IMG/VR virus record: IMGVR_UViG_2913128013_000001
Coordinates: 1 to 34,296 of that record
Reading direction: 5' to 3' (one strand)
Length of the DNA stretch: 34,296 bases
From: a virus
Taxonomy: Duplodnaviria > Heunggongvirae > Uroviricota > Caudoviricetes
Shown here: piece after piece, positions 1-34,296 of the stretch
Position numbering within the stretch: the first letter of the stretch is position 1
How the letters are laid out: each line of letters starts with the position of its first letter
Notes under the pieces: generated by a model
Told to the model about the DNA's origin: nothing
The model's input: only the letters and a program-made list of their open reading frames with translations
The model's database searches: none
Program-made: the position numbers and the translations under genes

Positions 1-996
1 TTATGGACGCATTATGGACATTCCTGACACCGGGTTAAGAGTCACAGCATCTTGTAAGAAATCCGGTGCAAAGTGTGCGTAGGTCATAGTTTGCTGAATG
101 TTAGAATGACCCAGGATGCGCTGCAATGTGATTATGTTACCTCCATTCATTATAAAATGTGTGGCAAATGTATGCCTCAAAACATGTACTGCTTGTCCGT
201 CAGGTAAATCGGGTTTTACTTCCCGGAGAGCGTTACGCACTTTGTAGTAACTGGCATTAAAAAGCCTGCCTGAATTTTTGGTCTTGATCCGTTTAATCAG
301 ATCCTGCGAAACGGGAATTGTCCTGCGCTTTCCGTTTTTAGTTTTCATAAACGTAACCATCTGGTTAATGATGTGTTCAGCTTTTAAATTAGACACTTCA
401 CTCCAGCGTCCACCAGTAGAAAGGCAGACCAGCGTTGCATTTAATTCATCGCCATCAAGCATGGATAACAGCCGCGTAATCTCTTCACTGGACAAAAAAG
501 CCATTTCCGTAACAGCTTCACGTAACCGCTTCACCTCACGGAACGGGTTGTGAGAGTGGTATTCACCGGCGTCAATTAACTTGGTGAACATCCCGCTCAT
601 TATTGCCAGATGCCGATTTACGCTGGCTGGTTTTAGACCATCGTTCATCATTACAACGCGATAATCAGTTATCGTTTTCTTTGTTAGCTGGTCTGCTCTG
701 GACACTCCCATTTCTGCAAATTTGGCGATTATTGTCGTTAAACGCCCTCGTTCAATATCTCCACGCTCATGTGATTTTCCGTGATAGATCCACCATCTGC
801 CTAATAACTCTGTAAGAGTTCGGCGGTCGGCTGGCTTCTCTAACCACTCTTTGTTGTGGTAGTTAACCAGCACATGACGTTCGAATGCCTGAGCTTCACC
901 TTTAGTTTTAAATTTCCGCCTGATACGTTTTCCATCTGCACCCTGCGGTCTGACGTCCACTTCATAACGACCATCATCGAGCTTTTTAATAGACAT
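1..996 (-). CDS. int: Tyrosine-type site-specific integrase (P2 Int-like), 331 aa
   Basis: Complete ORF with stop at 1-3. C-terminal half carries the tyrosine recombinase signature (HVLRHTFATHF...GHSNIQQTMTYAHF). Sits next to the repressor on the same strand, as in P2. Confidence 0.9.
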   Translation of the reverse strand: MSIKKLDDGRYEVDVRPQGADGKRIRRKFKTKGEAQAFERHVLVNYHNKEWLEKPADRRTLTELLGRWWIYHGKSHERGDIERGRLTTIIAKFAEMGVSRADQLTKKTITDYRVVMMNDGLKPASVNRHLAIMSGMFTKLIDAGEYHSHNPFREVKRLREAVTEMAFLSSEEITRLLSMLDGDELNATLVCLSTGGRWSEVSNLKAEHIINQMVTFMKTKNGKRRTIPVSQDLIKRIKTKNSGRLFNASYYKVRNALREVKPDLPDGQAVHVLRHTFATHFIMNGGNIITLQRILGHSNIQQTMTYAHFAPDFLQDAVTLNPVSGMSIMRP

Positions 997-1089
997 AAAG
1001 CCCTCCGATGACGCTGTTTACTTTTACTACTTGAAAATTAATGCAATTTTCTATCGTACATTTACTGCACACATATGCTGAATAAATCG

Positions 1090-1401
1090 TCAGCCAGTCT
1101 TTTGGTCTGAGTGGTGCAAGGTTGTTGAGTCTTGCCCAATGTGCGCGAGCGCCGGGGCTATTTGTCCGCCAGCGGGATCAGTTTCATCAAACATAAACCA
1201 GTCACGGTACTTGCGAAATCTTTCTGGCTTGAAAAATTTCATACCTGCGTCAAAAGACATCTTTACTTTTCCCTGCTCATATCCAGCATAGGTGTTGTAG
1301 TTAATCCCAGTTAATTCAGCGACTTGCTTCCTTGTCATCCTTTCTGACTCCCTAATAAGTGCGAGCTTCTCTGCTTGAGATGTGATTTGTGTATTTGACA
1401 T
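1090..1401 (-). CDS. C: Immunity repressor C (P2 C-like), about 103 aa
   Basis: Start chosen at MSNTQITSQ (ATG at 1399-1401) rather than the upstream ORF extension. HTH region (RKQVAELTGINYNTYAGYEQGK) and C-terminal tail GQIAPALAH...QKTG match my recollection of the P2 C protein. Confidence 0.8.
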   Translation of the reverse strand: MSNTQITSQAEKLALIRESERMTRKQVAELTGINYNTYAGYEQGKVKMSFDAGMKFFKPERFRKYRDWFMFDETDPAGGQIAPALAHIGQDSTTLHHSDQKTG

Positions 1402-1505
1402 GAATTGTCGTATCTCGTAATTTATGTTGCATGCGACAAGCCAAAACAACGCAGAGCGGCTTCAAATAGCTCTGGTTGAATGGCACCAAAGTTGAGGATA
1501 TCAAA
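1402..1505. promoter_or_regulatory. Lysis/lysogeny switch region with expected face-to-face promoters (Pc leftward, Pe rightward) and repressor/Cox operators
   Basis: 104-bp AT-rich interval between divergently oriented C and cox starts. Inferred by analogy to the P2 switch; individual operators were not identified. Confidence 0.4.
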
Positions 1506-1862
1506 ATGAGTATTGGATCAGAAATGAATAACGATGTTGGAGAAAAAGTATCTGATCTCACAAAAAGTAAAAAATGTGACATCAAGCTCGCTGCCGCACC
1601 GTCGGATCTACTCTCGAAAGAGGGTTTTGCTCTTTACATCGGTAAGACGCCTCGCGCTGTAGCTGAAATGGCGAAAGCAGGCAAGCTGCCTGCCTTTTAC
1701 ATGGCAGACCCATTAAAGCCGGGAGGTCATGCTGAGTTATGGATTAATCGTCGTGAGTGGGACAAGTACGCAGCACAGCTAGTCGATGAAGCTCCATCAG
1801 AATGGCACGACTGGAAAAATCGCATTAGTTATAGCAAATCAAGACATGGCCGTGCGGCTTAA
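1506..1862 (+). CDS. cox: Cox-like regulatory protein / excision directionality factor, 118 aa
   Basis: First gene of the rightward early operon, opposite C. RBS GAGGA about 8 nt upstream of the ATG at 1506. Position and small basic DNA-binding character fit Cox, but it is longer than the 91-aa P2 Cox. Confidence 0.55.
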   Translation: MSIGSEMNNDVGEKVSDLTKSKKCDIKLAAAPSDLLSKEGFALYIGKTPRAVAEMAKAGKLPAFYMADPLKPGGHAELWINRREWDKYAAQLVDEAPSEWHDWKNRISYSKSRHGRAA

Positions 1863-1872
1863 GGTGGAAAGG

Positions 1873-2043
1873 ATGAAGGAGCCGCGTTGTATTGCTCAGT
1901 TATTGCGTAACGAAAGCCCCAGGGCGATTGACTTCACCATCACCCACGGGAAGGGACGCAAGGGAATCATTATCCGCACCAAAAAACAGAGTCCGTTAAA
2001 GAAGGCTCTGACCTTTCTGAAAAGCCGGAGGGTCTGGAAATGA
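1873..2043 (+). CDS. Small hypothetical early protein, 56 aa (P2 orf78 position)
   Basis: ATG at 1873 preceded by RBS GGTGGAAAGG. Stop overlaps the B start (ATGA at 2040-2043). Confidence 0.4.
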   Translation: MKEPRCIAQLLRNESPRAIDFTITHGKGRKGIIIRTKKQSPLKKALTFLKSRRVWK

Positions 2044-2540
2044 CAGTGATGACACTTAATCTCGTCGAAAAACAGCCAGCAACTATGCGCCGGATAATTG
2101 GTAAGCATCTGGCCGTCCCTCGCTGGCAGGAGACATGTGATTATTATAATCAGATGATGGAACGCGAACGGTTAACGGTTTGCTTCCATGCGCAGTTAAA
2201 ACAACGTCACGCAACGATGCGTTTTGACGAAATGAACGACGTCGAACGTGAACGGCTGGTTTGTGCAATTGATGAACTGCGTGGGGCATTCTCAAAACGC
2301 CGTCAGGTTGGTGCAAGTGAGTATGCATATATTAGTTTTTTAACCGTCAGTCAGCGCCGTACATTATTTATGCATGCCGGATTGACAGAAAAAGAATTTA
2401 ACCAGCCATACTGGCGAATTAATGAAGAGTCATGTTACTGGCGTGATGCTTTATTCCGTGCATTACGTGAATTATTCAGTCTGTTTGAGTATGCACCGAC
2501 AATTCTGACGTCGGTAAAACCAGAGCAATATCTGCATTAA
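2040..2540 (+). CDS. B: Replication protein B (helicase-loader-like), 166 aa
   Basis: 166-aa ORF starting MTVMTLNLVEKQ; same size and position as P2 gpB between cox and A. Confidence 0.8.
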   Translation: MTVMTLNLVEKQPATMRRIIGKHLAVPRWQETCDYYNQMMERERLTVCFHAQLKQRHATMRFDEMNDVERERLVCAIDELRGAFSKRRQVGASEYAYISFLTVSQRRTLFMHAGLTEKEFNQPYWRINEESCYWRDALFRALRELFSLFEYAPTILTSVKPEQYLH

Positions 2541-2603
2541 GTAATTAACCAGAGTTTTTAACGCACTTAATTGTGCGGGACTTCTTTTTGCCTGGAGAAA
2601 GTC

Positions 2604-2828
2604 ATGCATAGAGTTTCTGAAAATCAGAGCGGTAAATACGCATTACTGCTGCAACAGGCCAGAACCGAAGCACAGGCCGACGCAGCGACGCGCTTTTCTT
2701 CTCATCTTGACGCCATGATTCGCCAAATCACAAAGGCGGAGTTATCCCGCGTGGAGATAGTCGAGCTGCTCAGTCAGGAGTCGGAAAATTTTCACAATAT
2801 CGGATTGTCTCGCGGGGAGGTGCTTTGA
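2604..2828 (+). CDS. Hypothetical early protein, 74 aa (P2 orf80 position)
   Basis: ATG at 2604 preceded by GGAGAAAG. Stop overlaps the next start. Confidence 0.5.
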
Positions 2829-3127
2829 TGTCCTGTTCTCGTTCAATTGTATTACTGAATAACGCCTTAAAAATCGCCGTTATGGAAAATGGCGATTTGT
2901 CTCTTATTCAACTTTGTCTTGATAAAGAAAAGCGCGACATAACTGAATCTGTTATCGCGATTTATCAGAGTGAATTAAATCTCCTGTCTGATGTGGTCAA
3001 TTTACTTGTTAAACGCGCTGTATTTCACAAGCAAATTTCCACCGTGGATGAACTGACAAAATTAACGACAGAAATCGCCAGTTATTGCGCTGATGTATCC
3101 AGGAAACTTAACGATAAAAGGAGCTGA
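2828..3127 (+). CDS. Hypothetical early protein, 99 aa (P2 orf81 position)
   Basis: ATG at 2828 preceded by GGGAGG; translationally coupled to the upstream ORF. Confidence 0.5.
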   Translation: MSCSRSIVLLNNALKIAVMENGDLSLIQLCLDKEKRDITESVIAIYQSELNLLSDVVNLLVKRAVFHKQISTVDELTKLTTEIASYCADVSRKLNDKRS

Positions 3128-3129
3128 TA

Positions 3130-3354
3130 ATGCCGGACAACGTAGATTTTATTCAGGAACAACAGGCTGAATTACTGGAGCGCCAGATTAACGCGGCAAG
3201 GGTAAAACATTGCGGTGCTTCTGCGCTGGTTTGCGAAGAGTGTGACGCGCCAATACCTGCTGCCCGTCGTGCGGCTTACCCGTCAGCCACGCGTTGTGTT
3301 TCCTGTCAGTCAGTCTTTGAAGCAAAAAACAAACATTACCGGAGAACGGCATGA
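3130..3354 (+). CDS. TraR/DksA-family C4 zinc-finger protein, 74 aa (P2 orf82 position)
   Basis: Four-cysteine motif CEECDAPIP...RCVSCQ in a 74-aa protein. RBS AAAAGGAG upstream of the ATG. Confidence 0.7.
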   Translation: MPDNVDFIQEQQAELLERQINAARVKHCGASALVCEECDAPIPAARRAAYPSATRCVSCQSVFEAKNKHYRRTA

Positions 3355-3626
3355 GTATTCGTATTGAAATTGGCGAACGTTATGTCGTTACCAGTGACAG
3401 CTTTCAGTTTATTCTCCACGAGAAAAAGAGAGCGGAAAGCGGTAAAAACGCCGGTCAGGAATGGCTGGCGGTGGTTGGTTATTACCCGAAATTAAGCCAG
3501 CTCGTTTCCGGCCTGATGCATCACGATATTCTGACCGGAAGCGCAAAGTCTTTTGCTGATTTAAACGCGCAGGTTGAGCAACTCAGCAAGCGTTGTTCAG
3601 AGGCTTTTGGCTCATATGGCCGTTAA
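3351..3626 (+). CDS. Hypothetical early protein, 91 aa (P2 orf83 position)
   Basis: ORF overlapping the preceding stop (ATGA) and the A start. Confidence 0.5.
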   Translation: MSIRIEIGERYVVTSDSFQFILHEKKRAESGKNAGQEWLAVVGYYPKLSQLVSGLMHHDILTGSAKSFADLNAQVEQLSKRCSEAFGSYGR

Positions 3627-5922
3627 AGCCTCCGGGCGTTTTGTCCCTCCGTCAGCATTTGCCGCAGGCACCGGTAAGACGTTTACCGGTGCTTATGCAT
3701 GGAACGCGCCACGCGAGGCTGTCGGGCGCGAAAGACCTCTTACACGTGACGAGATGCGTCAGGTGCAAGGTGTTTTATCCACGATTAACCGCCTGCCTTA
3801 TTTTTTGCGCTCGCTGTTTACTTCACGCTATGACTACATCCGGCGCAATAAAAGCCCGGTGCACGGGTTTTATTTCCTCACATCCACTTTTCAGCATCGT
3901 TTATGGCCGCGCATTGAGCGCGTGAATCAGCGCCATGAAATGAACACCGACGCGTCGTTGCTGTTTCTGGCAGAGCGTGACCACTATGCGCGTCTGCCGG
4001 GGATGAATGACAAGGAGCTGAAAAAGTTTGCCGCCCGTATTTCATCGCAGCTTTTCATGATGTATGAGGAACTCTGCGATGCCTGGGTGGATGCGCATGG
4101 CGAAAAAGAATCACTGTTTACGGATGAGGCGCAGGATCATCTGTATGGTCATGTTGCTGGCGCTGCACGTGCTTTCAATATTTCCCCGCTCTACTGGAAA
4201 AAATACCGTAAAGGACAGATAACCACGAGGCAGGCATATTCTGCCATTGCCCGTCTGTTTAACGATGAGTGGTGGACTCATCAGCTTAAAGGCCAGCGTA
4301 TGCGCTGGCATGAGGCGTTACTGATTGCTGTCGGGGAGGTCAATAAAGACCGTTCTCCTTATGCCAGTAAACATGCCATTCGTGATGTGCGTGCACGCCG
4401 CCAGGCAAATCTGGAGTTTCTTAAATCGTGTGACCTTGAAAATAAGGAAACCGGCGAGCGCATTGACCTTATCAGTAAGGTGATGGGCAGTATTTCTAAT
4501 CCTGAAATTCGCCGGATGGAGCTGATGAATACCATTGCCGGTATTGAGCGTTACGCCGCTGCAGAGGGTGATGTGGGGATGTTTATCACGCTGACCGCGC
4601 CGTCAAAGTATCACCCGACACGTCAGGTCGGAAAAGGCGAAAGTAAAACCGTCCAGCTAAATCACGGCTGGAACGATGAGGCATTTAATCCAAAGGATGC
4701 GCAGCGTTATCTCTGCCGTATCTGGAGCCTGATGCGCACGGCATTCAAGGATAATGATTTACAGGTCTACGGTTTGCGAGTCGTCGAGCCACACCACGAC
4801 GGAACGCCGCACTGGCATATGATGCTTTTTTGTAATCCACGCCAGCGTAACCAGATTATCGAAATCATGCGTCGCTATGCGCTCAAAGAGGATGGCGACG
4901 AAAGAGGAGCCGCGCGAAACCGTTTTCAGGCAAAACACCTTAACCGGGGCGGTGCTGCGGGGTATATCGCTAAATACATCTCAAAAAATATCGACGGCTA
5001 TGCACTGGATGGTCAGCTCGATAACGATACCGGCAGGCCGCTGAAAGACACTGCAGCGGCTGTTACCGCATGGGCGTCAACGTGGCGTATCCCGCAATTT
5101 AAAACGGTTGGTCTGCCGACAATGGGGGCTTACCGTGAACTACGCAAATTGCCTCGTGGCGTCAGCATTGCTGATGAGTTTGACGAACGCGTCGAGGCTG
5201 CACGCGCCGCCGCAGACAGTGGTGATTTTGCGTTGTATATCAGCGCGCAGGGTGGGGCAAATGTCCCGCGCGATTGTCAGACTGTCAGGGTTGCCCGTAG
5301 CCCGTCGGATGACGTTAACGAGTATGAGGAAGAAGTCGAGAGAGTGGTCGGCATTTACGCGCCGCATCTCGGCGCGCGTCATATTCATATCACCAGAACC
5401 ACGGACTGGCGCATTGTTCCGAAAGTTCCGGTCGTTGAGCCTTTGACTTTAAAAAGCGGCATCGCCGCGCCTCGGAGTCCTGTCAATAACTGTGGAAAGC
5501 TCACCGGTGGTGATACTTCATTACCGGCTCCCACGCCTTCTGAGCACGCCGCAGCAGTGCTTAATCTGGTTGATGACGGTGTTATCGAATGGAATGACCC
5601 GGAGGTCGTGAGGGCGCTCAGGGGCGCATTAAAACACGGGCTGAGAACACCAAATCGTCAGCAGAGAAACGGAAGCCCGTTAAAACAGTATGAAATGGCA
5701 CCATCGGCCAGACTGACCCGGTCGGAACGAGTGCAATTTACCCGTATCCGCGTTGACCTCGCTCAGAACGGTATCAGGCCGCAGCGATGGGAGCTTGAGG
5801 CGCTGGCGCGTGGAGCAACCGTAAATTATGACGGGAAAAAATTCACGTATCCGGTCGCTGATGAGTGGCTGGGATTCTCAACAGTAATGGAGTGGACATT
5901 ATGGCAAAAATTCACGAGGTAA
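3616..5922 (+). CDS. A: Replication initiation protein A (rolling-circle endonuclease), 768 aa
   Basis: Start chosen at MAVKASGRF (ATG 3616). Large protein with an HUH-type signature (EPHHDGTPHWHMMLF) and the AAGYIAKYISKN motif typical of rolling-circle initiators; size and position match P2 gpA. Confidence 0.85.
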   Translation: MAVKASGRFVPPSAFAAGTGKTFTGAYAWNAPREAVGRERPLTRDEMRQVQGVLSTINRLPYFLRSLFTSRYDYIRRNKSPVHGFYFLTSTFQHRLWPRIERVNQRHEMNTDASLLFLAERDHYARLPGMNDKELKKFAARISSQLFMMYEELCDAWVDAHGEKESLFTDEAQDHLYGHVAGAARAFNISPLYWKKYRKGQITTRQAYSAIARLFNDEWWTHQLKGQRMRWHEALLIAVGEVNKDRSPYASKHAIRDVRARRQANLEFLKSCDLENKETGERIDLISKVMGSISNPEIRRMELMNTIAGIERYAAAEGDVGMFITLTAPSKYHPTRQVGKGESKTVQLNHGWNDEAFNPKDAQRYLCRIWSLMRTAFKDNDLQVYGLRVVEPHHDGTPHWHMMLFCNPRQRNQIIEIMRRYALKEDGDERGAARNRFQAKHLNRGGAAGYIAKYISKNIDGYALDGQLDNDTGRPLKDTAAAVTAWASTWRIPQFKTVGLPTMGAYRELRKLPRGVSIADEFDERVEAARAAADSGDFALYISAQGGANVPRDCQTVRVARSPSDDVNEYEEEVERVVGIYAPHLGARHIHITRTTDWRIVPKVPVVEPLTLKSGIAAPRSPVNNCGKLTGGDTSLPAPTPSEHAAAVLNLVDDGVIEWNDPEVVRALRGALKHGLRTPNRQQRNGSPLKQYEMAPSARLTRSERVQFTRIRVDLAQNGIRPQRWELEALARGATVNYDGKKFTYPVADEWLGFSTVMEWTLWQKFTR

Positions 5923-6353
5923 AGCTGCACGCAAAATATTTCGACCTTGTGCTGGAAGGAAAGAAACGCGCAGAGTTTCGGAAAAATGACCGTAATTATG
6001 AGCGCGGGGACACGTTGATTTTGCATGAATGGGTGCAGGGTGTGTATACGGGGCGAAAGGTTGAAGCCCGGATAACAGATGTTACTGACCTGTCAGACTG
6101 GCTGGAAGATTATGTCTTGCTAAGTATTGAGCTGCTTAATACAGGTGCATATGAGATTGTGAACTGGAAAGAACTTAGTGAGCGTGGCCTGGTATTCAGA
6201 ATTAATCATGAAATTATGCATCAGCTCGGCCTTGCTGTTATGTATGAACCAGAGACGGGGATGTCTGGCGGGGCAATGGTTGCCACGGATGGAGCATGGA
6301 ACTATTCAGATGAACAGATTGAGCGTGCACAGCAAAACGGGTGGCTTGGATAA
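5901..6353 (+). CDS. ASCH/DUF3850-like (PUA-fold) protein, 150 aa
   Basis: ATG at 5901 with GGAG 8 nt upstream. N-terminus MAKIHEVKLHAKYFDLVLEGKKRAEFRKNDRNYERGDTLILHEW resembles the ASCH/DUF3850 family, from recollection. Confidence 0.55.
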   Translation: MAKIHEVKLHAKYFDLVLEGKKRAEFRKNDRNYERGDTLILHEWVQGVYTGRKVEARITDVTDLSDWLEDYVLLSIELLNTGAYEIVNWKELSERGLVFRINHEIMHQLGLAVMYEPETGMSGGAMVATDGAWNYSDEQIERAQQNGWLG

Positions 6354-6559
6354 TGCACAGAATACCAGGTGAGATACCGCACCATAAAACTAAAAATATC
6401 AAGCTGATGGCTATTGTTCAGCGTTTGCAGCAGATTATGGTCAACGAAAATCTGACGCCCGATGAGCTGGTCGGGTGTGCCGAAATAGTCCGGGATAATT
6501 ACGGGCGGCTTAACGATATCGGTCAGTCCAGAGTTATGCCACCACCACGCAGACGATAG
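6353..6559 (+). CDS. Small hypothetical protein, 68 aa
   Basis: ORF starting at an ATG overlapping the previous stop (TAATG). No recognisable motif. Confidence 0.3.
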   Translation: MHRIPGEIPHHKTKNIKLMAIVQRLQQIMVNENLTPDELVGCAEIVRDNYGRLNDIGQSRVMPPPRRR

Positions 6560-6788
6560 AGAACGCCGCCAGTCGTGAAACTTGTTTTCAGGGCTGGCGG
6601 GGTTGAACAACGAGCGAAGCGAGGCGTTAGTTGACAGTCATATTTTTACTGCGTTGGTGCTGGTTTTTGACGGTTGAAAGGAGTTAGCTCGGAGAGCTAA
6701 AGCTAACAACTTACAAATATTCAAAAGTAAGCTTCCTGTTGTTAACATAAGGTCGATTTTTTATGTGGATGATGCAAAAAGGATAGCT

Positions 6789-7520
6789 ATGGATACTGTA
6801 ATCGCTTTTCTATCACTCGCTTTTTTCGTTGCTTTTTTCATCGGGTTAATCAAACCATCACTGGTGCGGATGCCGAACCGTAAACGTGCAAGTGCGGTTT
6901 ATCTCGGAGGAGGTTTTGTATTGAGCATAATTGGTTCAATACTCTATCCAACAGAAAAAAGCCAGCCAGTTGCTAAAACTGATACATCAACCGTTGCAGA
7001 ACACCAAGTCCAAAAAACATTCGAATATGGTGGAAAAACACTCAAGGAATATCGGAACGAGCCAAAGAAAACTCGACACGATATTGTGAATAGTTACATT
7101 GATTTTAAGAAAGTGCCAGTCACCGCATCAGATGCATTTTATGCCTGCATGAGTGAATATACTTTTACCAAAGATGATGAGTTGAAACTCGGTGATGTTC
7201 TTGGGTGGTGCTTTAATGATTATGAAAATGACCCGAATTCACTAAACAATAAAATCAATCTTGATACATTTCAGAGTAATTTTAGTGGTTGGGATGGTTC
7301 TTATCGTCCATTGGAAAAACTAATTAAAGATAATATGAACGATGATTCATCTTATAAACATGTGTCAACGGTATATCATTTGGTTTTGAATAAAGACCCG
7401 CACGCCATTGTGAAAACCACATTTCGTGGCACTAATGCTTATGGAGGAGTAGTTAAACAGACTATTGCTGCGCGTGTCGACATCCGAACGGGCGAAGTCG
7501 TTTCAGTATTAGATAACTAA
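6789..7520 (+). CDS. Membrane-anchored hypothetical protein, 243 aa (cargo island A, gene 1)
   Basis: ATG at 6789 with AAGGA 6 nt upstream. Two predicted N-terminal transmembrane helices (VIAFLSLAFFVAFFIGLI and VYLGGGFVLSIIGSILYP) followed by a soluble domain of roughly 180 aa. Strongly AT-rich compared with flanking phage genes. Confidence 0.55.
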   Translation: MDTVIAFLSLAFFVAFFIGLIKPSLVRMPNRKRASAVYLGGGFVLSIIGSILYPTEKSQPVAKTDTSTVAEHQVQKTFEYGGKTLKEYRNEPKKTRHDIVNSYIDFKKVPVTASDAFYACMSEYTFTKDDELKLGDVLGWCFNDYENDPNSLNNKINLDTFQSNFSGWDGSYRPLEKLIKDNMNDDSSYKHVSTVYHLVLNKDPHAIVKTTFRGTNAYGGVVKQTIAARVDIRTGEVVSVLDN

Positions 7521-7523
7521 TCG

Positions 7524-7585
7524 TTGATGCCGTATTGACACTTGTTATACTAGTGGTGGAACGAGACTGCAATAGTCTGTTCCAC
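7524..7585 (+). promoter_or_regulatory. Sigma70-like promoter (TTGATG-16nt-TATACT) followed immediately by an imperfect 12-bp-arm inverted repeat (candidate operator or 5' stem-loop)
   Basis: TTGATG at 7524-7529 and TATACT at 7546-7551. Dyad GTGGAAC-g-AGACT (7556-7568) pairs with AGTCT-G-TTCCAC (7574-7585) with one bulge and a 5-nt loop. Confidence 0.35.
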
Positions 7586-7632
7586 TACAGGAGTAATTAC
7601 CTTGACTGTAAGTTGCTTTTATTGAGGGAACT

Positions 7633-8922
7633 ATGAAGTTTAAGACTGAATTGAGTCGAAAATTGCATGACTCGGTAGTGTTTGATTTGAAAAAAGACCT
7701 GGTAAAATTAGAGGGAAACCTAAAAAATACAGATTTGTTGTTGTCGTTTCAGTTCAAAATAATAAGGAATATAATTAGAAGTGAAAGGATGATCAAAGGA
7801 TTAAAGTCTTTCTTAGGGGAACTAAAGGCAACAAAAAGAAAAGGTGGTTTAAAAAAAGAACAATCTAAACTTATTAAGGAAAATATTAAGAGTGTTGAGC
7901 AGGTTATTGATGATGTGAAATTTAAAATATATATCTTCAAAATGTTTGGTGATAGTGTTGCTTTTTTGTATTTGGATAAGTTTGATATTAAGCATTTTTT
8001 TTATAATGTTGTGGATTACAGTCCCAAGGAGTCAGCGGGCTATATGGGAGGGAAGGATGGCTTAAAAGAAGAATGGGGATTGGTGAAGAAGGCCTGCAAG
8101 GCTGGTGTTCCTACGTTACTCAATGATATTACAATGAGTATGAGGCATGGTGATGTTTGTTTACTTGGTGAAGGTGCACCAGTACTGGTGGAGGTGAAAT
8201 CAAGTCAAAATAAAAATGATCGTGTTGAACGTCAAAAAAATAACCTTAATAGACTAGCTGAATTTTTAGCAGAAGATAAAGCTGAAGATTTTAGAGGGAT
8301 GCCATTAGTGTTAAGGAAAGAACTGTGTTTTTCAGAAGTTACATATAAAAAAGAATTTAATGAGCATCTGAATGTATGCAGGAAAAAAGGAATTTCATGG
8401 GTAAGGCTAGAAGATGGATTTTATGTGGTATCTAATCGTGGCTGTGATCTGGAAATAGCATTATCACAGTTGGATCTTAGAGGGAGGAAAATTGCACCTA
8501 TATTTTTGAATGAATATAAAAATAATCAATTGTGGGTTCCTTTAACTCCATTTGTTAATCTTATAAATGATGCGCGTGATTTGTGTGACTTTATAAATGG
8601 GGAGTTAACTATTCTCTGTGTTCTTGATTTGGATTGTTTTAAACAAATAGCTTTGAATGAAGGGTTTGAGCTTGTTTTTGTCGATGGTGAAGACTATTCG
8701 ATGATATTTAAAGAATTTGGTAGCTCATTGATTTGGGGTGTGTCATGGCAAATGATGCTTCGCACTCCTTTAGAAATGGTGTCAATGTCTTGGTTAATTA
8801 AAGATTCAATTGATAGATTTAAGCGTTTACAAAAGCAACATGCTGAGATGCAGCCTGCCACTGATGTTAATACATCCGAAACCTCCTTGTTTGAAAAATA
8901 TAGGCCTCTTTTTACAAAGTAG
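7633..8922 (+). CDS. Hypothetical protein with PD-(D/E)xK-like nuclease motif, 429 aa (cargo island A, gene 2)
   Basis: ATG at 7633 with GAGGGAA RBS. Very AT-rich and Lys-rich. Central motif E147...D165...D174(HGDVCLLG)...E187-V-K189(PVLVEVKSS) fits the restriction-endonuclease-like fold pattern. No Walker A motif seen. Confidence 0.6.
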   Translation: MKFKTELSRKLHDSVVFDLKKDLVKLEGNLKNTDLLLSFQFKIIRNIIRSERMIKGLKSFLGELKATKRKGGLKKEQSKLIKENIKSVEQVIDDVKFKIYIFKMFGDSVAFLYLDKFDIKHFFYNVVDYSPKESAGYMGGKDGLKEEWGLVKKACKAGVPTLLNDITMSMRHGDVCLLGEGAPVLVEVKSSQNKNDRVERQKNNLNRLAEFLAEDKAEDFRGMPLVLRKELCFSEVTYKKEFNEHLNVCRKKGISWVRLEDGFYVVSNRGCDLEIALSQLDLRGRKIAPIFLNEYKNNQLWVPLTPFVNLINDARDLCDFINGELTILCVLDLDCFKQIALNEGFELVFVDGEDYSMIFKEFGSSLIWGVSWQMMLRTPLEMVSMSWLIKDSIDRFKRLQKQHAEMQPATDVNTSETSLFEKYRPLFTK

Positions 8923-9011
8923 TCAGATGCTGTAGGTGTATATGCTATTGCATTAATTTGCATGCAAAACAAGTAGAGGTAAAACTCTTACAGGCTGCTT
9001 GGGGGATAGCT

Positions 9012-9039
9012 TTTGAATGCTAATGCATTTGCATTCAAA
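9012..9039. repeat. Perfect 9-bp inverted repeat with 10-nt spacer (TTTGAATGC-N10-GCATTCAAA) just left of cos
   Basis: Read directly from the sequence; the spacer contains the palindrome AATGCATT. A separate 12-bp perfect palindrome TTTGCATGCAAA lies at 8957-8968. Confidence 0.6.
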
Positions 9040-9058
9040 TTGCCCCACGAAGCGGGCG

Positions 9059-9077
9059 GGCGAGGCGGGGAAAGCAC
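9059..9077. other. cos: Candidate cos cohesive-end sequence (GGCGAGGCGGGGAAAGCAC)
   Basis: The 19-mer matches my recollection of the P2/186 cohesive end. It sits in the non-coding, GC-rich interval next to the portal gene, where cos lies in P2. Confidence 0.5.
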
Positions 9078-9219
9078 TGCGCGCTGGCGGTGGTGCTGAT
9101 TTTATTTTTTCAGCGTCTGAGCGCGTCGTGATGGCGTTTAGAGTGTGCGCCGGGGCGTTGGTGTGTCTGCGGGCTGTTTTGTGCGGTGGTGAGCGTGTGA
9201 GGGCGTGATGGCGGGGTGT

Positions 9220-9241
9220 AAAAAAGCCGCCCGCAGGCGGC
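9220..9241 (-). terminator. Rho-independent terminator downstream of portal gene Q
   Basis: On the minus strand: GCCGCC-tgcg-GGCGGC hairpin followed by TTTTTT, 5 nt after the Q stop codon. Confidence 0.6.
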
Positions 9242-9246
9242 GATGT

Positions 9247-10281
9247 TCAGCCGTTGTCAGTGTCCAGTGAGTAGTTTTTAAAGCGGATGACCTCCTGACC
9301 GAGCCAGCCGTTTATTTCCCGAATCCTGTCCTGTAACGGGATAAGCTCATTGCGGACAAAGACCTTTGCCACTTTCTCAATATCACCCAGCGACCCGACG
9401 TTCTCCGGCTTGCCGCCCATCAACTGAAAGGGGATGCGGTGCGCGTCCAGCAGGTCAGCGGCGCTGGATTTTTTGATATTAAAAAAATCGTCCTTTGTCG
9501 CCACTTCACTGAGCGGGATAATTTTGATGCCGTCTGGCTTTCCCTGTGGTGCATAGAGAAACAGATTATTAAAGTTATTGCGTCCTTTCGACTTGGCCAT
9601 GTTTTCGCGAAGTGAGTCAATGTAATCGCGATCCTGCAATGCGTCGGTGATATACATGATATATCCGGCATGTGCACCGTTTTCGTAATACTTGCGGCGG
9701 AACAGCGTGGCCGACTCATTCAGCCAGGCAGAGTTAAGGGCGCTCAGATATTCCGGCAGGCCGTACAGCTCCTGATTAATATCCGGCTCCAGCAGGTGAA
9801 ACACGGAGCCGGGCGTGAAAGGTGTCGGCTCGTTGAAGGATGGCACCCACCAGTAAACATCCTCCTCCACGCCACGGCGGGTATATTTTGCCGGTGAGGT
9901 TTCCAGTCTGATGACCTTACCGGTGGTGCTGTAACGCTTTTCCAGAAACGCATTACCGAACACCAGAAAATCCAGCACAAAGCGGCTGAAATCCTGCTGG
10001 GAAAGCCACGGATGCGGGATAAACGTTGAAGCCAGAATATTACGTTTGACGTAAATCGGTGAGCTGTGATGCACGGCAGCACGCAGGCTTTTTGCCAGAC
10101 CGGTAAAGCTGACCGGTGGCTCATACCATCTGCCGTTACTGATGCACTCGACATAATCCAGAATGTCACGGCGGTCGAGTACCGGCACCGGCTCGCCAAA
10201 GGTGAATGCCTCCATTTTCGGGGCGCTGGCGGTCATTGTTTTTGCCGCAGGTTGCGGTGTTTTCCCTTTTTTCTTGCTCAT
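9247..10281 (-). CDS. Q: Portal protein, 344 aa
   Basis: 344 aa, the same size as P2 gpQ; adjacent to cos and translationally coupled to the terminase gene. Confidence 0.9.
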   Translation of the reverse strand: MSKKKGKTPQPAAKTMTASAPKMEAFTFGEPVPVLDRRDILDYVECISNGRWYEPPVSFTGLAKSLRAAVHHSSPIYVKRNILASTFIPHPWLSQQDFSRFVLDFLVFGNAFLEKRYSTTGKVIRLETSPAKYTRRGVEEDVYWWVPSFNEPTPFTPGSVFHLLEPDINQELYGLPEYLSALNSAWLNESATLFRRKYYENGAHAGYIMYITDALQDRDYIDSLRENMAKSKGRNNFNNLFLYAPQGKPDGIKIIPLSEVATKDDFFNIKKSSAADLLDAHRIPFQLMGGKPENVGSLGDIEKVAKVFVRNELIPLQDRIREINGWLGQEVIRFKNYSLDTDNG

Positions 10282-12053
10282 CAGTAAAACTCCAGAATGG
10301 TGGATGTCAGCGGGGTGTTGATACCGGCGGTGAGTGGCTCATTTAACAGGGCGTGCATGGTCGCCCAGGCGAGGTCGGCGTGGCTGGCTTCCTCGCTGCG
10401 ACTGGCCTCATAGGTGGCGCTGCGTCCGCTGCTGGTCATGGTCTTACGGATAGCCATAAACGAGCTGGTGATGTCGGTGGCGCTGACGTCATATTCCAGA
10501 CAGCCACGTCGGATAACGTCTTTTGCCTTGAGCACCATTGCGGTTTTCATTTCCGGCGTGTAGCGGATGTCGCGCGCGGCGGGATAGAACGAGCGCACGA
10601 GCTGGAACACGCCGACACCGAGGCCGGTGGCATCAATACCGATGTATTCGACGTTGTATTTTTCGGTGAGTTTGCGGATGGATTCCGCCTGAGTGGCAAA
10701 GTCCATGCCTTTCCACTGGTGACGCTCAAGTATTCTGAATTTGCCACCGGCCACCACCGGCGGTGCCAGTACCACGCATCCGGCACTGTCGCCACGGTGT
10801 GACGGGTCGTAACCAATCCATACCGGGCGGGAGCCGAACGGATTTGCGGCAAACGGCGCATAGTCTTCCCATTCTTCCAGCGTGTCGACCATGCAGCGTT
10901 GCAGCTCCTCGAACGGGAACACCGACGCCTTGTCGTCAACAAATTCACACATGAACAGGTTTTTAAAATCGTCGGCGCTGTTTTCGCGTTTGAGCTGCTC
11001 AATGTCGAACAGCGTGCAGCCGCCTTTCAGCGCGTCCTCAATGGTGACAATCTGCCGCCACTGGCCGTCCGCACAGAGAAGCCCACCGGCAAGGGCGTTA
11101 TGACTGACGTCGATTTCCACGCGTTCAGCGGCGCTGGCGCGTCCCCGGTTAAACAGTTCACCGGACCAGAACGGGTAGGCGTCGTGCGCCAGCGTGGACG
11201 GGGTGGAGAAATAGGTCGAGCGCAGGTGACTCTGTGAGGCCATACCTGATGCCACCTTACGCAGTACCTGAAAATTCGGGATCCAGAAAATCTCGTCGAC
11301 GTACAGGTCGCCGTTATGGCTTTGTGCGGTGTTGGAGTTGGTGCCGAGAAAAATCAGTTTTGCGCCGTTATTGCCCAGGACAATCGGGTCACCGGTCAGG
11401 TCAACGTCAACCAGCCGGGCAAAGGCGATGATGTATTCGCGGAACACATACGCCTGCGTTTTACTGGCCGACAGAAAAATCTGGTTATGACCGGTTTTCA
11501 GGGCGCGCAGCAGCGCCTCGCGGGAAAAATAAAATGTCGCGCCAATCTGGCGGGATTTCAGGATATCGCGGATGCGGTGCTCAAGCCCGGCGCGATACCA
11601 GTGCAACTGATAGTCGAAAGACTGCTCAAAGAAAATCTGCTCCAGCTTTTCGATGGCCTCGTCACTGAAAAAATTCTTTTTCGGTTTGCGCCGTCCGCCT
11701 TTGTTGCGGTTAGCGACGTTCGGATTAAGGTCTGCCTCGTTGCCGGTCTGACTGTAACGGTTTACCCGTGCCAGTCGTTCAATCTGGCGTCCCAGCAGGT
11801 CAATTTCCTTGAAGTCACCGCCGGTTTTCTGCGGTTTGATGATGAGCTGGGTCAGCCGCGCTTCCAGGCTCATTTCGACACGGCTGATGGGGGCAACGTT
11901 GTCCCAGCCGTCGCGCTGTTTCCAGCTCTGCACTGTCGGGCGTTTCATCTGCAACATGGCGGCAATCTGCGGCACGGAAAATCCCTGCCAGTACAGCAGC
12001 GCCGCCTGACGACGCGGGTCGTGTAAAAGAGTGGTGTCTGTGGTGATGGTCAT
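10281..12053 (-). CDS. P: Terminase large (ATPase) subunit, 590 aa
   Basis: Start chosen at MTITTDTTLLHDPRRQ (ATG 12051-12053), giving 590 aa as in P2 gpP. Sits upstream of Q on the same strand. Confidence 0.9.
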   Translation of the reverse strand: MTITTDTTLLHDPRRQAALLYWQGFSVPQIAAMLQMKRPTVQSWKQRDGWDNVAPISRVEMSLEARLTQLIIKPQKTGGDFKEIDLLGRQIERLARVNRYSQTGNEADLNPNVANRNKGGRRKPKKNFFSDEAIEKLEQIFFEQSFDYQLHWYRAGLEHRIRDILKSRQIGATFYFSREALLRALKTGHNQIFLSASKTQAYVFREYIIAFARLVDVDLTGDPIVLGNNGAKLIFLGTNSNTAQSHNGDLYVDEIFWIPNFQVLRKVASGMASQSHLRSTYFSTPSTLAHDAYPFWSGELFNRGRASAAERVEIDVSHNALAGGLLCADGQWRQIVTIEDALKGGCTLFDIEQLKRENSADDFKNLFMCEFVDDKASVFPFEELQRCMVDTLEEWEDYAPFAANPFGSRPVWIGYDPSHRGDSAGCVVLAPPVVAGGKFRILERHQWKGMDFATQAESIRKLTEKYNVEYIGIDATGLGVGVFQLVRSFYPAARDIRYTPEMKTAMVLKAKDVIRRGCLEYDVSATDITSSFMAIRKTMTSSGRSATYEASRSEEASHADLAWATMHALLNEPLTAGINTPLTSTILEFY

Positions 12054-12226
12054 GAATACCTCGCCGTGATGAATACACGGCAAGGCTACTGAGTCGCGCC
12101 CCGCGATTCGCTAAGGTGCTGTTGTGTCAGTGATAAGCCATCCGGGACTGATGGCGGAGGATGCGCATCGTCGGGAAACTGATGCCGACATGTGACTCCT
12201 CTAATCACTATTCAGGACTCCTGACA
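12054..12226. promoter_or_regulatory. Divergent late promoter region (leftward P-Q and rightward O-N-M-L operons)
   Basis: 173-bp interval between divergent P and O starts. Contains the dyad CCGTG-N7-CACGG at 12064-12080. By analogy to P2, Ogr-activated promoters are expected but not resolved. Confidence 0.4.
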
Positions 12227-13081
12227 ATGGCAAAAAAAGTCTCAAAATTCTTTCGTATCGGCGTTGAGGGTGACACCTGTGACGGGCGTGTCATCAGTGC
12301 GCAGGATATTCAGGAAATGGCGGAAACCTTTGACCCGCGTGTCTATGGTTGCCGCATTAACCTGGAACATCTGCGCGGCATCCTGCCTGACGGTATTTTT
12401 AAACGTTATGGCGATGTGGCCGAACTGAAGGCCGAAAAGATTGATGACGATTCGGCGCTGAAAGGCAAATGGGCGCTGTTTGCGAAAATCACCCCGACCG
12501 ATGACCTTATCGCGATGAACAAGGCCGCGCAGAAGGTCTACACCTCAATGGAAATTCAGCCGAACTTTGCCAACACCGGCAAATGTTATCTGGTGGGGCT
12601 GGCCGTCACCGATGACCCGGCAAGCCTCGGCACGGAATACCTGGAATTCTGCCGCACGGCAAAACACAACCCCCTGAACCGCTTCAAATTAAGCCCTGAA
12701 AATCTGATTTCAGTGGCAACGCCCGTTGAGCTGGAATTTGAAGACCTGCCTGAAACCGTGTTCACCGCCCTGACCGAAAAGGTGAAATCCATTTTTGGCC
12801 GCAAACAGGCCAGCGATGACGCCCGTCTGAATGACGTGCATGAAGCGGTGACCGCTGTTGCTGAACATGTGCAGGAAAAACTGAGCGCCACTGAGCAGCG
12901 CCTCGCTGAGATGGAAACCGCCTTTTCTGCACTTAAGCAGGAGGTGACTGACAGGGCGGATGAAACCAGCCAGGCATTCACCCGCCTGAAAAACAGTCTC
13001 GACCACACCGAAAGTCTGACCCAGCAGCGCCGCAGCAAGGCCACCGGTGGTGGCGGTGACGCCCTGATGACGAACTGCTGA
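12227..13081 (+). CDS. O: Capsid scaffolding protein, 284 aa
   Basis: Start at MAKKVSKFF (ATG 12227), giving 284 aa as in P2 gpO. Lies immediately upstream of the major capsid gene. Confidence 0.85.
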   Translation: MAKKVSKFFRIGVEGDTCDGRVISAQDIQEMAETFDPRVYGCRINLEHLRGILPDGIFKRYGDVAELKAEKIDDDSALKGKWALFAKITPTDDLIAMNKAAQKVYTSMEIQPNFANTGKCYLVGLAVTDDPASLGTEYLEFCRTAKHNPLNRFKLSPENLISVATPVELEFEDLPETVFTALTEKVKSIFGRKQASDDARLNDVHEAVTAVAEHVQEKLSATEQRLAEMETAFSALKQEVTDRADETSQAFTRLKNSLDHTESLTQQRRSKATGGGGDALMTNC

Positions 13082-13139
13082 CCGGCGTCAGTCAGTCCGG
13101 GAAAACCTTCACGATTAACCCTTAATTTCAGGAAAAACT

Positions 13140-14213
13140 ATGCGCCAGGAAACCCGCTTTAAATTTAATGCCTACCTGTCCCGTGTTGCCGAACTGAACG
13201 GCATCGACGCCGGTGATGTGTCGAAAAAATTCACCGTTGAACCGTCGGTCACCCAGACCCTGATGAACACCATGCAGGAGTCCTCTGACTTTCTGACCCG
13301 CATCAACATTGTGCCGGTCAGCGAAATGAAAGGGGAAAAAATTGGTATCGGTGTCACCGGCTCCATCGCCAGCACCACCGACACCGCCGGTGGTACCGAA
13401 CGTCAGCCGAAGGACTTCTCGAAGCTGGCGTCAAACAAGTACGAATGCGACCAGATTAACTTCGATTTTTATATCCGCTACAAAACGCTGGACCTGTGGG
13501 CGCGTTATCAGGATTTCCAGCTCCGTATCCGTAACGCCATTATCAAACGCCAGTCCCTTGATTTGATCATGGCCGGTTTTAACGGCGTGAAGCGTGCCGA
13601 AACCTCTGACCGCAGCAGCAATCCGATGCTGCAGGATGTGGCGGTCGGCTGGCTGCAGAAATACCGCAATGAAGCCCCGGCGCGCGTGATGAGCAAGGTC
13701 ACTGACGAGGAAGGTCGCACCACCTCTGAGGTCATCCGCGTGGGTAAGGGCGGTGATTATGCCAGCCTCGACGCACTGGTGATGGATGCGACCAACAACC
13801 TGATTGAGCAGTGGTATCAGGAAGACCCTGACCTTGTGGTGATTGTGGGGCGTCAGCTACTGGCGGACAAGTATTTCCCCATCGTTAACAAGGAGCAGGA
13901 CAACAGCGAAATGCTGGCCGCTGACGTCATCATCAGCCAGAAACGCATCGGTAACCTGCCAGCGGTACGCGTCCCGTACTTCCCGGCGGATGCGATGCTC
14001 ATCACGAAGCTGGAAAACCTGTCCATCTACTACATGGATGACAGCCATCGCCGCGTGATTGAGGAAAACCCGAAACTCGACCGCGTGGAGAACTACGAGT
14101 CAATGAACATTGATTACGTGGTGGAAGACTACGCCGCCGGTTGTCTGGTGGAAAAAATTAAGGTCGGTGATTTCTCCACACCGGCTAAGGCGACCGCAGA
14201 GCCGGGAGCGTAA
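13140..14213 (+). CDS. N: Major capsid protein, 357 aa
   Basis: 357 aa, the size of P2 gpN, in the expected O-N-M order. Confidence 0.9.
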   Translation: MRQETRFKFNAYLSRVAELNGIDAGDVSKKFTVEPSVTQTLMNTMQESSDFLTRINIVPVSEMKGEKIGIGVTGSIASTTDTAGGTERQPKDFSKLASNKYECDQINFDFYIRYKTLDLWARYQDFQLRIRNAIIKRQSLDLIMAGFNGVKRAETSDRSSNPMLQDVAVGWLQKYRNEAPARVMSKVTDEEGRTTSEVIRVGKGGDYASLDALVMDATNNLIEQWYQEDPDLVVIVGRQLLADKYFPIVNKEQDNSEMLAADVIISQKRIGNLPAVRVPYFPADAMLITKLENLSIYYMDDSHRRVIEENPKLDRVENYESMNIDYVVEDYAAGCLVEKIKVGDFSTPAKATAEPGA

Positions 14214-14216
14214 CCG

Positions 14217-14960
14217 ATGACGAGTCCCGCACAGCGCCACATGATGCGGGTCTCGGCAGCGATGACCGCGCAGCGGGAAGCCGCCCCGCTGCGACATGCA
14301 ACTGTCTATGAGCAGATGCTGGTCAAGCTGGCCGCAGACCAGCGCACACTGAAAGCGATTTATTCAAAAGAGCTGAAGGCCGCAAAAAAACGCGAACTGC
14401 TGCCGTTCTGGTTGCCGTGGGTGAACGGCGTGCTGGAGCAGGGCAAAGGTGCACAGGATGACATTCTGATGACGGTCATGCTGTGGCGTCTGGATACCGG
14501 CGATATTGCCGGTGCGCTGGAGATTGCCCGTTATGCCCTGAAGTACGGTCTGACCATGCCGGGTAAACACCGCCGCACCCCGCCGTACATGTTCACCGAG
14601 GAGGTGGCGCTCGCGGCCATGCGCGCCCACGCTGCCGGTGAGTCTGTGGATACCCGCCTGCTGACGGACACCCTTGAACTGACCGCCGCTGCTGACATGC
14701 CTGATGAAGTGCGCGCAAAGCTGCACAAAATCACCGGTCTGTTTCTGCGTGACGCTGGTGATGCCGCAGGTGCGCTGGCGCACCTGCAACGTGCGACACA
14801 GCTCGACTGTCAGGCAGGCGTCAAAAAAGAGATTGAACGACTGGAGCGGGAGCTGAAACCGAAGCCGGAGCCGCAGCCAAAAGCGGCCATCCGTACCCCG
14901 CGTAAGACCCGGAGCGTGACACCGGCAAAACGTGGACGTCCGAAAAAGAAAGCCAGTTAA
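14217..14960 (+). CDS. M: Terminase small / endonuclease subunit, 247 aa
   Basis: 247 aa with a basic Lys/Arg-rich C-terminus; position and size match P2 gpM. Confidence 0.85.
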   Translation: MTSPAQRHMMRVSAAMTAQREAAPLRHATVYEQMLVKLAADQRTLKAIYSKELKAAKKRELLPFWLPWVNGVLEQGKGAQDDILMTVMLWRLDTGDIAGALEIARYALKYGLTMPGKHRRTPPYMFTEEVALAAMRAHAAGESVDTRLLTDTLELTAAADMPDEVRAKLHKITGLFLRDAGDAAGALAHLQRATQLDCQAGVKKEIERLERELKPKPEPQPKAAIRTPRKTRSVTPAKRGRPKKKAS

Positions 14961-15059
14961 CAACCGAATGCGCCCCGCGCCAGGGCGGCACGCCGGTCAG
15001 TGAGGGTGAATCACCTGACACTGCACCGGCGTCCACCGCCCGACTTTTCAGAGGTAGTC

Positions 15060-15569
15060 ATGATGACGCTGATTATTCCGCGAAAGGAGGCTCCCGTGTC
15101 CGGTGAGGGTACGGTGGTCATCCCGCAACCGGCAGGCGACGAGCCGGTGATTAAAAACACGTTCTTTTTTCCCGATATCGACCCGAAGCGCGTCCGGGAA
15201 CGTATGCGCCTTGAGCAGACCGTCGCCCCCGCCCGTCTGCGTGAGGCCATCAAGTCAGGCATGGCGGAAACGAATGCGGAGCTGTACGAGTACCGCGAAC
15301 AGAAAATTGCCGCTGGTTTTAGGCGTCTGGCTGACGTTCCGGCGGACGACATCGACGGTGAAAGCATCAAAGTTTTTTACTACGAGCGCGCCGTGTGTGC
15401 GATGGCGACCGCGTCGCTTTATGAGCGTTATCGCGGTGTGGATGCCAGTGCGAAAGGCGACAAGAAGGCCGACAGCATTGACAGCACCATTGATGAGCTG
15501 TGGCGGGATATGCGCTGGGCAGTGGCGCGCATCCAGGACAAGCCGCGCTGCATCGTGAGTCAAATCTGA
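15060..15569 (+). CDS. L: Head completion / stabilisation protein, 169 aa
   Basis: Start at MMTLIIPRKEAP (ATG 15060, GAGG RBS), giving 169 aa as in P2 gpL. Confidence 0.8.
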   Translation: MMTLIIPRKEAPVSGEGTVVIPQPAGDEPVIKNTFFFPDIDPKRVRERMRLEQTVAPARLREAIKSGMAETNAELYEYREQKIAAGFRRLADVPADDIDGESIKVFYYERAVCAMATASLYERYRGVDASAKGDKKADSIDSTIDELWRDMRWAVARIQDKPRCIVSQI

Positions 15570-15772
15570 TGAAGACCTTTGCGCTACAGGGCGACACGCT
15601 CGACGCCATTTGTGTCCGGTATTACGGGCGCACTGAGGGCGTGGTTGAGACCGTGCTCGCCGCAAATCCGGGACTGGCTGAACTGGGTGCGGTGCTGCCA
15701 CACGGCACCGCCGTCGAACTGCCCGACGTTCAGACCGCGCCCGTGGCTGAAACTGTCAATCTGTGGGAGTAA
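15569..15772 (+). CDS. X: Tail protein X, 67 aa
   Basis: Start at MKTFALQGDTLDAIC, overlapping the L stop; 67 aa, same size and position as P2 gpX. Confidence 0.8.
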   Translation: MKTFALQGDTLDAICVRYYGRTEGVVETVLAANPGLAELGAVLPHGTAVELPDVQTAPVAETVNLWE

Positions 15773-15775
15773 CGC

Positions 15776-16057
15776 ATGACAGCAGAAGAAAAAAGCGTCC
15801 TGTCGCTTTTCATGATTGGGGTGCTGATTGTTGTCGGCAAGGTGCTTGCCGGTGGTGAACCCATCACCCCGCGTCTGTTTATCGGGCGCATGTTGCTCGG
15901 TGGTTTTGTCTCGATGGTTGCCGGTGTTGTTCTGGTGCAGTTTCCTGACCTGTCACTGCCTGCGGTGTGCGGCATCGGCTCCATGCTGGGTATCGCCGGT
16001 TATCAGGTGATTGAGATTGCCATTCAGCGCCGCTTTAAGGGCAGGGGGAAACCGTAA
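15776..16057 (+). CDS. Y: Holin, 93 aa
   Basis: 93-aa protein with hydrophobic transmembrane segments and a charged C-terminus (RRFKGRGKP); first gene of the lysis cassette. Confidence 0.8.
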   Translation: MTAEEKSVLSLFMIGVLIVVGKVLAGGEPITPRLFIGRMLLGGFVSMVAGVVLVQFPDLSLPAVCGIGSMLGIAGYQVIEIAIQRRFKGRGKP

Positions 16058-16554
16058 TGCCGGTAATTAACACGCATCAGAATATCGCCGCCTTTCTCGA
16101 CATGCTGGCAGTGTCCGAAGGGACGGCGAACCATCCGCTGACGAAAAACCGGGGCTATGACGTGATAGTCACCGGACTGGACGGAAAGCCGGAAATTTTC
16201 ACCGACTACAGTGACCACCCGTTCGCGCATGGCCGACCGGCGAAGGTGTTTAACCGTCGCGGTGAAAAATCCACGGCCTCCGGTCGCTATCAGCAGCTTT
16301 ACCTGTTCTGGCCGCATTACCGCAAACAGCTTGCCCTGCCGGATTTCAGTCCGTTGTCACAGGACAGACTTGCCATTCAGTTGATCCGCGAACGCGGTGC
16401 ACTGGATGACATCCGGGCGGGACGCATTGAGCGCGCCATTTCACGCTGTCGCAATATCTGGGCGTCCCTGCCGGGTGCCGGTTACGGTCAGCGTGAGCAT
16501 TCACTGGAAAAACTGGTCACCGTCTGGCGTACCGCTGGCGGCGTACCGGCGTAA
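16057..16554 (+). CDS. K: Endolysin (lysozyme-like), 165 aa
   Basis: 165 aa, directly after the holin with a TAATG overlap; same size and position as P2 gpK. Confidence 0.85.
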   Translation: MPVINTHQNIAAFLDMLAVSEGTANHPLTKNRGYDVIVTGLDGKPEIFTDYSDHPFAHGRPAKVFNRRGEKSTASGRYQQLYLFWPHYRKQLALPDFSPLSQDRLAIQLIRERGALDDIRAGRIERAISRCRNIWASLPGAGYGQREHSLEKLVTVWRTAGGVPA

Positions 16555-16568
16555 ACGGAGTAAACACC

Positions 16569-16994
16569 ATGAAGAAATTATCCCTTTCACTGATGCTGAA
16601 CGTGTCGCTGGCGCTGATGCTGGCACTGTCCCTGATTTACCCGCAGAGCGTGGCCGTCAATTTTGTCGCCACCTGGGCGATTCTGGCGACGGTTATCTGT
16701 GTGGTTGCCGGTGGTGTCGGCGTGTATGCCACTGAGTATGTGCTGGAACGCTACGGGCGGGAGCTGCCGCCGGAATCGCTGGCCGTGAAGATTGTCACGT
16801 CGCTGTTTTTGCAGCCGGTGCCGTGGCGCAGACGGGCGGCGGCTCTGGTGGTGATGGTGGCGACGTTTATCTCGCTGGTCGCTGCCGGGTGGATTTTTAC
16901 CGCGCTGATTTATCTTGTGGCGTCGCTGTTTTTCCGGCTGATACGCACGGCCTGCCGTCAGCGTCTTGAGGGGCGGGAACTATGTCAAGGCTGA
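16569..16994 (+). CDS. lysA: Lysis-timing membrane protein LysA, 141 aa
   Basis: Highly hydrophobic 141-aa protein with multiple transmembrane segments, after K as in P2. Confidence 0.7.
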   Translation: MKKLSLSLMLNVSLALMLALSLIYPQSVAVNFVATWAILATVICVVAGGVGVYATEYVLERYGRELPPESLAVKIVTSLFLQPVPWRRRAAALVVMVATFISLVAAGWIFTALIYLVASLFFRLIRTACRQRLEGRELCQG

Positions 16995-17407
16995 TGATTG
17001 TGCTGGTTGTGTTGTTATCGCTGGCGGTGGCCGGTCTGTTTCTGGTGAAACACAAAAATGCCAGCCTGCGCGCCTCGCTGGACAGGGCGAACAACGTCGC
17101 CAGCGGGCAGCAGACGACTATCACCGTGATGAAAAACCAGCTTCATGTTGCACTCACCAGGGCAGACAAAAACGAGCTGGCGCAGGTGGCACTGCGTCAG
17201 GAACTGGAGAACGCCGCGAAGCGTGAAGCACAGCGCGAGAAAACCATCACGAGGTTACTCAATGAAAACGAAGATTTTCGCCGCTGGTACGGTGCTGACC
17301 TGCCTGATGCTGTGCGCCGGTTGCACCAGCGCCCGGCCTGCACTGACGCCAGTGATTGTCCACAACGCCTGCCCGAAAGTGAGTCTTTGCCCGATGCCGG
17401 GCAGTGA
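16982..17407 (+). CDS. lysB: LysB (Rz-like inner-membrane spanin), 141 aa
   Basis: N-terminal transmembrane anchor (MIVLVVLLSLAVAGLFLV) followed by a coiled-coil-like region. Confidence 0.7.
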   Translation: MSRLMIVLVVLLSLAVAGLFLVKHKNASLRASLDRANNVASGQQTTITVMKNQLHVALTRADKNELAQVALRQELENAAKREAQREKTITRLLNENEDFRRWYGADLPDAVRRLHQRPACTDASDCPQRLPESESLPDAGQ

Positions 17408-17552
17408 CCCGGAGACGAACGGCGATTTAAGTGCCGATATCCGGCAGCTTGAGAACGCGCTGGCACGCTGTGCCAGCCAGGTAAAAATGATTAAACACTG
17501 TCAGGACGAAAACGATGCTCAAACCCGACAGCCTGCGCAGGGCGCTGACTGA
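17262..17552 (+). CDS. lysC: LysC (Rz1-like outer-membrane lipoprotein spanin), 96 aa, in the +1 frame overlapping lysB
   Basis: ATG at 17262 with GAGG RBS. Signal peptide with lipobox (LMLCAGC), Pro-rich. 96 aa as in P2 LysC. Confidence 0.65.
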   Translation: MKTKIFAAGTVLTCLMLCAGCTSARPALTPVIVHNACPKVSLCPMPGSDPETNGDLSADIRQLENALARCASQVKMIKHCQDENDAQTRQPAQGAD

Positions 17553-17982
17553 TGCCGTCACGGTGCTGAAAACTAACCCCGATATGCTGCGGATATTCGT
17601 GGATAACGGGAGTATTGCCTCCACACTGGCGGCGTCGTTGTCATTCGAAAAGCGTTACACGCTCAATGTCATTGTGACCGACTTTACCGGTGATTTTGAC
17701 CTGCTCATCGTGCCGGTGCTGGCGTGGCTGCGGGAAAATCAGCCCGACATCATGACCACCGACGCAGGCCAGAAAAAGGGCTTCACGTTTTATGCAGACA
17801 TCAACAATGACAGCAGCTTTGATATCAGCATCAGCCTGATGCTGACCGAGCGCACGCTGGTCAGTGAGGTGGACGGCGCACTGCATGTGAAGAATATCCC
17901 GGAACCCCCGCCGCCGGAGCCGGTCACCCGCCCGATGGAGCTGTATATCAATGGCGAACTGGTGAGCAAGTGGGATGAATGA
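17515..17982 (+). CDS. R: Tail completion protein R, 155 aa
   Basis: 155 aa, the size of P2 gpR; overlaps the lysC end and the S start. Confidence 0.8.
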   Translation: MLKPDSLRRALTDAVTVLKTNPDMLRIFVDNGSIASTLAASLSFEKRYTLNVIVTDFTGDFDLLIVPVLAWLRENQPDIMTTDAGQKKGFTFYADINNDSSFDISISLMLTERTLVSEVDGALHVKNIPEPPPPEPVTRPMELYINGELVSKWDE

Positions 17983-18427
17983 GTTTAAGCGTTTTGAAGA
18001 CCGGCTGGCCGGACTGATTGAATCGCTGTCACCGTCAGGGCGTCGGCGACTGAGTGCCGAACTGGCGAAACGTCTGCGGCAGAGTCAGCAGCGTCGGGTG
18101 ATGGCACAGAAAGCCCCGGACGGCACACCCTACGCGCCACGCCAGCAGCAGAGCGCCAGAAAAAAGACCGGTCGTGTTAAGCGAAAAATGTTTGCGAAAC
18201 TTATCACCAGCCGTTTTTTGCATATCCGCGCCAGCCCGGAACAGGCATCAATGGAATTTTACGGCGGGAAGTCACCGAAAATCGCCAGCGTGCATCAGTT
18301 CGGTCTGTCGGAAGAAAACCGGAAAGACGGTAAGAAAATTGATTATCCGGCGCGTCCTCTGCTCGGCTTTACCGGTGAGGATGTGCAGATGATTGAAGAG
18401 ATTATCCTGTCTCACCTCGACCGTTAG
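17975..18427 (+). CDS. S: Tail completion protein S, 150 aa
   Basis: 150 aa, the size of P2 gpS; follows R. Confidence 0.8.
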   Translation: MNEFKRFEDRLAGLIESLSPSGRRRLSAELAKRLRQSQQRRVMAQKAPDGTPYAPRQQQSARKKTGRVKRKMFAKLITSRFLHIRASPEQASMEFYGGKSPKIASVHQFGLSEENRKDGKKIDYPARPLLGFTGEDVQMIEEIILSHLDR

Positions 18428-18493
18428 TTGTGCCATTCCCGACACCTCATCGTCACATTGCCGCCGGTATGACCCGGCGGCATCCTTCCCGTT

Positions 18494-19129
18494 ATGAACA
18501 CTCTCGCAAATATTCAGGAACTCGCGCGCGCACTGCGCAACATGATCCGCACCGGCATTATCGTCGAAACCGACCTTAACGCCGGTCGCTGCCGTGTGCA
18601 GACCGGCGGCATGTGCACCGACTGGCTTCAGTGGCTGACCCATCGTGCCGGACGTTCGCGCACATGGTGGGCACCTTCCGTGGGGGAACAGGTGCTGATT
18701 CTGGCCGTGGGCGGTGAACTCGACACGGCGTTCGTTCTGCCGGGGATTTATTCCGGCGATAACCCCGCGCCGTCTGCGTCGGCGGATGCCCTGCATATCC
18801 GTTTCCCTGACGGGGCGGTGATTGAGTATGAACCCGAAACCAGTGCACTTACGGTAAGCGGAATTAAAACGGCCAGCGTGACGGCTTCTGATTCTGTTAC
18901 TGCCACGGTGCCGGTGGTCACGGTGAAAGCATCAACCCGTGTCACTCTGGACACGCCGGAGGTGGTCTGCACAAACAAGCTGATCACCGGCACGCTGGAA
19001 GTGCAGAAGGGGGGGACGATGCGCGGCAACATTAAACATACCGGCGGTGAACTCTCATCAAACGGTAAGGTACTGCATACCCATAAACACCCCGGCGACA
19101 GCGGCGGCACAACCGGGAGTCCTCTATGA
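18494..19129 (+). CDS. V: Baseplate spike / assembly protein V, 211 aa
   Basis: 211 aa; first gene of the V-W-J-I baseplate cluster, as in P2. Confidence 0.85.
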   Translation: MNTLANIQELARALRNMIRTGIIVETDLNAGRCRVQTGGMCTDWLQWLTHRAGRSRTWWAPSVGEQVLILAVGGELDTAFVLPGIYSGDNPAPSASADALHIRFPDGAVIEYEPETSALTVSGIKTASVTASDSVTATVPVVTVKASTRVTLDTPEVVCTNKLITGTLEVQKGGTMRGNIKHTGGELSSNGKVLHTHKHPGDSGGTTGSPL

Positions 19130-19473
19130 CAGCGCGTTATCTTGGAATGAATCGCAATGATGGCCTGACTGTCACTGACCTTGAGCATATCAGCCAGAGT
19201 ATCGGCGATATCCTGCGCACACCGGTCGGCTCACGGGTGATGCGTCGTGATTACGGCTCGTTGCTGGCGTCAATGATTGACCAGCCGCAGACCCCGGCGC
19301 TTGAGTTGCAGATTAAGGTCGCCTGTTACATGGCGGTGCTGAAATGGGAACCCCGCGTCACCCTGTCATCCGTCACCACTGAGCGCAGTTTTGACGGGCG
19401 AATGACGGTCACGTTAACCGGCCAGCACAACGACACCGGCCAGCCACTTTCGTTAACCATCCCTGTGAGTTGA
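19126..19473 (+). CDS. W: Baseplate wedge protein W (gp25-like), 115 aa
   Basis: 115 aa, ATGA-coupled to V. Confidence 0.85.
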   Translation: MTARYLGMNRNDGLTVTDLEHISQSIGDILRTPVGSRVMRRDYGSLLASMIDQPQTPALELQIKVACYMAVLKWEPRVTLSSVTTERSFDGRMTVTLTGQHNDTGQPLSLTIPVS

Positions 19474-19477
19474 AACC

Positions 19478-20386
19478 ATGCCGATTATCGACCTGAACCA
19501 GCTACCTGCACCGGATGTGGTCGAGGAGCTGGACTTTGAAACCATTCTTGCCGAACGCAAGGCGACACTGATTTCTCTTTACCCGGAAGACCAGCAGGAG
19601 GCGGTCGCCCGTACCCTGACGCTGGAATCTGAGCCTCTCGTCAAACTGCTGGAGGAAAATGCTTATCGTGAGCTTATCTGGCGTCAGCGTGTGGATGAGG
19701 CTGCGCGGGCGGTGATGCTGGCCTGTGCCGCCGGTAATGACCTTGATGTGATTGGTGCCAATTACAACACCACGCGCCTGACTATCACCCCGGCAGATGA
19801 TTCGACCATCCCGCCGACACCGGCAGTGATGGAGTCTGACACCGATTATCGTCTGCGTATTCAGCAGGCGTTTGAAGGTTTAAGCGTCGCCGGGTCGGTG
19901 GGAGCCTATCAGTATCATGGTCGCAGTGCCGACGGGCGTGTCGCGGATATCTCTGTCACCAGTCCGTCTCCTGCCTGTGTCACCATCTCTGTGCTGTCAC
20001 GTGAAAATAACGGTGTGGCATCCGAAGACCTGCTGGCGGTGGTGCGCAACGCCCTTAATGGTGAGGACGTCAGGCCGGTGGCCGACCGCGTGACCGTGCA
20101 GTCTGCCGCCATTGTTGAATACCAGATAAACGCCACGCTTTACCTTTACCCTGGTCCCGAAAGCGAACCCATCCGCGCTGCTGCCGTGAAAAAACTGGAA
20201 GCGTACATCACGGCACAGCACCGGCTGGGGCGTGACATCCGTCTGTCTGCCATTTATGCCGCTTTGCATGTAGAAGGCGTGCAGCGTGTCGAGCTGGCCG
20301 CACCACTGGCCGACATTGTGCTCAACAGTACGCAGGCGTCTTTCTGCACCGAATACCGCGTCGTGACCGGAGGCTCGGATGAGTGA
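19478..20386 (+). CDS. J: Baseplate protein J, 302 aa
   Basis: 302 aa, same size and position as P2 gpJ. Confidence 0.85.
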   Translation: MPIIDLNQLPAPDVVEELDFETILAERKATLISLYPEDQQEAVARTLTLESEPLVKLLEENAYRELIWRQRVDEAARAVMLACAAGNDLDVIGANYNTTRLTITPADDSTIPPTPAVMESDTDYRLRIQQAFEGLSVAGSVGAYQYHGRSADGRVADISVTSPSPACVTISVLSRENNGVASEDLLAVVRNALNGEDVRPVADRVTVQSAAIVEYQINATLYLYPGPESEPIRAAAVKKLEAYITAQHRLGRDIRLSAIYAALHVEGVQRVELAAPLADIVLNSTQASFCTEYRVVTGGSDE

Positions 20387-20909
20387 TTCGCGACTGCTGC
20401 CGACCGGCTCATCACCGCTTGAAGTCGCCGCCGCAAAAGCCTGTGCGGAAATTGAAAAAACGCCGGTCAGTATTCGTGAGCTGTGGAACCCGGACACCTG
20501 CCCGGCAAATCTGCTGCCGTGGCTGGCGTGGGCGTTTTCGGTTGACCGCTGGGATGAAAAGTGGCCGGAAGCAACAAAACGCGCCGTTATCCGCGATGCC
20601 TATTTCATCCACTGTCATAAAGGCACTGTCGGCGCAATCCGACGCGTGGTGGAGCCGCTCGGCTATCTCATTAACATAAAGGAATGGTGGGAGACAAACG
20701 ACCCGGCCGGAACCTTTCGCCTTGATATCGGTGTGCTGGAAAGCGGTATCACAGAGGAAATGTATCTGGAAATGGAACGGCTGATTGCCGATGCCAAACC
20801 CGCAAGTCGCCACCTTATCGGCCTGAACATTATCCAGGACATTCCCGGCTGTCTGTATACAGGCGGTGTGGTCTGTGATGGTGATGTTATTACTGTTTAT
20901 CCCGGATAA
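20379..20909 (+). CDS. I: Baseplate / tail protein I, 176 aa
   Basis: 176 aa, overlapping the J stop. Confidence 0.8.
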   Translation: MSDSRLLPTGSSPLEVAAAKACAEIEKTPVSIRELWNPDTCPANLLPWLAWAFSVDRWDEKWPEATKRAVIRDAYFIHCHKGTVGAIRRVVEPLGYLINIKEWWETNDPAGTFRLDIGVLESGITEEMYLEMERLIADAKPASRHLIGLNIIQDIPGCLYTGGVVCDGDVITVYPG

Positions 20910-20919
20910 GTGAGAAACA

Positions 20920-23538
20920 ATGAGCACGAAATTTAAAACCGTTATCACTACTGCCGGAGCCGCAAAGCTGGCAGCCGCCACTGTCCCCGGCGGGAAAAAA
21001 GTAACCCTGTCTGCAATGGCCGTGGGTGACGGTAATGGCAAATTGCCGGTGCCGGATGCCGGTCAGACGAAACTGGTGCATGAGGTCTGGCGTCACGCTC
21101 TGAATAAAGTCAGCGTGGATAACAAGAATAAAAACTATATCGTGGCTGAACTGGTTGTACCGCCCGAAGTGGGCGGCTTCTGGATGCGTGAGCTTGGTCT
21201 GTATGACGATGCCGGAACACTGATTGCGGTCGCTAACATGGCAGAAAGCTATAAGCCTGAACTGGCTGAAGGCTCCGGGCGTGCGCAGACCTGCCGCATG
21301 GTCATTATTGTCAGTAACGTGGCGTCTGTTGAGCTGAGTATTGATGCCAGCACAGTGATGGCGACGCAGGATTACGTCGATGACAAAATCGCAGAACATG
21401 AGCAGTCCCGCCGCCATCCTGACGCCACGCTGACAGAAAAAGGTTTTACTCAGTTAAGCAGTGCAACAAACAGCACCAGTGAGTCATTGGCGGCAACGCC
21501 AAAAGCGGTCAAGGCAGCAAATGACAACGCAAATTCACGTCTGGCGAAAAATCAGAATGGTGCAGATATCCAGGATAAATCAGCTTTTCTGGACAATGTT
21601 GGCGTTACCAGCCTGACGTTTATGAAAAACAATGGCGAAATGCCGGTTGATGCTGATCTGAATACGTTTGGTCCTGTTAAGGCTTATTCAGGTATCTGGT
21701 CTAAAGCAACATCCACCAACGCAACACTGGAGAAAAATTTCCCGGAAGATAATGCTGTCGGTGTGCTTGAGGTTTTTGCTGCCGGAAATTTTGCAGGTAC
21801 GCAACGCTTTACCACAAGAGACGGCAATGTATACATGCGTAAACTCGCCAATAAGTGGAATGGCACTGATGGTCCGTGGGGCGTATGGCGTCACACTCAA
21901 TCAGCGACCCGCCCTTTGAGTACGACTATAGACCTGAATACGCTTGGAGCCGCCGAGCATCTTGGTTTATGGCGTAACAGTAGCTCGGCTATAGCTTCAT
22001 ATGAACGCAATTATCCAGAGGAAGGCGGCTTTGCTCAGGGGACGCTTGAGATCCTCGAAGGCGGGAATTATGGAAGAACGCAACGTTATACCACTCGCCG
22101 TGGAAATATGTACGTCCGCTGCCTTGCGGCAAGCTGGGATGCATCAAATCCGCAGTGGGAACCGTGGTTAAGAGTCGGTCATCAGTCAGAGAGTCGTTAT
22201 TACGACGGGGATTTGAATGATGTGACTTCACCAGGTATTTACAGCGTTACAGGTAAAGCGACCAACGGTCCAATACTGGACGGAAACGGCGTGACAGTCC
22301 TCGGTATTCTGGAAGTGTTGAGGCGCTTTGATGGTGTTAACGTATGGCAGCGTTATACAACTGCCGGAACAGGTACAACCCTTAAAGGTCGCACGTTTGA
22401 GCGCGTTTTTACCGGCAGCTCGTGGAGCGAATGGCGGGAAGTCTACACCTCGTATTCACTTCCCGTGAATCTGGGTATCGGCGGTGTTACAGACAGGTTA
22501 TCCAGTCTGGACTGGCAGACCTACGACTTTATACCGGGCAGCATGATAACTGTCAGGCTTTCAGATATGACCAATATTCCCGATGGGATGGAATGGGGCG
22601 TCATTGATACTAACCTGATAAATATCACTGTTGGCCCCAGTGAAGGCGGAGGTGTCGCCCGTTCAATGCAGGTATGGCGCAGCACTTCAAACAAAACCAA
22701 CTATCGTTTTTTTACAGTCCGTTTATATGGCAATCCTGGGGAGCGTAGCTTCAATATTCGTCGGCTACCAATTATCGACGAAGCCCAGACATGGGAGGCA
22801 AAACAGACATTCAGCGGTGGCCTTTCAGGTGAGCTGTCCGGCAATGCTGCTACAGCAACAAAGCTGAAAACGGCAAGGACAATTAACGGCGTAAAATTTG
22901 ACGGCTCGGCAAATATTGAAGCGTTTCCGCCAGGTGTTCCGCTGCCGTGGCCATCAGATACACCACCTGCGGGCTATGCAATTATGCAGGGGCAGACGTT
23001 TGATAAGGCAGCATATCCGAAACTGGCTATAGCCTATCCTTCTGGTGTTATTCCAGATATGCGCGGCTGGACAATCAAGGGCAAACCCGCCAGTGGGCGT
23101 GCCGTATTGTCACAGGAACAGGACGGGATTAAATCGCATACTCACAGCGCCAGTGCGTCAAATACGGATTTAGGGACGAAAACGACCAGTTCATTTGATT
23201 ACGGCACGAAGACAGTCAGTACGTTTAACTACGGAACAAAAACCACTAATACCACAGGTAACCATACACATACCATTTACAGAGGGAATGCCAATACTAA
23301 TGGTGAAACCGGTAAAACAGGCTTTGACAACCCATCGTTTAATGGCACATCAGGAGCTGCCGGGAATCATGCCCACACGGTAGATATTGGCGCACATAAT
23401 CATACGGTTGGTATTGGTGCACATTCACACACGGTTGCTATTGGCTCACACGGGCACTCTATTACCGTTAATGCTACAGGTAATACAGAAAACACCGTCA
23501 AAAACATCGCATTTAACTATATTGTGAGGCTTGCATAA
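20920..23538 (+). CDS. H: Tail fibre protein H, 872 aa (extended, mosaic C-terminus)
   Basis: N-terminal region typical of P2-like fibre attachment. Central three tandem degenerate repeats of about 60 aa (21739-22450). C-terminal His-box repeats GNHxHT / GAHxHTV (about 23137-23470). Confidence 0.85.
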
Positions 23539-24116
23539 TGGCTTTCAGAATGAGTGCAGAAGCACAAACTATCCTCGTTTTCAATTTACTTGATGGAACC
23601 AATGAGTTTATTGGCGAAAGTGATGCATATATTCCGCCGCATACAGGTCTGCCTGCAAACAGTACAGATATTGCACCACCTGATATTCCTGCTGGTTATG
23701 CAGCCGTTTTCAATGCAGATGAAATGAAATGGGAACTGATGGAAGACCATCGCGGAAAGACCGTCTACGAAACGAAAACAGGAGCAGCCATTTATATTTC
23801 TGAACTTGGCGTATTACCTCCAGATGTGACAGCTATTTCCCCGGAGGGGGATTATCAGAAATGGAACGGAAATGCGTGGGTGAATGATGAGAATGCAGAG
23901 CGTGATGCACTTGTCAGAGCGGCGGAGTCTCAGAAGAAAGAGCAGATTGTATATGCCGGTGAAATTATTGGCATGCTGCAGGATGCTGTCGATTTAGATA
24001 TGGCTACCGAGGAAGAAAAGTTAAGCCTGACACACTGGAAAAAATACCGTGTGCTACTGAATCGCGTTCAGCCGGAAAATGCCCCGGATATAGAATGGCC
24101 AGAAATGCCGCAATAA
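23538..24116 (+). CDS. G: Tail fibre assembly chaperone G, 192 aa
   Basis: TAATG-coupled to H; size and position match a P2 gpG-type Tfa chaperone. Confidence 0.75.
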
Positions 24117-24435
24117 ATCGTATTAGCTCTGGTGTGAGATTACTCATCTATGGCACAGAGTAAAACCTAATCTGACTGTCCGCTCTGTGCCAAGGGCGGA
24201 CGTTAGAAATATAAAAGCATCTTTATAACCTGGTTGTTGGGGAGAGTTTTGTTGCGTTCGCCACCACTCCTGAGAATGCTGCTATTTACTATGGTAATAT
24301 TGACAGCTAAAATTTATAATGAAGAGCGACTCAATAGCCAGTTCAAGCCAGATTCTGATGGGGCATTAATGATATTCCTTCTCGCTATTTCGGTATGTTG
24401 CCCACTCTAGCATCTTTAGAATAAGGAACGAAACC

Positions 24436-24939
24436 GTGACAGAATTTCTTGAAAAAATGTTTGATCGTGTTTATTCGGAAAAAGACTTCAGCATTAATAT
24501 CGCCATATTTGTCTCCGGAATCGCAGGAGTTACCTGTTATCTTATTCTCCACGATTATGTACTGACGCTGTTTTCTTTTATTATTGTTTTTCCGGTTGTA
24601 AAGATTATTGCGGGAGGATTATACCTGCGAATTATTACCCTCAAGGGAGAGGCAGTTGCAGAAAAACGACTGGCAATGCTTTATAATTCTTTGACTGGAA
24701 GAGAAAAAGAAGTAGTAATGCACTTTGTGACGCATGGTGGTTCTGTTATGACATGGGGACAAATGAATAGGCTTGATGATCCTGAACCGGGTGTAGAATC
24801 TCTGGCCCGTCGTGGATTACTGAATACGTCCGTAACGATGGATGGTATGCGAGAAACGTTTGAACTAGATCTGACCCTCTTTAATTATGCATACAACTAT
24901 CACCCCCATCAGGAGAAGATGCTTACTTCAGAAGAATAA
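24436..24939 (+). CDS. Small membrane protein, 167 aa (cargo island B)
   Basis: GTG start at 24436 with AAGGA RBS (ATG alternative at 24460). Two predicted transmembrane helices in the first 60 aa, then a soluble C-terminal part. AT-rich. Confidence 0.45.
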   Translation: MTEFLEKMFDRVYSEKDFSINIAIFVSGIAGVTCYLILHDYVLTLFSFIIVFPVVKIIAGGLYLRIITLKGEAVAEKRLAMLYNSLTGREKEVVMHFVTHGGSVMTWGQMNRLDDPEPGVESLARRGLLNTSVTMDGMRETFELDLTLFNYAYNYHPHQEKMLTSEE

Positions 24940-25243
24940 GAAATTTGTAATCTTTATGATGAAAATCTTAAACAGTATGGCGCCTCCCATCCTGTTTATT
25001 CAAAGGATGTAAGGTTTACACATTCCTGAAAACTTCAGACTCAACCATGATGTATGAGCTGTAGTATGAAGTCTCTTTCCATCCAGTTAAGTAAATGTCT
25101 GCTCCTCGCTTAAAGCGGACTTTTAGCTTAGTTAGCTAGTCAGCTCAGTGCTAAAAGCTGTATAGTCTGTATTGATGAACTAAGGAGCAGATCAGGAGTA
25201 TTTTGGAGAGCGTTTTAGTTACTGTGAAATATAATAGATTGAA

Positions 25244-25272
25244 ACCATGAGGCTCTATTAGAACCTCATGGT
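25244..25272 (-). terminator. Candidate terminator hairpin downstream of the 675-aa gene
   Basis: 9-bp stem ACCATGAGG / CCTCATGGT with an 11-nt loop, 13 nt past the stop codon. The downstream tract on the minus strand is only moderately U-rich. Confidence 0.35.
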
Positions 25273-25284
25273 AAACTTAAATAC

Positions 25285-27312
25285 TTACTGAAGTAAAACA
25301 TTCATTCTTTCTCTCCGATAATCCACAAGTTGTTCAATATCGCTCTCAAGACTTTCTATCCCAAAAGCAACTGAATCACTAATTTGTAGAGTGTGTTTTT
25401 TGACAACAGTGCTTTCAAAAAACTCATTTAATTGAATTGGTTTTTCAAATTGTTTAATTAAGTCAGAGGCTTGAAGCGTATTATTTTCCCATAATTTATG
25501 CATGGGGTGATTTGTGGACGTTAACGTACCATATTCATTTCTTACTTTAATTCCACTTATATGACTATTGTGCAGTATTTTGCTAAGTGCCGAATAGTCA
25601 GTTACATACACCCCATAGTATTTCCCAGGAAGTGAGAATGGAAGGTTGTTGACAATTACTGGTATAATTTCAAAGTTATTAATATCAAGGCCAAATTTAT
25701 CGCTGAATACATCCTGGTGTTTTTTTAGACCATCAGCAAGTCTGATAACTTGATTAGCTGCGTCAATTAAAAACATTTTCTTCTTGAATGCTTTAGTTAC
25801 AGAACCACCGGATAAATTTGTATTTTTACATTCCAGAACAAATACTTTATCATCTAATACAATTATTGCATCATACTCATATTCTTCATTCTCTCTTTTG
25901 AACTTAAAATGCTGATGATTTATTTTTAAATCAGAGAGCATTTCGTGGATCTCTTTTTCAAAACCAAATCCTTTTTGGGAAAGATCTACTTTTAGTGATG
26001 AGAACTTTGATAATATAATGTTACTTATTCCAGGGCTGAAATAGCCAATACTACAGAATAGATAATCTCCAGATTTCATTTTTAAAAGAGGAGAATCATA
26101 AAGGTCACGGGATTCATTGTTAAAGCTAGCCAAATCAATAAATAGCTTTGATTTATTACCAGGTATACCAACTAATTGTAAATATGTGCTCAATTCCGAT
26201 GAAGTAAATACTTCTCTTTTTTCCGATATTTTGGATAGTCTTTCTAGCGCGGAGTAACACCTAACCCATTCACGCAGTGTTAAACCAAAAATTAACATGC
26301 TCTCATCAGTTAAACATAGAGTCTCGAGTAGTGCTACATATGCCGGAAACTCTGATGTCGTTATTGAATAACCGTTATTAATATCTGCAAGCCTAGTTAA
26401 ATTTTCATCTACTGTTTTATGGACATTATGTTTATACAACGCCTCCATGAAGTTCTGTGATAACTTTGAATACAGCCTTTCATTTGACATGTAATCCAAT
26501 CTTATGAATTGTTCTTTAGTTAGATTAAATTCATAGAATGTCTCAAGACCAGCGTTCTCTAATCCATTAGGTAAGTTTGTAGAGGTATATTCATTTAATT
26601 CATAATCAAATAGCAGGCATGTTTCTACAGAACGCTCTAAAGAAGACCACAGTATCGAATTGTAAAATATTACCCCAGCATCATTAATATCATCTTCCTT
26701 AACATCTACCATGTCAGGAATTACAATGAAACCCCCACTATTTAACTTATAATTAAAGCCAATCATCTTCAAACTAAGAGATAGATAATCGACTGTTTTG
26801 GATATTACAACATCAGGAGAGTATGATTCACCTTGTTTGTTTTTTAAGTATGCGGTAGAAATATCAAACAATTTTGGTTCCCGGTTAATGCTCTCTAGAT
26901 ATTTCTTTGTTTCGTTTTTTAAAAAATCTATCTCACCTTGCGCCCGTCTTATTATAGCCCAACACTGTATTTCCGGCGTTTTTTTGCTGATGGGTAAGCT
27001 TGATAAGTTAGATTTAATAACATCAAATATTTTTTCCGCACAAATACATAGTTTTTTAAGGTTATCTATTTTTTGTATTAAATCAGGGACACTTGTAGCT
27101 CCTTTTAAGTCGGTGAGGAATGAATTTCTTTTTTCCCGTAAATTCACATTGTGGGGTTGTATATTGATGTTTTTTTTAAACATCGCAAAAAGGAAACGAA
27201 GTATTTTATCATTATAATTCTGTTTTAACTGTATCACTATGTTCTTTGACTTGAATTTGCAATAGTCGATTTCTAACGTTTTATAGATATTTTCTGCATG
27301 TGATTGTGACAT
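25285..27312 (-). CDS. Large hypothetical protein with C-terminal PD-(D/E)xK nuclease-like motif, 675 aa (cargo island B)
   Basis: ATG at 27310-27312 with AAGG RBS. Very AT-rich, opposite strand to the phage late genes. Motif GFGFEKEIHE (E452/E454)...YDAIIVLDDKVFVLECK (D481, D487/D488, E494, K496). No Walker A motif. Confidence 0.6.
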   Translation of the reverse strand: MSQSHAENIYKTLEIDYCKFKSKNIVIQLKQNYNDKILRFLFAMFKKNINIQPHNVNLREKRNSFLTDLKGATSVPDLIQKIDNLKKLCICAEKIFDVIKSNLSSLPISKKTPEIQCWAIIRRAQGEIDFLKNETKKYLESINREPKLFDISTAYLKNKQGESYSPDVVISKTVDYLSLSLKMIGFNYKLNSGGFIVIPDMVDVKEDDINDAGVIFYNSILWSSLERSVETCLLFDYELNEYTSTNLPNGLENAGLETFYEFNLTKEQFIRLDYMSNERLYSKLSQNFMEALYKHNVHKTVDENLTRLADINNGYSITTSEFPAYVALLETLCLTDESMLIFGLTLREWVRCYSALERLSKISEKREVFTSSELSTYLQLVGIPGNKSKLFIDLASFNNESRDLYDSPLLKMKSGDYLFCSIGYFSPGISNIILSKFSSLKVDLSQKGFGFEKEIHEMLSDLKINHQHFKFKRENEEYEYDAIIVLDDKVFVLECKNTNLSGGSVTKAFKKKMFLIDAANQVIRLADGLKKHQDVFSDKFGLDINNFEIIPVIVNNLPFSLPGKYYGVYVTDYSALSKILHNSHISGIKVRNEYGTLTSTNHPMHKLWENNTLQASDLIKQFEKPIQLNEFFESTVVKKHTLQISDSVAFGIESLESDIEQLVDYRRERMNVLLQ

Positions 27313-27561
27313 AAAGAAACCTTACAGTGGTGGTAATATTTGACATGATGTCCATTGAGGTAGCATGCAGTTTATCCAATATCCTGAATACTCGCAAATT
27401 TAAAACAATATTAATGGAGAGTATAAATATCCTGCTTAACCGGACCATTCACTTTGAGAGATCTTCCGGCAAACCAATGTCCGCAGTTCGCTCAAAGTAG
27501 ACTGTCAGATTTGACAGAGCTTTGGTTACTTAATTTGTCAGTTGGAAACTGAGAGAGTACA

Positions 27562-27589
27562 AATCAAGGCCGGCGGGCTGATTGCCCGC
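27562..27589 (+). terminator. Rho-independent terminator upstream of the FI late operon
   Basis: GGCGGGC-tgatt-GCCCGCC hairpin followed by TTTTCTTTAT on the plus strand. Confidence 0.55.
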
Positions 27590-27694
27590 CTTTTCTTTAT
27601 CTGTTGTTTCATCCACTGACCAGTCAGGTCAAATAGCGTCTCATGCACTGCCCAACAGAAAATAGTTGCACCCATTAACCACGGAGTTAAACGG

Positions 27695-28885
27695 ATGAGT
27701 GACTATCATCACGGCGTGCAGGTGCTGGAGATTAACGACGGCACCCGCGTCATTTCCACCGTATCCACTGCCATTGTCGGCATGGTCTGCACGGCCAGCG
27801 ATGCGGATGCGGAAACCTTCCCCCTCAATAAACCGGTGCTGATTACCAATGTGCAGAGCGCAATTGCAAAGGCTGGTAAAAAAGGCACGCTGGCGGCGTC
27901 GTTGCAGGCCATCGCTGACCAGTCAAAACCAGTCACCGTTGTCGTGCGTGTTGAAGACGGCACCGGCGACGACGAGGAAACGAAACTCGCGCAGACCGTT
28001 TCCAATATCATCGGCACCACTGACGAAAACGGTCAGTACACCGGACTGAAAGCCCTGATGGGGGCTGAGTCGGTTACCGGCGTTAAACCGCGCATTCTTG
28101 GTGTGCCGGGGCTGGACACCAAAGAGGTTGCCGTCGCACTGGCATCGGTATGCCAGGAACTGAATGCATTCGGGTATATCAGCGCATGGGGCTGTAAAAC
28201 CATTTCCGAGGTGAAAGCCTACCGCCAGAATTTCAGCCAGCGTGAGCTGATGGTCATCTGGCCGGATTTCCTCGCATGGGATACGGTCACCAGCACCACC
28301 GCCACCGCGTATGCCACCGCCCGTGCGCTGGGTCTGCGCGCTAAAATCGACCAGGAGCAGGGCTGGCATAAAACGCTGTCCAACGTCGGGGTAAACGGTG
28401 TTACCGGCATCAGCGCATCTGTATTCTGGGATTTGCAGAAGTCCGGCACTGATGCTGACCTGCTGAACGAGGCAGGCGTCACAACGCTGGTTCGCCGCGA
28501 CGGTTTCCGTTTCTGGGGTAACCGTACCTGCTCCGATGACCCACTGTTCCTCTTTGAAAGCTACACACGCACCGCGCAGGTACTGGCTGACACGATGGCT
28601 GAGGCGCACATGTGGGCTATTGATAAGCCCATCACCGCAACGCTGATTCGCGACATCGTTGACGGCATCAATGCCAAATTCCGTGAACTGAAAAGCAACG
28701 GTTATATCGTGGATGGCACATGCTGGTTCAGTGAAGAAGCCAATGATGCGGAAACCCTCAAGGCCGGAAAACTGTATATCGACTACGACTACACCCCGGT
28801 GCCTCCTCTCGAAAACCTGACCCTGCGCCAGCGTATTACTTCAAGATACCTGGCAAGTCTGGTCACCTCGGTTAACAGCAATTAA
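27695..28885 (+). CDS. FI: Contractile tail sheath protein, 396 aa
   Basis: 396 aa, the same size as P2 gpFI; GGAG RBS; first gene of the FI-FII-E-T-U-D operon. Confidence 0.9.
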   Translation: MSDYHHGVQVLEINDGTRVISTVSTAIVGMVCTASDADAETFPLNKPVLITNVQSAIAKAGKKGTLAASLQAIADQSKPVTVVVRVEDGTGDDEETKLAQTVSNIIGTTDENGQYTGLKALMGAESVTGVKPRILGVPGLDTKEVAVALASVCQELNAFGYISAWGCKTISEVKAYRQNFSQRELMVIWPDFLAWDTVTSTTATAYATARALGLRAKIDQEQGWHKTLSNVGVNGVTGISASVFWDLQKSGTDADLLNEAGVTTLVRRDGFRFWGNRTCSDDPLFLFESYTRTAQVLADTMAEAHMWAIDKPITATLIRDIVDGINAKFRELKSNGYIVDGTCWFSEEANDAETLKAGKLYIDYDYTPVPPLENLTLRQRITSRYLASLVTSVNSN

Positions 28886-28897
28886 GGAGCCTGACCG

Positions 28898-29416
28898 ATG
28901 GCAATGCCGCGCAAACTCAAGTTAATGAACGTCTTTCTGAACGGCTACAGCTATCAGGGCGTTGCAAAGTCCGTCACGCTGCCAAAACTGACCCGTAAGC
29001 TCGAAAACTATCGCGGTGCGGGGATGAACGGCAGCGCACCGGTAGACCTCGGCCTTGATGACGATGCGCTGTCAATGGAGTGGTCGCTCGGTGGCTTCCC
29101 GGATTCGGTTATCTGGGAGCTTTACGCCGCAACCGGTGTGGATGCCGTGCCGATTCGTTTTGCAGGCTCTTACCAGCGCGACGATACCGGCGAAACGGTG
29201 GCCGTCGAAGTGGTCATGCGTGGACGTCAGAAAGAAATCGACACCGGCGAGGGTAAACAGGGAGAAGACACCGAGTCGAAAATCTCCGTGGTCTGCACCT
29301 ATTTCCGGCTGACGATGGACGGTAAGGAGCTGGTCGAAATCGACACCATCAACATGATTGAGAAGGTGAACGGCGTCGACCGGCTGGAGCAACACCGCCG
29401 CAATATCGGCCTGTGA
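28898..29416 (+). CDS. FII: Tail tube protein, 172 aa
   Basis: 172 aa, same size and position as P2 gpFII. Confidence 0.9.
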   Translation: MAMPRKLKLMNVFLNGYSYQGVAKSVTLPKLTRKLENYRGAGMNGSAPVDLGLDDDALSMEWSLGGFPDSVIWELYAATGVDAVPIRFAGSYQRDDTGETVAVEVVMRGRQKEIDTGEGKQGEDTESKISVVCTYFRLTMDGKELVEIDTINMIEKVNGVDRLEQHRRNIGL

Positions 29417-29472
29417 TTTTCATCCGGTCAGCCTGGCTGACCGGTTAACCCTGATTCAGAAGTGAGAAAACC

Positions 29473-29748
29473 ATGAACAAAGAAAATGTCATTACCCTGG
29501 ACAATCCGGTTAAACGTGGTGAGCAGGTTATCGAACAGGTCACGCTGATGAAACCTAATGCCGGGACGCTGCGCGGTGTCAGTCTGGCAGCGGTCGCGAA
29601 CTCCGAAGTCGATGCACTGATTAAGGTGCTGCCGCGCATGACGGCACCGATGCTGACCGAGCAGGAAGTCGCCGCGCTGGAACTGCCTGACCTTGTGGCG
29701 CTGGCCGGTAAGGTGGTCGGTTTTTTGTCGCCGAACTCGGTGCAGTGA
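29473..29748 (+). CDS. E: Tail assembly chaperone E, 91 aa
   Basis: 91 aa directly upstream of the tape measure gene; ends ...VVGFLSPNSVQ with a TTTTTTG slippery site near its 3' end. Confidence 0.8.
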   Translation: MNKENVITLDNPVKRGEQVIEQVTLMKPNAGTLRGVSLAAVANSEVDALIKVLPRMTAPMLTEQEVAALELPDLVALAGKVVGFLSPNSVQ

Positions 29749-29900
29749 CGTTTCCGAAAAATCTGTCGGTCGATGACCTGATGGCGGATGTGGCAGTGGT
29801 ATTTCACTGGCCGCCATCAGAACTGTATCCCATGAGCCTGACCGAACTCATCACATGGCGCGAAAAGGCGCTCAGGCGAAGCGGAAACACGAATGAGTAA
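29473..29900 (+). CDS. E': E+E' fusion produced by programmed -1 frameshift at T TTT TTG (29721-29727)
   Basis: After a -1 slip at 29721-29727 the reading frame stays open to TAA at 29898-29900, overlapping the T start. Mirrors the known P2 E/E' arrangement. Confidence 0.6.
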
Positions 29901-32340
29901 CAATGTAAAATTACAGGTATTGCTCAGGGCTGTTGACCAGGCATCCCGCCCGTTTAAATCCATCCGCACAGCGAGTAAGTCGCTGTCGGGGGATATCCGG
30001 GAAACACAAAAATCACTGCGCGAGCTGAACGGTCACGCATCCCGTATTGAGGGATTCCGCAAGACCAGTGCACAGCTCGCCGTGACTGGTCATGCACTTG
30101 AAAAGGCACGGCAGGAGGCCGAAGCCCTTGCCACACAGTTTAAAAACACCGAACGCCCGACCCGTGCTCAGGCGAAAGTGCTGGAATCCGCAAAGCGTGC
30201 GGCGGAGGACTTACAGGCGAAATATAACCGCCTGACGGATTCCGTTAAACGCCAGCAGCGGGAGCTGGCCGCTGTGGGAATTAATACCCGCAATCTTGCA
30301 CATGATGAGCAGGGACTGAAAAACCGTATCAGTGAAACCACCGCACAGCTTAACCGTCAGCGTGATGCGCTGGCGCGTGTCAGTGCGCAACAGGCAAAAC
30401 TTAACGCAGTAAAACAGCGTTATCAGGCCGGAAAGGAACTGGCCGGAAATATGGCCTCAGTGGGCGCTGCCGGTGCGGGGATTGCGGCGGCGGGAACGAT
30501 GGCCGGTGTTAAGCTGCTGATGCCCGGTTATGAGTTTGCGCAGAAAAACTCAGAATTACAGGCCGTGCTCGGAGTGGCAAAAGACTCTGCCGAAATGGCC
30601 GCGCTCCGCAAGCAGGCGCGCCAGCTCGGCGATAATACCGCCGCCTCGGCGGATGATGCGGCCGGTGCGCAGATTATCATTGCGAAAGCGGGTGGAGATG
30701 CTGCGGCTATTCAGGCGGCAACGCCGGTCACGCTGAATATGGCACTGGCGAATCAGCGGTCGATGGAAGAAAACGCGCAACTGTTGCTGGGGACTAAGGC
30801 ATCCTTTCAACTGTCAAATGATGATGTCAGCCATGTGGGCGACGTGTTGTCTGCAACGATGAATAAGTCGGCGGCTGATTTTCAGGGACTCAGTGATGCA
30901 CTGACTTACCTCGGGCCGGTTGCGAGGACGGCAGGCGTAAGTCTTGAGCAGGCAGCGGCCATGACAGGTGTGCTGCATGACAATAACATCAGGGGGTCAA
31001 TGGCGGGTACGGGTAGTAGTGCCGTTGTCACCCGATTACAGGCACCGACTGGAAAAGCATGGGATGCACTCAAAGAGCTTGGCGTTAAAACCTCGGACAA
31101 AAAGGGAAATATGCGTCCGTTGTTCACCATTCTGAAAGAGATTCAGGCCAGCTTTGATAAACACAAGCTGGGAACGTCTCAGAAGGGGGAATACCTTAAA
31201 ACCATTTTTGGTGAGGAAGCCCTGAAATCAGCGAACGTTTTACTGGCAGCGGCAGCAAGCGGAAAACTGGATAAGCTGACCGCCACGCTGAAAGCCTCGG
31301 ACGGTAAAACGGAAGAGCTGGTTAAAATCATGCAGGACAACCTCGGCGGTGACTTTAAGGAGTTTCAGTCCGCTTATGAGGCTGTGGGGACTGACCTGTT
31401 TGACCAGCAGGAAGGCGCACTGCGTAAGCTCACGCAGACGGTCACAAAGTATGTGTTAAAACTCGACGGCTGGATCCAGAAAAACAAATCACTGGCGTCA
31501 ACCATCGGCGTCATTGTCGGTGGTGCACTGGCACTGATTGGTGTCATCGGTGCCATTGGCCTCGTAGCCTGGCCGGTTATCACCGGCATCAATGCCATCA
31601 TCGCGGCAGCAGGCGCAATGGGTGCAATCTTCACGACGGTTGGCAGTGCTGTTATGACGGCCATCGGGGCGATTAGCTGGCCGGTTGTGGCCGTGGTGGC
31701 CGCCATTGTCGCCGGGGCGTTACTTATCCGTAAATACTGGGAGCCTGTCAGCGCATTCTTTGGCGGTGTGGTAGAAGGGCTGAAAGCGGCATTTGCGCCT
31801 GTGGGGGAACTGTTCACGCCACTTAAGCCGGTGTTTGACTGGCTGGGCGAAAAGTTACAGGCCGCGTGGCAGTGGTTTAAAAACCTGATTGCCCCGGTCA
31901 AAGCCACCCAGGACACCCTGAACCGTTGCCGTGACACGGGCGTCCTGTTCGGGCAGGCACTGGCTGACGCGCTGATGCTGCCGCTTAATGCGTTCAACAA
32001 ACTGCGCAGCGGTATTGACTGGGTACTGGAAAAACTCGGTGTTATCAACAAAGAGTCAGACACACTTGACCAGACCGCCGCCAGAACTCAAGCCGCCACG
32101 TATGGCAGCGGTGGTTATATTCCGGCGACCAGCTCTTATGCAGGCTATCAGGCTTATCAGCCGGTCACGGCACCGGCTGGCCGCTCTTATGTAGACCAGA
32201 GTAAAAACGAATATCACATCAGCCTGACGGGTGGTACTGCGCCGGGGACACAGCTTGACCGCCAGTTACAGGATGCGCTCGAAAAATACGAGCGGGATAA
32301 ACGTGCGCGCGCCCGTGCCAGCATGATGCATGACGGTTAA
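29893..32340 (+). CDS. T: Tail tape measure protein, 815 aa
   Basis: 815 aa, largely alpha-helical with a central hydrophobic Gly/Ala-rich segment; position matches P2 gpT. Confidence 0.85.
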   Translation: MSNNVKLQVLLRAVDQASRPFKSIRTASKSLSGDIRETQKSLRELNGHASRIEGFRKTSAQLAVTGHALEKARQEAEALATQFKNTERPTRAQAKVLESAKRAAEDLQAKYNRLTDSVKRQQRELAAVGINTRNLAHDEQGLKNRISETTAQLNRQRDALARVSAQQAKLNAVKQRYQAGKELAGNMASVGAAGAGIAAAGTMAGVKLLMPGYEFAQKNSELQAVLGVAKDSAEMAALRKQARQLGDNTAASADDAAGAQIIIAKAGGDAAAIQAATPVTLNMALANQRSMEENAQLLLGTKASFQLSNDDVSHVGDVLSATMNKSAADFQGLSDALTYLGPVARTAGVSLEQAAAMTGVLHDNNIRGSMAGTGSSAVVTRLQAPTGKAWDALKELGVKTSDKKGNMRPLFTILKEIQASFDKHKLGTSQKGEYLKTIFGEEALKSANVLLAAAASGKLDKLTATLKASDGKTEELVKIMQDNLGGDFKEFQSAYEAVGTDLFDQQEGALRKLTQTVTKYVLKLDGWIQKNKSLASTIGVIVGGALALIGVIGAIGLVAWPVITGINAIIAAAGAMGAIFTTVGSAVMTAIGAISWPVVAVVAAIVAGALLIRKYWEPVSAFFGGVVEGLKAAFAPVGELFTPLKPVFDWLGEKLQAAWQWFKNLIAPVKATQDTLNRCRDTGVLFGQALADALMLPLNAFNKLRSGIDWVLEKLGVINKESDTLDQTAARTQAATYGSGGYIPATSSYAGYQAYQPVTAPAGRSYVDQSKNEYHISLTGGTAPGTQLDRQLQDALEKYERDKRARARASMMHDG

Positions 32341-32354
32341 GGAGGTGACGAAAA

Positions 32355-32834
32355 ATGATGCTCGCGTTAGGTATGTTTGTTTTTATGCGCCAGACGCTGC
32401 CACACCAGACCATGCAGCGTGAATCAGATTATCGCTGGCCGTCAAATTCCCGTATCGGCAAACGGGATGCCTTTCAATTTCTCGGTGTGGGTGAGGAAAA
32501 CATCACGCTTGCCGGTGTGCTTTATCCCGAACTGACCGGCGGAAAGCTGACGATGACCACGCTCAGGCTGATGGCGGAGGAAGGCCGGGCGTGGCCGTTG
32601 CTGGATGGCACTGGCATGATTTACGGCATGTATGTCATCAGCAGGGTGAGTGAAACAGGGAGTATTTTCTTTGCAGACGGCACACCCCGAAAAATTGATT
32701 TTACGCTGTCGCTCACCCGCGTTGATGAATCACTGGCCGCGCTGTATGGCGATATCGGTAAACAGGCGGAATCGCTCATCGGTAAGGCTGGCAGTATGGC
32801 GACCAGATTCACGGGTATGACGGGGGCGGGATAA
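32355..32834 (+). CDS. U: Tail protein U, 159 aa
   Basis: 159 aa between T and D, as in P2. Confidence 0.85.
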   Translation: MMLALGMFVFMRQTLPHQTMQRESDYRWPSNSRIGKRDAFQFLGVGEENITLAGVLYPELTGGKLTMTTLRLMAEEGRAWPLLDGTGMIYGMYVISRVSETGSIFFADGTPRKIDFTLSLTRVDESLAALYGDIGKQAESLIGKAGSMATRFTGMTGAG

Positions 32835-34000
32835 TGCTGGATGCGCTGACATTTGATGCAGGCAGTACGCTGACGCCGGATTACATGCTGATGCTCGACA
32901 GCAGGGATATTACCGGCAATATCAGCGACCGTCTGATGAGCATGACCCTGACGGATAACCGGGGCTTTGAGGCTGACCAGCTTGATATTGAACTGAACGA
33001 TGCCGACGGGCAGGTCGGGCTGCCGATTCGTGGCGCTGTCCTGACGGTGTATATCGGCTGGAAAGGTTTTGCCCTGGTATGCAAAGGGAAATTTACCGTT
33101 GATGAGGTTGAACACAGGGGCGCGCCGGATGTGGTCACCATCCGCGCCCGGAGTGCAGATTTTCGCGGGACGCTCAATTCCCGCCGTGAAGGCTCATGGC
33201 ATGACACCACACTCGGTGCGATTGTTGAGGCGATAGCCTCCCGTAACAAGCTGGAAGCCAGTGTCGCTCCGCCACTGGCCGGAATTAAAATCCCGCACAT
33301 CGACCAGTCGCAGGAGTCTGATGCGAAATTCCTGACCCGTCTTGCTGAACGCAACGGCGGCGAGGTGTCGGTAAAAATGGGAAAACTGTTGTTTCTCAAA
33401 GCGGGGCAGGGGGTGACGGCCAGCGGTAAAAAAATCTCGCAGGTCACCATCACCCGCAGCGACGGCGACCGTCATCATTTTGCGATTGCTGACCGTGGAG
33501 CCTATACCGGTGTAACGGCAAAGTGGTTACACACCAAAGACCCGAAACCGCAAAAGCAGATGGTAAAACTGAAACGCAAAAAGAAAGAGAAACACCTGCG
33601 CGCACTGGAGCACCCGAAAGCGAAACCGGTCACGCAGAAGAAAGCGCCAAAAGTACCGGAGGCGCGCGAAGGTGAATACATGGCCGGTGAAGCTGACAAC
33701 GTTTTTGCCCTGACCACGGTATATGCCACGAAAGCGCAGGCCATGCGTGCCGCTCAGGCGAAGTGGGATAAACTGCAACGGGGCGTTGCGGAGTTCTCCA
33801 TCAGCCTGGCTACCGGTCGTGCTGATATTTACACGGAAACACCGGTCAGAGTGTCAGGCTTTAAGCGCGTCATAGACGAGCAGGACTGGACAATCACTAA
33901 GGTGACACATTTTCTGAATAATAGCGGCTTCACGACGTCCTTAGAGCTTGAGGTCAGGCTTTCTGACGTGGAGTACGAAACAGAAGATGATGAGCAATGA
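32834..34000 (+). CDS. D: Tail protein D (late control gene D-type), 388 aa
   Basis: 388 aa, overlapping the U stop; last gene of the tail operon, as in P2. Confidence 0.85.
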   Translation: MLDALTFDAGSTLTPDYMLMLDSRDITGNISDRLMSMTLTDNRGFEADQLDIELNDADGQVGLPIRGAVLTVYIGWKGFALVCKGKFTVDEVEHRGAPDVVTIRARSADFRGTLNSRREGSWHDTTLGAIVEAIASRNKLEASVAPPLAGIKIPHIDQSQESDAKFLTRLAERNGGEVSVKMGKLLFLKAGQGVTASGKKISQVTITRSDGDRHHFAIADRGAYTGVTAKWLHTKDPKPQKQMVKLKRKKKEKHLRALEHPKAKPVTQKKAPKVPEAREGEYMAGEADNVFALTTVYATKAQAMRAAQAKWDKLQRGVAEFSISLATGRADIYTETPVRVSGFKRVIDEQDWTITKVTHFLNNSGFTTSLELEVRLSDVEYETEDDEQ

Positions 34001-34077
34001 GTTGTTTTATCTATTTGTTTTATAAGGATAAAATAACTAAAATGGCACCATCAACAAAACCGGAAGAGGTGCTCGCG

Positions 34078-34296
34078 ATGTTTCATTGTCCTTTATGCCA
34101 GCATGCCGCACATGCGCGTACAAGCCGCTATATCACTGACACGACAAAAGAGCGTTATCACCAGTGTCAGAACGTGAATTGCAGCGCCACGTTCATCACT
34201 TATGAGTCGGTACAGCGATACATCGTGAAGCCGGGAGAAGTCCACGCCGTAAGGCCGCACCCATTGCCGTCAGGGCAGCAAATTATGTGGATGTAA
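34078..34296 (+). CDS. ogr: Late gene transcriptional activator Ogr (zinc finger), 72 aa
   Basis: Start at MFHCPLCQHAAHARTSRY (ATG 34078). 72 aa with a C-x2-C...C-x4-C zinc-binding arrangement; matches my recollection of P2 Ogr. Confidence 0.85.
   Translation: MFHCPLCQHAAHARTSRYITDTTKERYHQCQNVNCSATFITYESVQRYIVKPGEVHAVRPHPLPSGQQIMWM

Follow-up and report, generated by a model that had tools for sequence, protein, structure and literature searches.

A P2-like prophage in pflA of Escherichia with candidate defense genes in its cargo hotspots

Backbone genes and cis sites

The window, meaning the whole stretch of 34,296 nucleotides analyzed here, is 100% identical to RHJJ01000010.1:49684-83979 (GCA_004212225.1, unclassified Escherichia sp.), and all 42 proteins of phage P2 (NC_001895) were searched against it by tblastn. 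One match over the full length was obtained, at 89-100% amino acid identity and following the order of the P2 prophage, for each of Q, P, O, N, M, L, X, Y, K, lysA, lysB, lysC, R, S, V, W, J, I, FI, FII, E, T, U, D, ogr, B, A and orf78/80/81/82/83, with orf30 missing from the window. The backbone genes and cis sites are as follows.

1..996, minus strand: int, tyrosine integrase of 331 aa with PhiD145-type specificity (Pfam Int_N and Phage_integrase)
1090..1401, minus strand: C, immunity repressor of 103 aa (HTH Pfam matches)
1402..1505, no strand assigned: C-cox switch region with putative Pe/Pc promoters and operators, from sequence inspection
1506..1862, plus strand: cox, excisionase and Pc repressor of 118 aa (Pfam Phage_Cox, E=2e-29)
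1873..6353, plus strand: early operon of orf78, B, orf80-83, A and the Orf91-like gene, 89-100% identical to P2
3616-5922, plus strand: A, within the early operon
5462-5487, plus strand: ori nick region inside A, identical to P2
5901-6353, plus strand: Orf91-like ASCH/DUF3850 and DUF7415 protein, from domain matches
9059..9077, plus strand: cos, 19-nt cohesive-end sequence GGCGAGGCGGGGAAAGCAC, identical to P2
9220-9241, minus strand: tQ terminator, identical to P2
9247..12053, minus strand: Q (portal) and P (large terminase), 96% and 99.7% identical to P2
12117..12147, plus strand: Ogr activator site of the divergent pO/pP late promoters, 31/31 identical to P2
12227..18427, plus strand: O operon (O N M L X Y K lysA lysB lysC R S; capsid, small terminase, lysis, tail completion), full length and 95-100% identical to P2
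18494..24116, plus strand: V operon, with V, W, J and I (baseplate; 91-99% identical to P2), H and G (Pfam tail-fiber, Collar and Caudo_TAP domains in the operon)
20920-23538, plus strand: H, tail fiber of 872 aa
23538-24116, plus strand: G, fiber assembly protein of 192 aa
27695..34000, plus strand: F operon (FI FII E T U D; tail sheath, tube, chaperones, tape measure, tail proteins), 92-100% identical to P2
29719, plus strand: E+E' -1 frameshift site GGTTTTTTG, with the surrounding 31 nt identical to P2
~34015-34044, plus strand: ogr promoter, 2 mismatches versus P2
34078..34296, plus strand: ogr, zinc-finger late-gene activator of 72 aa, 100% identical to P2 Ogr (72/72)

DNA blocks are collinear with P2 at 91-98% identity, and the backbone ORFs (38/38) all run from ATG to stop with zero internal stops; together with the tblastn result, this bears out the claim of an earlier note on this DNA that the backbone is intact and in P2 order. 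Most of these ORFs encode proteins 91-100% identical to those of P2. The same note held that every backbone gene of a P2-type phage is present. A match to P2 itself extends over replication, head, lysis, baseplate and tail only; int, C, cox, the fiber tip and its chaperone differ, and orf30 is missing. Its statement that sizes agree with P2 to within a few codons likewise applies to most backbone genes, the exceptions being H (872 versus 669 aa, conserved over the N-terminal 207 aa only), G (192 versus 175 aa, 40% identity), Cox, the Orf91-like protein (150 versus 109 aa), A (768 versus 761 aa) and Int. Within the window, D is followed directly by ogr, and ogr by no further gene. The exact cos match, for which 0 were expected by chance, is located between the first cargo hotspot and Q, and gene calls on the source contig include a 51-aa GpE ORF that overlaps E. 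The pV and pF activator sites keep TGT-N12 half-site-like sequences that differ from those of P2, and the short S-V arrangement also occurs in relatives that do not have orf30.

The int, C and cox module differs from P2's own, with Int 53% identical (331 versus 337 aa), C 48% identical and Cox 34% identical (118 versus 91 aa). The R..HxxR..H..Y motifs of Int align with those of P2 Int, and 330 of its 331 residues are identical to the Int of the isolated phage P24A7b. C is 75% identical to P24A7b C, with a diverged N-terminal half, and the C-cox switch region has diverged from that of P24A7b as well, which implies a different immunity type. The short C (103 aa, HTH) divergent from cox makes the switch P2-type and not 186-type; a TTGACA-17-TAATTT sequence overlaps the C start codon in the same layout as in P2, and related genomes annotate the cox product as a Cox family protein. 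Repressors of the P2 C type do not respond to SOS induction. The phage is therefore expected to be non-SOS-inducible, and mitomycin C would be a poor induction test, a negative outcome of which would not indicate decay.

Insertion at pflA and viability

The source contig is chromosomal and 381,651 bp long, and the window is internal to it, lying between pflA and pflB-focA. Reading the flanks of this contig gave a full prophage of 34,512 bp. The att core is a 13-bp direct repeat, ACCAATAACTGAC, found 90 bp to the left and 113 bp to the right of the window, and the insertion point falls in codons 1-5 of host pflA. The 90 bp preceding the left core are phage DNA, the P' arm; the 113 bp preceding the right core are also phage DNA and contain the P arm as well as the ogr/F-operon terminator. 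As had been claimed, the window runs from the int stop (TTA at bases 1-3, minus strand) to the ogr stop (TAA as its last three bases). The accompanying claim, of a complete prophage whose ends coincide with those of the window, is right as to an integrated, intact-looking P2-type prophage and wrong as to the ends, given the positions of the cores. Similarly, the att sites had been placed in the immediately flanking host DNA; a direct repeat does flank the element, but the DNA just outside the window is still phage, and the cores and host DNA come only beyond it. The window thus holds the gene-carrying part of a Peduovirus (P2-like) prophage of 34,512 bp, clipped at CDS boundaries, and because of this clipping it is without the att sites, the Int/IHF/Cox arm region required along with them for integration and excision, and the ogr terminator.

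A four-way alignment of attB, attP, attL and attR (from K-12 and the isolated phage P24A7b) gave a clean reciprocal exchange at the core, and the 216-bp attP of P24A7b corresponds to the left part of the prophage attR joined to the right part of attL. The replacement pflA start codon and 20 codons come from the phage, and the PflA' fusion frame was found in 7/7 lysogens. In the most plausible sequence of events, a PhiD145-type tyrosine integrase would have recombined phage into host within the 13-bp core overlapping pflA codons 1-5. The phage P' arm would give pflA a new ATG and lengthen its product by 20 N-terminal residues, so that the lysogen would encode a 265-aa PflA' directly downstream of int, and the native pflA promoter and start codon would have been displaced by 34.5 kb, to attR. 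In NC_000913.3, pflA occupies 950340-951080. A shift of ~777 bp between coordinate versions, which we take to apply here, puts position 950293 within the first 15 nt of pflA. Integration of PhiD145 and PhiD160 is recorded at this very MG1655 position (PMC3448106 Table 1), the site having been characterized by Mandali et al. 2010, as cited in PMC3448106. By position, and with that assumed shift, the pflA insertion is the published PhiD145-type site.

Two other accounts of the element were weighed. The window holds zero host DNA, as would a free phage genome or an assembly artifact, yet it is 100% identical to the inside of a chromosomal contig in which pflA and pflB-focA bound it, and the same int-pflA junction occurs in six further independent assemblies; the chance that it is such a genome or artifact is negligible, and the contig match refutes it. 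A cryptic prophage, intact-looking but locked in place or producing no particles through missense mutations or incompatible mosaic modules, is compatible with a sequence-only record in which missense defects could sit within open ORFs, with an immunity region that, compared with the viable phage P24A7b, is recombinant, and with pV and pF activator sites that are not identical to those of P2. The candidate incompatible modules would be the new C/Cox/operator set, the altered pV/pF activator sites and the new tail fiber. We nevertheless consider this unlikely, as none of the 38 ORFs is interrupted or shortened, the tested cis sites are identical or near-identical to those of P2, the int-C-cox module is present (at least 80% of the query covered, ~98% identity) in 391 of 5426 complete E. 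coli genomes, and isolated phages carry near-identical versions of every module; decay should, moreover, leave some frameshifts or deletions over 34 kb. With the C/Cox switch, A/B/ori, cos/P/M/Q, the Ogr-dependent late operons and the lysis genes all intact, the integrated prophage is most likely viable.

Cargo of the two hotspots

Five genes occupy the two positions at which P2-type phages carry cargo, orf91-cos (hotspot 1) and G-FI (hotspot 2), with a cargo GC of 0.35-0.375 versus 0.536 in the backbone.

6353..6559, plus strand: 68-aa ORF, phrog_11386, function unassigned
~6561-6603: GC-rich hairpin after the 68-aa ORF
6789..7520, plus strand: 243-aa protein, phrog_3403, with two N-terminal hydrophobic segments by hydropathy
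7633..8922, plus strand: 429-aa coiled-coil protein, phrog_14906, with a predicted PD-(D/E)xK-like core
24436..24939, plus strand: 167-aa protein, two transmembrane segments predicted from the hydropathy profile
25106-25118: terminator-like hairpin of the 167-aa gene
25243-25272: terminator hairpin of the 675-aa gene
25285..27312, minus strand: 675-aa protein, helical in its N-terminal region, with a NERD / PD-(D/E)xK nuclease domain at the C-terminal end (Pfam NERD)

Searching the five cargo proteins against PADLOC-DB 2.0 resulted in 0 families at E<=0.01, and P2 Old, Tin and Fun(Z) gave no tblastn match in the window at E<=1e-5. The 243-aa gene is also present in P24A7b (gp46) beside a different neighbor gene, and Rousset 2022 Table S5 gives its cluster representative, WP_115435142, as 'hypothetical' in a P2 hotspot locus. 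The 167-aa protein had no family match in Pfam, PADLOC or phrog searches and is ~92% identical in other E. coli genomes that do not have the NERD gene. The 429-aa protein corresponds to hotspot system #138 (Rousset 2022 Table S5B), outside the systems tested in that study, and belongs to a family of 1381 representative clusters. It had no Pfam, PADLOC, NCBIfam or PDB match and no significant Foldseek match, PDB and BFVD included; only scattered sub-threshold profile matches were obtained (PDDEXK_9, Card1_endonuc, CARF_PDDEXK and Cas4), and 56 diverse homologues searched against PADLOC likewise gave scattered weak matches only. Its predicted core residues, E147, D174, E187, K189 and Q201, are invariant across these 56 homologues, and in a structure model with a pLDDT of 88.6, H142-156, three short strands and H196-214 fit an alpha-beta-beta-beta-alpha core. 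On this motif and the scattered sub-threshold matches, the protein is predicted to be a PD-(D/E)xK-like nuclease. The 675-aa protein scores narrowly above the gathering cut-off of Pfam NERD (PF08378; 23.4 versus 22.1 bits), and the domain was detected in 18/19 homologues, in all 19 of which the predicted nuclease residues (E452, D481, E494, K496 and Q521) are invariant. Its structure model has a pLDDT of 83.9, and its top Foldseek fold matches are all PD-(D/E)xK nucleases, with 0 significant.

Homologues of the cargo genes stand alone in varied settings: a relaxase-bearing element, the psu-int hotspot of a P4-like element, a prophage end next to umuDC/YaaC, and sites neighboring CBASS or a serine recombinase. 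Two of the cargo genes, those for the 429-aa and 675-aa proteins, are independently mobile single genes with conserved E..D..ExK signatures. Both hotspots would have been filled by horizontally acquired low-GC genes replacing old/tin and fun(Z), and in the lysogen the 429-aa and 675-aa proteins would most likely serve to exclude competing phages through nuclease activity. The earlier note's suggestion that the cargo is probably expressed from a lysogen draws on the analogy with old, tin and fun; promoter scans around the cargo were at chance level, and the sole sequence feature that points to such expression is the hotspot-2 hairpins.

P2 hotspots are reported to be reservoirs of anti-phage systems, with 19% of P2-like phages holding only unknown genes there (PMC9122126, PMC13586616). 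An alternative is that the genes here are not anti-phage and serve other lysogenic-conversion or phage-benefit functions, among which counter-defense nucleases, lytic host DNA degradation, membrane or superinfection-exclusion proteins and selfish addiction modules may be counted. This would fit the zero matches to known defense models, the report that machine-learning tools call only 15-32% of unknown P2 hotspot proteins defensive (PMC13586616), and the orientation of the hotspot-1 cargo, which, unlike P2 old/tin, shares its strand with the early operon and might therefore be transcribed in lytic growth. Set against it are the GC-rich hairpin between the 68-aa ORF and the remaining hotspot-1 cargo, the NERD gene's orientation opposite to both flanking late operons with a terminator of its own, the intact nuclease signatures in both large proteins, and the recurrence of both as single genes in defense-rich or mobile-element cargo sites, including a P4 defense hotspot and a CBASS neighbor. 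ZwsA (Zowangsin) of Pseudomonas aeruginosa, a stand-alone NERD-domain RNA endonuclease defense (bioRxiv 10.64898/2026.04.06.716636), is in addition a precedent for a NERD defense effector acting alone. We regard a non-defense role as possible, if on the doubtful side, and the cargo genes as plausible defense candidates. Our more specific proposal, which we advance tentatively and at a little short of even odds, is that neither hotspot holds a recognized system and that the two large genes are single-gene nuclease defenses, at least one of which would protect the lysogen by nucleic-acid cleavage. If true, the 429-aa protein would be a defense from a large family that has neither a Pfam model nor a structural relative in PDB or BFVD. 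As a joint explanation of the locus, a P2-like pflA prophage, most likely viable, whose hotspot cargo would have a nuclease-based exclusion role is best, with a probability of about 0.85.

Comparison with known systems

The P2-like coliphages PhiD145 and PhiD160, compared by insertion position only, have a recorded attB in the first pflA codons, where the prophage core sits. Peduovirus P24A7b (NC_049390), an isolated coliphage, shares the integrase, a matching attP, the H/G tail-fiber type and the 243-aa hotspot gene; it differs in having orf30, in its C, operator region and immunity type, in the absence of the 429-aa gene and in the content of the G-FI hotspot. The cargo resembles that of the P2/P4 defense hotspots (Rousset et al. 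2022; NAR 2026, PMC13586616) in its two positions, its low GC and its modular make-up of single or few genes. ZwsA, compared by description, is likewise a large single protein with NERD in its C-terminal half, and its E535/D567/E580/K582 parallel E452/D481/E494/K496 here. The 675-aa protein departs from ZwsA/Zowangsin in domain make-up: ZwsA has a VHS + DUF647 + NERD + S4 architecture, whereas of these only NERD was found in the 675-aa family, with VHS, DUF647 and S4 detected in none of its 19 members.

The closest overall parallel is P2 itself (NC_001895). The two have the same gene order, no differences in cos, the ori nick region, the E/E' slip site or the pO/pP activator site, and 89-100% identity in their head, lysis, tail, replication and Ogr proteins. 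P2 differs in its own int/C/cox and attachment site, in having orf30, in another H C-terminus and G, and in its Orf91, to which the prophage counterpart adds a DUF7415 domain. Where P2 carries old, tin and fun(Z), the prophage has other cargo, and the hotspot-1 genes are oriented opposite to old/tin. The element is an ordinary fresh example of the well-known P2-type prophage, in which only the cargo is unusual.

The P2-type backbone and the lysogeny module

All annotated P2 genes (NC_001895) were translated and searched against the window with tblastn. Single full-length matches in P2 prophage order, with amino-acid identities of 89-100%, were obtained for orf78, B, orf80-83, A, Q, P, O, N, M, L, X, Y, K, lysA, lysB, lysC, R, S, V, W, J, I, FI, FII, E, T, U, D and ogr. 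At the DNA level, the window and P2 share collinear blocks of 91-98% identity, and a megablast search with the window returned 196 phage records, which are Peduovirus nearly throughout. Each of the 38 backbone open reading frames (ORFs) runs from ATG to stop codon with no internal stops (38/38). The tblastn matches and the open ORFs thus bear out the earlier note, made from sequence alone, in its description of backbone genes that are complete, in P2 order and intact, and the P2-type backbone is real, far beyond chance. The window also begins and ends as described there, with the int stop codon in bases 1-3 (minus strand) and the ogr stop codon in the last three bases. Among the cis-acting sites, the 19-nt cos (9059-9077), the ori nick region, the pO/pP Ogr-binding site, the tQ terminator and a 31-nt stretch around the E/E' -1 frameshift site are identical to those of P2, and the ogr promoter has two mismatches. 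No RNA genes were found in the window by Rfam (gathering thresholds) or ARAGORN.

The claim that gene sizes match those of P2 is accurate for most of the backbone, with exceptions at H, G, the Orf91-like gene, orf30, int/C/cox and old/tin/fun(Z). The H protein has 872 residues versus 669 in P2, with conservation limited to the N-terminal 207, and G (192 amino acids) is 40% identical. The Orf91-like ASCH/DUF3850 protein (5901-6353) has 150 residues versus 109 and carries an extra C-terminal DUF7415 domain; its similarity to P2 stops after residue 75. Identity to P2 is only 53% for int, 48% for C and 34% for cox, and counterparts of P2 old, tin and fun(Z) were not found in the window by tblastn. 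By these comparisons, the lysogeny and tail-fibre modules are not P2's own. The gene orf30 is missing as well, leaving an S-V gap of 66 bp (18427-18494). This spacer contains a GC-rich hairpin and a TGT-N12-ACC sequence, unlike the P2 pV activator site, and a similarly short gap is present in relatives that lack orf30.

Int is identical at 330 of 331 positions to that of P24A7b, an isolated coliphage of the genus Peduovirus (NC_049390), and keeps the recombinase motifs when aligned with P2 Int. In contrast, C is only 75% identical to its P24A7b counterpart and differs from it in the N-terminal half; divergence extends to the operator region and the 5' half of cox (C-cox stretch, 1090-1862). 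The phage thus combines the integration specificity of P24A7b with a different immunity type, which implies an immunity swap with recombination breakpoints inside C and cox. The layout of the lysogeny switch is of the P2 type. As P2-type repressors are not SOS-inducible, a negative outcome of a mitomycin C induction test would not indicate decay.

Prophage ends and integration into pflA

The window corresponds at 100% identity to RHJJ01000010.1:49684-83979, within a 381,651-bp contig of an unclassified Escherichia sp. (GCA_004212225.1), which was identified through exact matches to two of the cargo proteins. The exact genome is absent from 5426 complete E. coli genomes, where the best matches reach ~98%. 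The host gene next to int is pflA; beyond ogr come the 3' end of pflB and then focA. A direct repeat, ACCAATAACTGAC, flanks the window on both sides, as follows in window coordinates.

-103 to 0: attL flank as read (L007:2266-2368)
-103 to -91: left att core copy, ending 90 bp left of window position 1
34297 to 34422: attR flank as read (L004:3016-2891)
34410 to 34422: right att core copy, starting 113 bp right of the window end

The 216-bp ogr-int intergenic region of P24A7b consists of the attR-left part and the attL-right part of the prophage, and the empty K-12 site consists of attL-left and attR-right. Comparison with this attP and with the empty site therefore yields a clean BOB'/POP'/BOP'/POB' pattern that confirms the repeats as att cores. 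With one core copy counted, the phage genome is 34,512 bp. The DNA directly outside the window is still phage: it holds the two attachment-site arms, P and P', together with the ogr/F-operon terminator, which matches P2 in its stem sequence. The earlier note had placed the att sites in host DNA immediately beyond a complete prophage; the repeats are indeed just outside and the gene body looks intact, but the immediate flank is phage rather than host DNA. The window is not strictly a complete prophage, as the outer edges of the two cores lie 103 bp and 126 bp beyond its ends.

The overlap between the att core and pflA spans nucleotides 3-15 of the gene (ATGTCAGTTATTGGT). Once the phage has integrated, the promoter, ribosome-binding site and ATG of native pflA remain at attR, 34.5 kb away, and at attL the rest of pflA continues in frame from an ATG and 20 codons of the P' arm, MSNLTNCNTTENTA(A/T)AGATK. 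These in-frame phage codons account for the 265-residue "PflA" of annotation pipelines, versus 246 residues for the native protein. The in-frame fusion, which encodes a chimeric PflA', was found in seven of seven lysogens examined; in the free phage, the short P'-arm ORF ends just after the core. The PflA' start codon lies 31 nt 3' of the int stop codon on the same strand, from which we infer that PflA' would be transcribed by read-through of the C-int transcript. Integration thus probably brings PflA' under prophage transcription. Of the 5426 complete genomes, 391 have the int-C-cox module with a query coverage of at least 80%.

In NC_000913.3, pflA occupies 950340-951080, and the shift between MG1655 genome versions is one that we take to be ~777 bp. 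PhiD145 and PhiD160 integrate at MG1655 position 950293 (Nilsson and Haggard-Ljungquist 2011, PMC3448106 Table 1). A direct report of a P2-like phage in pflA was not found in the literature, and the link to PhiD145 comes through that table. With the shift assumed here, the PhiD145/PhiD160 position falls about 10 nt inside pflA, and the integration site is not new: it is the published PhiD145-type site. The prophage nonetheless provides a clean and fully delimited case of integration at the 5' end of an essential-pathway gene, which is rebuilt with phage codons.

A large share of E. coli genomes carry P2-like elements. On the sequence comparisons made here, the window represents an ordinary object correctly identified, an intact-looking Peduovirus prophage at the PhiD145-type site, and as a prophage it is routine, with both its integrase type and its pflA site already published. 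Its most interesting part is the unannotated cargo that fills both classical anti-phage hotspots.

Cargo of the two hotspots

Two islands distinct in composition (GC 0.375 and 0.35, versus 0.536 for the backbone) coincide exactly with the two classical cargo positions of P2. Hotspot 1, the orf91-cos interval, contains three ORFs, all in PHROG families of unknown function, and hotspot 2, the G-FI interval, contains two convergent genes with a terminator-like hairpin after each.

Hotspot 1: ORF of 68 amino acids
Hotspot 1, 6789-7520: 243-residue protein with two N-terminal hydrophobic segments
Hotspot 1, 7633-8922: 429-residue protein
Hotspot 2, 24436-24939: 167-residue protein with two predicted transmembrane segments
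Hotspot 2, 25285-27312, strand opposite to the 167-residue gene: 675-residue protein with a NERD domain

None of the cargo proteins matched PADLOC 2.0, NCBIfam or PDB sequences, and the sole Pfam match among them is NERD in the 675-residue protein, just over threshold. The genes for the 167- and 243-residue proteins occur elsewhere with different neighbour genes. Both proteins have two predicted transmembrane segments, and these putative membrane proteins may act, for example, in superinfection exclusion.

The earlier note had considered the cargo probably expressed. Sigma-70 promoter-like counts around both islands were not above those of shuffled sequence, so promoters, and hence cargo expression, are not arguable from such scans. 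Terminator-like sites exceeded shuffles in hotspot 2 only (7 versus ~1.7 expected). The NERD gene runs against the direction of the late operons on either side and carries a terminator-like hairpin of its own, with a 13-bp stem (25243-25272). In hotspot 1, a candidate promoter, TTGATG-16-TG-TATACT, is located at 7524-7551. GC skew over the cargo there (7000-9000) is unusually strong and positive (0.22-0.40), which is probably due to the purine-rich Lys/Glu codons that these AT-rich genes have on their coding strand. A strong GC-rich hairpin lies at 6561-6603, directly 3' of the 68-residue ORF; this hairpin may end the early operon before the hotspot-1 cargo, in which case the cargo would depend on promoters of its own.

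Predicted nucleases and their candidacy as anti-phage genes

The 429-residue protein belongs to a family of 24 clusters by word-indexed search, and an exhaustive profile search retrieved 1381 representatives (50% identity) at E<=0.001 and 469 at E<=1e-30, nearly all of ~400 residues. Across 56 diverse members, E147, D174, E187, K189, R197 and Q201 are invariant. The confident structure model (pLDDT 88.6, pTM 0.88) comprises a long helical hairpin and, after it, alpha/beta domains, the first elements of which, as modelled, fit a PD-(D/E)xK core; matches of the protein to this superfamily are scattered and sub-threshold (PDDEXK_9, Card1_endonuc, CARF_PDDEXK and Cas4). The model gave no Foldseek match at E<=0.001 in PDB or BFVD, the profile matched PDB sequences only as coiled-coil noise (e.g. 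syntaxin and keratin), and the family has no Pfam model. It is a widespread family without domain annotation whose confidently predicted fold matches no known relative. One homologue, in Pluralibacter, lies between psu and the integrase remnant of a P4-like element, which is the P4 defence hotspot, and another, in Vibrio cholerae, adjoins a serine recombinase. In Ramlibacter (L023:4846-7290), a distant homologue is encoded 19 nt downstream of an HTH_3 and Peptidase_M78 (ImmA/IrrE-like) gene and adjoins a PemK-like toxin gene, which hints that the protein may be part of a regulated two-gene module in some lineages.

The family of the 675-residue NERD protein is small (44 clusters, Enterobacterales only). 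E452, D481, E494, K496 and Q521 are invariant, and 18 of the 19 members yield a NERD match. The structure model, also confident (pLDDT 83.9), gave no Foldseek match at E<=0.001 in PDB, and the sequence had no match among PDB sequences. The top weak folds are all PD-(D/E)xK nucleases (Can2/Card1, Bax1, McrC, R2 endonuclease and arenavirus endonucleases), a modelled resemblance that is only consistent with the Pfam NERD match. Homologues adjoin CBASS and an integrase fragment in Morganella; in Klebsiella the neighbours are umuDC and YaaC, at a prophage end, and in Pectobacterium the gene is carried on a relaxase-bearing element.

Both large cargo proteins travel alone. An operon of each with its small membrane-protein neighbour was considered and rejected, as distant homologues of both occur without these neighbours. 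A common origin of the two families was likewise rejected, given a profile-profile probability of 0.2%; they are unrelated at the sequence level. Hotspot-1 cargo of the present type was found in 16 of the 5426 complete E. coli genomes and a NERD-containing hotspot 2 in three others. One NERD-carrying prophage occupies a different chromosomal site. This distribution indicates that the modules are shuffled independently, in agreement with a published survey, which also reports defence loci with nothing but unknown genes in 19% of P2-like elements (PMC13586616).

Taken together, the two hotspots hold two conserved, independently mobile, predicted nucleases that are unrecognised by the defence databases tested. 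With their conserved predicted nuclease active sites and their recurrence in mobile-element cargo slots, the two genes are ready-made candidates for defence discovery, and we put the chance that at least one is a genuine, not-yet-described anti-phage gene at slightly below one half. The 429-residue protein corresponds to system #138 in Table S5B of Rousset et al. 2022 (PMC9122126), with 16 occurrences and no domain, and is absent from the tested-systems table of that study. Assignment of the 675-residue protein to ZwsA (Zowangsin), a NERD defence of Pseudomonas aeruginosa, is not supported, as no other ZwsA domain was detected in its family. As a defence effector that has a NERD domain and acts on its own, ZwsA is nevertheless a precedent (bioRxiv 10.64898/2026.04.06.716636).

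What the first reader, a model, noticed from the sequence alone, without database searches (positions are those of the whole stretch)
6560..9058. AT-rich two-gene cargo island at the tin/old variable position (between the replication module and cos)
The backbone samples at roughly 50% GC (31 of 60 in one stretch of gene N), whereas this island is far lower (17 of 60 in a stretch at 7741-7800). It sits where P2 carries its anti-phage genes tin and old, a known variable site for defence cargo in P2-like phages. Neither protein resembles what I recall of Tin or Old (no ATPase motif, no TOPRIM). Gene 1 has two N-terminal transmembrane helices; gene 2 has a PD-(D/E)xK-like arrangement (E147, D165, D174, E187-x-K189). 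A membrane protein paired with a nuclease-fold protein at a defence hotspot is a plausible uncharacterised anti-phage system, possibly abortive-infection type.
Basis: partly seen in the sequence, partly recalled or inferred. Interest (0 to 1): 0.8.

Follow-up and report, generated by a model that had tools for sequence, protein, structure and literature searches.

The report
Two separate cargo genes, one nuclease
The AT-rich island in this P2-like prophage is real, but it holds two independent cargo genes rather than a two-gene system: a membrane-anchored, probably periplasmic protein, and a stand-alone nuclease from a large unnamed family that also sits in P4-satellite defence hotspots and is a good untested anti-phage candidate.

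Summary
Window 6560-9058 has 36.9% GC against 52-57% for the backbone. It lies between replication gene A and cos (exact 19-mer at 9059-9077) and replaces P2's tin/old segment. It carries two + strand genes: gene 1 (6789-7520, 243 aa, two TM helices) and gene 2 (7633-8922, 429 aa).

The "membrane protein plus nuclease" pairing is not supported. Gene 1 occurs in 261 E. coli genomes but with gene 2 in only 17. Elsewhere it is followed by unrelated cargo, including the PDC-S31 and PDC-S15 single-gene defence candidates. Gene 2 relatives occur alone in a Citrobacter P2-like hotspot, in the psu-int hotspot of P4 satellites, in decayed remnants, and in MGE or defence-type islands of Vibrio and Ramlibacter. 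Gene 1's soluble domain looks periplasmic (HdeA-like, two invariant Cys).

Rousset et al. 2022 catalogued both genes as separate unannotated entries; I found no record of a test.

Gene 2 matches no Pfam, PADLOC or PDB family, yet has at least 1,381 50%-identity clusters. Best reading: a stand-alone defence nuclease beside an unrelated membrane protein.

The parts
5865..6353 (+). DUF3850/ASCH + DUF7415 accessory gene (162 aa), the leftmost gene of the variable region. Homology to P2 ends inside it at 6121.
   Evidence: Pfam DUF3850 7.9e-18, DUF7415 2.3e-14, ASCH 9.3e-11. P2 alignment ends at 6121. Rousset lists the locus as 'DUF3850/ASCH + hypothetical + hypothetical'.
6341..6559 (+). 72-aa ORF of unknown function (phrog_11386).
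   Evidence: Annotated as a hypothetical protein in RefSeq relatives.
6558..6633 (+). Conserved ~75-bp boundary element with a stable hairpin (6562-6604). It recurs at cassette junctions in other P2-like phages.
   Evidence: Matches many P2-like phages at 93-99% identity. Lies directly upstream of the gene 2 homologue in Citrobacter (L012 7818-7893) and occurs a second time after gene 1 in phage S164 (L002 4477-4541). Fold -35.2 kcal/mol, z -4.1.
6789..7520 (+). Gene 1: 243-aa membrane protein. TM1 is about residues 2-21. A K/R-rich loop spans 22-33. TM2 is about 31-54. A disordered linker spans 54-74. A conserved α+β domain spans 80-243 and is predicted periplasmic. It is an independent cassette, not part of gene 2's function.
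7524..7551 (+). Sigma-70-like promoter candidate for gene 2 (TTGATG, 16 nt, TATACT with an upstream TG).
   Evidence: This is a consensus match only, and the number of such sites in the region is not above the shuffle expectation. The upstream region is not conserved in the Citrobacter homologue.
7553..7588 (+). 16-bp hairpin or palindrome between the promoter-like site and the gene 2 ribosome-binding site. Its 3' arm is also 90% complementary to 7449-7468, inside the 3' end of gene 1.
   Evidence: Fold -31.6 kcal/mol, z -3.95. Inverted repeat I2. Sequence.
7633..8922 (+). Gene 2: 429-aa cytoplasmic protein. It has an N-terminal three-helix bundle (residues 2-113), a PD-(D/E)xK-type core (residues ~142-220) and a C-terminal α/β domain (223-406). 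It is a stand-alone candidate defence nuclease.
   Evidence: phrog_14906 full length. AF2 pLDDT 88, pTM 0.89. The family has 1,381 50%-identity clusters at E<=1e-3, all about 400 aa. No Pfam, PADLOC, NCBIfam or PDB sequence match. Rousset Table S5B entry 138, 16 occurrences.
8056..8292 (+). Nuclease core of gene 2 (residues 142-220). Order of elements: helix with E147, strand 161-163 followed by D165, strand 175-177 preceded by D174, strand 184-186 leading into E187-V-K189, helix with R197/Q201, then strand 216-220.
9059..9077 (+). P2 cos cohesive-end 19-mer, near the right edge of the hotspot (homology to P2 resumes at 9030).
   Evidence: Exact match, 0 expected by chance. Aligns to cosR of NC_001895.

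Best explanation
The island is the cargo of the P2 A-to-cos hotspot. It holds two functionally independent cassettes that happen to be neighbours in this phage lineage.

**Gene 2 (7633-8922)** encodes a soluble protein of an unnamed but widespread family. Its centre is a minimal Hjc/Mrr-like PD-(D/E)xK endonuclease core. The inferred metal-binding and catalytic residues are E147, D174, E187 and K189, with Q201 on the following helix. This core lies between an N-terminal three-helix bundle and a C-terminal α/β domain that has no solved structural relative.

I infer that gene 2 is a single-gene anti-phage or anti-MGE nuclease expressed from the prophage. The helical bundle would mediate oligomerisation or autoinhibition. 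The C-terminal domain would recognise the trigger or substrate, which could be foreign or modified DNA or a phage protein. The core would cleave DNA in a Mg2+-dependent way.

**Gene 1 (6789-7520)** is a separate, much more common hotspot gene. It encodes an inner-membrane protein with a two-TM hairpin that displays a conserved, probably disulfide-bonded, HdeA-like-plus-β-sheet domain in the periplasm. It most likely acts at the envelope, in superinfection exclusion or another lysogenic-conversion role, and not as an effector for gene 2.

**What is shown and what is inferred**
- Shown: the composition, the position, the gene structures, the conservation of the motif, the predicted folds, and the lack of co-occurrence.
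- Inferred: nuclease activity, the defence role, the roles of the flanking domains, the topology of gene 1 and the function of gene 1.
For: **Independence of the two genes**
- E. coli counts are 261 genomes with gene 1 against 17 with both.
- Of 26 related loci fetched, only the one from the same lineage has both genes. Fifteen have gene 2 only and nine have gene 1 only.
- A 70%-identical gene 2 homologue is the sole gene between gpA and portal in a Citrobacter P2-like prophage.
- Homologues at 49-50% identity lie between psu and int of P4-like satellites in E. coli and in a Logan assembly whose cluster members are mostly Serratia.
- Homologues remain intact inside decayed P4 and P2 remnants.
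- Rousset et al. list the two genes as separate entries.

**Nuclease assignment**
- The E/D/ExK/Q residues are invariant in 116-162 representatives that are only about 25-35% identical to the query.
- The residues fall on the canonical αβββαβ order in a model with pLDDT 88 and pTM 0.89.

**Defence context**
- The gene occupies the P2 tin/old and P4 psu-int hotspots described in PMC9122126 and in the 2026 preprint 10.64898/2026.02.27.708500.
- More distant relatives sit beside an integrase or large serine recombinase, HTH-ImmA/IrrE, PemK, SIR2 and ArdA genes.
- The slot after gene 1 holds PADLOC single-gene candidates in other phages.
- The 2026 preprint found that 6 of 8 randomly chosen unannotated P4 hotspot loci protected against phages.

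**Gene 1 topology**
- The loop at 22-33 has 5 K/R and no D/E.
- The only two Cys (C120, C141) are invariant.
Against: - No experiment bears on either gene.
- No profile method linked the family to any Pfam PD-(D/E)xK family, even with family consensus sequences. A domain-only profile found nothing in the PDB.
- The AFDB library was unavailable, and I could not inspect the active-site geometry of the model.
- Hotspot location is guilt by association. P2 hotspots also carry partition systems and toxins.
- In P4 satellites the homologue is accompanied by a second gene (457 aa or 72 aa), so some family members may need a partner.
- Gene 1 was followed by a variable gene in every context I saw, which leaves room for a functional link.
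Confidence: 0.55

Rival explanations
1. First reader's model. Gene 1 (membrane protein) and gene 2 (nuclease fold) form one two-gene anti-phage system, possibly abortive infection, with the membrane protein acting as effector or sensor.
For: The genes are adjacent, on the same strand and both AT-rich. They are found together in 17 E. coli genomes, and the gene 2 cluster also includes Salmonella and Cronobacter members. TM-protein-plus-enzyme pairs are common in P2/P4 hotspots. A sequence in gene 1's 3' end (7449-7468) is complementary to the hairpin upstream of gene 2.
Against: Co-occurrence fails in both directions. The genes are separated by 112 bp containing a promoter-like site. Their GC differs (0.385 against 0.339). 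Gene 1's conserved domain is predicted periplasmic. Rousset et al. treat them as separate entries.
Confidence: 0.1
2. Modular model. Gene 1 is a constant periplasm-facing sensor or anchor that works with whichever swappable cytoplasmic effector is encoded immediately downstream (the nuclease here, DUF2971/PDC-S31 or FRG/PDC-S15 elsewhere).
For: In all eight distinct gene 1 contexts examined, it is followed by a different gene just before cos. Several of those are defence candidates.
Against: The downstream genes, including gene 2, PDC-S31 and PDC-S15, belong to families defined as single-gene candidates or found without gene 1. The simpler reading is that gene 1 lies next to the recombination slot. 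A conserved boundary element flanks gene 1 on both sides in phage S164, as expected for a separate cassette.
Confidence: 0.08
3. Gene 2 is a nuclease but not a defence gene. It could be a Hjc-like junction resolvase or recombination accessory for the phage, or a selfish toxin or addiction module that persists because it is hard to lose.
For: The best structural match is a Holliday-junction resolvase. In P4 satellites it is paired with a small 72-aa or a 457-aa protein that could be an antitoxin or immunity partner. It persists in decayed elements.
Against: Its distribution among otherwise near-identical P2-like phages is patchy. It is AT-rich and occupies the two hotspots that are enriched for defence cargo. 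It is absent from all 50,697 deposited phage genomes by tblastn, so it is not a core phage function. It occurs as a lone gene in this phage and in Citrobacter with no candidate antitoxin.
Confidence: 0.15
4. Mechanistic variant. Gene 2 is a Type IV (modification-dependent) restriction endonuclease. The C-terminal domain reads modified bases and the Mrr/Hjc-like core cuts.
For: It is a single polypeptide with a minimal Mrr/Hjc-like core plus an unassigned α/β domain carrying invariant R228, E260 and R377. It replaces tin, which targets T-even phages. No cognate methyltransferase is present in the island.
Against: There is no match to Mrr_cat, SRA, or any other Pfam or PADLOC family. The long N-terminal helical bundle is not typical of known Type IV enzymes (from my own knowledge). 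Nothing links the C-terminal domain to DNA binding.
Confidence: 0.15

Closest known systems
Unannotated entries in Rousset et al. 2022 (PMC9122126): P2 hotspot entry 138, P4 hotspot entries 32 and 37, and P2 hotspot entry 12 for gene 1
   Same: Entry 138 is essentially the same 429-aa protein as gene 2. Entries 32 and 37 are family members in the P4 psu-int hotspot. Entry 12 is the gene 1 protein, flagged '2 TM'.
   Different: These are only catalogue rows with no domain, name or comment. The family motifs are absent from the table of systems that paper tested. The family sequences are absent from the constructs of the 2026 follow-up preprint.
Hjc / Mrr-like minimal PD-(D/E)xK endonucleases (e.g. 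S. solfataricus Hjc, PDB 1hh1)
Shedu (SduA, DUF4263), a single-gene defence nuclease with a PD-(D/E)xK core and regulatory N-terminal domains (description from my own knowledge)
   Same: The proposed logic is the same: one polypeptide, a PD-(D/E)xK core, and extra domains presumed to control activity. This is what gene 2 most likely works like.
   Different: No DUF4263 or PADLOC SduA hit was found. The domain order also differs, with the core in the middle and a large C-terminal domain.
P2 Old and Tin (canonical cargo of this site)
   Same: They occupy the same genomic slot between the replication module and cos. They are lysogenic-conversion genes that exclude other phages.
   Different: There is no sequence similarity (best blastp E = 3). 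Gene 2 shows no ATPase or TOPRIM match. The genes here are on the opposite strand to old and tin.
Bandua and Aernus (new P4 hotspot systems with NERD or DUF4365 PD-(D/E)xK nucleases, preprint 10.64898/2026.02.27.708500)
   Same: They are hotspot-encoded PD-(D/E)xK nucleases that were unannotated until tested. They show that such loci often protect.
   Different: They belong to different nuclease families (NERD PF08378; DUF4365 plus AbiGii) and come with kinase or MtlR partners. Gene 2 matches none of these.
HdeA/HdeB periplasmic acid-stress chaperones (for gene 1)
   Different: Identity is only 6-16% and there is no Pfam HdeA hit. Gene 1 is membrane-anchored and has an extra four-stranded β-sheet domain. 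A chaperone function is untested.

Membership tests
PD-(D/E)xK nuclease superfamily (gene 2) | Conserved catalytic pattern: an acidic residue on the first helix, D at the start of the second strand, (D/E)xK on the third strand | tested here: met
   E147, D174, E187 and K189 (plus Q201) are invariant in 24, 116, 133 and 162-sequence alignments.
PD-(D/E)xK nuclease superfamily (gene 2) | Core αβββαβ topology carrying those residues | tested here: met
   The AF2 model (pLDDT 88, pTM 0.89) gives H142-156, E161-163, E175-177, E184-186, H196-214, E216-220. This is a prediction, not a solved structure.
PD-(D/E)xK nuclease superfamily (gene 2) | Significant structural similarity to a solved member | tested here: inconclusive
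PD-(D/E)xK nuclease superfamily (gene 2) | Profile match to a Pfam clan member (Hjc, Mrr_cat, NERD, PDDEXK_n, Cas4, DUF4263 and others) | tested here: not met
   The query, 116 relatives and three consensus sequences gave no hit above threshold. Only scattered weak hits appeared (PDDEXK_9 best 0.0022, Hjc 0.072).
PD-(D/E)xK nuclease superfamily (gene 2) | Mg2+-dependent phosphodiester cleavage | not testable with these tools
   Needs purified protein and D174A, E187A and K189A controls.
Shedu / SduA | DUF4263 nuclease domain | tested here: not met
   No Pfam or PADLOC hit for the query or for 116 relatives.
P2 Old (OLD-family ATPase + TOPRIM) and Tin | Sequence homology to P2 Old or Tin | tested here: not met
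   blastp of both proteins against NP_046798 and NP_046797 gives a best E of 3.0.
Known or candidate defence systems in PADLOC-DB v2.0.0 | HMM match to any component model | tested here: not met
   Zero families for gene 1 and gene 2 at E <= 1. No consistent family among 116 gene 2 relatives.
   261 against 17 E. coli genomes. Fifteen loci have gene 2 only and nine have gene 1 only, against one with both.
Anti-phage defence gene (functional class, gene 2) | Location in validated defence hotspots or islands of mobile elements | tested here: met
   P2 A-cos hotspot (this window). P4 psu-int hotspot. Neighbours include ImmA/IrrE, PemK, SIR2 and ArdA.
Anti-phage defence gene (functional class, gene 2) | Protection against phage infection when expressed | not testable with these tools
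   No record of a test. The family is absent from the Rousset 2022 tested list and from the 2026 preprint constructs. Accession searches of the paper library found nothing.
HdeA/HdeB-like periplasmic fold (gene 1) | Structural similarity and periplasmic location | tested here: inconclusive

The most novel reading that the evidence does not exclude
Gene 2 founds a new, widespread family of single-protein immune nucleases, with at least 1,381 clusters at 50% identity from Enterobacterales to Vibrio and Betaproteobacteria. Its central Hjc-like PD-(D/E)xK core would be controlled by an N-terminal helical bundle and a C-terminal sensor domain of a fold with no solved relative. The family is carried in the defence hotspots of both P2 phages and their P4 satellites, and it stays intact after those elements decay.

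A less likely but more novel reading is that gene 1 is a constant periplasmic sensor that partners with interchangeable downstream effectors.
Probability: 0.45. Interest if true: 0.65.

Novelty: new variant of a known kind. Interest (0 to 1): 0.5.

Why it matters
P2 and P4 hotspots are an established source of new immune systems. Roughly a fifth to a quarter of these elements still carry only unannotated cargo.

This analysis takes one such locus and makes three advances:
- It splits the locus into two separable cassettes.
- It gives gene 2 a concrete, testable active site: D174, E187 and K189, invariant across a family of over a thousand clusters.
- It shows that the same family recurs in the hotspots of both the helper phage and its satellite, and survives in decayed remnants. 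That pattern is what one expects for a host-beneficial gene.

If gene 2 protects on its own, it would add a widespread defence family that is missing from the PADLOC v2.0.0 models and from Pfam, and would supply a new sensor-domain fold to study. If it does not, the locus becomes a useful counter-example to guilt by location.

Gene 1 ranks twelfth in Rousset's Table S5B of P2-hotspot entries (210 occurrences) and has no known function. Its predicted periplasmic topology points to envelope-level exclusion assays.

Tried and rejected
**Searches that found nothing for gene 1 or gene 2**
- Pfam, NCBIfam and PADLOC scans of both proteins.
- Pfam and PADLOC scans of 116 gene 2 relatives, which gave only coiled-coil noise and isolated weak nuclease hits.
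- Pfam scan of family consensus sequences for the nuclease core, the C-terminal domain and both together: zero hits even at E <= 10.
- PDB sequence searches with single proteins, the full-family profile and a nuclease-core-only profile. They returned only syntaxin and keratin coiled-coil noise or chance hits.
- hhalign of the core profile against E. coli YraN, a Hjc-like PD-(D/E)xK protein. It gave no alignment, because a single-sequence template is too weak.
- Foldseek against the PDB for gene 2.
- The AFDB50 library was not available.
- Rfam on the whole window: no RNA family.

**Checks against published systems**
- I compared gene 2 with the systems named in the 2026 preprint (Crouga, Bandua, Aernus, Toga, Reve, Hailong). 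Their domain descriptions differ, and no k-mer of four family alleles occurs in the synthesised constructs on either strand.
- Library searches for protein accessions and PHROG ids gave no papers.
- The iLund4u hotspot preprint does not mention these genes.

**Readings considered and rejected**
- Gene 2 as a core phage recombination function. I rejected this because tblastn finds it in none of 50,697 phage records and its distribution is patchy.
- Gene 1 as a pore-forming abortive-infection effector. I consider this unlikely because its conserved part is a folded, Cys-paired, HdeA-like domain predicted to lie outside the cytoplasm.


Full report
**1. The observation**

The window is a P2-like (Peduovirus) prophage of E. 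coli.
- Composition drops from 52-63% GC in the replication and structural genes to 31-38% across 7001-9000.
The mean for 2.5-kb windows is 50.6% (sd 7.1%). Only one other part of the window falls below 40%.
- The quoted 17 of 60 G+C at 7741-7800 is exact.
- The island lies between replication gene A (3574-5922) and the P2 cohesive-end 19-mer, which is exact at 9059-9077. Portal gene Q follows at 9247-10281 on the minus strand.
- Aligned to canonical P2 (NC_001895), the window is 97% identical over 3001-6121 and matches again at cos (9030-9077). So 6122-9029 replaces the segment where P2 has the end of orf91, tin and old.
It also contains a DUF3850/ASCH-DUF7415 gene (5865-6353) and a 72-aa ORF (6341-6559).
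- Neither island protein resembles Tin or Old (best blastp E = 3).

**2. The two genes**

Gene 1 is best started at ATG 6789 (243 aa), which has an AAGGA ribosome-binding site. RefSeq and PHROG agree.
- It has two hydrophobic helices: hydropathy segments 1-28 and 34-54, and AF2 helices 2-21 and 31-52.
- The loop between them (residues 22-33) carries five K/R and no acidic residue.
- A disordered linker spans residues 54-74.
- A well-predicted α+β domain spans residues 80-243 (pLDDT above 90 for most of it).

Gene 2 (7633-8922, 429 aa) has no hydrophobic segment. It is separated from gene 1 by 112 bp. That spacer contains a σ70-like site with an extended -10 (7524-7551), a very stable 16-bp hairpin (7553-7588, z -3.95) and a GAGG ribosome-binding site.

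**3. Gene 2 is a nuclease-fold protein of a large unnamed family**

Family size and database status:
- A word-indexed search found only 24 clusters.
- An exhaustive HMM search found 1,381 clusters at 50% identity with E <= 1e-3 and 465 with E <= 1e-30.
- Nearly all of the 150 listed are about 400 aa and match end to end.
- None carries a Pfam domain. The query, 116 relatives and the family consensus sequences hit nothing in Pfam, NCBIfam or PADLOC beyond scattered sub-threshold matches. A few of those are to PD-(D/E)xK models: PDDEXK_9, Hjc, Cas4 and CARF_PDDEXK.

Conservation. In alignments of 116-162 representatives that are only about 25-35% identical to the query:
- D107, G143, E147, D174, E187, K189 and Q201 are invariant in all three, and R377 in the 116- and 133-sequence sets.
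- D165, R197, R228 and E260 are conserved at 96% or more.

Structure. The AlphaFold model built on the family alignment is confident (pLDDT 88, pTM 0.89). It shows three parts:
- Three long N-terminal helices (residues 2-113).
- A core with helix 142-156 (E147), strand 161-163, strand 175-177 (preceded by D174), strand 184-186 (leading into E187-V-K189), helix 196-214 (R197, Q201) and strand 216-220.
- A C-terminal α/β domain (residues 223-406).

I conclude that the nuclease-fold assignment is well supported by motif and topology and only weakly supported by structural matching. The C-terminal domain has no solved relative.

**4. The two genes are not a system**

Gene 1 without gene 2:
- The island DNA matches 261 of 5,426 complete E. 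coli genomes, but only 17 carry gene 1 plus gene 2. The rest match gene 1 only.
- In other P2/186-like phages and prophages, gene 1 is followed by different genes:
  - a 215-aa protein (phage S164);
  - a 232-aa protein (P24A7b);
  - an 89-aa protein (P22H4);
  - a 198-aa protein plus an FRG-domain protein (E. coli STEC2017-197);
  - a 322-aa protein (Serratia);
  - a 310-aa protein (Erwinia);
  - a DUF2971 protein (Klebsiella).
- The Serratia and Klebsiella genes match PADLOC single-gene candidate PDC-S31. The FRG protein matches PDC-S15.

Gene 2 without gene 1:
- A 70%-identical homologue is the only gene between gpA and portal in a Citrobacter P2-like prophage.
- Homologues at 49-50% identity sit between psu and int of intact P4-like satellites in E. 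coli (at tRNA-Sec) and in a Logan assembly whose cluster members are mostly Serratia. A convergent 457-aa unknown gene lies beside them.
- In Pluralibacter gergoviae the homologue is intact between an 83-aa Psu fragment and a 129-145-aa integrase fragment.
- A 68% homologue survives beside capsid and terminase fragments of a decayed P2-like element.
- Vibrio homologues abut a large serine recombinase at the edge of a small integrated element.
- More distant homologues sit beside HTH-ImmA/IrrE and PemK (Ramlibacter), ArdA and ImmA, or SIR2 and an integrase (metagenome contigs).

A tblastn census of the 26 related loci found both genes only in the locus from the window's own lineage. Fifteen loci have gene 2 alone and nine have gene 1 alone.

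A conserved ~75-bp hairpin-containing element (6558-6633) marks the left edge of the cargo in many P2-like phages. It lies directly upstream of the Citrobacter gene 2 homologue, and it is duplicated on the far side of gene 1 in phage S164. This is what separate cassettes swapping at a shared junction would produce.

**5. What gene 1 looks like**

A periplasm-facing, membrane-tethered domain fits a superinfection-exclusion or other envelope-level lysogenic-conversion protein. It is on the other side of the membrane from a cytoplasmic nuclease. This functional assignment is an inference, and I hold it at roughly one in three.

**6. Prior knowledge**

Rousset et al. 2022 (PMC9122126) defined the P2 A-Q and P4 psu-int hotspots. 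Their supplementary tables already contain these proteins:
- Gene 1 is P2 entry 12 ('2 TM', 210 occurrences).
- A near-identical gene 2 is P2 entry 138 (16 occurrences).
- Family members are P4 entry 32 (48 occurrences, with the 457-aa protein) and P4 entry 37 (43 occurrences, with a 72-aa protein).

All four entries lack a domain, name or comment, and gene 1 and gene 2 are listed as separate entries. The family motifs are absent from that paper's table of tested systems.

The 2026 preprint by Moura de Sousa et al. (10.64898/2026.02.27.708500) reports that 6 of 8 randomly chosen unannotated P4 loci protected against phages, and it names new systems. None of those matches gene 2 by description or by sequence. 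That preprint also states that P2 and P4 almost never exchange defence genes. This family occurs in both, but at about 50% identity, so any exchange was ancient. Accession and PHROG-id searches of the paper library found nothing.

**7. Mechanism, with confidence**

I commit to the following. Gene 2 is a stand-alone Mg2+-dependent PD-(D/E)xK endonuclease that serves as a single-gene anti-phage or anti-MGE module. The helical bundle acts in oligomerisation or autoinhibition, and the C-terminal domain acts as sensor or substrate reader. Gene 1 is an unrelated envelope protein.

| Claim | Rough confidence |
|---|---|
| The two genes are independent | 0.8 |
| Gene 2 has a nuclease fold | 0.75 |
| Gene 2 has a defence role | 0.55 |
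| Gene 1 acts in exclusion | 0.3 |
| Composite statement | 0.55 |

Rivals are:
- a constant-sensor, swappable-effector model built on gene 1 (0.08);
- a non-defence nuclease or addiction module (0.15);
- as a mechanistic variant, a Type IV modification-dependent restriction enzyme (0.15).

**8. Verdict**

The active-site call was good. The hotspot context is right. The two-gene interpretation is not supported.

The finding is a new variant of a known kind. It is an uncharacterised nuclease family with a new domain architecture, located in a well-known defence hotspot, already catalogued but never studied. It is a sound experimental candidate rather than a surprise, so I score interest at 0.5.

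Noticed in passing
window 24900-27450 (ORF 25285-27312, minus strand): This is a second AT-rich island (32-35% GC) just after the tail-fibre assembly gene, at what I take to be the P2 Z/fun hotspot position. It encodes a 675-aa protein with a C-terminal NERD nuclease-related domain (E 8.7e-5, just above Pfam's cut-off) and has no PADLOC match. It is another untested defence candidate.
   Followed up: partly
window 6558-6633; L012 7818-7893; L002 4477-4541: A ~75-bp element with a stable hairpin (z -4.1) is conserved at the left edge of the hotspot in many P2-like phages. It lies directly upstream of the gene 2 homologue in Citrobacter and is duplicated after gene 1 in phage S164. It may be a junction sequence at which cassettes are swapped.
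   Followed up: partly
window 7449-7468 and 7553-7588: A 16-bp hairpin or palindrome lies between the promoter-like site and the gene 2 ribosome-binding site (z -3.95). Its 3' arm is also 90% complementary to a 20-mer inside the 3' end of gene 1. It could be an operator, an RNA stability element, or alternative pairing on read-through transcripts.
   Followed up: partly
window 5865-6353: The DUF3850/ASCH gene here is 162 aa and carries an extra DUF7415 C-terminal part, whereas P2 orf91 is 109 aa. Homology to P2 ends inside this gene at 6121, so the recombination breakpoint is intragenic.
   Followed up: partly
L013 9397-10770 (-); L017 8113-9486 (-): In P4-like satellites the gene 2 homologue is always accompanied by a convergent 457-aa protein (WP_001406847) with no Pfam or PADLOC match. 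This is Rousset P4 entry 32. A shorter family member pairs with a 72-aa protein (entry 37). Whether these are partners is unknown.
   Followed up: partly
L008-L011 (Pluralibacter gergoviae) 7315-10365; L024 6001-8271: The gene 2 homologue stays intact while the surrounding P4 satellite or P2 prophage has decayed to short Psu, integrase, capsid and terminase fragments. The same remnant recurs across many Pluralibacter assemblies, which suggests the gene is kept for the host's benefit.
   Followed up: partly
L007 and L015 (Vibrio cholerae, V. parahaemolyticus) 6217-13400: Vibrio homologues sit immediately next to a large serine recombinase, at the edge of a small integrated element near dksA that is otherwise full of small unknown ORFs. 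It could be a satellite-like element.
   Followed up: no
window 9012-9039: A 14+14-nt near-perfect palindrome (TTTGAATGCTAATG / CATTTGCATTCAAA) lies directly upstream of the cos region.
   Followed up: no
L001 1742-5342; hit H34 (strain LR-45): In the closest relatives, IS3-family elements have inserted into gpA (strain 19KM1831) and into the island itself (strain LR-45, where the match is split in two pieces). Some of these prophages are therefore already defective while still keeping gene 2.
   Followed up: no

Follow-up and report, generated by a model that had tools for sequence, protein, structure and literature searches.

Between two genes of a low-GC island in a viral sequence of 34,296 nucleotides (the window, from whose first letter all coordinates are counted) lies a 112-bp spacer in which a promoter-like site is directly followed by an inverted repeat, and the question that this locus raises is what the repeat is for: a DNA operator, a structured mRNA leader, or something that belongs to the gene upstream. 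The spacer (7521-7632) runs from the TAA stop codon of the upstream ORF (7518-7520) to the ATG of the downstream ORF at 7633. A first-pass annotation of the sequence had described here a good sigma70-like promoter (TTGATG-16-TATACT) and a 12-bp-arm imperfect repeat positioned about where transcription would start, and had proposed that the nuclease-like downstream gene is thereby placed under independent and tight control. The length of the spacer, the two hexamers, and the repeat arms could all be read directly from the sequence as described; the coordinates of these and other features are collected in Table 1.

Table 1. Features of the prophage window, with positions in the 34,296-nt sequence.
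Feature	Coordinates	Strand	Remarks
Phage_GPA replication endonuclease (gene A)	3574-5922		
Phage 186 orf97 homologue (the membrane-protein gene of the first-pass annotation)	6789-7520	+	243 aa by the RefSeq start; mechanical ORF from GTG 6765
20-nt segment in orf97 (codons VVKQTIA)	7449-7468	+	Complementary to hairpin loop and right arm
Swappable cassette (spacer, 429-aa gene, and about 20 nt)	7521 to about 8943	+	Between the orf97 stop and the cos-proximal backbone
-35-like hexamer TTGATG	7524-7529	+	Read from sequence; promoter scan; spacer shuffles
Extended -10-like element TGtTATACT	7543-7551	+	16 nt 3' of the -35 hexamer
Imperfect inverted repeat / RNA stem-loop	7553-7588	+	16 pairs, G7563 bulged
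Shine-Dalgarno-like GAGGG	7624-7628	+	4 nt 5' of ATG 7633; read from sequence
429-aa protein gene, PD-(D/E)xK-like motif	7633-8922	+	N-terminal long helical hairpin, C-terminal alpha/beta domain
Portal gene	9247-10281	-	3' of the low-GC insert; terminase beyond

The window is a P2-like E. coli prophage, and its low-GC island is the gpA-gpQ cos-proximal defence hotspot defined by Rousset et al. 2022 (PMC9122126) and also treated by Moura de Sousa et al. 2026 (PMC13586616). The island lies between gpA and the portal gene gpQ, next to cos, and its cargo differs among otherwise similar prophages. Following the replication endonuclease gene are a DUF3850/ASCH gene and a 68-aa ORF, then the low-GC insert, and then the P2 cos 19-mer GGCGAGGCGGGGAAAGCAC at 9059-9077. 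The locus resembles other P2 hotspot cargo in its position, in being a low-GC insert, in the rapid swapping of modules with breaks at gene borders, and in that genes related to its cargo gene also occur in the psu-int hotspot of P4. It differs in that no defence model of PADLOC, Pfam, or NCBIfam is matched by either gene, the 429-aa gene being a candidate defence gene; hairpins at module junctions are not described in the two hotspot papers (PMC9122126, PMC13586616).

To delimit the modules, the region 6700-9000 was compared by megablast with 5426 complete E. coli genomes. The orf97 homologue occurs in 84 of these, and the spacer with the 429-aa gene in only 17; E. coli GF130 (NZ_CP172140), 19KM1831 (NZ_CP151026), and 09-02E (NZ_AP022650) are examples of strains with the arrangement of the window. 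Elsewhere the alignment of orf97 genomes ends at window position 7520 (query position 821), the last base of the stop codon, while on the right, homology with a prophage carrying an alternative cassette restarts at about 8944. Four other arrangements were found 3' of orf97: a terminator, a 198-aa gene, and a FRG-domain gene in L001 and L003, and those of L011 (P2_4A7b), L012 (P2_2H4), and L010 (phage 186). With at least four other downstream arrangements on record, the two genes do not make up one island-A system as had been supposed; the alignments indicate that orf97 and the 429-aa gene are independent modules, with the 112-bp spacer as their recombination seam. No convincing direct or inverted repeats flank the cassette as the mark of a transposable unit. 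A REP-like dispersed palindrome was also considered for the spacer and rejected, as the spacer is single-copy per genome and, in the 17 of 5426 E. coli genomes that hold it, always sits at this junction. Two independent IS insertions disrupt orf97 5' of an intact spacer and 429-aa gene: in a food-metagenome contig (L025, 10240-10295), an IS1 end abuts orf97 at about window position 7336, and the other insertion, in strain LR-45 (NZ_AP027532), is an IS3-family element.

The upstream module is 74.6% identical in DNA to phage 186 orf97 over the whole gene (blastn) and matches phrog_3403 (E = 5e-146). In the record of phage 186, orf97 carries the annotation 'expression from plasmid blocks 186 infection', and its transcription is driven by the LexA-controlled SOS promoter p95 and ends at the terminator t95b. 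The 3' region of this SOS operon (tum-orf97-t95b) is the closest known layout, in that orf97 is there also followed by a strong stem-loop and then by t95b. The window differs in having no tum, LexA box, or p95, in that its hairpin is unrelated in sequence and has no U-tract, and in that a cargo gene lies 3' instead of cos. On the plus strand of the 230 bp 5' of orf97 (6560-6788), we detected neither a sigma-70-like site at the scan threshold nor a LexA box; no LexA box lies near orf97 or the spacer, and the only CTGT-N8-ACAG in the window, at 27502, is at chance level.

The product of the downstream module has E147, D174, E187-x-K189, and Q201 invariant in 22 sequences, with these residues placed on a helix-strand-strand-strand-helix core in a confident structural model (pLDDT 88). 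PD-(D/E)xK nucleases carry their catalytic D...(D/E)xK on an alpha-beta-beta-beta-alpha-beta core. Searches of Pfam, PADLOC, and NCBIfam, and of the PDB by Foldseek, returned nothing for the 429-aa protein, a PDB profile search gave coiled-coil noise only, and no literature was found on the RefSeq protein accessions or the PHROG identifier. From motif and predicted fold, a nuclease-like function is a reasonable prediction; the earlier assignment keeps its PD-(D/E)xK-like motif and lacks a match in Pfam, PADLOC, NCBIfam, or the PDB.

The family of the 429-aa protein (24 clusters, phrog_14906) stands on its own in several settings. The Citrobacter homologue L004 (70% identical) lies directly after gpA with no orf97, and L005 (68% identical) lies in a P2 remnant. 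The homologues at about 50% identity (L006-L009, L013, and L014) belong to P4-like satellites, where they lie 3' of psu and, where the contig covers that side, 5' of an integrase gene or its remnant. On the psu side, the surroundings of L015 are the same, but its contig ends inside the gene; L016 is one more locus of the family. A search of genome contigs for related loci gave no relatives. Given that the gene is stand-alone cargo in both the P2 gpA-gpQ and the P4 psu-int hotspots, the family is a good candidate for a single-gene anti-phage system, as a prediction from sequence. According to Moura de Sousa et al. 2026 (PMC13586616), defence genes hardly ever pass between P2 and P4; as the P2 and P4 versions here are about 50% identical, any sharing would be ancient rather than recent.

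Within the spacer, the TATACT hexamer (7546-7551) is preceded by a TG at 7543-7544, making an extended -10 (TGnTATACT), and together with the -35-like hexamer at a 16-nt spacing it agrees with the sigma-70 consensus at 9 of 12 positions. It is the sole promoter candidate in the spacer. The scan returned this one site where shuffled spacers gave 0.2 +/- 0.5, and 12 sites against 8.0 +/- 2.4 expected over the 3.6 kb of 6000-9600, so that the motif only barely exceeds chance level; of the promoter called good in the first-pass annotation, the motif and its extended -10 stand, and the excess over chance is marginal. A perfect TTGACA at 7535-7540, read from the sequence, has no -10 partner, and no minus-strand promoter was found in the spacer at the scan threshold. 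The cassette probably owns a weak-to-moderate sigma-70 promoter in the 32 nt between the orf97 stop and the hairpin. That the cassette should have a promoter of its own is plausible, given that it travels alone and that no plus-strand promoter-like site precedes orf97 in the 230 bp scanned; hotspot systems are generally active from their native promoters (PMC9122126). The leader near the Shine-Dalgarno-like sequence is similar to that of the homologue L005. A leader peptide was rejected: a 33-codon mechanical ORF (TTG 7535 to TGA 7636) lacks a Shine-Dalgarno sequence, has its TTG start upstream of the predicted transcription start, and is probably meaningless. The hairpin lies within this ORF, whose TGA forms an ATGA overlap with the start codon of the 429-aa gene.

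The inverted repeat itself is real and pairs further than had been claimed. The arms first noted, GTGGAACgAGACT (7556-7568) and AGTCTGTTCCAC (7574-7585), form 12 pairs with G7563 bulged and are separated by the 5 nt GCAAT; the full palindrome, with 16 bp, starts 2 nt past the -10 element. In the minimum free energy (MFE) fold, the loop is the 3-nt CAA at 7570-7572, closed by a G7569.U7573 wobble. Folded as plus-strand RNA, the hairpin reaches -22.3 kcal/mol against -9.1 +/- 2.3 for dinucleotide shuffles (z = -5.8; none of 200 as good), while as DNA it reaches -11.6 kcal/mol (z = -5.2). The minus-strand RNA folds to only -15.8 kcal/mol, because both wobbles of the stem are G.U on the plus strand and would be C/A on the minus strand. 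Among about 34,000 40-nt windows on both strands of the whole sequence, the hairpin ranks 13th, and it is the only top-ranked one within the low-GC island (31-38% GC).

Several known classes of element were considered for this structure and set aside. The hairpin shares with intrinsic terminators a stable stem-loop soon past a stop codon, and its counterpart in L001 is a canonical one, yet the sequence directly 3' of it (ACAGGAGTAATTACC) contains no U-tract and so it is not a canonical intrinsic terminator; a scan of 7521-7632 gave no terminator-like sites. Integron attC core sites read RYYYAAC (R'') and GTTRRRY (R'). The arms GTGGAAC / GTTCCAC do not fit these patterns, and the locus is a P2-like prophage with no integron context. 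A type III toxin-antitoxin system of the ToxIN kind was likewise rejected, as such a system has tandem direct RNA repeats between promoter and toxin gene, and the only repeat of this sort in the spacer is an 11-nt match in two copies. An Rfam scan of 6300-9300 (E <= 5) gave no match in the spacer, and the one 19-mer match found in 596 Gb of genome contigs, in a Thorarchaeota MAG, was disregarded, with about four such matches expected by chance.

Variation at the locus could be followed in 10 copies, all at least 98% identical (the window, L002, L017, L018, L020-L023, L024, and L025). In 220 nt there are four variable sites, three of them inside the hairpin, and the core stem is never broken. 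The fourth (7539 C/T) falls in the promoter spacer and is the only promoter variant, the hexamers being unchanged in all copies. In the hairpin, A7561G turns an A-U into a G-U pair, keeping the pairing in RNA and breaking the DNA symmetry in the GTGGAAC half-site; C7570T lies in the loop; and T7586A turns an outer G.U into a G/A mismatch, the majority allele A7586 weakening the outer stem to -18 kcal/mol. One wobble, one loop change, and one outer mismatch are too little variation for covariation to be assessed.

A broader comparison is offered by the other arrangements of orf97, in each of which we took the best hairpin in the first 90 nt past the stop codon and set it against 200 shuffles of the same 90 nt. 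Alongside the hairpin of the window (-22.3 kcal/mol, 0/200 as good), those of phage 186 (-26.3 kcal/mol, 0/200), L011 (-21.1 kcal/mol, 0/200), L001 (-15.4 kcal/mol, 1/200), and L012 (-15.2 kcal/mol, 2/200) are all significant, so that all five arrangements have a significant hairpin past the orf97 stop, and the five are unrelated in sequence. That of L001 is a canonical terminator (AAGCCATAATATGGCTTTTTT). The recurrence is suggestive, with the reservation that hairpins past stop codons are common anyway, and it suggests selection for a structured boundary at the 3' end of the orf97 exclusion gene, whatever cargo comes next. As such, it is a small point on how the modules of a hotspot are insulated from each other.

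The reading that we favour, with roughly even confidence, is that the dyad acts as a stem-loop in plus-strand RNA, at the seam of two independently acquired modules (the exclusion gene orf97 and a cassette whose one gene encodes a PD-(D/E)xK-like protein), and that it is tied primarily to the 3' end of orf97. In orf97 transcripts, such an intercistronic or 3'-end hairpin would block 3'-to-5' exonucleases, or would pause or partly stop transcription, as would the hairpins found at this place in the other arrangements. A point against this reading is that the promoter-like site lies upstream of the hairpin, unlike in a simple terminator-then-promoter layout. The same structure could also take on a second role. 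A rule of thumb that places the start site 6-9 nt past the -10 hexamer predicts a start at G7558-A7560, and it is by this rule only that the dyad lies, as first noted, about where transcription would begin. Were the promoter to fire there, the inner 11 pairs would be flush with the 5' end of the 429-aa mRNA and might act as a 5'-terminal stabiliser of the ompA type. The feature as a whole is an ordinary one, a promoter-like site and an mRNA hairpin at a recombination seam.

That stem-loops at the very 5' end stabilise E. coli mRNAs is established (Emory, Bouvet and Belasco 1992, a reference listed in the review PMC3997798). In the ompA type, the hairpin begins within about 0-4 nt of the 5' end, the defining geometry for protection against RppH and RNase E. 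With the predicted start at 7558-7560, the hairpin of the window would begin 0-2 nt from the 5' end, as in the ompA and papA stem-loops; it differs from these in that its stem extends 5 bp 5' of the predicted start, and in that homologous genes are without such a leader. An alternative that we hold to be unlikely is that the hairpin is purely a 5'-leader element of the nuclease-like gene, with transcription starting at about 7558, and stabilises or regulates that mRNA without any relation to orf97. The -10 element ends at 7551, which would have the inner stem G7558-C7583 begin at the first transcribed base. Folding of the predicted 5' UTR, a check proposed in the first-pass annotation, shows that the truncated hairpin (7558-7590) still forms, at -12.7 kcal/mol (z = -4.3), and the spacer occurs only with the 429-aa gene. 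Against a role confined to the leader, the outermost five pairs (7553-7557) would serve no purpose, being upstream of the start; moreover, orf97 sequence is copied in the right arm, and hairpins recur past orf97 irrespective of the next gene.

The leaders of the homologous genes speak against it as well. Those of L004, L005, L006, L013, and L015, where orf97 is lacking, are without the dyad and unstructured (z between -0.6 and +0.5), from which it follows that the 429-aa family needs no dyad for its control. Promoter-like sites are present in L004 (TTGATA-17-TATGGT) and L006 (TTGCGA-17-TATTAT, a sequence common to L013 and L015), and the leader of L005 has none at the same scan threshold. In the P4-type leader of L006, from Pluralibacter, the sequence TTGATTATTATCAA (3969-3982) lies just 3' of the -10 element and is degenerate in L013 and L015; it fits the FNR-box pattern TTGAT-N4-ATCAA. 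For the cassette of the window, independent regulation as first proposed keeps a plausible promoter of its own, a separately swapped cassette, and homologues that stand alone; tight toxin control, the other half of that proposal, found no support.

The sole odd element of the locus is that half of the hairpin is an inverted copy of 20 nt of orf97 coding sequence. At 18 of 20 positions, the hairpin loop and right arm (7569-7588) agree with the reverse complement of 7449-7468. Among 300 flank shuffles, not one reached 17 or more matching positions, and a second match did not arise in any of 100 shuffles of the whole window. The copy shares synonymous bases that are private to the orf97 allele of the window (GTA, ACT), and read in frame on the minus strand, it gives VVEQTIA. 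The left arm, GTGGTGGAACGAGACT, resembles the same orf97 segment read directly (L001 allele, GTGGTGAAACAGAC). Beyond the 20 nt, no orf97-like similarity was found with five orf97 alleles in both orientations, and no analogous long-range complementarity was found in the other orf97 arrangements. When 7430-7650 is folded as a whole, the MFE structure (-67.2 kcal/mol, z = -3.9) replaces the local hairpin by long-range pairing with 7449-7468. The inverted copy could have been left at the junction as the scar of an inverted micro-duplication, or it could provide a functional alternative pairing.

The first of these, taken to its end, would make the whole feature a non-functional scar: an inverted micro-duplication or template switch of orf97 that arose by illegitimate joining, next to a promoter match owed to chance, with the 429-aa gene expressed by read-through. 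We regard this as improbable. The 20-nt orf97 match, taken by itself, could be a recombination scar without function. The right arm with the loop copies orf97, including the allele-private bases, the left arm resembles the same segment, and remnants of intense recombination are reported in the intergenic DNA of these hotspots (PMC13586616). The placement of three of the four polymorphisms in the hairpin is as expected under relaxed constraint, and the promoter motif is near chance level. Such an origin is, however, compatible with present function; all the variants observed spare the structure, the wobbles all suit the plus-strand RNA, and four unrelated arrangements have a hairpin of analogous function past orf97.

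If the alternative pairing is functional, then the orf97 segment (7449-7468), the left arm (7553-7568), and the right arm (7569-7588) would form an RNA switch that is sensitive to the origin and the translation of the transcript, a reading to which we give very little credence. In untranslated read-through orf97 mRNA, the right arm would pair with the coding segment as a 20-bp duplex, which might be a site for RNase III and for retroregulation like that of sib; in translated mRNA, or in mRNA from the internal promoter, the local hairpin would form instead. The lambda sib element is an RNase III hairpin 3' of int, whose complete form depends on where the transcript originates. By analogy, the hairpin of the window likewise lies just 3' of a phage accessory gene, and the full 16-bp stem together with the 20-bp long-range duplex would be available only in read-through transcripts from upstream; compared with sib, the duplex is short. 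Were the switch real, what happens to the exclusion gene would be tied to what happens to the nuclease cassette.

An operator, on which a dimeric repressor would bind at the +1 of the internal promoter and tightly repress a toxic nuclease, has in its favour a near-perfect palindrome over the predicted start site, just 3' of the -10 element, and a nuclease-like motif in the downstream protein, yet it is most improbable: no HTH or other DNA-binding family is found among the proteins in or beside the cassette, the half-site GTGGAAC occurs three times in the window (two of these being the arms of the dyad) against 4.5 expected and is not enriched in related loci, matches to the 13-mer arm are at chance level only, bulged arms of 13 nt around a centre of 5 nt are unusual for an operator, and A7561G breaks the DNA symmetry of the core half-site while the RNA pairing is kept. 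Conservation of the dyad in homologous islands had been named as a check at the outset, and the dyad is missing 5' of the homologues at 70, 68, and about 50% identity, which takes away the case for a toxic effector under tight, operator-based control. Of the pair of possibilities first raised, operator or 5' leader stem-loop, the leader is thus compatible with the geometry, and the operator lacks both a regulator and half-sites beyond chance. Overall, the strand asymmetry of the fold, the variants, and the lack of a regulator or of repeated sites lean towards an RNA stem, although with all copies at least 98% identical this evidence is thin.

A practical consequence of the seam is that cloning the 429-aa candidate gene 'with its native promoter' must reckon with two separate hotspot modules. 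The left edge of the hotspot is marked by a conserved backbone element (window 6562-6632; L010, 2291-2360; L004, 3822-3890) that consists of AACGCCGCCAG...CTGGCGGGGTT and then GAACAACGAGC..GCGAGGCGTTAG, folds into the second strongest hairpin in the window (-25.5 kcal/mol), and may be the end of the early operon. The element lies before orf97 in the window, after orf97 in phage 186, and directly after gpA in the Citrobacter prophage; given its place before orf97 here, orf97 is itself hotspot cargo in this prophage. A second low-GC island, at 25000-27500 (32-35% GC), carries a minus-strand ORF of 675 aa (25285-27312) that PADLOC does not match and may, by its position, be the second variable locus of P2 (Z/fun).

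Follow-up and report, generated by a model that had tools for sequence, protein, structure and literature searches.

What is the function of the DNA that separates the last cargo gene from the portal gene in a P2-like prophage, and which of its sequence features are the conserved ones? The question was raised by positions 8923-9219 of a phage sequence of 34,296 nucleotides (IMG/VR record IMGVR_UViG_2913128013_000001, Caudoviricetes), the whole of which is called the window below. A first-pass annotation made from the sequence alone had placed there a P2-type cohesive end accompanied by two strong palindromes, and had proposed that the palindromes could be terminase recognition elements or terminators of the upstream cargo gene. 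Our comparison with other P2-family phages makes it highly probable that the region is the cos site, for packaging and cleavage, of an apparently complete P2-like prophage, and likely that TGCAT repeats on its left side are terminase recognition sites. The cos site itself is an element of an already known kind; it fixes both ends of the virion genome as well as the right-hand limit of the cos-proximal hotspot, and taken alone is routine. The phased array of repeats and its clade-wise switch between GCAT and GCAG are by-products of the comparison that are, with moderate probability, new: no description of the phased array was found in the literature reached, a scope outside which the primary P2 cos study lies.

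Comparative Material and Numbering

Positions in cos are numbered from the first base of the 19-nt cohesive end as +1, negative positions being those left of the nick. As cos flanks, IMG/VR sequences that exactly match the P2-type or the 186-type end were taken and aligned without gaps, anchored at the nick. As representatives, 54 P2-type and 52 186-type flanks (106 in all) with less than 80% identity over the approximately 120-130 nt left of the nick were used. Phage phiE202 was left out of the comparison because the end of its record is not at cos.

Identity and Location of the cos Site

The 19-mer GGCGAGGCGGGGAAAGCAC at 9059-9077 on the plus strand is the sole match in the window when up to three mismatches are allowed, against an expectation of 0.00 from shuffled sequences. 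It is identical at 19 of 19 positions to both cosL (1-19) and cosR (33575-33593) of P2 (AF063097), and the proposal that it is the P2 cohesive end, the equivalent of cosN, was thus borne out; alignment with the cos regions of P2 and 186 gave an identical end in P2 and the same layout in both phages. Among the phage matches listed, at least 14 records begin with their position 1 aligned to window position 9059, and the fiAA91-ss record carries a cosL annotation at the base homologous to 9059. The polarity of the nicks was taken from the annotation of the 186 record, which places the top-strand cut at the 19-mer's 5' end and the bottom-strand cut at its 3' end. On this basis, nicks are predicted 5' of 9059 on the top strand and after 9077 on the bottom strand, and terminase (gpP and gpM) acting there would leave GGCGAGGCGGGGAAAGCAC as a 19-nt 5' overhang, as in P2.

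The characters of a P2-type cos found here are the 19-mer, the 55-bp core, the location with terminase genes P and M close by, and the phased TGCAT repeats, a character that was derived from the present comparison and not from the literature. Gene order in the window is P2-like, that is, int (1-996), an HTH repressor-like gene at the position of C, replication gene A (3574-5922), a DUF3850/ASCH gene, cargo, cos, Q and P, with O, N and M following in this order beyond P (scaffold, capsid genes and small terminase M). On its left, cos has the cargo hotspot that follows A, and on its right the Q gene, a layout that is the same in RefSeq relatives. The Q homologue (9247-10281, minus strand) matches Pfam Phage_portal and is named "phage portal protein" in its RefSeq relatives. 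The large terminase subunit, homologous to P2 gpP (10281-12083, minus strand), contains Terminase_5 (residues 22-79), HTH_23, Terminase_6N and Terminase_6C domains and has an N-terminal HTH, and the small terminase subunit, homologous to P2 gpM (14217-14960, plus strand), matches Phage_term_smal with E = 5e-48. The intrinsic terminator of the P-Q operon was found by a terminator scan on the minus strand at 9216-9241 (hairpin at 9226-9241, GCCGCCTGCGGGCGGC followed by a T run), and its counterpart in AF063097 is the feature "tQ" (160-181). P2 and the window agree in tQ, in the flank to the right of cos as far as Q, and in the position of cos between hotspot and Q.

Between cos and this terminator lies a G+T-rich non-coding stretch (9085-9216, plus strand; GC skew +0.36 and AT skew -0.35), which belongs to the P2/186 backbone, with approximately 95% identity to P2-like phages and conservation in P2 and, in part, in 186. 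It had been described beforehand as GT-rich and repetitive, and the skews confirm the first half of this description; the repetitive character is weak, since only short direct repeats of 9-12 nt in two or three copies are present, and Tandem Repeats Finder detected nothing in the right flank. P4 (NC_001609) has no similarity right of +26 and is thus without both this stretch and Q; because P4 lacks a counterpart, the P2 terminase probably does not require the G+T-rich stretch for recognition. Since 9085-9216 is located beyond tQ, it is probably outside the P-Q transcript. A search of 8700-9400 against Rfam gave only a chance match to a snoRNA (E = 0.41).

The Core around the Nick

The cohesive end of P4 is identical to the 19-mer, and P2 and P4 share a continuous identity that corresponds to 9030-9084 of the window on the plus strand; it starts with TGCATTAAAA at -29, ends with GCGCGC at +26, and is gone on both sides. 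A 55-bp cos core common to P2 and P4 was described by Ziermann and Calendar (1990), as cited in two later papers (PMC5694545, PMC9594776). Judging from the identity between P2 and P4, this published core would be the stretch from -29 to +26. In the form cited there, the published core takes in the proximal TGCAT only, which counts against the interpretation of the repeats proposed below. The window has the same base as P2 at 50 of the 55 positions, and it retains every column that is invariant among the 106 representative flanks. For cos function, approximately 125 bp may be required.

The G+C-rich left flank of the nick (9040-9058, plus strand) reads TTGCCCCACGAAGCGGGCG in the window, compared with the consensus CCGCCCCATGAAGCGGGCG, and its columns from -9 to -2 are invariant or almost so among the 106 representatives. 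At -23, -19 and -18, the window has bases that are uncommon in the column counts of these flanks (T at the latter two positions), and they are among five substitutions by which the window differs from P2 in the left half of the core. Substitutions at these three positions might weaken cos. Next to this flank is a proximal block at 9023-9039 on the plus strand, composed of ATGCA-TT-TGCAT followed by TCAAA, for which the consensus at -36 to -20 is ATGCAaCTGCATTAAAA. GCAT at -28 to -25 is found in all 106 representative flanks, and the exact TGCAT at -29 in 49 of the 54 P2-type and 51 of the 52 186-type flanks. The complete arrangement ATGCA-NN-TGCAT starting at -36 is less general (25/54 and 40/52, respectively); P2 has ATTAAGG at -36, where the window keeps ATGCA.

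Phased TGCAT Repeats Left of the Nick

Further to the left, the window contains a distal block at 8949-8963 (plus strand) with two copies of TGCAT spaced by 10 bp, at 8949 (-110) and 8959 (-100), in addition to the proximal TGCAT at 9030 (-29) and ATGCA at 9023 (-36); a third distal site at about -120 (8939-8943) is degenerate and reads TATAT. Within the window alone, this accumulation is unremarkable, because six TGCAT or ATGCA in 130 nt do not go beyond what shuffled sequences give (maximum 8), and the case for the repeats therefore rests on comparison with relatives. There the positions are strongly conserved. When one mismatch is allowed, TGCAT is present at -111±1 in 53 of 54 P2-type (98%) and 52 of 52 186-type flanks (100%), at -101±1 in 51/54 (94%) and 51/52 (98%), at -29±1 in 100% of both types, and at -121±1 in 54% and 69%, respectively. 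At 14-15 control centres between -201 and -41, the corresponding proportion is 0-13% in both types.

The distal and proximal blocks are separated by a spacer (8969-9011) whose sequence is variable and whose length is kept among relatives. Mean pairwise identity from -95 to -68 is 0.29, compared with 0.27 in unrelated upstream DNA, and the distal block nevertheless stays in register within ±1 nt in the ungapped, nick-anchored alignment, across a spacer that cannot be aligned. Since spacer identity is at the random level while the register is kept, motif and spacing have been retained amid diverged surroundings. A medial inverted repeat in the spacer, CAG-NN-CTGGCGCG, was considered as a further element and rejected; it is semi-conserved, being found in approximately half of the flanks, does not keep the register in the window and is absent in P2.

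The same geometry is seen in individual phages. P2 has TGCAT at -111, -101 and -29. In 186 (U32222) and PSP3 (NC_005340), there are three distal copies approximately 10 bp apart (at -120, -111 and -101 in PSP3), and ATGCAACTGCATTAAAA at -36 together with the G+C-rich flank reproduces the architecture of the window; in the 186-type end, GGCGTGGCGGGGAAAGCAT, positions +5 and +19 are not those of the window, and position -1 is A where the window has G. P4 has TGCAT at -124, -111 and -101, that is, to the left of its continuous identity with P2, and phiRSA1 of Ralstonia has TGCAT at -129, -110, -100 and -29 and ATGCA at -36. For HP1, in which the position of the nick is uncertain by 7 nt, a repeat of its own, CACGGAAA, was noted.

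The Two Palindromes

Both palindromes reported by the first-pass annotation are present. The 9-bp arms TTTGAATGC (9012-9020) and GCATTCAAA (9031-9039), with AATGCATT held in the spacer between them, are part of a lineage-specific 28-bp near-palindrome at 9012-9039, which is complementary at 13 of 14 pairs and in which the proximal block with its -36/-29 dyad is embedded; P2 is without it. The perfect 12-bp palindrome TTTGCATGCAAA occupies 8957-8968 and holds the -100 TGCAT as TGCATGC. Of these two, the shorter carries little information: three perfect 12-bp palindromes exist in the window against 9.9±3.4 expected, and with three found where about ten are expected, the 12-bp symmetry is without statistical weight. 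TGCATGC is a common extended form of the repeat, the TTT and AAA that flank it in TTTGCATGCAAA are lineage-specific, and most relatives have TTTGCATGCG or TTTGCATGTG, which are not palindromic, at the -100 site.

Since the last cargo gene (7633-8922) is on the plus strand and convergent with Q, both palindromes could be read as intrinsic (rho-independent) terminators that halt rightward cargo transcription before cos. As RNA, the repeat at 9012-9039 can indeed fold into a hairpin with -11.6 kcal/mol (z = -3.3), and the spacer of the relative L069 does contain a genuine terminator hairpin rich in G+C. A terminator scan found no terminator-like site at 8957-8968 or 9012-9039, and a G+C-rich stem-loop directly followed by a U/T tract is found at neither place; the two stems are rich in A+T, what follows them is UUGCCCC or AACAAG and not a U tract, and folding of the 12-bp palindrome is on a par with that of shuffled sequences (z = -0.1). 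Furthermore, the positions of the TGCAT cores are unchanged in P2, with its leftward old and tin, and in 186, whose array is downstream of the annotated terminator t95b. Termination of the cargo gene, which the first-pass annotation had allowed for, is thus highly improbable.

The 28-bp near-palindrome requires separate consideration, since only 0.01 palindromes of this quality are expected per window and one is found. Its right arm is perfected by C at -23, a base present in 3 of the 106 flanks, in which A prevails (101/106), and the near-palindrome results from this change from A to C combined with cargo-linked sequence on the left. The 124-nt flank at 8935-9058, which includes the palindrome, has matches in 17 of 5426 complete E. 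coli genomes, and the palindrome core is found in two IMG/VR contigs; the palindrome is invariably accompanied by the same cargo gene. E. coli TUM14771 (NZ_CP128875) and strain 98207 are two carriers of the locus. DNA hairpin z-scores for equivalent segments are -3.6 in the window, -1.5 in the prophage of MS7163, +0.4 in P2 and -1.5 in P4, and a hairpin or cruciform as a trait of the family was dismissed because P2, P4 and MS7163 are without it. One might then suppose that the near-palindrome has a function of its own, as an operator for a cargo protein or as a cruciform modulating cos, or that the rare core bases have weakened or inactivated cos in this lineage. The rarity of such a palindrome, its constant linkage to one cargo gene, its hairpin potential, missing in relatives, and its dependence on the rare base at -23 beside the rare -19 and -18 speak for such readings. 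On the other side, the cargo proteins have no recognizable DNA-binding domain and no Pfam match at all, the palindrome is built of extra ATGCA/TGCAT half-sites of the family and may be a by-product of them, and the strains with the variant are of human, dog, chicken-meat and seawater origin, a spread at least compatible with a mobile and functional phage. We judge these possibilities improbable.

The extra symmetry of both palindromes is probably incidental. By sequence comparison, the conserved property is the phased TGCAT repeats and not palindromy, which is lineage-specific, and the proposal that the palindromes are terminase recognition elements is therefore favoured by the comparative data in a modified form, with the repeats in the place of the symmetry.

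Clade-Wise Switch of the Repeat Motif

In phiCTX of Pseudomonas (NC_003278), the geometry is the same, and GCAG(G/A) takes the place of TGCAT at every site: repeats 10 bp apart are located at about -109/-99, two more are located at -36/-28, and the cohesive end is 21 nt long and of the GGCGTGGCGGGG type. Among 46 non-redundant phiCTX-type flanks, GCAG is present at -109 in 44, at -99 in 40, at -36 in 41 and at -28 in 30, and none has GCAT at -110, -100 or -28. Conversely, no P2-type flank has GCAG at these sites, and among 186-type flanks it is found in 4 of 52, at -36. In the phiCTX record, annotated "R4, R5, R6 repeats" extend over cos and may be the GCAG sites. A one-letter change that has occurred in every copy suggests a change in specificity of a single phage-encoded reader. 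Since TGCAT occurs in phages of Escherichia and Ralstonia, and GCAG in those of the phiCTX type in Pseudomonas, the motif tracks the phage clade and not the host.

These data bear on the possibility that the array is a promoter or operator for the cargo genes of the hotspot, and not a packaging signal. In favour of this, the old-tin transcript of P2 begins on the minus strand at 33424/33426, which is approximately position -150, so that the -35 region of its promoter abuts the distal repeats. The repeats are registered to the nick whatever the neighbouring gene is, at the same distance from it beside the leftward old/tin of P2 and where neighbours run toward cos (the window, MS7163, psu of P4 and orf97 of 186), and the scan gave no promoter-like site at 8939-9058. 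Registration within ±1 nt of the nick, combined with a concerted switch that includes the -29 site in the core, would be unexpected for cargo promoters, and we consider this reading very unlikely.

A host architectural protein, rather than terminase, could also use the repeats to bend cos DNA, as IHF does at cosB of lambda. The fixed-length spacer between the blocks suggests looping or bending, and the phiCTX record has an annotated IHF site near cos. This site is approximately 300 bp from the nick and outside the array, TGCAT bears no known resemblance to the IHF consensus, and the distribution of the motif (TGCAT in phages of E. coli, Salmonella, Yersinia and Ralstonia, GCAG in the phiCTX-type phages of Pseudomonas) follows clade and not host relatedness. 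A host protein as the reader is thus unlikely.

A Putative Recognition Signal for Terminase

P4 relies on its P2 helper for capsid, tail and terminase (PMC9122126). Since TGCAT repeats are common to P2 and P4 outside the genes that they share, and P4 depends on this helper, the repeats are most simply explained as packaging signals. They are probably the TGCAT set of this lineage that guides the packaging enzyme, and their most likely reader, as far as sequences can indicate it, is terminase, through gpM or through the HTH domain at the N terminus of gpP; a search by sequence in PDB found no solved structure for relatives of gpM or gpP.

The recognition signal would be asymmetric, with its place on the left side of the nick. 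The proximal dyad ATGCA-NN-TGCAT-TAAAA (-36 to -20) would adjoin the G+C-rich flank, and about 65 bp further left, two or three TGCAT with a 10-bp spacing, at about -121/-111/-101, would follow beyond a spacer of free sequence and fixed length. The 10-bp phasing places the distal copies on one face of the helix, and together with the fixed spacer of approximately 65 bp it suggests an oligomer bound on one DNA face, with the spacer bent or looped.

In lambda, cos consists of cosN and of cosB with R sites for gpNu1 and an IHF site, and the ends are 12 nt long. The repeats of P2-type cos may bind the recognition subunit of terminase in a manner like the R sites of cosB. This likeness would be a functional analogy, in which a nicking site is accompanied, on one side only, by short repeats that serve the recognition subunit; to our knowledge, lambda cos has no sequence similarity to P2-type cos, and the terminase families differ, the subunits of the window being in other Pfam families. 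A further contrast with lambda is that the P2-type array is situated on what will be the right end of the mature genome. From this placement it is predicted that terminase retains the right end, which would be the first to enter the capsid.

If the repeats are recognition sites, they determine how short a cos fragment can be in cosmid and transducing-particle designs based on P2 and P4. It has been remarked that longer cos flanks transduce better (PMC9594776), and recognition of the repeats, if true, would explain this improvement. It would also provide a sequence rule for finding cos and for predicting packaging compatibility between helpers and satellites in uncultured Peduoviridae.

Boundary of the Cargo Island

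The cos-proximal hotspot is known for anti-phage systems (PMC9122126), and it has been pointed out that the hotspot is directly beside cos and that cos may promote exchange (PMC9122126). In the window, the cargo region extends over 6765-8922 and contains two ORFs. The last one (7633-8922, plus strand, from the ORF list) is transcribed toward cos and matches phrog_14906, and no match was found for it in Pfam, NCBIfam or PADLOC. The cargo differs from that of P2, in which old and tin point away from cos.

The first-pass annotation had taken the palindromes as the right boundary of the cargo island. The distal block begins approximately 17-27 bp past the end of the cargo CDS at 8922, so a boundary near this place holds for the coding sequence; non-shared DNA reaches further, to about 9009, within the cos flank. 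Homology to other P2-like prophages resumes at 9009-9012 (the cos side has matches in 2143 of 5426 E. coli genomes), and the prophage of MS7163 has 5801-7516 and 9010-9300 in common with the window and lacks 7517-9009. Since the unshared DNA extends up to about 9009, an exchanged cassette brings its own distal repeats and spacer, and the right junction is inside the cos flank, in keeping with the remark on hotspot and cos cited above (PMC9122126).

These observations can be joined into one reading, which we put forward tentatively as a possibility that falls a little short of being favoured. In it, the recognition module would lie mostly outside the 55-bp core; its motif would have switched in concert, with GCAT in the clades of P2, 186, P4 and phiRSA1 and GCAG in the phiCTX type; and cassette exchange would recombine inside the packaging signal, with each anti-phage cargo cassette having its own copy of the distal block, which is placed leftward of the point, at about -50, where homology usually breaks off. 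If this is true, cargo swapping takes place inside the packaging signal. In P4, the variable hotspot is on the opposite side of cos (PMC9122126).

Cargo genes and the cassette junction at cos

In the window, the P2 hotspot near cos is occupied by a two-gene cargo on the + strand, the first gene (6765-7520) matching phrog_3403 and the second (7633-8922) matching phrog_14906, both families of unknown function. Searches of Pfam, NCBIfam and PADLOC returned no matches for either gene. This hotspot is an established location of anti-phage systems (PMC9122126), and Rousset et al. (2022) list the gene order "DUF3850/ASCH + hypothetical + hypothetical" in their supplement. The related P2-like prophage of E. 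coli MS7163 retains the first cargo gene with 95% identity, whereas its second cargo gene is unlike that of the window.

Comparison of the window with the MS7163 prophage has placed the right junction of the exchanged cassette (7517-9009) at about 9010, that is, at -49 from the predicted cos nick. The junction thus falls within the presumably functional cos flank, and each cassette therefore supplies its own distal TGCAT block, which holds putative terminase recognition repeats, together with the spacer that follows. In the IMG/VR relative L069, a 13-bp G+C-rich stem with A and T runs on either side, AAAAGCCCTCCAG-tc-CTGGAGGGCTTTT, is found at -72 to -45 from its nick, within the spacer from the distal to the proximal TGCAT blocks. 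Judged by its sequence, the stem looks like a bidirectional terminator, and the spacer can therefore accommodate other signals.

A 675-aa ORF (25285-27312, - strand), flanked by the tail-fibre genes on one side and the tail-sheath gene on the other, occupies the place of the second (Z/fun) cargo hotspot of P2 and is a candidate for a second defence cargo. A weak NERD nuclease-related domain was detected in it (E = 9e-5), and PADLOC gave no match for this ORF.

Repeats and rare bases in the cos flank

At -109, -99, -36 and -28, phiCTX and phiCTX-type IMG/VR contigs have GCAG(G/A), while P2- and 186-type flanks have TGCAT. Haemophilus HP1 has a separate repeat of its own, CACGGAAA, in three copies near the right end. 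Three bases in the cos core of this lineage are rare among the 106 representative P2- and 186-type left flanks: C at -23 (9036; 3/106), T at -19 (9040; 7/106) and T at -18 (9041; one flank). Of these, the C at -23 is the base that makes the right arm of the 28-bp palindrome (9012-9039) complete.

G+T-rich stretch to the right of cos

The roughly 130 bp from cos to the terminator of the portal gene Q (9085-9216) are non-coding and G+T-rich. This stretch is conserved in P2 and in part in 186 but missing from P4. It is overlapped by the ORF of a 61-aa "hypothetical protein", WP_277112076.1 (9017-9208, + strand), called by RefSeq/PGAP across cos in several E. coli genomes. In virion DNA this ORF would be split in two by cos cleavage, and its annotation as a gene is probably spurious. 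The + strand at 9081-9106 also holds a weak hairpin that resembles a terminator and has a T-rich tail.

Follow-up and report, generated by a model that had tools for sequence, protein, structure and literature searches.

Gene H of an apparently complete Escherichia Peduoviridae prophage encodes a mosaic tail fibre with a gp37/Stf-type needle and three tandem knob domains

Results and Discussion

The tail fibre gene H described here is an ordinary, already widespread mosaic allele assembled from known modules, and we consider it highly probable that its product is a homotrimeric, recombinant chain of modules that ends in a gp37/Stf-type tip and is served by a Tfa-type chaperone. The gene lies at 20920..23538 on the plus strand of the window (the whole 34,296-nt stretch of DNA that was analysed), where a sequence-only reading had placed it, and is an intact open reading frame of 872 aa; the domains described below are likewise on the plus strand. 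Its start is 10 nt past the end of gene I (a homologue of 176 aa), and its TAA stop codon overlaps the ATG of the downstream gene G (TAATG). The open reading frames upstream of H, of 636, 348, 909 and 531 nt, have the lengths of V, W, J and I in P2-like records, and therefore place the locus at gene H of a P2-like prophage. Both the order V-W-J-I-H-G and the gene lengths agree with P2-like records, and the window as a whole holds a full complement of open reading frames sized like P2 late genes, so that H belongs to the late operon by its place in this series and by the Caudo_TAP gene that follows it. The exact protein is present in the public database as WP_130215729.1, labelled 'phage tail protein', from Escherichia sp. 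E14V7, and H is the P2-type tail fibre of an apparently complete Peduoviridae prophage of cryptic-clade Escherichia. A literature search found no paper on the H fibre itself.

The N-terminal anchor and the departure from P2 gpH

H begins with a baseplate-attachment domain (aa 1-151, 20920..21372; Pfam PF12571 Phage_tail_fib, E=1e-57) and a Phage_fiber_2 repeat that is common to P2 H and Mu S (aa 170-211, 21427..21552; Pfam PF03406, E=5.6e-21), the latter region also being matched by the Mu S structures 8JU3 and 5YVQ (E=2.5e-17 and 1.5e-15, respectively). With canonical P2 gpH (NC_001895) it shares the operon position, the N-terminal anchor and the first fibre repeat, and the two proteins are 84.5% identical over aa 1-207. 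No alignment of H with canonical P2 gpH was found past aa 207, and DNA identity between them drops beyond the anchor to ~30-40%, the level of unrelated sequence. A search of P2 gpH with the knob profile built here gave no match, and the HxH needle is also absent from it.

Canonical P2 gpH is 669 aa long, as the sequence-only reading had it, against 872 aa for H, but the additional length is not owed to repeats inserted in a P2 gpH backbone. In the domain-level alignment against P2 gpH that had been set beforehand as a check, H is not collinear after aa 207; everything downstream is instead a different set of modules. That set is common to many P2-like phages, matches of 1-1,952/1,967 nt at 87-92% identity being present in dozens of Peduovirus records.

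The C-terminal collar, needle and chaperone

The C terminus of H and the T4 gp37 needle are directly homologous. A match to the crystal structure of the T4 gp37 tip (2XGF) covers residues 653-872 at E=3e-76, and sequence identity there is 58% with T4 gp37 785-1026 and 59% with lambda Stf orf-314; the likeness to T-even 'His-box' tips proposed from the HxH motifs was thus correct, and in fact exceeds resemblance. In T4 gp37 the collar (D10) comprises residues 811-881 and 1010-1026, the stem 882-931 and 960-1009, and the tip subdomain 932-959, with seven iron ions (PMC6957217), and H was mapped onto these domain limits and onto the list of receptor-contact residues in the same paper. The N-terminal part of the collar (aa 667-738, 22918..23133; Pfam PF07484 Collar, E=2.4e-10) corresponds to T4 gp37 D10 811-881, with 54 of 71 residues identical. 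It is followed by the needle (aa 739-855, 23134..23484), corresponding to D11, with six HxH motifs and a short, unconserved distal tip at ~aa 785-816, and the domain closes with the C-terminal strand of the collar (aa 856-872, 23485..23535), in which all 17 residues are identical to T4 gp37 1010-1026, so that the needle is an insertion in a gp12-like collar. The same collar and needle, conserved C-terminal strand and HxH motifs, with a chaperone gene directly downstream, are found in T4 gp37 (2XGF) and lambda Stf, and phage records with a needle of this class number 629, those of T4, lambda and Gifsy-1 among them.

Conservation along the needle is uneven. The stem is conserved on both its ascending (35/50 residues identical) and descending (33/50) strands, whereas in H the distal tip subdomain (T4 932-959) is reduced in length and not conserved, with 4 of its 28 residues identical and just 14 positions alignable; 2 of the 11 T4 receptor-contact residues are kept. 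The HxH motifs of H begin at H740, H782, H817, H826, H835 and H844 (nt 23137-23457), three GAHxHTVxI units among them being encoded by a tandem array of 27 nt x 2.9 (23374-23450). The count of such motifs is therefore six in H, seven in T4 and eight in lambda. Each of the six aligns with an HxH position of T4, such that 6/7 T4 iron sites are kept, and the T4 H929/H931 site has no counterpart in H; MAFFT and pairwise alignments disagree on the descending-strand correspondences and on the T4/lambda sites that are missing, and it is the counts and the loss of H929/H931 that are claimed. A 10-aa YGTK repeat is present in H and lambda, without counterpart in T4. From homology to 2XGF we would predict that the HxH motifs coordinate metal in octahedral geometry in an H trimer, trimer formation itself being inferred.

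The gene in the G position (23538..24116, plus strand) encodes a tail fibre assembly chaperone of the lambda Tfa type, 192 aa in length (Pfam PF02413 Caudo_TAP, E=1.5e-39). Its full length aligns with lambda Tfa (orf-194) at 65% identity; identity to T4 gp38 is 29%, and to the chaperone of Peduovirus P24A7b 95%, while P2 G has 40% identity to it in the C-terminal half only. The tip and its chaperone are thus linked and move as a pair, as expected of this class of fibre.

Tandem knob domains in the middle region

Between the anchor and the needle the sequence-only reading had described three tandem repeats of about 60 aa, spanning 21739-22450, each of them ending in a similar motif. The three repeats stand; their length does not, the real unit being ~90-92 aa. 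The three motifs, of 15, 16 and 13 residues, are present at aa 293-307, 385-400 and 475-487 (nt 21796-21840, 22072-22119 and 22342-22380), but each falls about two thirds of the way into its unit rather than closing it, and units defined by a hidden Markov model (HMM) shift the limits of the array to nt 21634-22437. The period of ~92 aa is confirmed by a 17-nt direct repeat in the DNA which marks the first two units at a spacing of 276 nt (92 aa).

The units were delimited with a knob HMM that was seeded on the first repeat, built from homologues and then iterated once. Knob domain 1 (aa 239-324, 21634..21891; i-E=4e-40) has both fold and profile matches to R-pyocin knobs, knob domain 2 (aa 333-416, 21916..22167) is recovered at i-E=2e-35, and knob domain 3 (aa 430-506, 22207..22437) is a divergent copy, with i-E=1.2e-4 initially and 1.6e-16 after the iteration. 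Relatedness among the units was assessed on segments R1 (aa 236-326), R2 (aa 327-421) and R3 (aa 422-515), by Smith-Waterman alignment with 2000 shuffles. R1 and R2 are plainly homologous (score 180, with a mean of 26 for the shuffles, z=31, reached by 0/2000 shuffles; hhalign probability 100%, E=5e-42). R1 against R3 is marginal in pairwise alignment (z=4.4, with 3/2000 shuffles reaching the score) and R2 against R3 is not significant by pairwise Smith-Waterman alone (z=1.9), but profile-profile comparison with hhalign relates R3 to both R1 and R2 at 98.5% probability (E ~3e-15). A chance or compositional likeness among non-homologous segments could draw on this last pairwise value and on a plain blastp self-comparison of H, which listed no internal HSP (the full-length self-hit masks internal ones). 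Such an origin was tested and rejected, and we regard its probability as negligible given the z of 31 for R1-R2, the hhalign probabilities of 98.5-100% for all three pairs, the reach of the unit profile to a crystallised pyocin Knob2 at E=3e-11, and the occurrence of one to six units, mostly two, in 109 of the 149 representative proteins listed. These proteins come from a library of representatives of 50%-identity clusters, 291 of which reach E<=0.001, the unit counts having been made on the 149 listed.

Two independent lines of evidence point to the identity of the repeats. An AF2 model of aa 226-656 is of moderate confidence (mean pLDDT 67.5, ~75-85 within the repeats), and a Foldseek search of this model against solved structures returned as best matches phi11 gp45 (5EFV) and the R1 and R2 pyocin fibres (6CL5, 6CL6), at probability 1.00; all of these are listed by Buth et al. 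as Knob-fold proteins (PMC6116203). The knob fold, an antiparallel 5-6-stranded sheet with wrapping loops, was found in tandem copies. A unit profile made from 38 diverse knob units and searched against PDB sequences, with no structural model involved, likewise matched 6CL6 (E=3e-11), 6CL5 (1e-10) and 6CT8 (4e-10), as well as the F2-pyocin side fibre, the P68 fibre and Pa193 gp47. The pyocin match covers chain residues 138-206, which, counted from the construct start, is Knob2 as delimited in PMC6116203. It is important to note that, among the sequence searches, only that with the unit profile reached the pyocin structures: a single-sequence PDB search with the middle region of H found nothing, no Pfam-A or NCBIfam model matches the knob units, and NCBIfam yielded no family either for H and G as a whole or for the repeats and domain 4. 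Many homologues are named 'pyocin knob domain-containing protein' by NCBI. On profile and modelled-fold evidence, then, the repeats of H are three tandem pyocin-type knob domains. The R1 and R2 pyocin fibres (PDB 6CL5, 6CL6, 6CU2; Buth et al. 2018, PMC6116203) have two knobs as compared to three in H, and end distally in a shaft and lectin-like foot where H instead has domain 4 and a gp37-type needle.

Domain 4 (aa 517-617, 22468..22770) is a beta-rich region conserved with other P2-like H proteins and with the gp37 of the T-even phage JK23, and the representative search picks it up as a module of its own (query 292-392). No relation to the knobs was detected; comparison with them by hhalign gave probabilities of <=14%, leaving the idea of a fourth knob unsupported, and an AF2 model built for domain 4 by itself was not good enough for a fold search (pLDDT 50.7). 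Downstream is a conserved GNAATATKL fibre-repeat linker (aa 623-656, 22786..22887; query 398-431), of which as many as 11 copies occur in other fibre proteins among the matches listed. This linker adjoins the junction at which other P2-like H genes diverge, the match to P2SIDE7 stopping slightly downstream, at aa 673. The three knobs and domain 4 are also encountered together outside P2-like phages: in the T-even 'large distal tail fiber subunit' gp37 of Shigella phage JK23 (P0084) they are 56% identical over 99% of the H middle region, in a protein with a T-even N-terminus and a different C-terminal end without homology to the HxH needle, and the same block is found in a plasmid-borne fibre.

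Mosaic structure and prevalence

The suggestion that H contains a recombinant receptor-binding module is supported by the abrupt way in which identity to two sequenced P2-like phages changes along the gene. One of them, Peduovirus P24A7b (Escherichia virus P2_4A7b, LR595887 / NC_049390), encodes a fibre of 874 aa and a TfaP/TfaQ-type assembly protein, and its architecture is identical to that of H from end to end. The N-terminal 200 aa and the portion from ~aa 511 to the end are 97-100% identical to H (99.5% in the tip), whereas its knob cassette is a different allele, with 30-80% protein and 51-79% DNA identity (nt ~21520-22520). The second phage, 'P2SIDE7' (NC_070906), represents a lineage to which the knob cassette of H is ~95% identical. 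Sliding identity of H against both, in protein and DNA, resolves three blocks. Over the N-terminal anchor, from nt 20920 to ~21520, identity is 90-98% to P24A7b and 88-98% to P2SIDE7. Through the knob cassette, from nt ~21520 to 22450, it is 51-79% to P24A7b, and 79% to P2SIDE7 at the 5' edge and 89-99% thereafter. Across domain 4, the linker, the tip and G, from nt ~22520 to 24116, it is 94-100% to P24A7b, and 70-87% to P2SIDE7 as far as ~nt 22920, beyond which identity is ~30-60% and the sequences are not alignable. H is thus a recombinant between two lineages of P2-like phages, and the crossover lies just past knob 3.

This architecture is a common rather than an unusual one. Besides P24A7b, of 5,426 complete E. 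coli genomes 96 carry H and G at full length and ~95% DNA identity, and the short-tip variant of the needle is present at an identity of at least 95% in 63 of them. The exact 872-aa H forms a singleton cluster at 90% identity.

Proposed mechanism and alternative readings

In the reading that the evidence favours, H would act as a homotrimer fixed to the baseplate through its gpH-type N-terminal domain (aa 1-165), with a shaft formed by the P2/Mu fibre repeat (aa 166-233), three knobs (239-506) and domain 4 (517-617), then the GNAATATKL linker (aa 623-656) and, at the distal end, the gp37/Stf-type collar and needle (667-872). By homology to T4, three copies of each of the six HxH motifs would coordinate six metal (iron) ions buried along the axis of the needle, and the translationally coupled lambda Tfa-type chaperone would help to fold the needle. 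The distal end of the needle would contact the receptor, which may be either a sugar of the LPS core or a porin of the outer membrane. The allele itself very probably arose by homologous recombination between P2-like phages, the knob cassette coming from a 'P2SIDE7'-like phage, and domain 4, tip and chaperone arriving as one block from a P24A7b-like phage.

The receptor is the least certain part of this proposal. The needle of T4 gp37 binds both LPS and OmpC, through contacts that map to the needle tip (PMC6957217), and among its relatives in the literature Ur-lambda Stf binds OmpC and Gifsy-1 Stf binds Gal II of the LPS core. Since the characterised needle relatives bind LPS or OmpC, an LPS-core or porin receptor is our default guess for H, and like tip-mediated binding itself should be taken as an assumption. 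The T4 contact subdomain is not conserved, and for that reason the receptor of H is not predictable; a literature search found no paper on the receptor of P24A7b-type tips. A host range other than that of P2, as the sequence-only reading had proposed, is plausible, and reasonable to expect because the distal module of P2 is absent from H.

An alternative to tip-mediated binding, unlikely in our estimation yet deserving of mention, is that the knob cassette is the main determinant of host range, via lateral binding of surface glycans such as has been proposed for R-pyocin Knob2, and that the shortened needle is chiefly a chaperone-dependent nucleus for C-terminal folding, with perhaps a secondary contact. 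The flanks of the cassette are 90-100% identical to P24A7b in DNA and the knob region between them just 51-79% (30-80% in protein), as expected of a specificity cassette that is exchanged independently, and the subdomain that contacts the receptor in T4 is both truncated and unconserved in H. Furthermore, R-pyocin fibres are reported to vary most in Knob2, which apparently weighs more on the killing spectrum than does the C-terminal domain (PMC6116203). Against this, the needle-bearing fibres T4 gp37, Ur-lambda Stf and Gifsy-1 Stf all bind LPS or OmpC, with the T4 contacts at the needle tip, and the tip variant is itself kept at >=95% identity in 63 genomes. It is tempting to speculate that H has two independently exchangeable determinants, namely a three-knob cassette swapped as a unit and a 'minimal' needle without the T4 tip subdomain and one iron site, although we would give this no better than a minor chance. 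If true, H would be a natural two-site fibre, of a kind that has been proposed but not demonstrated for R-pyocins.

Far less probable still is that H is a decaying remnant in a defective prophage, its odd tip, with a lost HxH motif and a short head, reflecting degeneration. Compared with T4 and lambda, H indeed lacks one HxH site and the greater part of the tip subdomain, and the singleton status of the exact protein might be read in the same way. However, the H open reading frame is intact and translationally coupled to an intact chaperone gene, the window contains the full set of open reading frames sized like P2 late genes, and the tip is 99.5% identical in P24A7b, the record of an isolated, plaque-forming phage, as well as conserved in 63 E. 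coli genomes.

Significance

That P2, lambda, Mu and T-even phages trade fibre modules horizontally has stood in textbooks since the early 1990s, and H raises no new biological question. It does document a short-tipped, six-site variant of the gp37/Stf needle, and is a cleanly delimited natural case of recombination in P2-type fibres, with one junction following the Phage_fiber_2 repeat, a second following knob 3 and a third in the neighbourhood of the GNAATATKL linker. The practical value of this is modest. Retargeting of P2 particles, pyocins and lambda Stf chimeras makes use of these same junctions.

Modular structure of the tail fibre

With an E-value cut-off of 0.001 or below, the middle region of the tail fibre protein H matched 291 representative clusters. 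Among the matches listed (P0121-P0269, proteins retrieved in the homology searches) 109 of the 149 representatives carry between one and six of the pyocin-type knob units of H, with two complete knob triplets present in one protein (P0125). The knob unit is widespread, yet no model matching it (21634-22437 in the window) was found in the copies of Pfam-A and NCBIfam searched. Domain 4, which follows the third knob (22468-22770, aa 517-617), is beta-rich and conserved, and in other fibre proteins it is often present as a stand-alone module. Family and fold assignment of domain 4 was attempted and none was obtained, an AF2 model of the domain alone reaching a pLDDT of 50.7.

The same arrangement of three knobs and domain 4 is found, at 56% identity, at approximately aa 100-530 of gp37 of Shigella phage JK23 (P0084), the distal subunit of a T-even long tail fibre, whose C-terminal end is nevertheless unlike that of H. 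The middle shaft block is thus swapped between members of the Peduoviridae and the Straboviridae without being tied to the tip.

The needle at the C-terminal end of H contains a tandem array (23374-23450; 27-nt unit, 2.9 copies, 78% matches), and the His boxes of its descending strand, GAHxHTVxI, are the product of this array. T4, lambda and the present fibre differ in how many copies of this 9-aa unit they have, and slippage or unequal recombination at the array may therefore alter both how many metal sites the needle has and how long it is.

Open reading frames in two further intervals

Two plus-strand ORFs, of 251 aa (6765-7520) and 429 aa (7633-8922), lie between the homologue of replication gene A (3574-5922, Phage_GPA) and the portal gene, at the position of the other variable cargo locus of P2. 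Neither has a match in Pfam, and the only PHROG families that they match, phrog_3403 and phrog_14906, have no assigned function.

A 167-aa ORF on the plus strand (24436-24939), resembling a membrane protein, and a convergent 675-aa ORF on the minus strand (25285-27312), for which Pfam gives a weak match to the NERD nuclease-related domain at aa 447-531 (E=8.7e-5), are flanked by the Tfa-type chaperone gene G and the sheath gene FI, an interval that is the fun(Z) hotspot of P2. Searches of PADLOC and PHROG returned no match for either ORF. Among 5,426 complete E. coli genomes, only three contain the whole 3.6-kb cargo, under the annotation 'NERD domain-containing protein | hypothetical protein', and we consider it a candidate for uncharacterised anti-phage cargo.

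Follow-up and report, generated by a model that had tools for sequence, protein, structure and literature searches.

The low-GC interval between tail genes G and FI

The window, by which we mean the whole analysed stretch of 34,296 nucleotides, is a P2-like prophage, and the gene studied here lies in an AT-rich interval (24117-27694) with a GC content of 32–41%, compared with 53–60% on either side. This interval separates the tail-fibre assembly gene G from the tail sheath gene FI, and a prophage of E. coli EC-JS426 is 98.5% identical over it and carries the same annotation. The genes and sites located there, together with the flanking tail genes, are the following:

20920-23538, tail-fibre gene H
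23538-24116, tail-fibre assembly gene G
24178-25020, + strand, mobile single-gene cassette, about 92–93% identical in DNA in non-P2 contexts
24285-24313, + strand, candidate sigma-70 promoter-like site (TTTACT, 17 nt spacer, TAAAAT), scoring 9/12 in a consensus scan
24423-24427, + strand, Shine-Dalgarno-like AAGGA, read in the sequence, 8 nt before the GTG start
24436-24939, + strand, 167-aa ORF for a probable SieB-like, membrane-anchored winged-helix protein (from the ORF list, RefSeq, homologues and dN/dS)
24969-24998, + strand, terminator-like hairpin, 30 nt after the stop codon and followed by a weak U-run
25285-27312, - strand, 675-aa nuclease-like NERD-domain protein (Pfam PF08378, E = 8.7e-5, residues 448-532)
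27695-28885, tail sheath gene FI
28898-29416, tail tube gene FII

As an initial, sequence-only reading had described it, the ORF is found exactly at 24436-24939 on the + strand, is 167 aa long and AT-rich, is the gene next to G, and is convergent with the 675-aa gene. Its GC content is 40.1%, against 53–60% in the flanking tail genes and about 55% in the phage backbone, and its start codon is GTG. The same CDS is called by RefSeq in an E. coli prophage (L001, 4317-4820; L numbers designate sampled loci) where the ORF is 100% identical, and RefSeq calls also cover the copies in L002 and L003; the protein is annotated merely as "hypothetical". A word-indexed search recovered 30 homologues of the protein, and an exhaustive profile search recovered 161 cluster representatives (50% identity), of which 110 had E <= 1e-10. 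Comparison with homologues 96%, 94%, 84%, and 67% identical in protein yielded dN/dS values of 0.19, 0.23, 0.28, and 0.18, respectively, so the frame is under purifying selection, and the ORF is a real gene and not a product of chance.

The ORF is carried within a cassette of about 0.85 kb, which starts about 255 bp ahead of it and runs on for about 80 bp past it. Megablast matches covered positions 62-904 of the query (24178-25020 in the window) or 5-904, and in a DNA alignment of five contexts homology begins near CTCTGTGCCAAG and ends at GGTTTACA. For the closer alleles (84–96% identical), this homology stops between the two convergent genes. Both AAGGA and the terminator-like hairpin were conserved in five of the five aligned contexts; the hairpin folds with -10.4 kcal/mol (z = -4.6, with none of 200 shuffles as stable), and its copy in L002 folds alike. 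L002, L003, and L028 retain the promoter-like region, and L032 retains part of it; nevertheless, promoter-like sites around 24285-24313 were not in excess of those in shuffled sequences, and the site is a candidate only. A 58-aa ORF with a TTG start in the upstream region of the cassette (24234-24410, +) was rejected as a gene, with an in-frame TAG present in L002 and L003.

About 90 bp following G are common to P2, including an inverted repeat (24152-24160 / 24183-24191), and part of this P2-type stretch accompanies the cassette into the integrative element of L002, as a remnant upstream of it. This remnant suggests that the cassette spread from a P2-like context. The repeat, of 9 bp with a 22-nt loop, lies just past the stop codon of G (-19.9 kcal/mol, z = -3.1 by RNA folding), its right arm being the left edge of the mobile cassette, and it may mark a junction formed by recombination or the point where the late tail-fibre (H-G) transcript stops.

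In phage P2, the G-FI locus is classically occupied by Fun(Z), which blocks T5. Our ORF resembles it in sitting at the same variable locus as non-essential lysogenic-conversion cargo; however, P2 fun(Z) encodes 528 aa on the minus strand and ends just before the FI promoter, whereas the ORF encodes 167 aa on the opposite, + strand. Kinship between the two proteins was considered and rejected (best BLASTP hit 21.6 bits over 39 residues), as was kinship between the 675-aa protein and Fun(Z), for which no sequence relationship was found. The assignment of the ORF to the "Z/fun position" therefore holds for the G-FI variable locus but not in the strict sense, as the slot and the orientation belong to the 675-aa gene; the latter is the positional equivalent of Z/fun, and the 167-aa ORF is an additional cassette.

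Elsewhere in the window, a second AT-rich island (6765-8922, +, GC 31–38%) encodes two proteins, one of 251 aa whose N-terminus carries a hydrophobic helix and one of 429 aa. It sits just before a conserved minus-strand phage gene (9247-10281) and has the look of the other hotspot for variable cargo in P2-like phages.

Predicted architecture and probable relationship to SieB

Hydropathy analysis (Kyte-Doolittle windows) revealed two hydrophobic stretches, one spanning about residues 20-38 and the other about 42-64. An AlphaFold model of the 167-aa protein, built from a 22-sequence alignment (mean pLDDT 76.7), placed helices at residues 2-12 (N-terminal), 15-38 (TM1), 41-84 (TM2 and juxtamembrane region), and 146-165 (terminal). 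The initial proposal of two transmembrane helices within the first 60 residues was thus essentially right by both approaches. The segments predicted along the ORF are:

24436-24492, + strand, N-terminal cytoplasmic segment, residues 1-19, with the most conserved motif of the family (K7, Y13, E15, D17, F18; RVYSEKDF)
24493-24549, + strand, TM helix 1, residues about 20-38 (hydropathy peaks and model helix 15-38)
24559-24627, + strand, TM helix 2, residues about 42-64, with conserved F52-P53 (hydropathy and model helix 41-84)
24688-24870, + strand, cytoplasmic winged-helix domain, residues about 85-145

A turn of just three residues, H-D-Y, joins the two hydrophobic helices, and in the model TM2 runs on as a basic juxtamembrane helix up to residue 84. 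The model then shows the elements of a winged helix (a1, 88-100; b1, 104-106; a2, 107-110; a3, 117-125; wing, 129-133 and 139-144), with the 10-residue blocks of residues 81-150 averaging pLDDT values of 82–92. The linker after TM2 is basic, with a mean charge of +2.5 among 68 diverse relatives, and by the positive-inside rule both termini are predicted to be cytoplasmic. On the contrary, the winged-helix domain is acidic in 65 of these 68 relatives (mean net charge of -4.3), and the C-terminal part of the query, comprising the winged helix and the terminal helix, has a net charge of -4; this acidity would favour a protein rather than DNA as the ligand. What the sequence-only reading called a "charged soluble tail" is modelled as a folded winged helix (pLDDT about 90) followed by a terminal helix. 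The closest solved folds were the DNA-binding winged helices of MarR, ArsR, and TubR, and the family profile found no match below E = 0.058 among PDB sequences. Both the topology and the fold stand as predictions.

Conservation is strongest in the N-terminal segment, where K7, Y13, E15, D17, and F18 are invariant columns in the tighter family alignment (A1), with Y13 and E15 conserved in at least 90% of the sequences in the 68-sequence alignment (A2). The other most conserved positions are D40 in the turn, F52-P53 in TM2, E90 and K91 in a1, and G101, along with E121, S122, L123, and R126 in or next to a3.

When used alone as the query against Pfam, the protein gave LcrR as the best match (E = 0.099), and PF14163 (Super-infection exclusion protein B) was not matched even at E <= 10. 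No usable match was found in NCBIfam, all the PHROGs matches had E > 0.2, and neither the 167-aa nor the 675-aa protein matched any model of PADLOC-DB v2 at E <= 1. Its relatives, in turn, pointed to SieB: PF14163 was matched by 14 of 22 relatives at E <= 10 and by 30 of the 68 at E < 0.01 (best, 3.6e-8), being the only Pfam family matched by more than two of the latter. One relative (P0022) scored 26.2 bits, for a gathering threshold of 26, in a match spanning TM2, the linker, and the winged helix, while the authentic SieB proteins of lambda and P22 score 101–103 bits against the same model.

A direct comparison of profiles was carried out with an alignment (A3) of homologues gathered for the SieB protein taken from the lambda record. 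Alignment of A2 against A3 with hhalign gave a probability of 76.8%, with 134 columns aligned between the N-terminal motif and the wing and RVYSEKDF paired to RVFSNEPL of lambda SieB; a second run gave 79.9%, the E-values being 1.4–2.1e-5. The profile-profile probability against SieB thus stays below 80%. The score of 37.1 in the second run compares with a maximum of 16.1 among 30 column-shuffled SieB alignments and with 15.8 for the reversed alignment, so membrane-protein composition does not explain the match. Against P22 SieB alone, hhalign gave 62.7% (E = 7.2e-5) over the winged helix. A fold search among viral proteins (BFVD) gave weak matches throughout (all E > 1e-3), with a 195-aa P22 protein annotated as "initial portion of N operon" (Q38660), which we take to be P22 SieB, in rank 4 (E = 0.022). 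The model of lambda SieB shows the same order of elements as that of the query, and the C-terminal domains of both match many common winged-helix chains of the PDB. Altogether, the protein is probably a remote homologue of SieB, from a branch on the border of the Pfam family or slightly beyond it, with support from sequence comparison that is moderate and not decisive. In the literature, no SieB-like proteins outside lambda and P22 were found, and the papers on the P2 hotspots make no mention of SieB.

SieB is a prophage-expressed exclusion protein of lambda and P22 that cuts short the lytic growth of superinfecting heterologous phages, and its exclusion was described genetically decades ago. 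The protein studied here is of the same size class (167 aa, compared with 179–192 aa) and is predicted to share its order of elements: a short N-terminal cytoplasmic helix, TM1, TM2 continuing into a long basic helix, a winged helix, and a C-terminal helix. They also share profile-level similarity from the R-V-[YF]-S motif through the wing, and both are single non-essential cargo genes of temperate phages. However, the periplasmic turn is of three residues in the model of the query, while lambda SieB is modelled with a loop of about 16 residues that includes a helix. Further differences are that lambdoid sieB belongs to the early-left region, with N (gene 24) on one side and ral on the other, and our ORF lies between G and FI; that the family of the query, unlike SieB, is also found on a plasmid, an integrative element, and chromosomes of distant phyla; and that the query, unlike authentic lambda and P22 SieB, falls below the reach of the Pfam model.

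When P22-like phages superinfect, P22 SieB halts macromolecular synthesis in the cell midway through their lytic cycle, but it spares P22 itself (PMC10883804). P22 escapes through Esc, a second product of sieB that inhibits SieB, and through the sas antisense RNA, which shifts translation towards Esc (PMC10002423, PMC12197685). The annotation of the P22 record presents esc as sieB lacking the initial 24 codons, with Met25, at the beginning of TM1, as its start. If so, the loss of only the N-terminal cytoplasmic segment converts the SieB killer into an inhibitor, which would fit the strong N-terminal conservation in the family of the query. Alignment A1 shows no Met at the start of TM1, and thus no conserved internal start of the esc type, and Met8 of the query is Leu, Val, or Trp in most relatives. 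Likewise, an Rfam scan of 24000-27750 detected no RNA family and no evidence of a sas-like RNA; its sole match, to IS009, was below threshold (24.3 bits for a gathering value of 117, E = 0.0077; 24000-24079, +), falls inside the 3' end of gene G, and is almost certainly due to chance. The internal esc start and sas are P22-specific and do not define the whole SieB family.

Genomic contexts of the cassette and its neighbours

The ORF was found in 68 of 5426 complete E. coli genomes, with three identical copies, 24 of about 97% DNA identity, and 41 of about 73%. Beyond the P2-like prophage, copies or homologues were located in the following contexts:

L002, integrative element by tRNA-Ser and mtfA
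L003 and L008, end of an e14-like prophage
L005 and L006, phage Ayreon and lambdoid prophages, where side tail fibre genes precede the ORF (and in L006 a tail-fibre assembly gene as well)
L007, IncI1 plasmid, between trbC and nikB
L027-L032, IMG/VR viral contigs

Among the lambdoid carriers, the gene follows stf/tfa, near the end of the prophage. On plasmids it is rare, with 2 of 72,556 PLSDB records, one example being p7_33_46A-2 (NZ_CP074821.1; L007, 4988-5479), an IncI1 conjugative plasmid where a lone 163-aa homologue of 76% DNA identity is flanked by trbC and the relaxase gene nikB.

Searching genome contigs with alignment A1 returned only a branch of 40–45% identity, with homologues in Zetaproteobacteria, Desulfobulbaceae, Campylobacterota, Bacteroidota, Omnitrophota, and others (L009-L026). 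Most of their neighbours were housekeeping genes (RNase PH, adenylate kinase, tRNA synthetase, DNA ligase, and sugar-nucleotide enzymes), and no defence-island signal was detected in this branch, just two integrases and scattered single PADLOC matches. The gene has a lower GC content than its flanks in 14 of 17 distant loci, by 7.4 points on average and up to 21, which fits isolated, horizontally acquired insertions and is silent on function. The spread of the family is oddly wide and patchy for a gene otherwise found in enterobacterial prophages.

With respect to the neighbours, the sequence-only reading had proposed that the ORF might be either an independent module or a membrane partner or antitoxin-like component of the 675-aa gene. 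The NERD gene is present in 3 of the 5426 E. coli genomes, all three also carrying the ORF; however, these three share one prophage segment, 98.5% identical over 3.6 kb, so the three co-occurrences amount to a single event, and the other 65 of the 68 carriers lack the NERD gene. Co-occurrence across prophages, which had been suggested as a check, is therefore confined to one lineage. Moreover, homologues of the NERD protein at 90% (Klebsiella), 84% (Kosakonia), and 38% (Enterobacter) identity showed no SieB-like neighbour in six loci, those of Klebsiella adjoining resolvase, umuDC, YaaC, and SRAP genes and those of Enterobacter sitting among housekeeping genes. These homologues travel alone in varied contexts, and the 675-aa NERD protein is itself a candidate single-gene defence protein.

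Clustering of the neighbours at 31 loci revealed no conserved partner, the recurrent ones being limited to the upstream tail-fibre assembly gene (in phages), a 305-aa protein, and a 120-aa protein. The 305-aa zinc-ribbon protein, encoded convergently, accompanies the 96% allele in five sampled loci of at least three contexts, and the convergent 120-aa protein goes with the lambdoid allele. In the window, the NERD gene takes the place of the 305-aa gene, the junction lying at about 25020. The 305-aa protein (L002, 6096-7013, -; also in L003, L008, L027, and L028) bears C-terminal CxxC pairs and corresponds to phrog_20824. A relationship between it and the NERD protein was considered and rejected, the three downstream proteins being mutually unrelated. 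The 17 distant homologues have no neighbour family in common. In 65 of the 68 E. coli carriers, and across five further types of context, the cassette is found without the 675-aa gene; it is thus mobile and independent of the neighbouring gene, in agreement with the first of the two proposals.

Possible function and alternative explanations

The reading that we favour, with moderate confidence, is that the cassette encodes a stand-alone, prophage-expressed abortive-exclusion protein of the SieB type, an accessory "moron" gene. The suggestion of a superinfection-exclusion or abortive-infection factor had been made from the sequence alone, and it is now backed by the remote homology and the architecture shared with lambda and P22 SieB; homology and architecture are reasonably supported, and from them we infer function and mechanism. 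Under this proposal, the gene would be transcribed from its own promoter in the lysogen, and the protein would stay idle in the inner membrane with both ends in the cytoplasm. The cytoplasmic winged helix would then recognise a protein of the incoming phage, a protein being preferred over DNA because of the acidity of the domain, and the N-terminal segment and the membrane hairpin would subsequently shut the cell down. This scheme presumes that the lysogen expresses the gene, that the protein acts against phages, that it does so by aborting infection, and that a phage protein is what triggers it. The reading has against it that the query alone matches no family model, that the profile-profile probability is below 80%, that no internal start of the esc type is conserved, and that the location is non-canonical, together with the housekeeping neighbours of the distant branch and the unenriched promoter match. 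A further comparison can be made with RexB of lambda, a four-TM inner-membrane abortive-infection effector that needs a separate sensor, RexA. Both are prophage-encoded inner-membrane proteins thought to shut the infected cell down; in contrast to RexB, the protein described here has its own cytoplasmic domain and no conserved partner, and the PADLOC search detected no sequence relationship to RexB-type effectors.

The main rival is a non-defence role as a membrane-tethered winged-helix regulator or DNA tether, acting in the control of prophage or host genes or in lysogenic conversion. We regard it as unlikely, although it draws on the likeness to the DNA-binding folds of MarR, ArsR, and TubR and on distant homologues placed amid housekeeping genes and not in defence islands. 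A net negative winged helix, as in nearly all the relatives, would be unusual for one that binds DNA, no conserved neighbouring operon appears as a target, SieB is the only sequence-family signal, and the combination of unrelated mobile carriers with a GC content below that of the flanks fits a selfish accessory gene. The small size, the two TM helices, and the very short turn between them would also suit a class II holin-like or lysis-timing membrane protein. However, the gene is located between the tail-fibre assembly gene and the tail-sheath gene and belongs to no lysis cassette, it is also present on a plasmid and at non-phage chromosomal sites, and two thirds of the protein form a conserved, folded cytoplasmic domain, all of which make such a role highly improbable.

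Two other explanations link the protein to the gene downstream. That it serves as membrane partner, antitoxin, or effector of the NERD protein in one two-gene system is suggested by their adjacency and shared AT-richness in the window and in three E. coli genomes, where every NERD copy adjoins the ORF. Yet these copies derive from a single prophage event, most carriers of the ORF lack the NERD gene, the homology of the cassette stops at 25020, between both genes, the NERD homologues of other genera have no SieB-like neighbour, and convergent genes are separately transcribed, so this possibility is close to refuted. A broader version holds that a generic membrane effector or anchor is coupled to a swappable convergent gene (NERD, 305-aa, or 120-aa), and it takes into account that all the enterobacterial chromosomal contexts sampled have a convergent, uncharacterised gene as the next one, and that the 305-aa gene follows the 96% allele through its five loci. 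Nevertheless, the three downstream proteins are unrelated, the copy on the IncI1 plasmid is followed by nikB, the distant homologues share no neighbour family, and convergent, separately terminated genes are typical of adjacent independent morons. We consider this coupling improbable, and hold equally slim the prospect that the G-FI locus is a modular defence of "membrane anchor plus exchangeable effector or sensor" and not a pair of independent morons.

SieB exclusion is itself already known; what is new is a divergent member that escapes Pfam, NCBIfam, PADLOC, and PHROGs. In practical terms this brings a modest gain: improved annotation for a prophage gene that recurs, and a clean candidate to test. 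Beyond this, our results suggest that SieB-type proteins are membrane-anchored winged-helix proteins, and that a divergent SieB branch, with kin in distant phyla, travels as a 0.85-kb single-gene cassette shared by prophages of the P2-like and lambdoid types, plasmids, and an integrative element. If the cassette does exclude phages, a very compact single-gene defence would join the G-FI hotspot of P2, and the N-terminal motif and the acidic winged helix could become dissectable with the Esc truncation of P22 as a guide. A less radical alternative to the modular defence, still improbable, is that the family forms a phylum-spanning branch of two-TM winged-helix abortive-infection proteins, in which the conserved N-terminal YxExDF would be the killing element and the acidic winged helix the sensor of a phage protein, a reading that, if true, would provide the first mechanistic handle on SieB.

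Follow-up and report, generated by a model that had tools for sequence, protein, structure and literature searches.

A NERD-family gene in the Z/fun position of a P2-like prophage encodes a predicted nuclease with a probable role in anti-phage defence

Upx is a single-gene system (Gao et al. 2020) for which a cryo-EM structure is available (9wuf; PMC13099982); it senses the phage terminase, and an ExK mutant of Upx is dead (bioRxiv 10.64898/2026.04.30.721860). DS-26 "NERD" (WP_054626965.1; 532 aa), a validated single-gene system of E. coli from DefensePredictor, was described as a remote Upx homologue, and its anti-phage effect has been experimentally replicated (PMC13092281). ZwsA (Zowangsin) of P. 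aeruginosa is a NERD single-gene system with biochemistry, and it cuts RNA (bioRxiv 10.64898/2026.04.06.716636). Z/Fun of phage P2, which is located between G and FI, is listed as "phage exclusion," and the Z-region has been named a horizontally acquired variable locus (PMC3091744).

The current study concerns a 675-aa protein that is encoded at the G/FI site of a P2-like prophage, on a 34,296-nucleotide stretch of caudoviral DNA that was analyzed over its full length (IMG/VR record IMGVR_UViG_2913128013_000001; "the window"). The protein is probably a single-gene anti-phage nuclease, for which we infer a role in defence.

The gene and its insertion site

The NERD-family gene was identified in the list of open reading frames at positions 25285..27312 of the minus strand. 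It starts with ATG, has its stop codon at 25285-25287 and encodes a protein of 77.8 kDa with a pI of 6.2. On the left, it is flanked by a tail-fibre assembly gene resembling P2 G (23538..24116, plus strand; Caudo_TAP, E 1.5e-39), and on the right by a tail sheath gene resembling P2 FI (27695..28885, plus strand), with matches to Phage_sheath_1, Phage_sheath_1C and Gp18 domain III. Peduovirus genomes match both flanks and carry other cargo between them, e.g., a NUDIX and a HAD phosphatase gene in P24C9. The gene, which lies between G and FI of a P2-like genome where relatives differ in content, thus represents P2 Z-region cargo. Its GC content is 0.322, whereas the window as a whole has 0.505 and the late genes on either side have 0.53-0.58; the next accessory gene in size, which is located at the other hotspot, encodes 429 aa. 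The earlier note had described the largest cargo gene of the window, very AT-rich, inverted relative to the surrounding late genes and placed at the G/FI (Z/fun) variable site, and this description holds in all respects. Around the cargo only chance-level repeats were found, i.e., none pointing to transposition, and Rfam gave no match in the window.

Comparison with the Klebsiella orthologue revealed a dN/dS of 0.20 overall, with values of 0.22 for the N-terminal region, 0.14 for the nuclease and 0.18 for the C-terminal region; purifying selection acts on all three protein regions. Since the relatives are full length and the dN/dS is 0.20, the stretch 25285-27312 is a real gene and not a chance open reading frame. 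An inverted repeat at 25244..25272 (minus strand) forms a hairpin that is its likely terminator; the 14-nt arms begin 12 nt past the stop codon, and a T-rich tract comes after them. On the upstream side, an AT-rich region of 193 bp (27313..27505, minus strand) extends to the point where homology with the Klebsiella and other E. coli contexts stops, and the palindrome CTGTCAGATTTGACAG (27502-27517) marks the end of the shared DNA. Because this upstream region moves with the gene, it presumably contains its own promoter and ribosome-binding site; a strong sigma-70 consensus was not found there.

A two-gene cassette of 3.3 kb (24182..27502) is common to other E. coli loci at 99.07% identity, where it lies at one end of another type of prophage and adjoins a Pin-type invertase. 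It comprises the NERD-family gene and, in convergent orientation, a companion ORF of 167 aa (24436..24939, plus strand), whose N-terminal half is hydrophobic and for which Pfam, PADLOC, NCBIfam and PHROG gave no match. The homology with the Klebsiella locus spans 25094-27505. The companion was considered as an obligate partner or antitoxin and rejected as such, since it is missing beside the homologues of Klebsiella and other lineages and occurs alone, without the NERD-family gene, in a tRNA-Ser island.

Nuclease core and flanking protein regions

The motifs of restriction-endonuclease type that had been proposed around residues 450-500 were located at 448-454 (GFGFEKE), 480-488 (YDAIIVLDD) and 490-496 (VFVLECK), with D481, E494 and K496 exactly as stated in the earlier note. 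They are part of a NERD/PD-(D/E)xK nuclease core of residues 441-546 (25675..25992, minus strand). Pfam NERD (PF08378) scored 23.4 bits over residues 448-532, against a gathering cut-off of 22.1, and was matched by 33 of 45 diverse relatives with a best E value of 7.1e-7; the RefSeq label of the protein already reads "NERD domain-containing protein." The predicted catalytic residues are encoded on the minus strand by the codons at 25957-25959 (E452), 25870-25872 (D481), 25831-25833 (E494) and 25825-25827 (K496), and the codon of Q521 is located at 25750-25752. E452, D481, K496, Q521 and R524 are invariant in the 45 relatives (20-50% identity), E494 is at least 90% conserved, and the spacing E-29-D-13-ExK is dominant within the family.

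An AF2 model of the protein (pLDDT 84.8, pTM 0.81) contains a core of alpha-beta-beta-beta-alpha-beta topology. Assignment to NERD is based on the score above the cut-off, the E...D...(D/E)xK residues and this restriction-endonuclease-like core fold, and the protein is, as judged from sequence and model, a predicted nuclease with an intact, conserved fold and catalytic residues. The previously postulated PD-(D/E)xK core was accordingly corroborated by Pfam and structure prediction. Scans of PADLOC 2.0 (E<=1), PHROGs and NCBIfam were all empty for the 675-aa protein, as was PADLOC for four relatives, and membership of a known defence system was therefore rejected. The earlier statement that the protein cannot be placed in a named family stands with respect to these three collections but not for the core, which matches Pfam NERD. 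Weak sequence links lead from the core to the nuclease domains of Can2 and CARF_PDDEXK. A Foldseek search of the AF2 model against the PDB gave no full-length match and nothing below an E value of 0.03.

The N-terminal region (residues 1-440; 25993..27312, minus strand) consists mainly of alpha-helices, interspersed with small beta inserts. The searches bore out the earlier statement that the first ca. 450 residues hold no recognisable motif and no P-loop: no such motif was found there, and the protein contains no Walker-A motif. Conserved positions include W222, R279, E321, E348 and R351, and the stretch SRDLYDSPL at 401-409 includes the invariant residues D403 and P408. Pairwise identity is lowest at the N-terminus (19%) and climbs to 36% in the nuclease, and this gradient, together with published single-protein analogues such as Upx, is the reason for proposing a sensor-effector pattern. 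By analogy, and in view of its divergence, the N-terminal region may be the sensor or autoinhibitory module. The C-terminal region (residues 547-675; 25288..25674, minus strand) begins with the last core strand, after which come a pair of beta-hairpins, two short helices and, at the very end, a further helix. It is conserved, e.g., at W608, P625 and Q627, and yielded no fold match. These ca. 130 residues after the core had been overlooked in the original description of an N-terminal region followed by a C-terminal core, which is to be amended in this point.

Family and genomic contexts

A profile search at E<=1e-30 retrieved 329 clusters (50% identity), nearly all of them 650-750 aa long, with a range from Proteobacteria to Bacteroidota that includes Enterobacterales, Pseudomonas, Shewanella, Halomonas and Alphaproteobacteria. 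A 45-sequence profile run against a word-indexed protein database returned the same 44 proteins again. The suggestion of an undescribed protein is thus correct insofar as no named defence system was matched, but the protein is no one-off and belongs to a large family of full-length members. In phage GenBank records, no relative was detected by tblastn. Only 3 of 5426 complete E. coli genomes carry the gene, and this rarity counts against a role in defence.

In a lambdoid prophage, a relative adjoins Q-like genes; further relatives were found next to a CI-like repressor, or with terminase on one side and integrase on the other. Plasmids of Erwinia, Klebsiella and Agrobacterium carry the gene, as does a mobilisable element in which Hxs radical-SAM genes are its neighbours. 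Others are located near CBASS and near BrxL, and genes of Gabija and of type III and type II restriction-modification systems are present among the 143 neighbours of 16 species-representative loci. Some copies, e.g., in Enterobacter, reside among ordinary housekeeping genes without any defence neighbour, which likewise counts against the defence reading. Enrichment in defence islands, which the earlier note had named as a point to be checked, is hence a qualitative tally, with defence genes beside several loci and none beside some copies.

In Pseudomonas, a relative is located directly upstream of a KAP NTPase, the PADLOC candidate PDC-S20. A two-gene system with this NTPase was rejected, since the arrangement is seen in no clade other than Pseudomonas and PADLOC lists the NTPase in its own right as a stand-alone candidate. 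No neighbour recurs across lineages, neither among the 143 neighbour ORFs of the 16 loci nor in the remaining contexts, and it is for this reason that we interpret the gene as a single-gene system; a conserved linked methyltransferase, as in classical restriction-modification types I-III, was also not found among the homologue neighbourhoods. Overall, the gene is solitary and horizontally mobile, and it resides at defence and moron sites.

Proposed function and comparison with known systems

We consider it reasonably probable that the protein is a stand-alone anti-phage (anti-invader) nuclease, which is carried as lysogenic-conversion cargo in the slot of the P2 exclusion gene Z/fun. The divergent helical N-terminal ca. 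440 residues, in which winged-helix-like elements come after a superhelical part, would keep the enzyme inactive until they recognise a cue of the infecting phage, either one of its proteins or a nucleic acid of unusual structure. Recognition would free or position the NERD-type PD-(D/E)xK site (E452, D481, E494, K496) with a divalent metal bound, and the nuclease would then cut nucleic acid, for which we infer DNA as the more likely substrate than RNA. Cleavage would halt replication of the phage, and the infected cell may be sacrificed in the process; neither a methyltransferase nor an antitoxin nor an NTPase partner would be required.

The protein could instead be a constitutive restriction-like enzyme, either of Type IV (modification-dependent) or of another methylase-independent kind, whose winged-helix-like and N-terminal parts would directly bind some feature of foreign DNA, e.g., modified bases or a certain structure, and whose nuclease would cut this DNA without activation or cell killing. 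We regard such an enzyme as unlikely, since Pfam detects no modified-base reader (SRA, YTH, DUF3427 or similar) and no Mrr_cat, and since the helical N-terminal region (at least 300 aa), which is the fastest-evolving part of the protein, is far larger than a DNA-reader module and fits the sensing of a protein or trigger better. An RNA-targeting nuclease like ZwsA, whose NERD site would cleave structured phage RNA (genomes of ssRNA phages or transcripts), appears less likely still; the fact that the one NERD single-gene system with biochemistry cuts RNA nevertheless counts against our main reading. Hardly probable is a non-immune selfish or housekeeping nuclease of mobile elements, e.g., an addiction toxin, a factor acting against plasmids or in entry exclusion, or the accessory of DNA repair or recombination that is suggested by the gene order umuD-umuC-NERD-family gene-YaaC, present in Klebsiella as well as in Morganella: the gene is invariably carried by mobile elements and NERD domains have no single established function, but a conserved antitoxin-like neighbour is missing, most contexts lack umuDC, and the occupied prophage slots are classic exclusion or moron sites.

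Beyond the single protein, we raise as a tentative possibility that the 650-750-aa family is an unrecognised, widespread single-protein immune sensor, whose N-terminal module would detect a cue unlike those of Upx and Avs and whose C-terminal domain would supply the NERD nuclease with a new element for binding substrate or for oligomerisation. It is also conceivable that these proteins are a deep-branching relative of ZwsA that targets DNA or RNA. If the reading as a stand-alone anti-phage nuclease is true, a widely distributed, compact single-gene nuclease system would be added to the catalogue of bacterial immunity, and the P2 Z-region would gain its second documented type of exclusion cargo. 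With one gene, clear catalytic residues and an E. coli host, the locus would moreover be a tractable case for the silencing and switch-on of NERD nucleases, and it would help to sort the relations among the NERD-type single-gene systems Upx, DS-26 and ZwsA.

With Z/fun of P2, the NERD-family gene shares the G/FI slot and the status of P2-like prophage cargo, the occupant in P2 being a phage-exclusion gene; the comparison covers genomic position. Shedu (SduA, DUF4263) differs in its N- and C-terminal regions, and the 675-aa protein matched neither DUF4263 in Pfam nor Shedu in PADLOC. Can2 and Card1 possess a CARF sensor, whereas the N-terminus of the 675-aa protein is helical and lacks both CARF (Pfam, PADLOC) and any other Rossmann-like domain for ligand binding; a connection with type III CRISPR was likewise not seen.

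Upx is roughly twice as large (1212 residues in the deposited chain, ~143 kDa) and is composed of three domains (NTD, MD, CTD) with an atypical second nuclease in the NTD. In the 675-aa protein, by contrast, the core is followed by a distinct C-terminal domain, and the predicted secondary structure of the helical residues 1-440 gives no sign of a further nuclease core. Membership of Upx was rejected because of these differences in size and domain layout and because PADLOC gave no Upx match (E<=1) for the protein or for the four relatives. DS-26 is likewise an accessory single gene of E. coli whose product combines a NERD-like PD-(D/E)xK domain with a helical N-terminus, but this product is 143 aa shorter. 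By eye, a pattern D-x-P-[LF]-[LI]...G-D upstream of the core seemed to be shared, but identity with DS-26 is rejected by hhalign, with a probability of 0.5% for the 45-sequence profile against 399 of the 532 residues, and by BLASTP, which found no significant match.

ZwsA is also a stand-alone multidomain NERD effector of genomic islands, with a long helical N-terminal region, a C-terminal extension and an E...D...ExK set in which the D-13-E-x-K spacing is the same as in the 675-aa protein. It comprises 716 aa, 134 of them after the lysine K582, and is annotated as VHS-DUF647-NERD-S4, whereas neither the VHS, DUF647 and S4 Pfam domains nor an S4-like fold were detected in the 675-aa protein. 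The catalytic lysine of typical family members is located at about position 500-530, the family member from P. aeruginosa (679 aa) has D490, E503 and K505, and none of 191 family sequences carries the ZwsA residues E535, D567, E580 and K582 at those positions. Identity with ZwsA was rejected because of this misfit in numbering and size, which includes the P. aeruginosa member; the two are set apart by the published description of ZwsA and not by its sequence. In our best reading, the product is a single-polypeptide sensor-plus-nuclease defence protein and, as such, a variant of an already known design. Since very similar designs were recently published with Upx, DS-26 "NERD" and ZwsA, the concept is less novel than the earlier note had implied, and current thinking would not be overturned: proteins that join a sensor to a PD-(D/E)xK nuclease are by now an expected class in prophage hotspots.

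A NERD-type nuclease at a P2 variable site

The NERD gene occupies positions 25285-27312 on the minus strand, with an ATG start and 675 codons, exactly where the earlier note had placed it, in a P2-like prophage whose genes run from the integrase via a replication gene, portal, and terminase to the tail genes. Its neighbors on the plus strand are genes for a Caudo_TAP tail-fiber assembly protein (23538-24116) and the tail sheath (27695-28885), and its GC content of 0.32 contrasts with 0.53 to 0.58 in the neighboring late genes and 0.505 in the window. Both flanks are matched in sequenced Peduovirus genomes, while the cargo between them differs, e.g., a NUDIX hydrolase and a HAD phosphatase in P24C9. 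In P2, the phage-exclusion gene Z/Fun is located between G and FI, and this "Z-region" is one of three loci for horizontally acquired genes in P2-like phages (PMC3091744).

A confident AlphaFold2 model of the protein, built on 20 homologues (pLDDT 84.8, pTM 0.81), comprises a mainly helical region with small beta inserts (residues 1-440), the alpha-beta-beta-beta-alpha-beta core of a PD-(D/E)xK nuclease (residues 449-555), and a C-terminal part with two beta-hairpins, two short helices, and a terminal helix (residues 560-675). In the core, the first helix carries E452, the second strand D481, the third strand E494-x-K496, and the following helix Q521/R524. Across an alignment of 45 diverse relatives, R279, D403, P408, K447, G448, E452, D481, F491, C495, K496, Q521, and R524 are invariant, and E494 is kept in 90% or more. 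With the Pfam NERD model, residues 448-532 score 23.4 bits, slightly more than the gathering score of 22.1 bits, and 33 of the 45 relatives carry the domain as well. No other domain recurs among the 45; a SEC-C zinc-binding motif is present in two of them. Structural neighbors include FokI, VC1899, Shedu SduA (8.6), McrC (8.5), NucS, and Hna. The nuclease reading of the earlier note is thus borne out in silico by the Pfam match, the kept catalytic residues, and the modeled core; the motifs that it quoted are located at residues 448-454, 480-488, and 490-496, its numbering of D481, E494, and K496 is correct, and the protein indeed lacks a P-loop. In silico, the NERD protein is established as an intact NERD-type PD-(D/E)xK nuclease.

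The mobile cassette and further cargo genes

The stop codon of the NERD gene is followed, after 12 nt, by a hairpin (14-nt arms) and then a T-rich tract. The DNA common to the window and Klebsiella is restricted to positions 25094-27505, i.e., the gene and about 190 bp on each side (90.6% identity), and that common to other E. coli loci extends over positions 24182-27502 (99.07%), including a convergent 167-aa ORF. In these E. coli loci, the cassette adjoins a Pin-type invertase at the end of a different prophage, one that has a Mu-type baseplate, and the NERD gene therefore represents an autonomous unit that moves between unrelated prophages. The palindrome CTGTCAGATTTGACAG (27502-27517) coincides with the endpoint of the DNA common to Klebsiella (27505) and the other E. 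coli loci (27502) and may serve recombination or regulation at this edge of the cassette. Between cargo and sheath gene, a strong GC-rich hairpin with a subsequent T run, GGCGGGCTGATTGCCCGCC TTTTCTTTAT (27572-27590, plus strand), probably acts as an insulator between the island and the late tail operon.

The 167-aa ORF (24436-24939, plus strand), which has a hydrophobic N-terminal half with about two membrane helices and lacks any family match, accompanies the NERD gene in two distinct prophage contexts of E. coli, with 99% identity. An obligate partnership is ruled out by its absence from every other lineage and its solitary occurrence (92% DNA identity) in a tRNA-Ser island that also encodes H-NS paralogues and RepL (L001). 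At the other P2 variable site, the tin/old position between replication gene A and portal gene Q, two low-GC genes (0.31 to 0.38) encode proteins of 251 aa (6765-7520, plus strand) and 429 aa (7633-8922, plus strand) without Pfam or PADLOC matches. The complete pair, annotated as hypothetical, is present in 17 of 5,426 complete E. coli genomes and is a second unexplained cargo in a known defense hotspot.

Family distribution and genomic settings

Close-to-moderate relatives of the NERD protein (n = 44; 99 to 26% identity; nearly all 670 to 700 aa) were found in Escherichia, Klebsiella, Kosakonia, Proteus, Pantoea, Pectobacterium, Serratia, Enterobacter, and Morganella. When 1.84 billion cluster representatives were searched exhaustively with a profile, 947 matches were obtained (637 at E<=1e-10, 329 at E<=1e-30), and nearly all of the best 150 have 650 to 750 aa and align end to end; the family is therefore large, and its whole architecture is conserved. 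It extends to Pseudomonas (including P. aeruginosa), Shewanella, Halomonas, Mesorhizobium, Bradyrhizobium, Afipia, Brevundimonas, one Mesoflavibacter (Bacteroidota), and one Verrucomicrobia MAG, with plasmid-borne members in Erwinia, Klebsiella michiganensis, and Agrobacterium. The island carrying the NERD gene is rare in E. coli (3 of 5,426 complete genomes). Pairwise identity across the family is 19% in the first 150 residues, 36% in the nuclease, and 27% in the C-terminal domain, and dN/dS relative to the Klebsiella orthologue is 0.20, with similar values for the three regions (N-terminal, 0.22; nuclease, 0.14; C-terminal, 0.18). Judged from these sequence comparisons, the NERD ORF is a genuine gene that is under selection. 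The longest ORFs across the tblastn matches of "Candidatus Pantoea haifensis" (L024; 342 aa) and Halomonas sp. (L025; 369 aa) suggest disrupted or decaying copies. Firmicutes plasmid proteins (Lysinibacillus match) cover only residues ~370-620, i.e., the pre-nuclease region, the nuclease, and the start of the C-terminal region, which hints at a smaller ancestral module.

The genomic settings are diverse. The family gene resides in a mobilizable element of Pectobacterium, adjoining HxsD/radical-SAM genes and DUF6119. In Morganella, its neighbor is an integrase fragment, and one variant also has umuDC, YaaC, and a CBASS operon; in Klebsiella, it is flanked by umuDC and YaaC, and in Enterobacter, it stands alone amid housekeeping genes. 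The order umuD-umuC-family gene-YaaC is common to Morganella and Klebsiella, with family proteins only about 36% identical. Further copies were located near a resolvase, NUDIX/NrtR genes, and BrxL in a prophage-like region, beside Q-like genes of a lambdoid prophage, next to genes for a CI-like repressor and a C5 methylase, and between a terminase and an integrase gene. In Pseudomonas, the gene is always 20 bp upstream of a same-strand KAP NTPase (482 aa), which matches the PADLOC single-gene candidate PDC-S20 (E 3.8e-115) and, more distantly, PifA and QatA. This pair, seen at prophage ends near lysis genes (P. aeruginosa L039-L041, 9001-12508; Pseudomonas sp. L018 and L031), could be a two-gene variant or merely two adjacent single-gene systems.

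Among 143 neighbor ORFs from 16 species-representative loci, no neighbor recurred across lineages; they include Gabija GajA/GajB, type III restriction enzymes, and an Eco29kI R-M pair as well as integrases, transposases, a terminase, and a conjugative coupling protein. Qualitatively, a gene that is solitary and mobile and recurs in moron slots and next to immune genes resembles an anti-phage gene, but some copies are without defense neighbors.

Proposed role and comparison with published systems

A defense function of the NERD protein is plausible. We regard single-gene anti-phage defense as the most probable role, at odds somewhat better than even, with the divergent N-terminal region as the putative sensor and brake and the NERD nuclease as the effector. 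Among the main alternatives, a constitutive, Type IV-like restriction activity is unlikely, and a non-immune role on mobile elements is very improbable. DNA is favored as the putative substrate solely because most structural neighbors are DNases. The substrate could be RNA, as exemplified by the NERD-like enzymes Can2/Card1 and by ZwsA, a stand-alone NERD RNA endonuclease of 716 aa with the catalytic lysine at 582, which is active against ssRNA phages (bioRxiv 10.64898/2026.04.06.716636). An RNA-targeting activity like that of ZwsA is improbable. By size and residue numbering, ZwsA as published differs from the NERD family, although the two may share a deep homology. The lysine of the family is located near 500-530 with about 175 residues beyond it (D490/E503/K505 in a P. 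aeruginosa member); signals of the ZwsA domains VHS, DUF647, and S4 were found neither in the NERD protein nor in the 45 relatives.

The single-gene system DS-26 "NERD" (WP_054626965.1; 532 aa), a DefensePredictor system validated in E. coli and described as a remote Upx homologue (PMC13092281), has no detectable homology to the family (hhalign probability 0.5% over 399 of its residues). Upx, a sensor of the phage terminase ATPase domain that becomes nonfunctional upon ExK mutation (bioRxiv 10.64898/2026.04.30.721860), is the closest structure, but the sequence test with PADLOC gave no match for the NERD protein, which is roughly half as large and does not share the three-domain organization with two nucleases. 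On these comparisons, the NERD protein falls within the NERD domain superfamily yet outside the named defense families tested. As the "undescribed defence protein" proposed in the earlier note, it is a plausible candidate; it is less singular than first thought, being one member of a large, uncharacterized family. The sensor-effector logic proposed here would be that of Upx and Shedu, and the design principle is already represented by several published examples.

Follow-up and report, generated by a model that had tools for sequence, protein, structure and literature searches.

Gene content of the prophage

The window, i.e., the whole stretch of DNA analyzed here (34,296 nt), is a complete P2-like (Peduovirus) prophage from int to ogr, and it spans the prophage without attachment sites or host flanks. 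Its left edge is the end of the integrase-side open reading frame (ORF; positions 1 to 996, minus strand; assigned by its place) and ends exactly at the stop codon of the ogr ORF (33997 to 34296; Pfam Ogr_Delta, E = 2.4 × 10−21). A large ORF (3574 to 5922) occupies the place where P2 has replication gene A, and portal- and terminase-sized ORFs on the minus strand (9247 to 12083, the portal-sized one being 9247 to 10281) were assigned by position only. Pfam matches identified the tail fiber gene (20920 to 23538), the tail-fiber assembly gene (23538 to 24116), GpU (32355 to 32834) and GPD (D; 32834 to 34000). In the tail operon, the sheath gene FI (27695 to 28885; strong Pfam match) is followed by the tail tube gene FII (28898 to 29416, plus strand; Pfam Phage_tube, E = 2.3 × 10−60; P2 homologue gpFII), which lies directly upstream of E, and the tape measure gene T (29893 to 32340, plus strand) encodes 815 aa (Pfam PhageMin_Tail, E = 2.1 × 10−44; P2 homologue gpT). 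E/E′ thus sits between the tube and tape measure genes, and the order of the tail operon (FI sheath, FII tube, E, [E′], T, U, D) is that of the P2 annotation. The tail genes around E are all intact and full length, with strong family matches.

Architecture of the E/E′ overlap

Gene E (29473 to 29748, plus strand; ORF and translation) encodes the zero-frame tail assembly chaperone of 91 aa and ends in TGA (29746 to 29748). A preliminary description of this DNA had claimed a slippery TTTTTTG near the 3′ end of E, and the heptamer is present at 29721 to 29727 on the plus strand. Base 29721 is the third position of the E codon GGT (Gly); therefore, as read from the sequence, the heptamer is phased T_TTT_TTG (Gly-Phe-Leu) in the E frame, which fits the canonical X_XXY_YYZ pattern of tandem −1 slippage. 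From the slip site to the stop, the E-frame codons are GGT TTT TTG TCG CCG AAC TCG GTG CAG TGA. The −1 frame contains a TAA at 29709 to 29711 and is then open from 29712 to the TAA at 29898 to 29900, leaving a stretch of 37 nt (29712 to 29748, plus strand) with both the E and the −1 (E′) frames open. Because the upstream TAA closes the −1 frame, joining of E to E′ by a −1 shift is possible only within this overlap, and the heptamer lies inside it.

After the slip, the E′ segment (29727 to 29900, plus strand), in which G29727 is read twice, runs for 57 codons plus the TAA, in exact agreement with the count given in the preliminary description, and the fused E+E′ product has 142 aa (about 15.5 kDa). 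The description's further claim of an overlap with the tape-measure start also holds, as the E′ TAA reaches past the ATG of T at 29893 (overlap ATGAGTAA): the tape-measure ORF begins at this ATG, and the E′ stop is therefore 5 nt inside it. An overlap of the ATGAGTAA type (29893 to 29900 in the window), or an ATGA-type equivalent, was found in most aligned relatives. Since the E′ stop overlaps the T start, frameshifted ribosomes would stop right at it, and there may be some translational coupling. A 51-aa GTG-started ORF (29745 to 29900, plus strand), called separately by automatic pipelines, covers the 3′ part of E+E′.

Protein families and identity with phage P2

E matched the Pfam family Phage_TAC_7 (PF10109; E = 2.6 × 10−12, 47 bits against a cutoff of 25), described as “Phage tail assembly chaperone proteins, E, or 41 or 14,” and PHROG 103 “tail protein” (E = 2.6 × 10−45). 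Residues 104 to 139 of the conceptual fusion matched Phage_P2_GpE (PF06528; E = 5.8 × 10−22, 77.4 bits against a cutoff of 23), and the E′ part matched PHROG 1756 (E = 3.1 × 10−28). An NCBIfam search with E and E+E′ gave no match, and a sequence search of the PDB returned no solved relative of E/E+E′. The exact 91-aa E protein was found on at least 1000 contigs; the exact fused E+E′ product of the window was absent from the protein collection searched.

Megablast of positions 29400 to 29950 retrieved 74 phage records at ≥95% identity, including P2 (AF063097) at 98.0%. An alignment with the P2 E/E′ region, which the preliminary description had proposed as a check, accordingly gave 98% identity, with zero differences between the window and P2 over 29600 to 29764, heptamer included. 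At the homologous place, the P2 record holds gpE, a two-piece coding sequence (CDS) for gpE+E′ and a misc_feature labeled “site of -1 translational frameshift”; its note on gpE+E′ reads [quoted passage not shown] The P2 E/E+E′ frameshift was reportedly demonstrated by Christie et al. in 2002 (J Bacteriol 184:6522). By exact-sequence look-up, the P2 reference protein (AAD03292.1/NP_046780.1/UniProt O64312, “Tail assembly protein E′”) is the tandem-slip construct with the junction GFL|VAEL. A junction GFLF, which would result from re-reading base 29728, where the P2 misc_feature coordinate maps, was considered and rejected, there being no such exact protein in the collection. The junction is therefore taken to re-read G29727, because the GFL|VAEL version is AAD03292.1 and the GFLF protein is not in the collection. 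The E+E′ product of the window differs from the P2 reference at two residues. Taken together, the 98% identity, the frameshift site of the P2 record at the homologous position and the GFL|VAEL junction bear out the earlier suggestion of a conserved, P2-like tail-chaperone frameshift.

Conservation and coding selection

To establish how widely the arrangement is shared, the fused protein was searched by tblastn against phage records, 418 of which were matched; in 401 of these, the match fell into two pieces in two frames covering ≥80% of the query. Hosts of the matched phages include Escherichia, Yersinia, Salmonella, Klebsiella, Burkholderia, Ralstonia, Pseudomonas and Mannheimia, among others. 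A comparative set of 15 sequences was then assembled from the window, P2 and 13 diverse fetched loci (14 Peduoviridae phages). In all 15, the −1 frame is open for 32 to 54 codons beyond the E stop and encodes the E′ motif DDLMADIAVIFHWPP...L.E...WR..A..RSG, and an in-frame X_XXY_YYZ heptamer lies within the overlap. The heptamer is TTTTTTG in 12 of the 15, always in the same phase (Phe-Leu); the others are G_GGA_AAG (Mannheimia phage 587AP1), A_AAT_TTT (E. coli 520873) and C_CCT_TTC (Klebsiella phage ST16-OXA48phi5.4). Among relatives, the −1-frame protein can be aligned from the heptamer onward (RFF-V/A-A/E-E-.-G).

Coding selection was evaluated in the stretch downstream of the E stop, where just one frame can code, by pairwise comparison with five relatives. 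Substitutions in this stretch are concentrated at third positions, and only in the E′ frame are they rich in synonymous changes. In the comparison with Kp4886-2, the ratio of synonymous to nonsynonymous changes was 7:6 in the E′ frame (other frames, 1:14 and 1:13), and in that with Burkholderia phage CEP1 it was 11:29 (other frames, 1:40 and 2:37). As the synonymous excess is confined to the E′ frame, these comparisons argue that E′ is a translated, selected sequence reachable only from E.

Chance expectation and alternative explanations

The string TTTTTTG occurs 19 times in the window (both strands), compared with 11.3 ± 3.4 times in shuffles. In a crude gene set (the 39 long, nonoverlapping ORFs of the window; 10,502 codons), 50 in-frame X_XXY_YYZ heptamers were counted, or approximately 1 per 210 codons, and 1 of the 50 (AAATTTT at 2786) has a −1 frame running past the stop of its own gene. 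This heptamer (A_AAT_TTT, 2786 to 2792) precedes the stop of a DUF2732 ORF (2571 to 2828) by 11 codons, and the −1 frame after it stays open for 111 codons, this being the next gene, a DUF5405 ORF (2825 to 3127) that overlaps the stop. The two look like an ordinary overlapping gene pair and not like recoding, and they provide a base-rate example of a heptamer and a −1 ORF coming together by chance. By rough estimate, a heptamer in a 12-codon overlap together with a −1 frame of at least 57 codons would be expected at approximately 1 in 1000, a pattern that is suggestive; the frameshift reading becomes decisive because homology and conservation add to it.

The frequency of TTTTTTG, and the occurrence of a late in-frame heptamer with a long −1 ORF (the next gene) in the ORF at 2571 to 2828 as well, would be compatible with a chance coincidence or a decayed prophage, in which heptamer and open −1 frame are present and nothing is functional. 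We give this almost no credence: the shift site is identical to that of P2, the adjoining tail genes are intact and strongly matched to their families over their full length, the E′ frame is under purifying selection and all 15 sequences examined share the arrangement. It is extremely unlikely, too, that E′ is an independent small gene of 51 aa translated from the GTG at 29745 with no frameshift. An ORF beginning at this GTG does exist (29745 to 29900); it carries the label “GpE family phage tail protein” in RefSeq E. coli genomes, and the exact 51-aa ORF is found on at least 999 contigs. However, the GTG has no usable Shine-Dalgarno (SD) sequence (the only GGTG, at 29739 to 29742, is 2 nt from it), and one account of P2 (PMC3931495, citing Christie 2002) describes a T6G slippery sequence, a 37-nt overlap and an E′ without a ribosome binding site; judged by sequence, E′ thus lacks initiation signals for separate translation. 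Furthermore, the first in-frame start codon is placed differently in each relative, the −1-frame peptide is conserved from the heptamer onward, all 15 sequences keep an in-frame heptamer within the overlap, and the curated P2 and UniProt entries give a fused protein.

Transcriptional slippage, in which RNA polymerase would stutter on T6 and add one U to yield U7 mRNAs and the junction GFF|VAEL, finds some support in the homopolymeric nature of the site, in relatives from Stenotrophomonas and Xanthomonas with T7G or T7C (PMC3931495) and in QTN08932.1, a 142-aa fused protein with the junction GFF|VAEL from one E. coli genome record. The latter is P2 E+E′ as a single ORF save for its junction, which implies T7 and not T6, and it represents either a natural allele making only E+E′ or a homopolymer sequencing error. 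The six-base run is nonetheless shorter than those that slip appreciably; appreciable slippage by E. coli RNA polymerase takes runs of about 8 to 9 or more. Moreover, the codon phase T_TTT_TTG is constant and the G is kept in 12 of 12 TTTTTTG sites, features needed by tandem tRNA slippage and not by the polymerase, and the shift is classed as translational both in published work and in the P2 record. The heptamers of three relatives (GGGAAAG, AAATTTT and CCCTTTC) are not homopolymers and could be slipped on by ribosomes only, and ribosomal slippage is therefore favored over transcriptional slippage, which we regard as very unlikely to account for the site, though it could make a minor contribution. 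Nothing contradicting a frameshift was found in the present analysis, and the site is almost certainly the P2 E/E+E′ programmed −1 ribosomal frameshift in a P2-like prophage. Sequence anatomy, homology, conservation and the −1-frame coding signature were all observed in this prophage, and every defining feature of the P2 E/E+E′ system on which sequence can bear is present.

Stimulatory elements and frameshifting efficiency

RNA around and downstream of the heptamer folded no better than shuffles (29728 to 29800, z = −0.10; 29700 to 29860, z = −0.72), and RNAalifold returned 0 consensus pairs over 11 homologous sites. Similarly, P2 has been reported to be without downstream structures at the shift site (PMC3091744). 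A 5-bp hairpin (29729 to 29742) was rejected as a stimulator: it starts just 2 nt past the heptamer and is not conserved. As a stem-loop or pseudoknot 5 to 9 nt downstream was looked for and not found, the frameshift does not fall into the structure-stimulated class (dnaX/IS911/viral type). On the upstream side, the sole SD-like string is AAGGTGG at 29710 to 29716, 4 nt before the heptamer, and this spacing is wrong for −1 stimulation; stimulation of the −1 shift in dnaX needs an SD-like element approximately 10 to 14 nt upstream. The string is partly conserved because the Lys/Glu-Val codons of E are conserved.

The efficiency of the shift in P2 and its relatives is reported to be 2- to 3-fold above that of the lambda G-T shift, for which a product ratio of 30:1 is given (about 3 to 4% shifted; PMC5009743). 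No stimulatory element having been identified, this reported efficiency is not explained by any element found here. We consider it unlikely that the shift is other than purely tandem ribosomal, with part of it arising from P-site-only slippage or RNA polymerase stuttering (GFF|VAEL), or that the conserved SD-like (A/G)AGGT string 4 nt before the heptamer tunes its efficiency. If true, such impure slippage or tuning would explain how P2 exceeds lambda in efficiency without a downstream structure.

Proposed mechanism and function

Tandem −1 ribosomal slippage on U_UUU_UUG is the best-supported mechanism. Most ribosomes would read E (29473 to 29748) to its TGA, yielding the 91-aa chaperone gpE. 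A minority would slip by −1 with the P-site tRNA-Phe on UUU (29722 to 29724) and the A-site tRNA-Leu on UUG (29725 to 29727); these tRNAs would re-pair with UUU/UUU, making GUC (29727 to 29729) the next codon. Translation of 57 further codons to the UAA at 29898 to 29900 would then give gpE+E′, 142 aa long and joined at ...GFL|VAEL..., and no downstream RNA structure would be required for the shift. For P2, a −1 frameshift at TTTTTTG has been described by which a single start yields both E (91 aa) and E+E′ (142 aa) (PMC3091744). UUG re-pairs imperfectly with UUU at the wobble position, so the slip could be tandem (junction FL|V) or confined to the P site (junction FF|V). The alternatives would differ in their products: a tandem slip would yield the tryptic junction peptide VVGFLVAELGAVTFPK, in which Leu is retained, and a P-site-only slip or a U7 transcript would yield the junction peptide VVGFFVAELGAVTFPK.

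The function of the two products can be proposed from lambda, where the domain common to gpG and gpGT binds the tape measure, the extension of gpGT binds the tube protein and starts polymerization, and neither protein is found in the virion (PMC5009743). By analogy, the E domain shared by both proteins would coat the tape measure protein T, and the E′ extension would recruit the tube protein FII, such that tube and sheath polymerize to the right length; the frameshift would set the ratio of E to E+E′. The binding partners of the E and E′ domains are thus putative and drawn from the lambda proteins. That the fusion protein is made by frameshifting and is essential in P2, with both E and E+E′ needed for tail assembly, comes from the P2 record and from papers citing Christie et al. 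2002; for this prophage, the same is predicted from sequence.

Annotation of E+E′ in E. coli genomes

Of 5426 complete E. coli genomes, 1583 contain the E/E′ region. In line with the remark in the preliminary description that the frameshift is invisible to simple ORF calling, RefSeq/PGAP lists E′ in E. coli under its own entry, “GpE family phage tail protein,” and among the RefSeq E. coli records listed E′ is a separate gene and not part of a joined CDS. The 51-aa GTG-started gene call is an annotation artifact, and the appropriate annotation for E+E′ is a joined CDS (29473..29727, 29727..29900). The E/E+E′ frameshift itself is no new finding (Christie et al. 2002; Xu et al. 2004); it is real but ordinary, a textbook case of the tail-chaperone recoding that long-tailed phages conserve. 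An intact shift site also marks the prophage tail module as likely functional.

Cargo islands

Two low-GC (34 to 36%) cargo islands lie in the prophage, one at the P2 fun(Z) position and the other (6765 to 8922) at what we take to be the tin/old position of P2. The former (34% GC), between the fiber assembly gene (23538 to 24116) and FI (27695), contains a 675-aa ORF (25285 to 27312, minus strand) with a weak NERD nuclease-related domain (Pfam, E = 8.7 × 10−5, amino acids 448 to 532) and no PADLOC, PHROG or NCBIfam match. Of 5426 complete E. coli genomes, just 3 hold ≥80% of the stretch from 24200 to 27650, with the gene labeled “NERD domain-containing protein,” and the ORF is a candidate anti-phage gene in the P2 variable locus (PMC9122126). 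The island at 6765 to 8922 (34 to 36% GC), between the ORF at 3574 to 5922 and the portal-sized ORF (9247 to 10281, minus strand), holds two plus-strand ORFs of 251 and 429 aa that matched only PHROGs of unknown function (3403 and 14906), with no Pfam or PADLOC match. Positions 6300 to 9200 were present (≥80%) in just 16 of 5426 E. coli genomes, annotated as hypothetical proteins, and the two ORFs are a possible two-gene defense cargo. Just past the tail-fiber assembly gene, a 167-aa GTG-started ORF (24436 to 24939, plus strand; ∼41% GC) had no Pfam, PADLOC or PHROG match; several E. coli genomes carry the surrounding region (24200 to 25020) at 93.5% identity, annotated “hypothetical protein.” For the cargo regions, identity to the best E. 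coli matches was no more than 98 to 98.6%. Something new is more likely to be held by the two cargo islands than by the frameshift site.

Comparison with known systems

Tandem −1 slippage on an X_XXY_YYZ heptamer is also used by E. coli dnaX (gamma/tau), where A_AAA_AAG is accompanied by an upstream SD-like stimulator at approximately 10 nt and a downstream stem-loop (PMC5009743), whereas no downstream structure was found here. The same logic as in E/E+E′ underlies lambda gpG/gpGT (Levin, Hendrix and Casjens 1993; Xu, Hendrix and Duda 2004, 2013, 2014), though lambda slips on G_GGA_AAG and the P2 type on T_TTT_TTG, the chaperones of lambda and P2 share no amino acid sequence similarity (PMC3931495), and lambda is a siphovirus whereas P2 is a contractile-tailed myovirus. 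The locus belongs to the general lambda G/GT-type class (Xu, Hendrix and Duda 2004), a class defined by position and architecture and not by sequence similarity (PMC3091744; PMC5009743).

Within the Peduoviridae, the same two-frame architecture is seen in phage 186 orf51/orf52 (gene H), phiCTX orf24/24.5, Burkholderia phages KS5, KS14, KL3 and Carl1, and others (PMC3091744). These E/E′ pairs also lie between the tube and tape measure genes, with TTTTTTG in frame in most and DDLMADIAVIFHWPP conserved; their protein identity is 37 to 77%, the N termini of E vary in length and a few use other heptamers. Closest of all is P2 gpE/gpE+E′ itself (AAD03291.1/AAD03292.1; O64312, TAPFS_BPP2). The prophage differs from P2 in carrying different cargo at its two variable loci, and E+E′ differs in having N29 (S29 in P2) and V (I in P2) within ...DVAV(V/I)FHW.... 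Common to both are the gene order FII-E-E′-T, the TTTTTTG heptamer with its frame and distance to the E stop, the 37-nt overlap, the overlap of E′ stop and T start, the product lengths of 91 and 142 aa and the junction GFL|VAEL.
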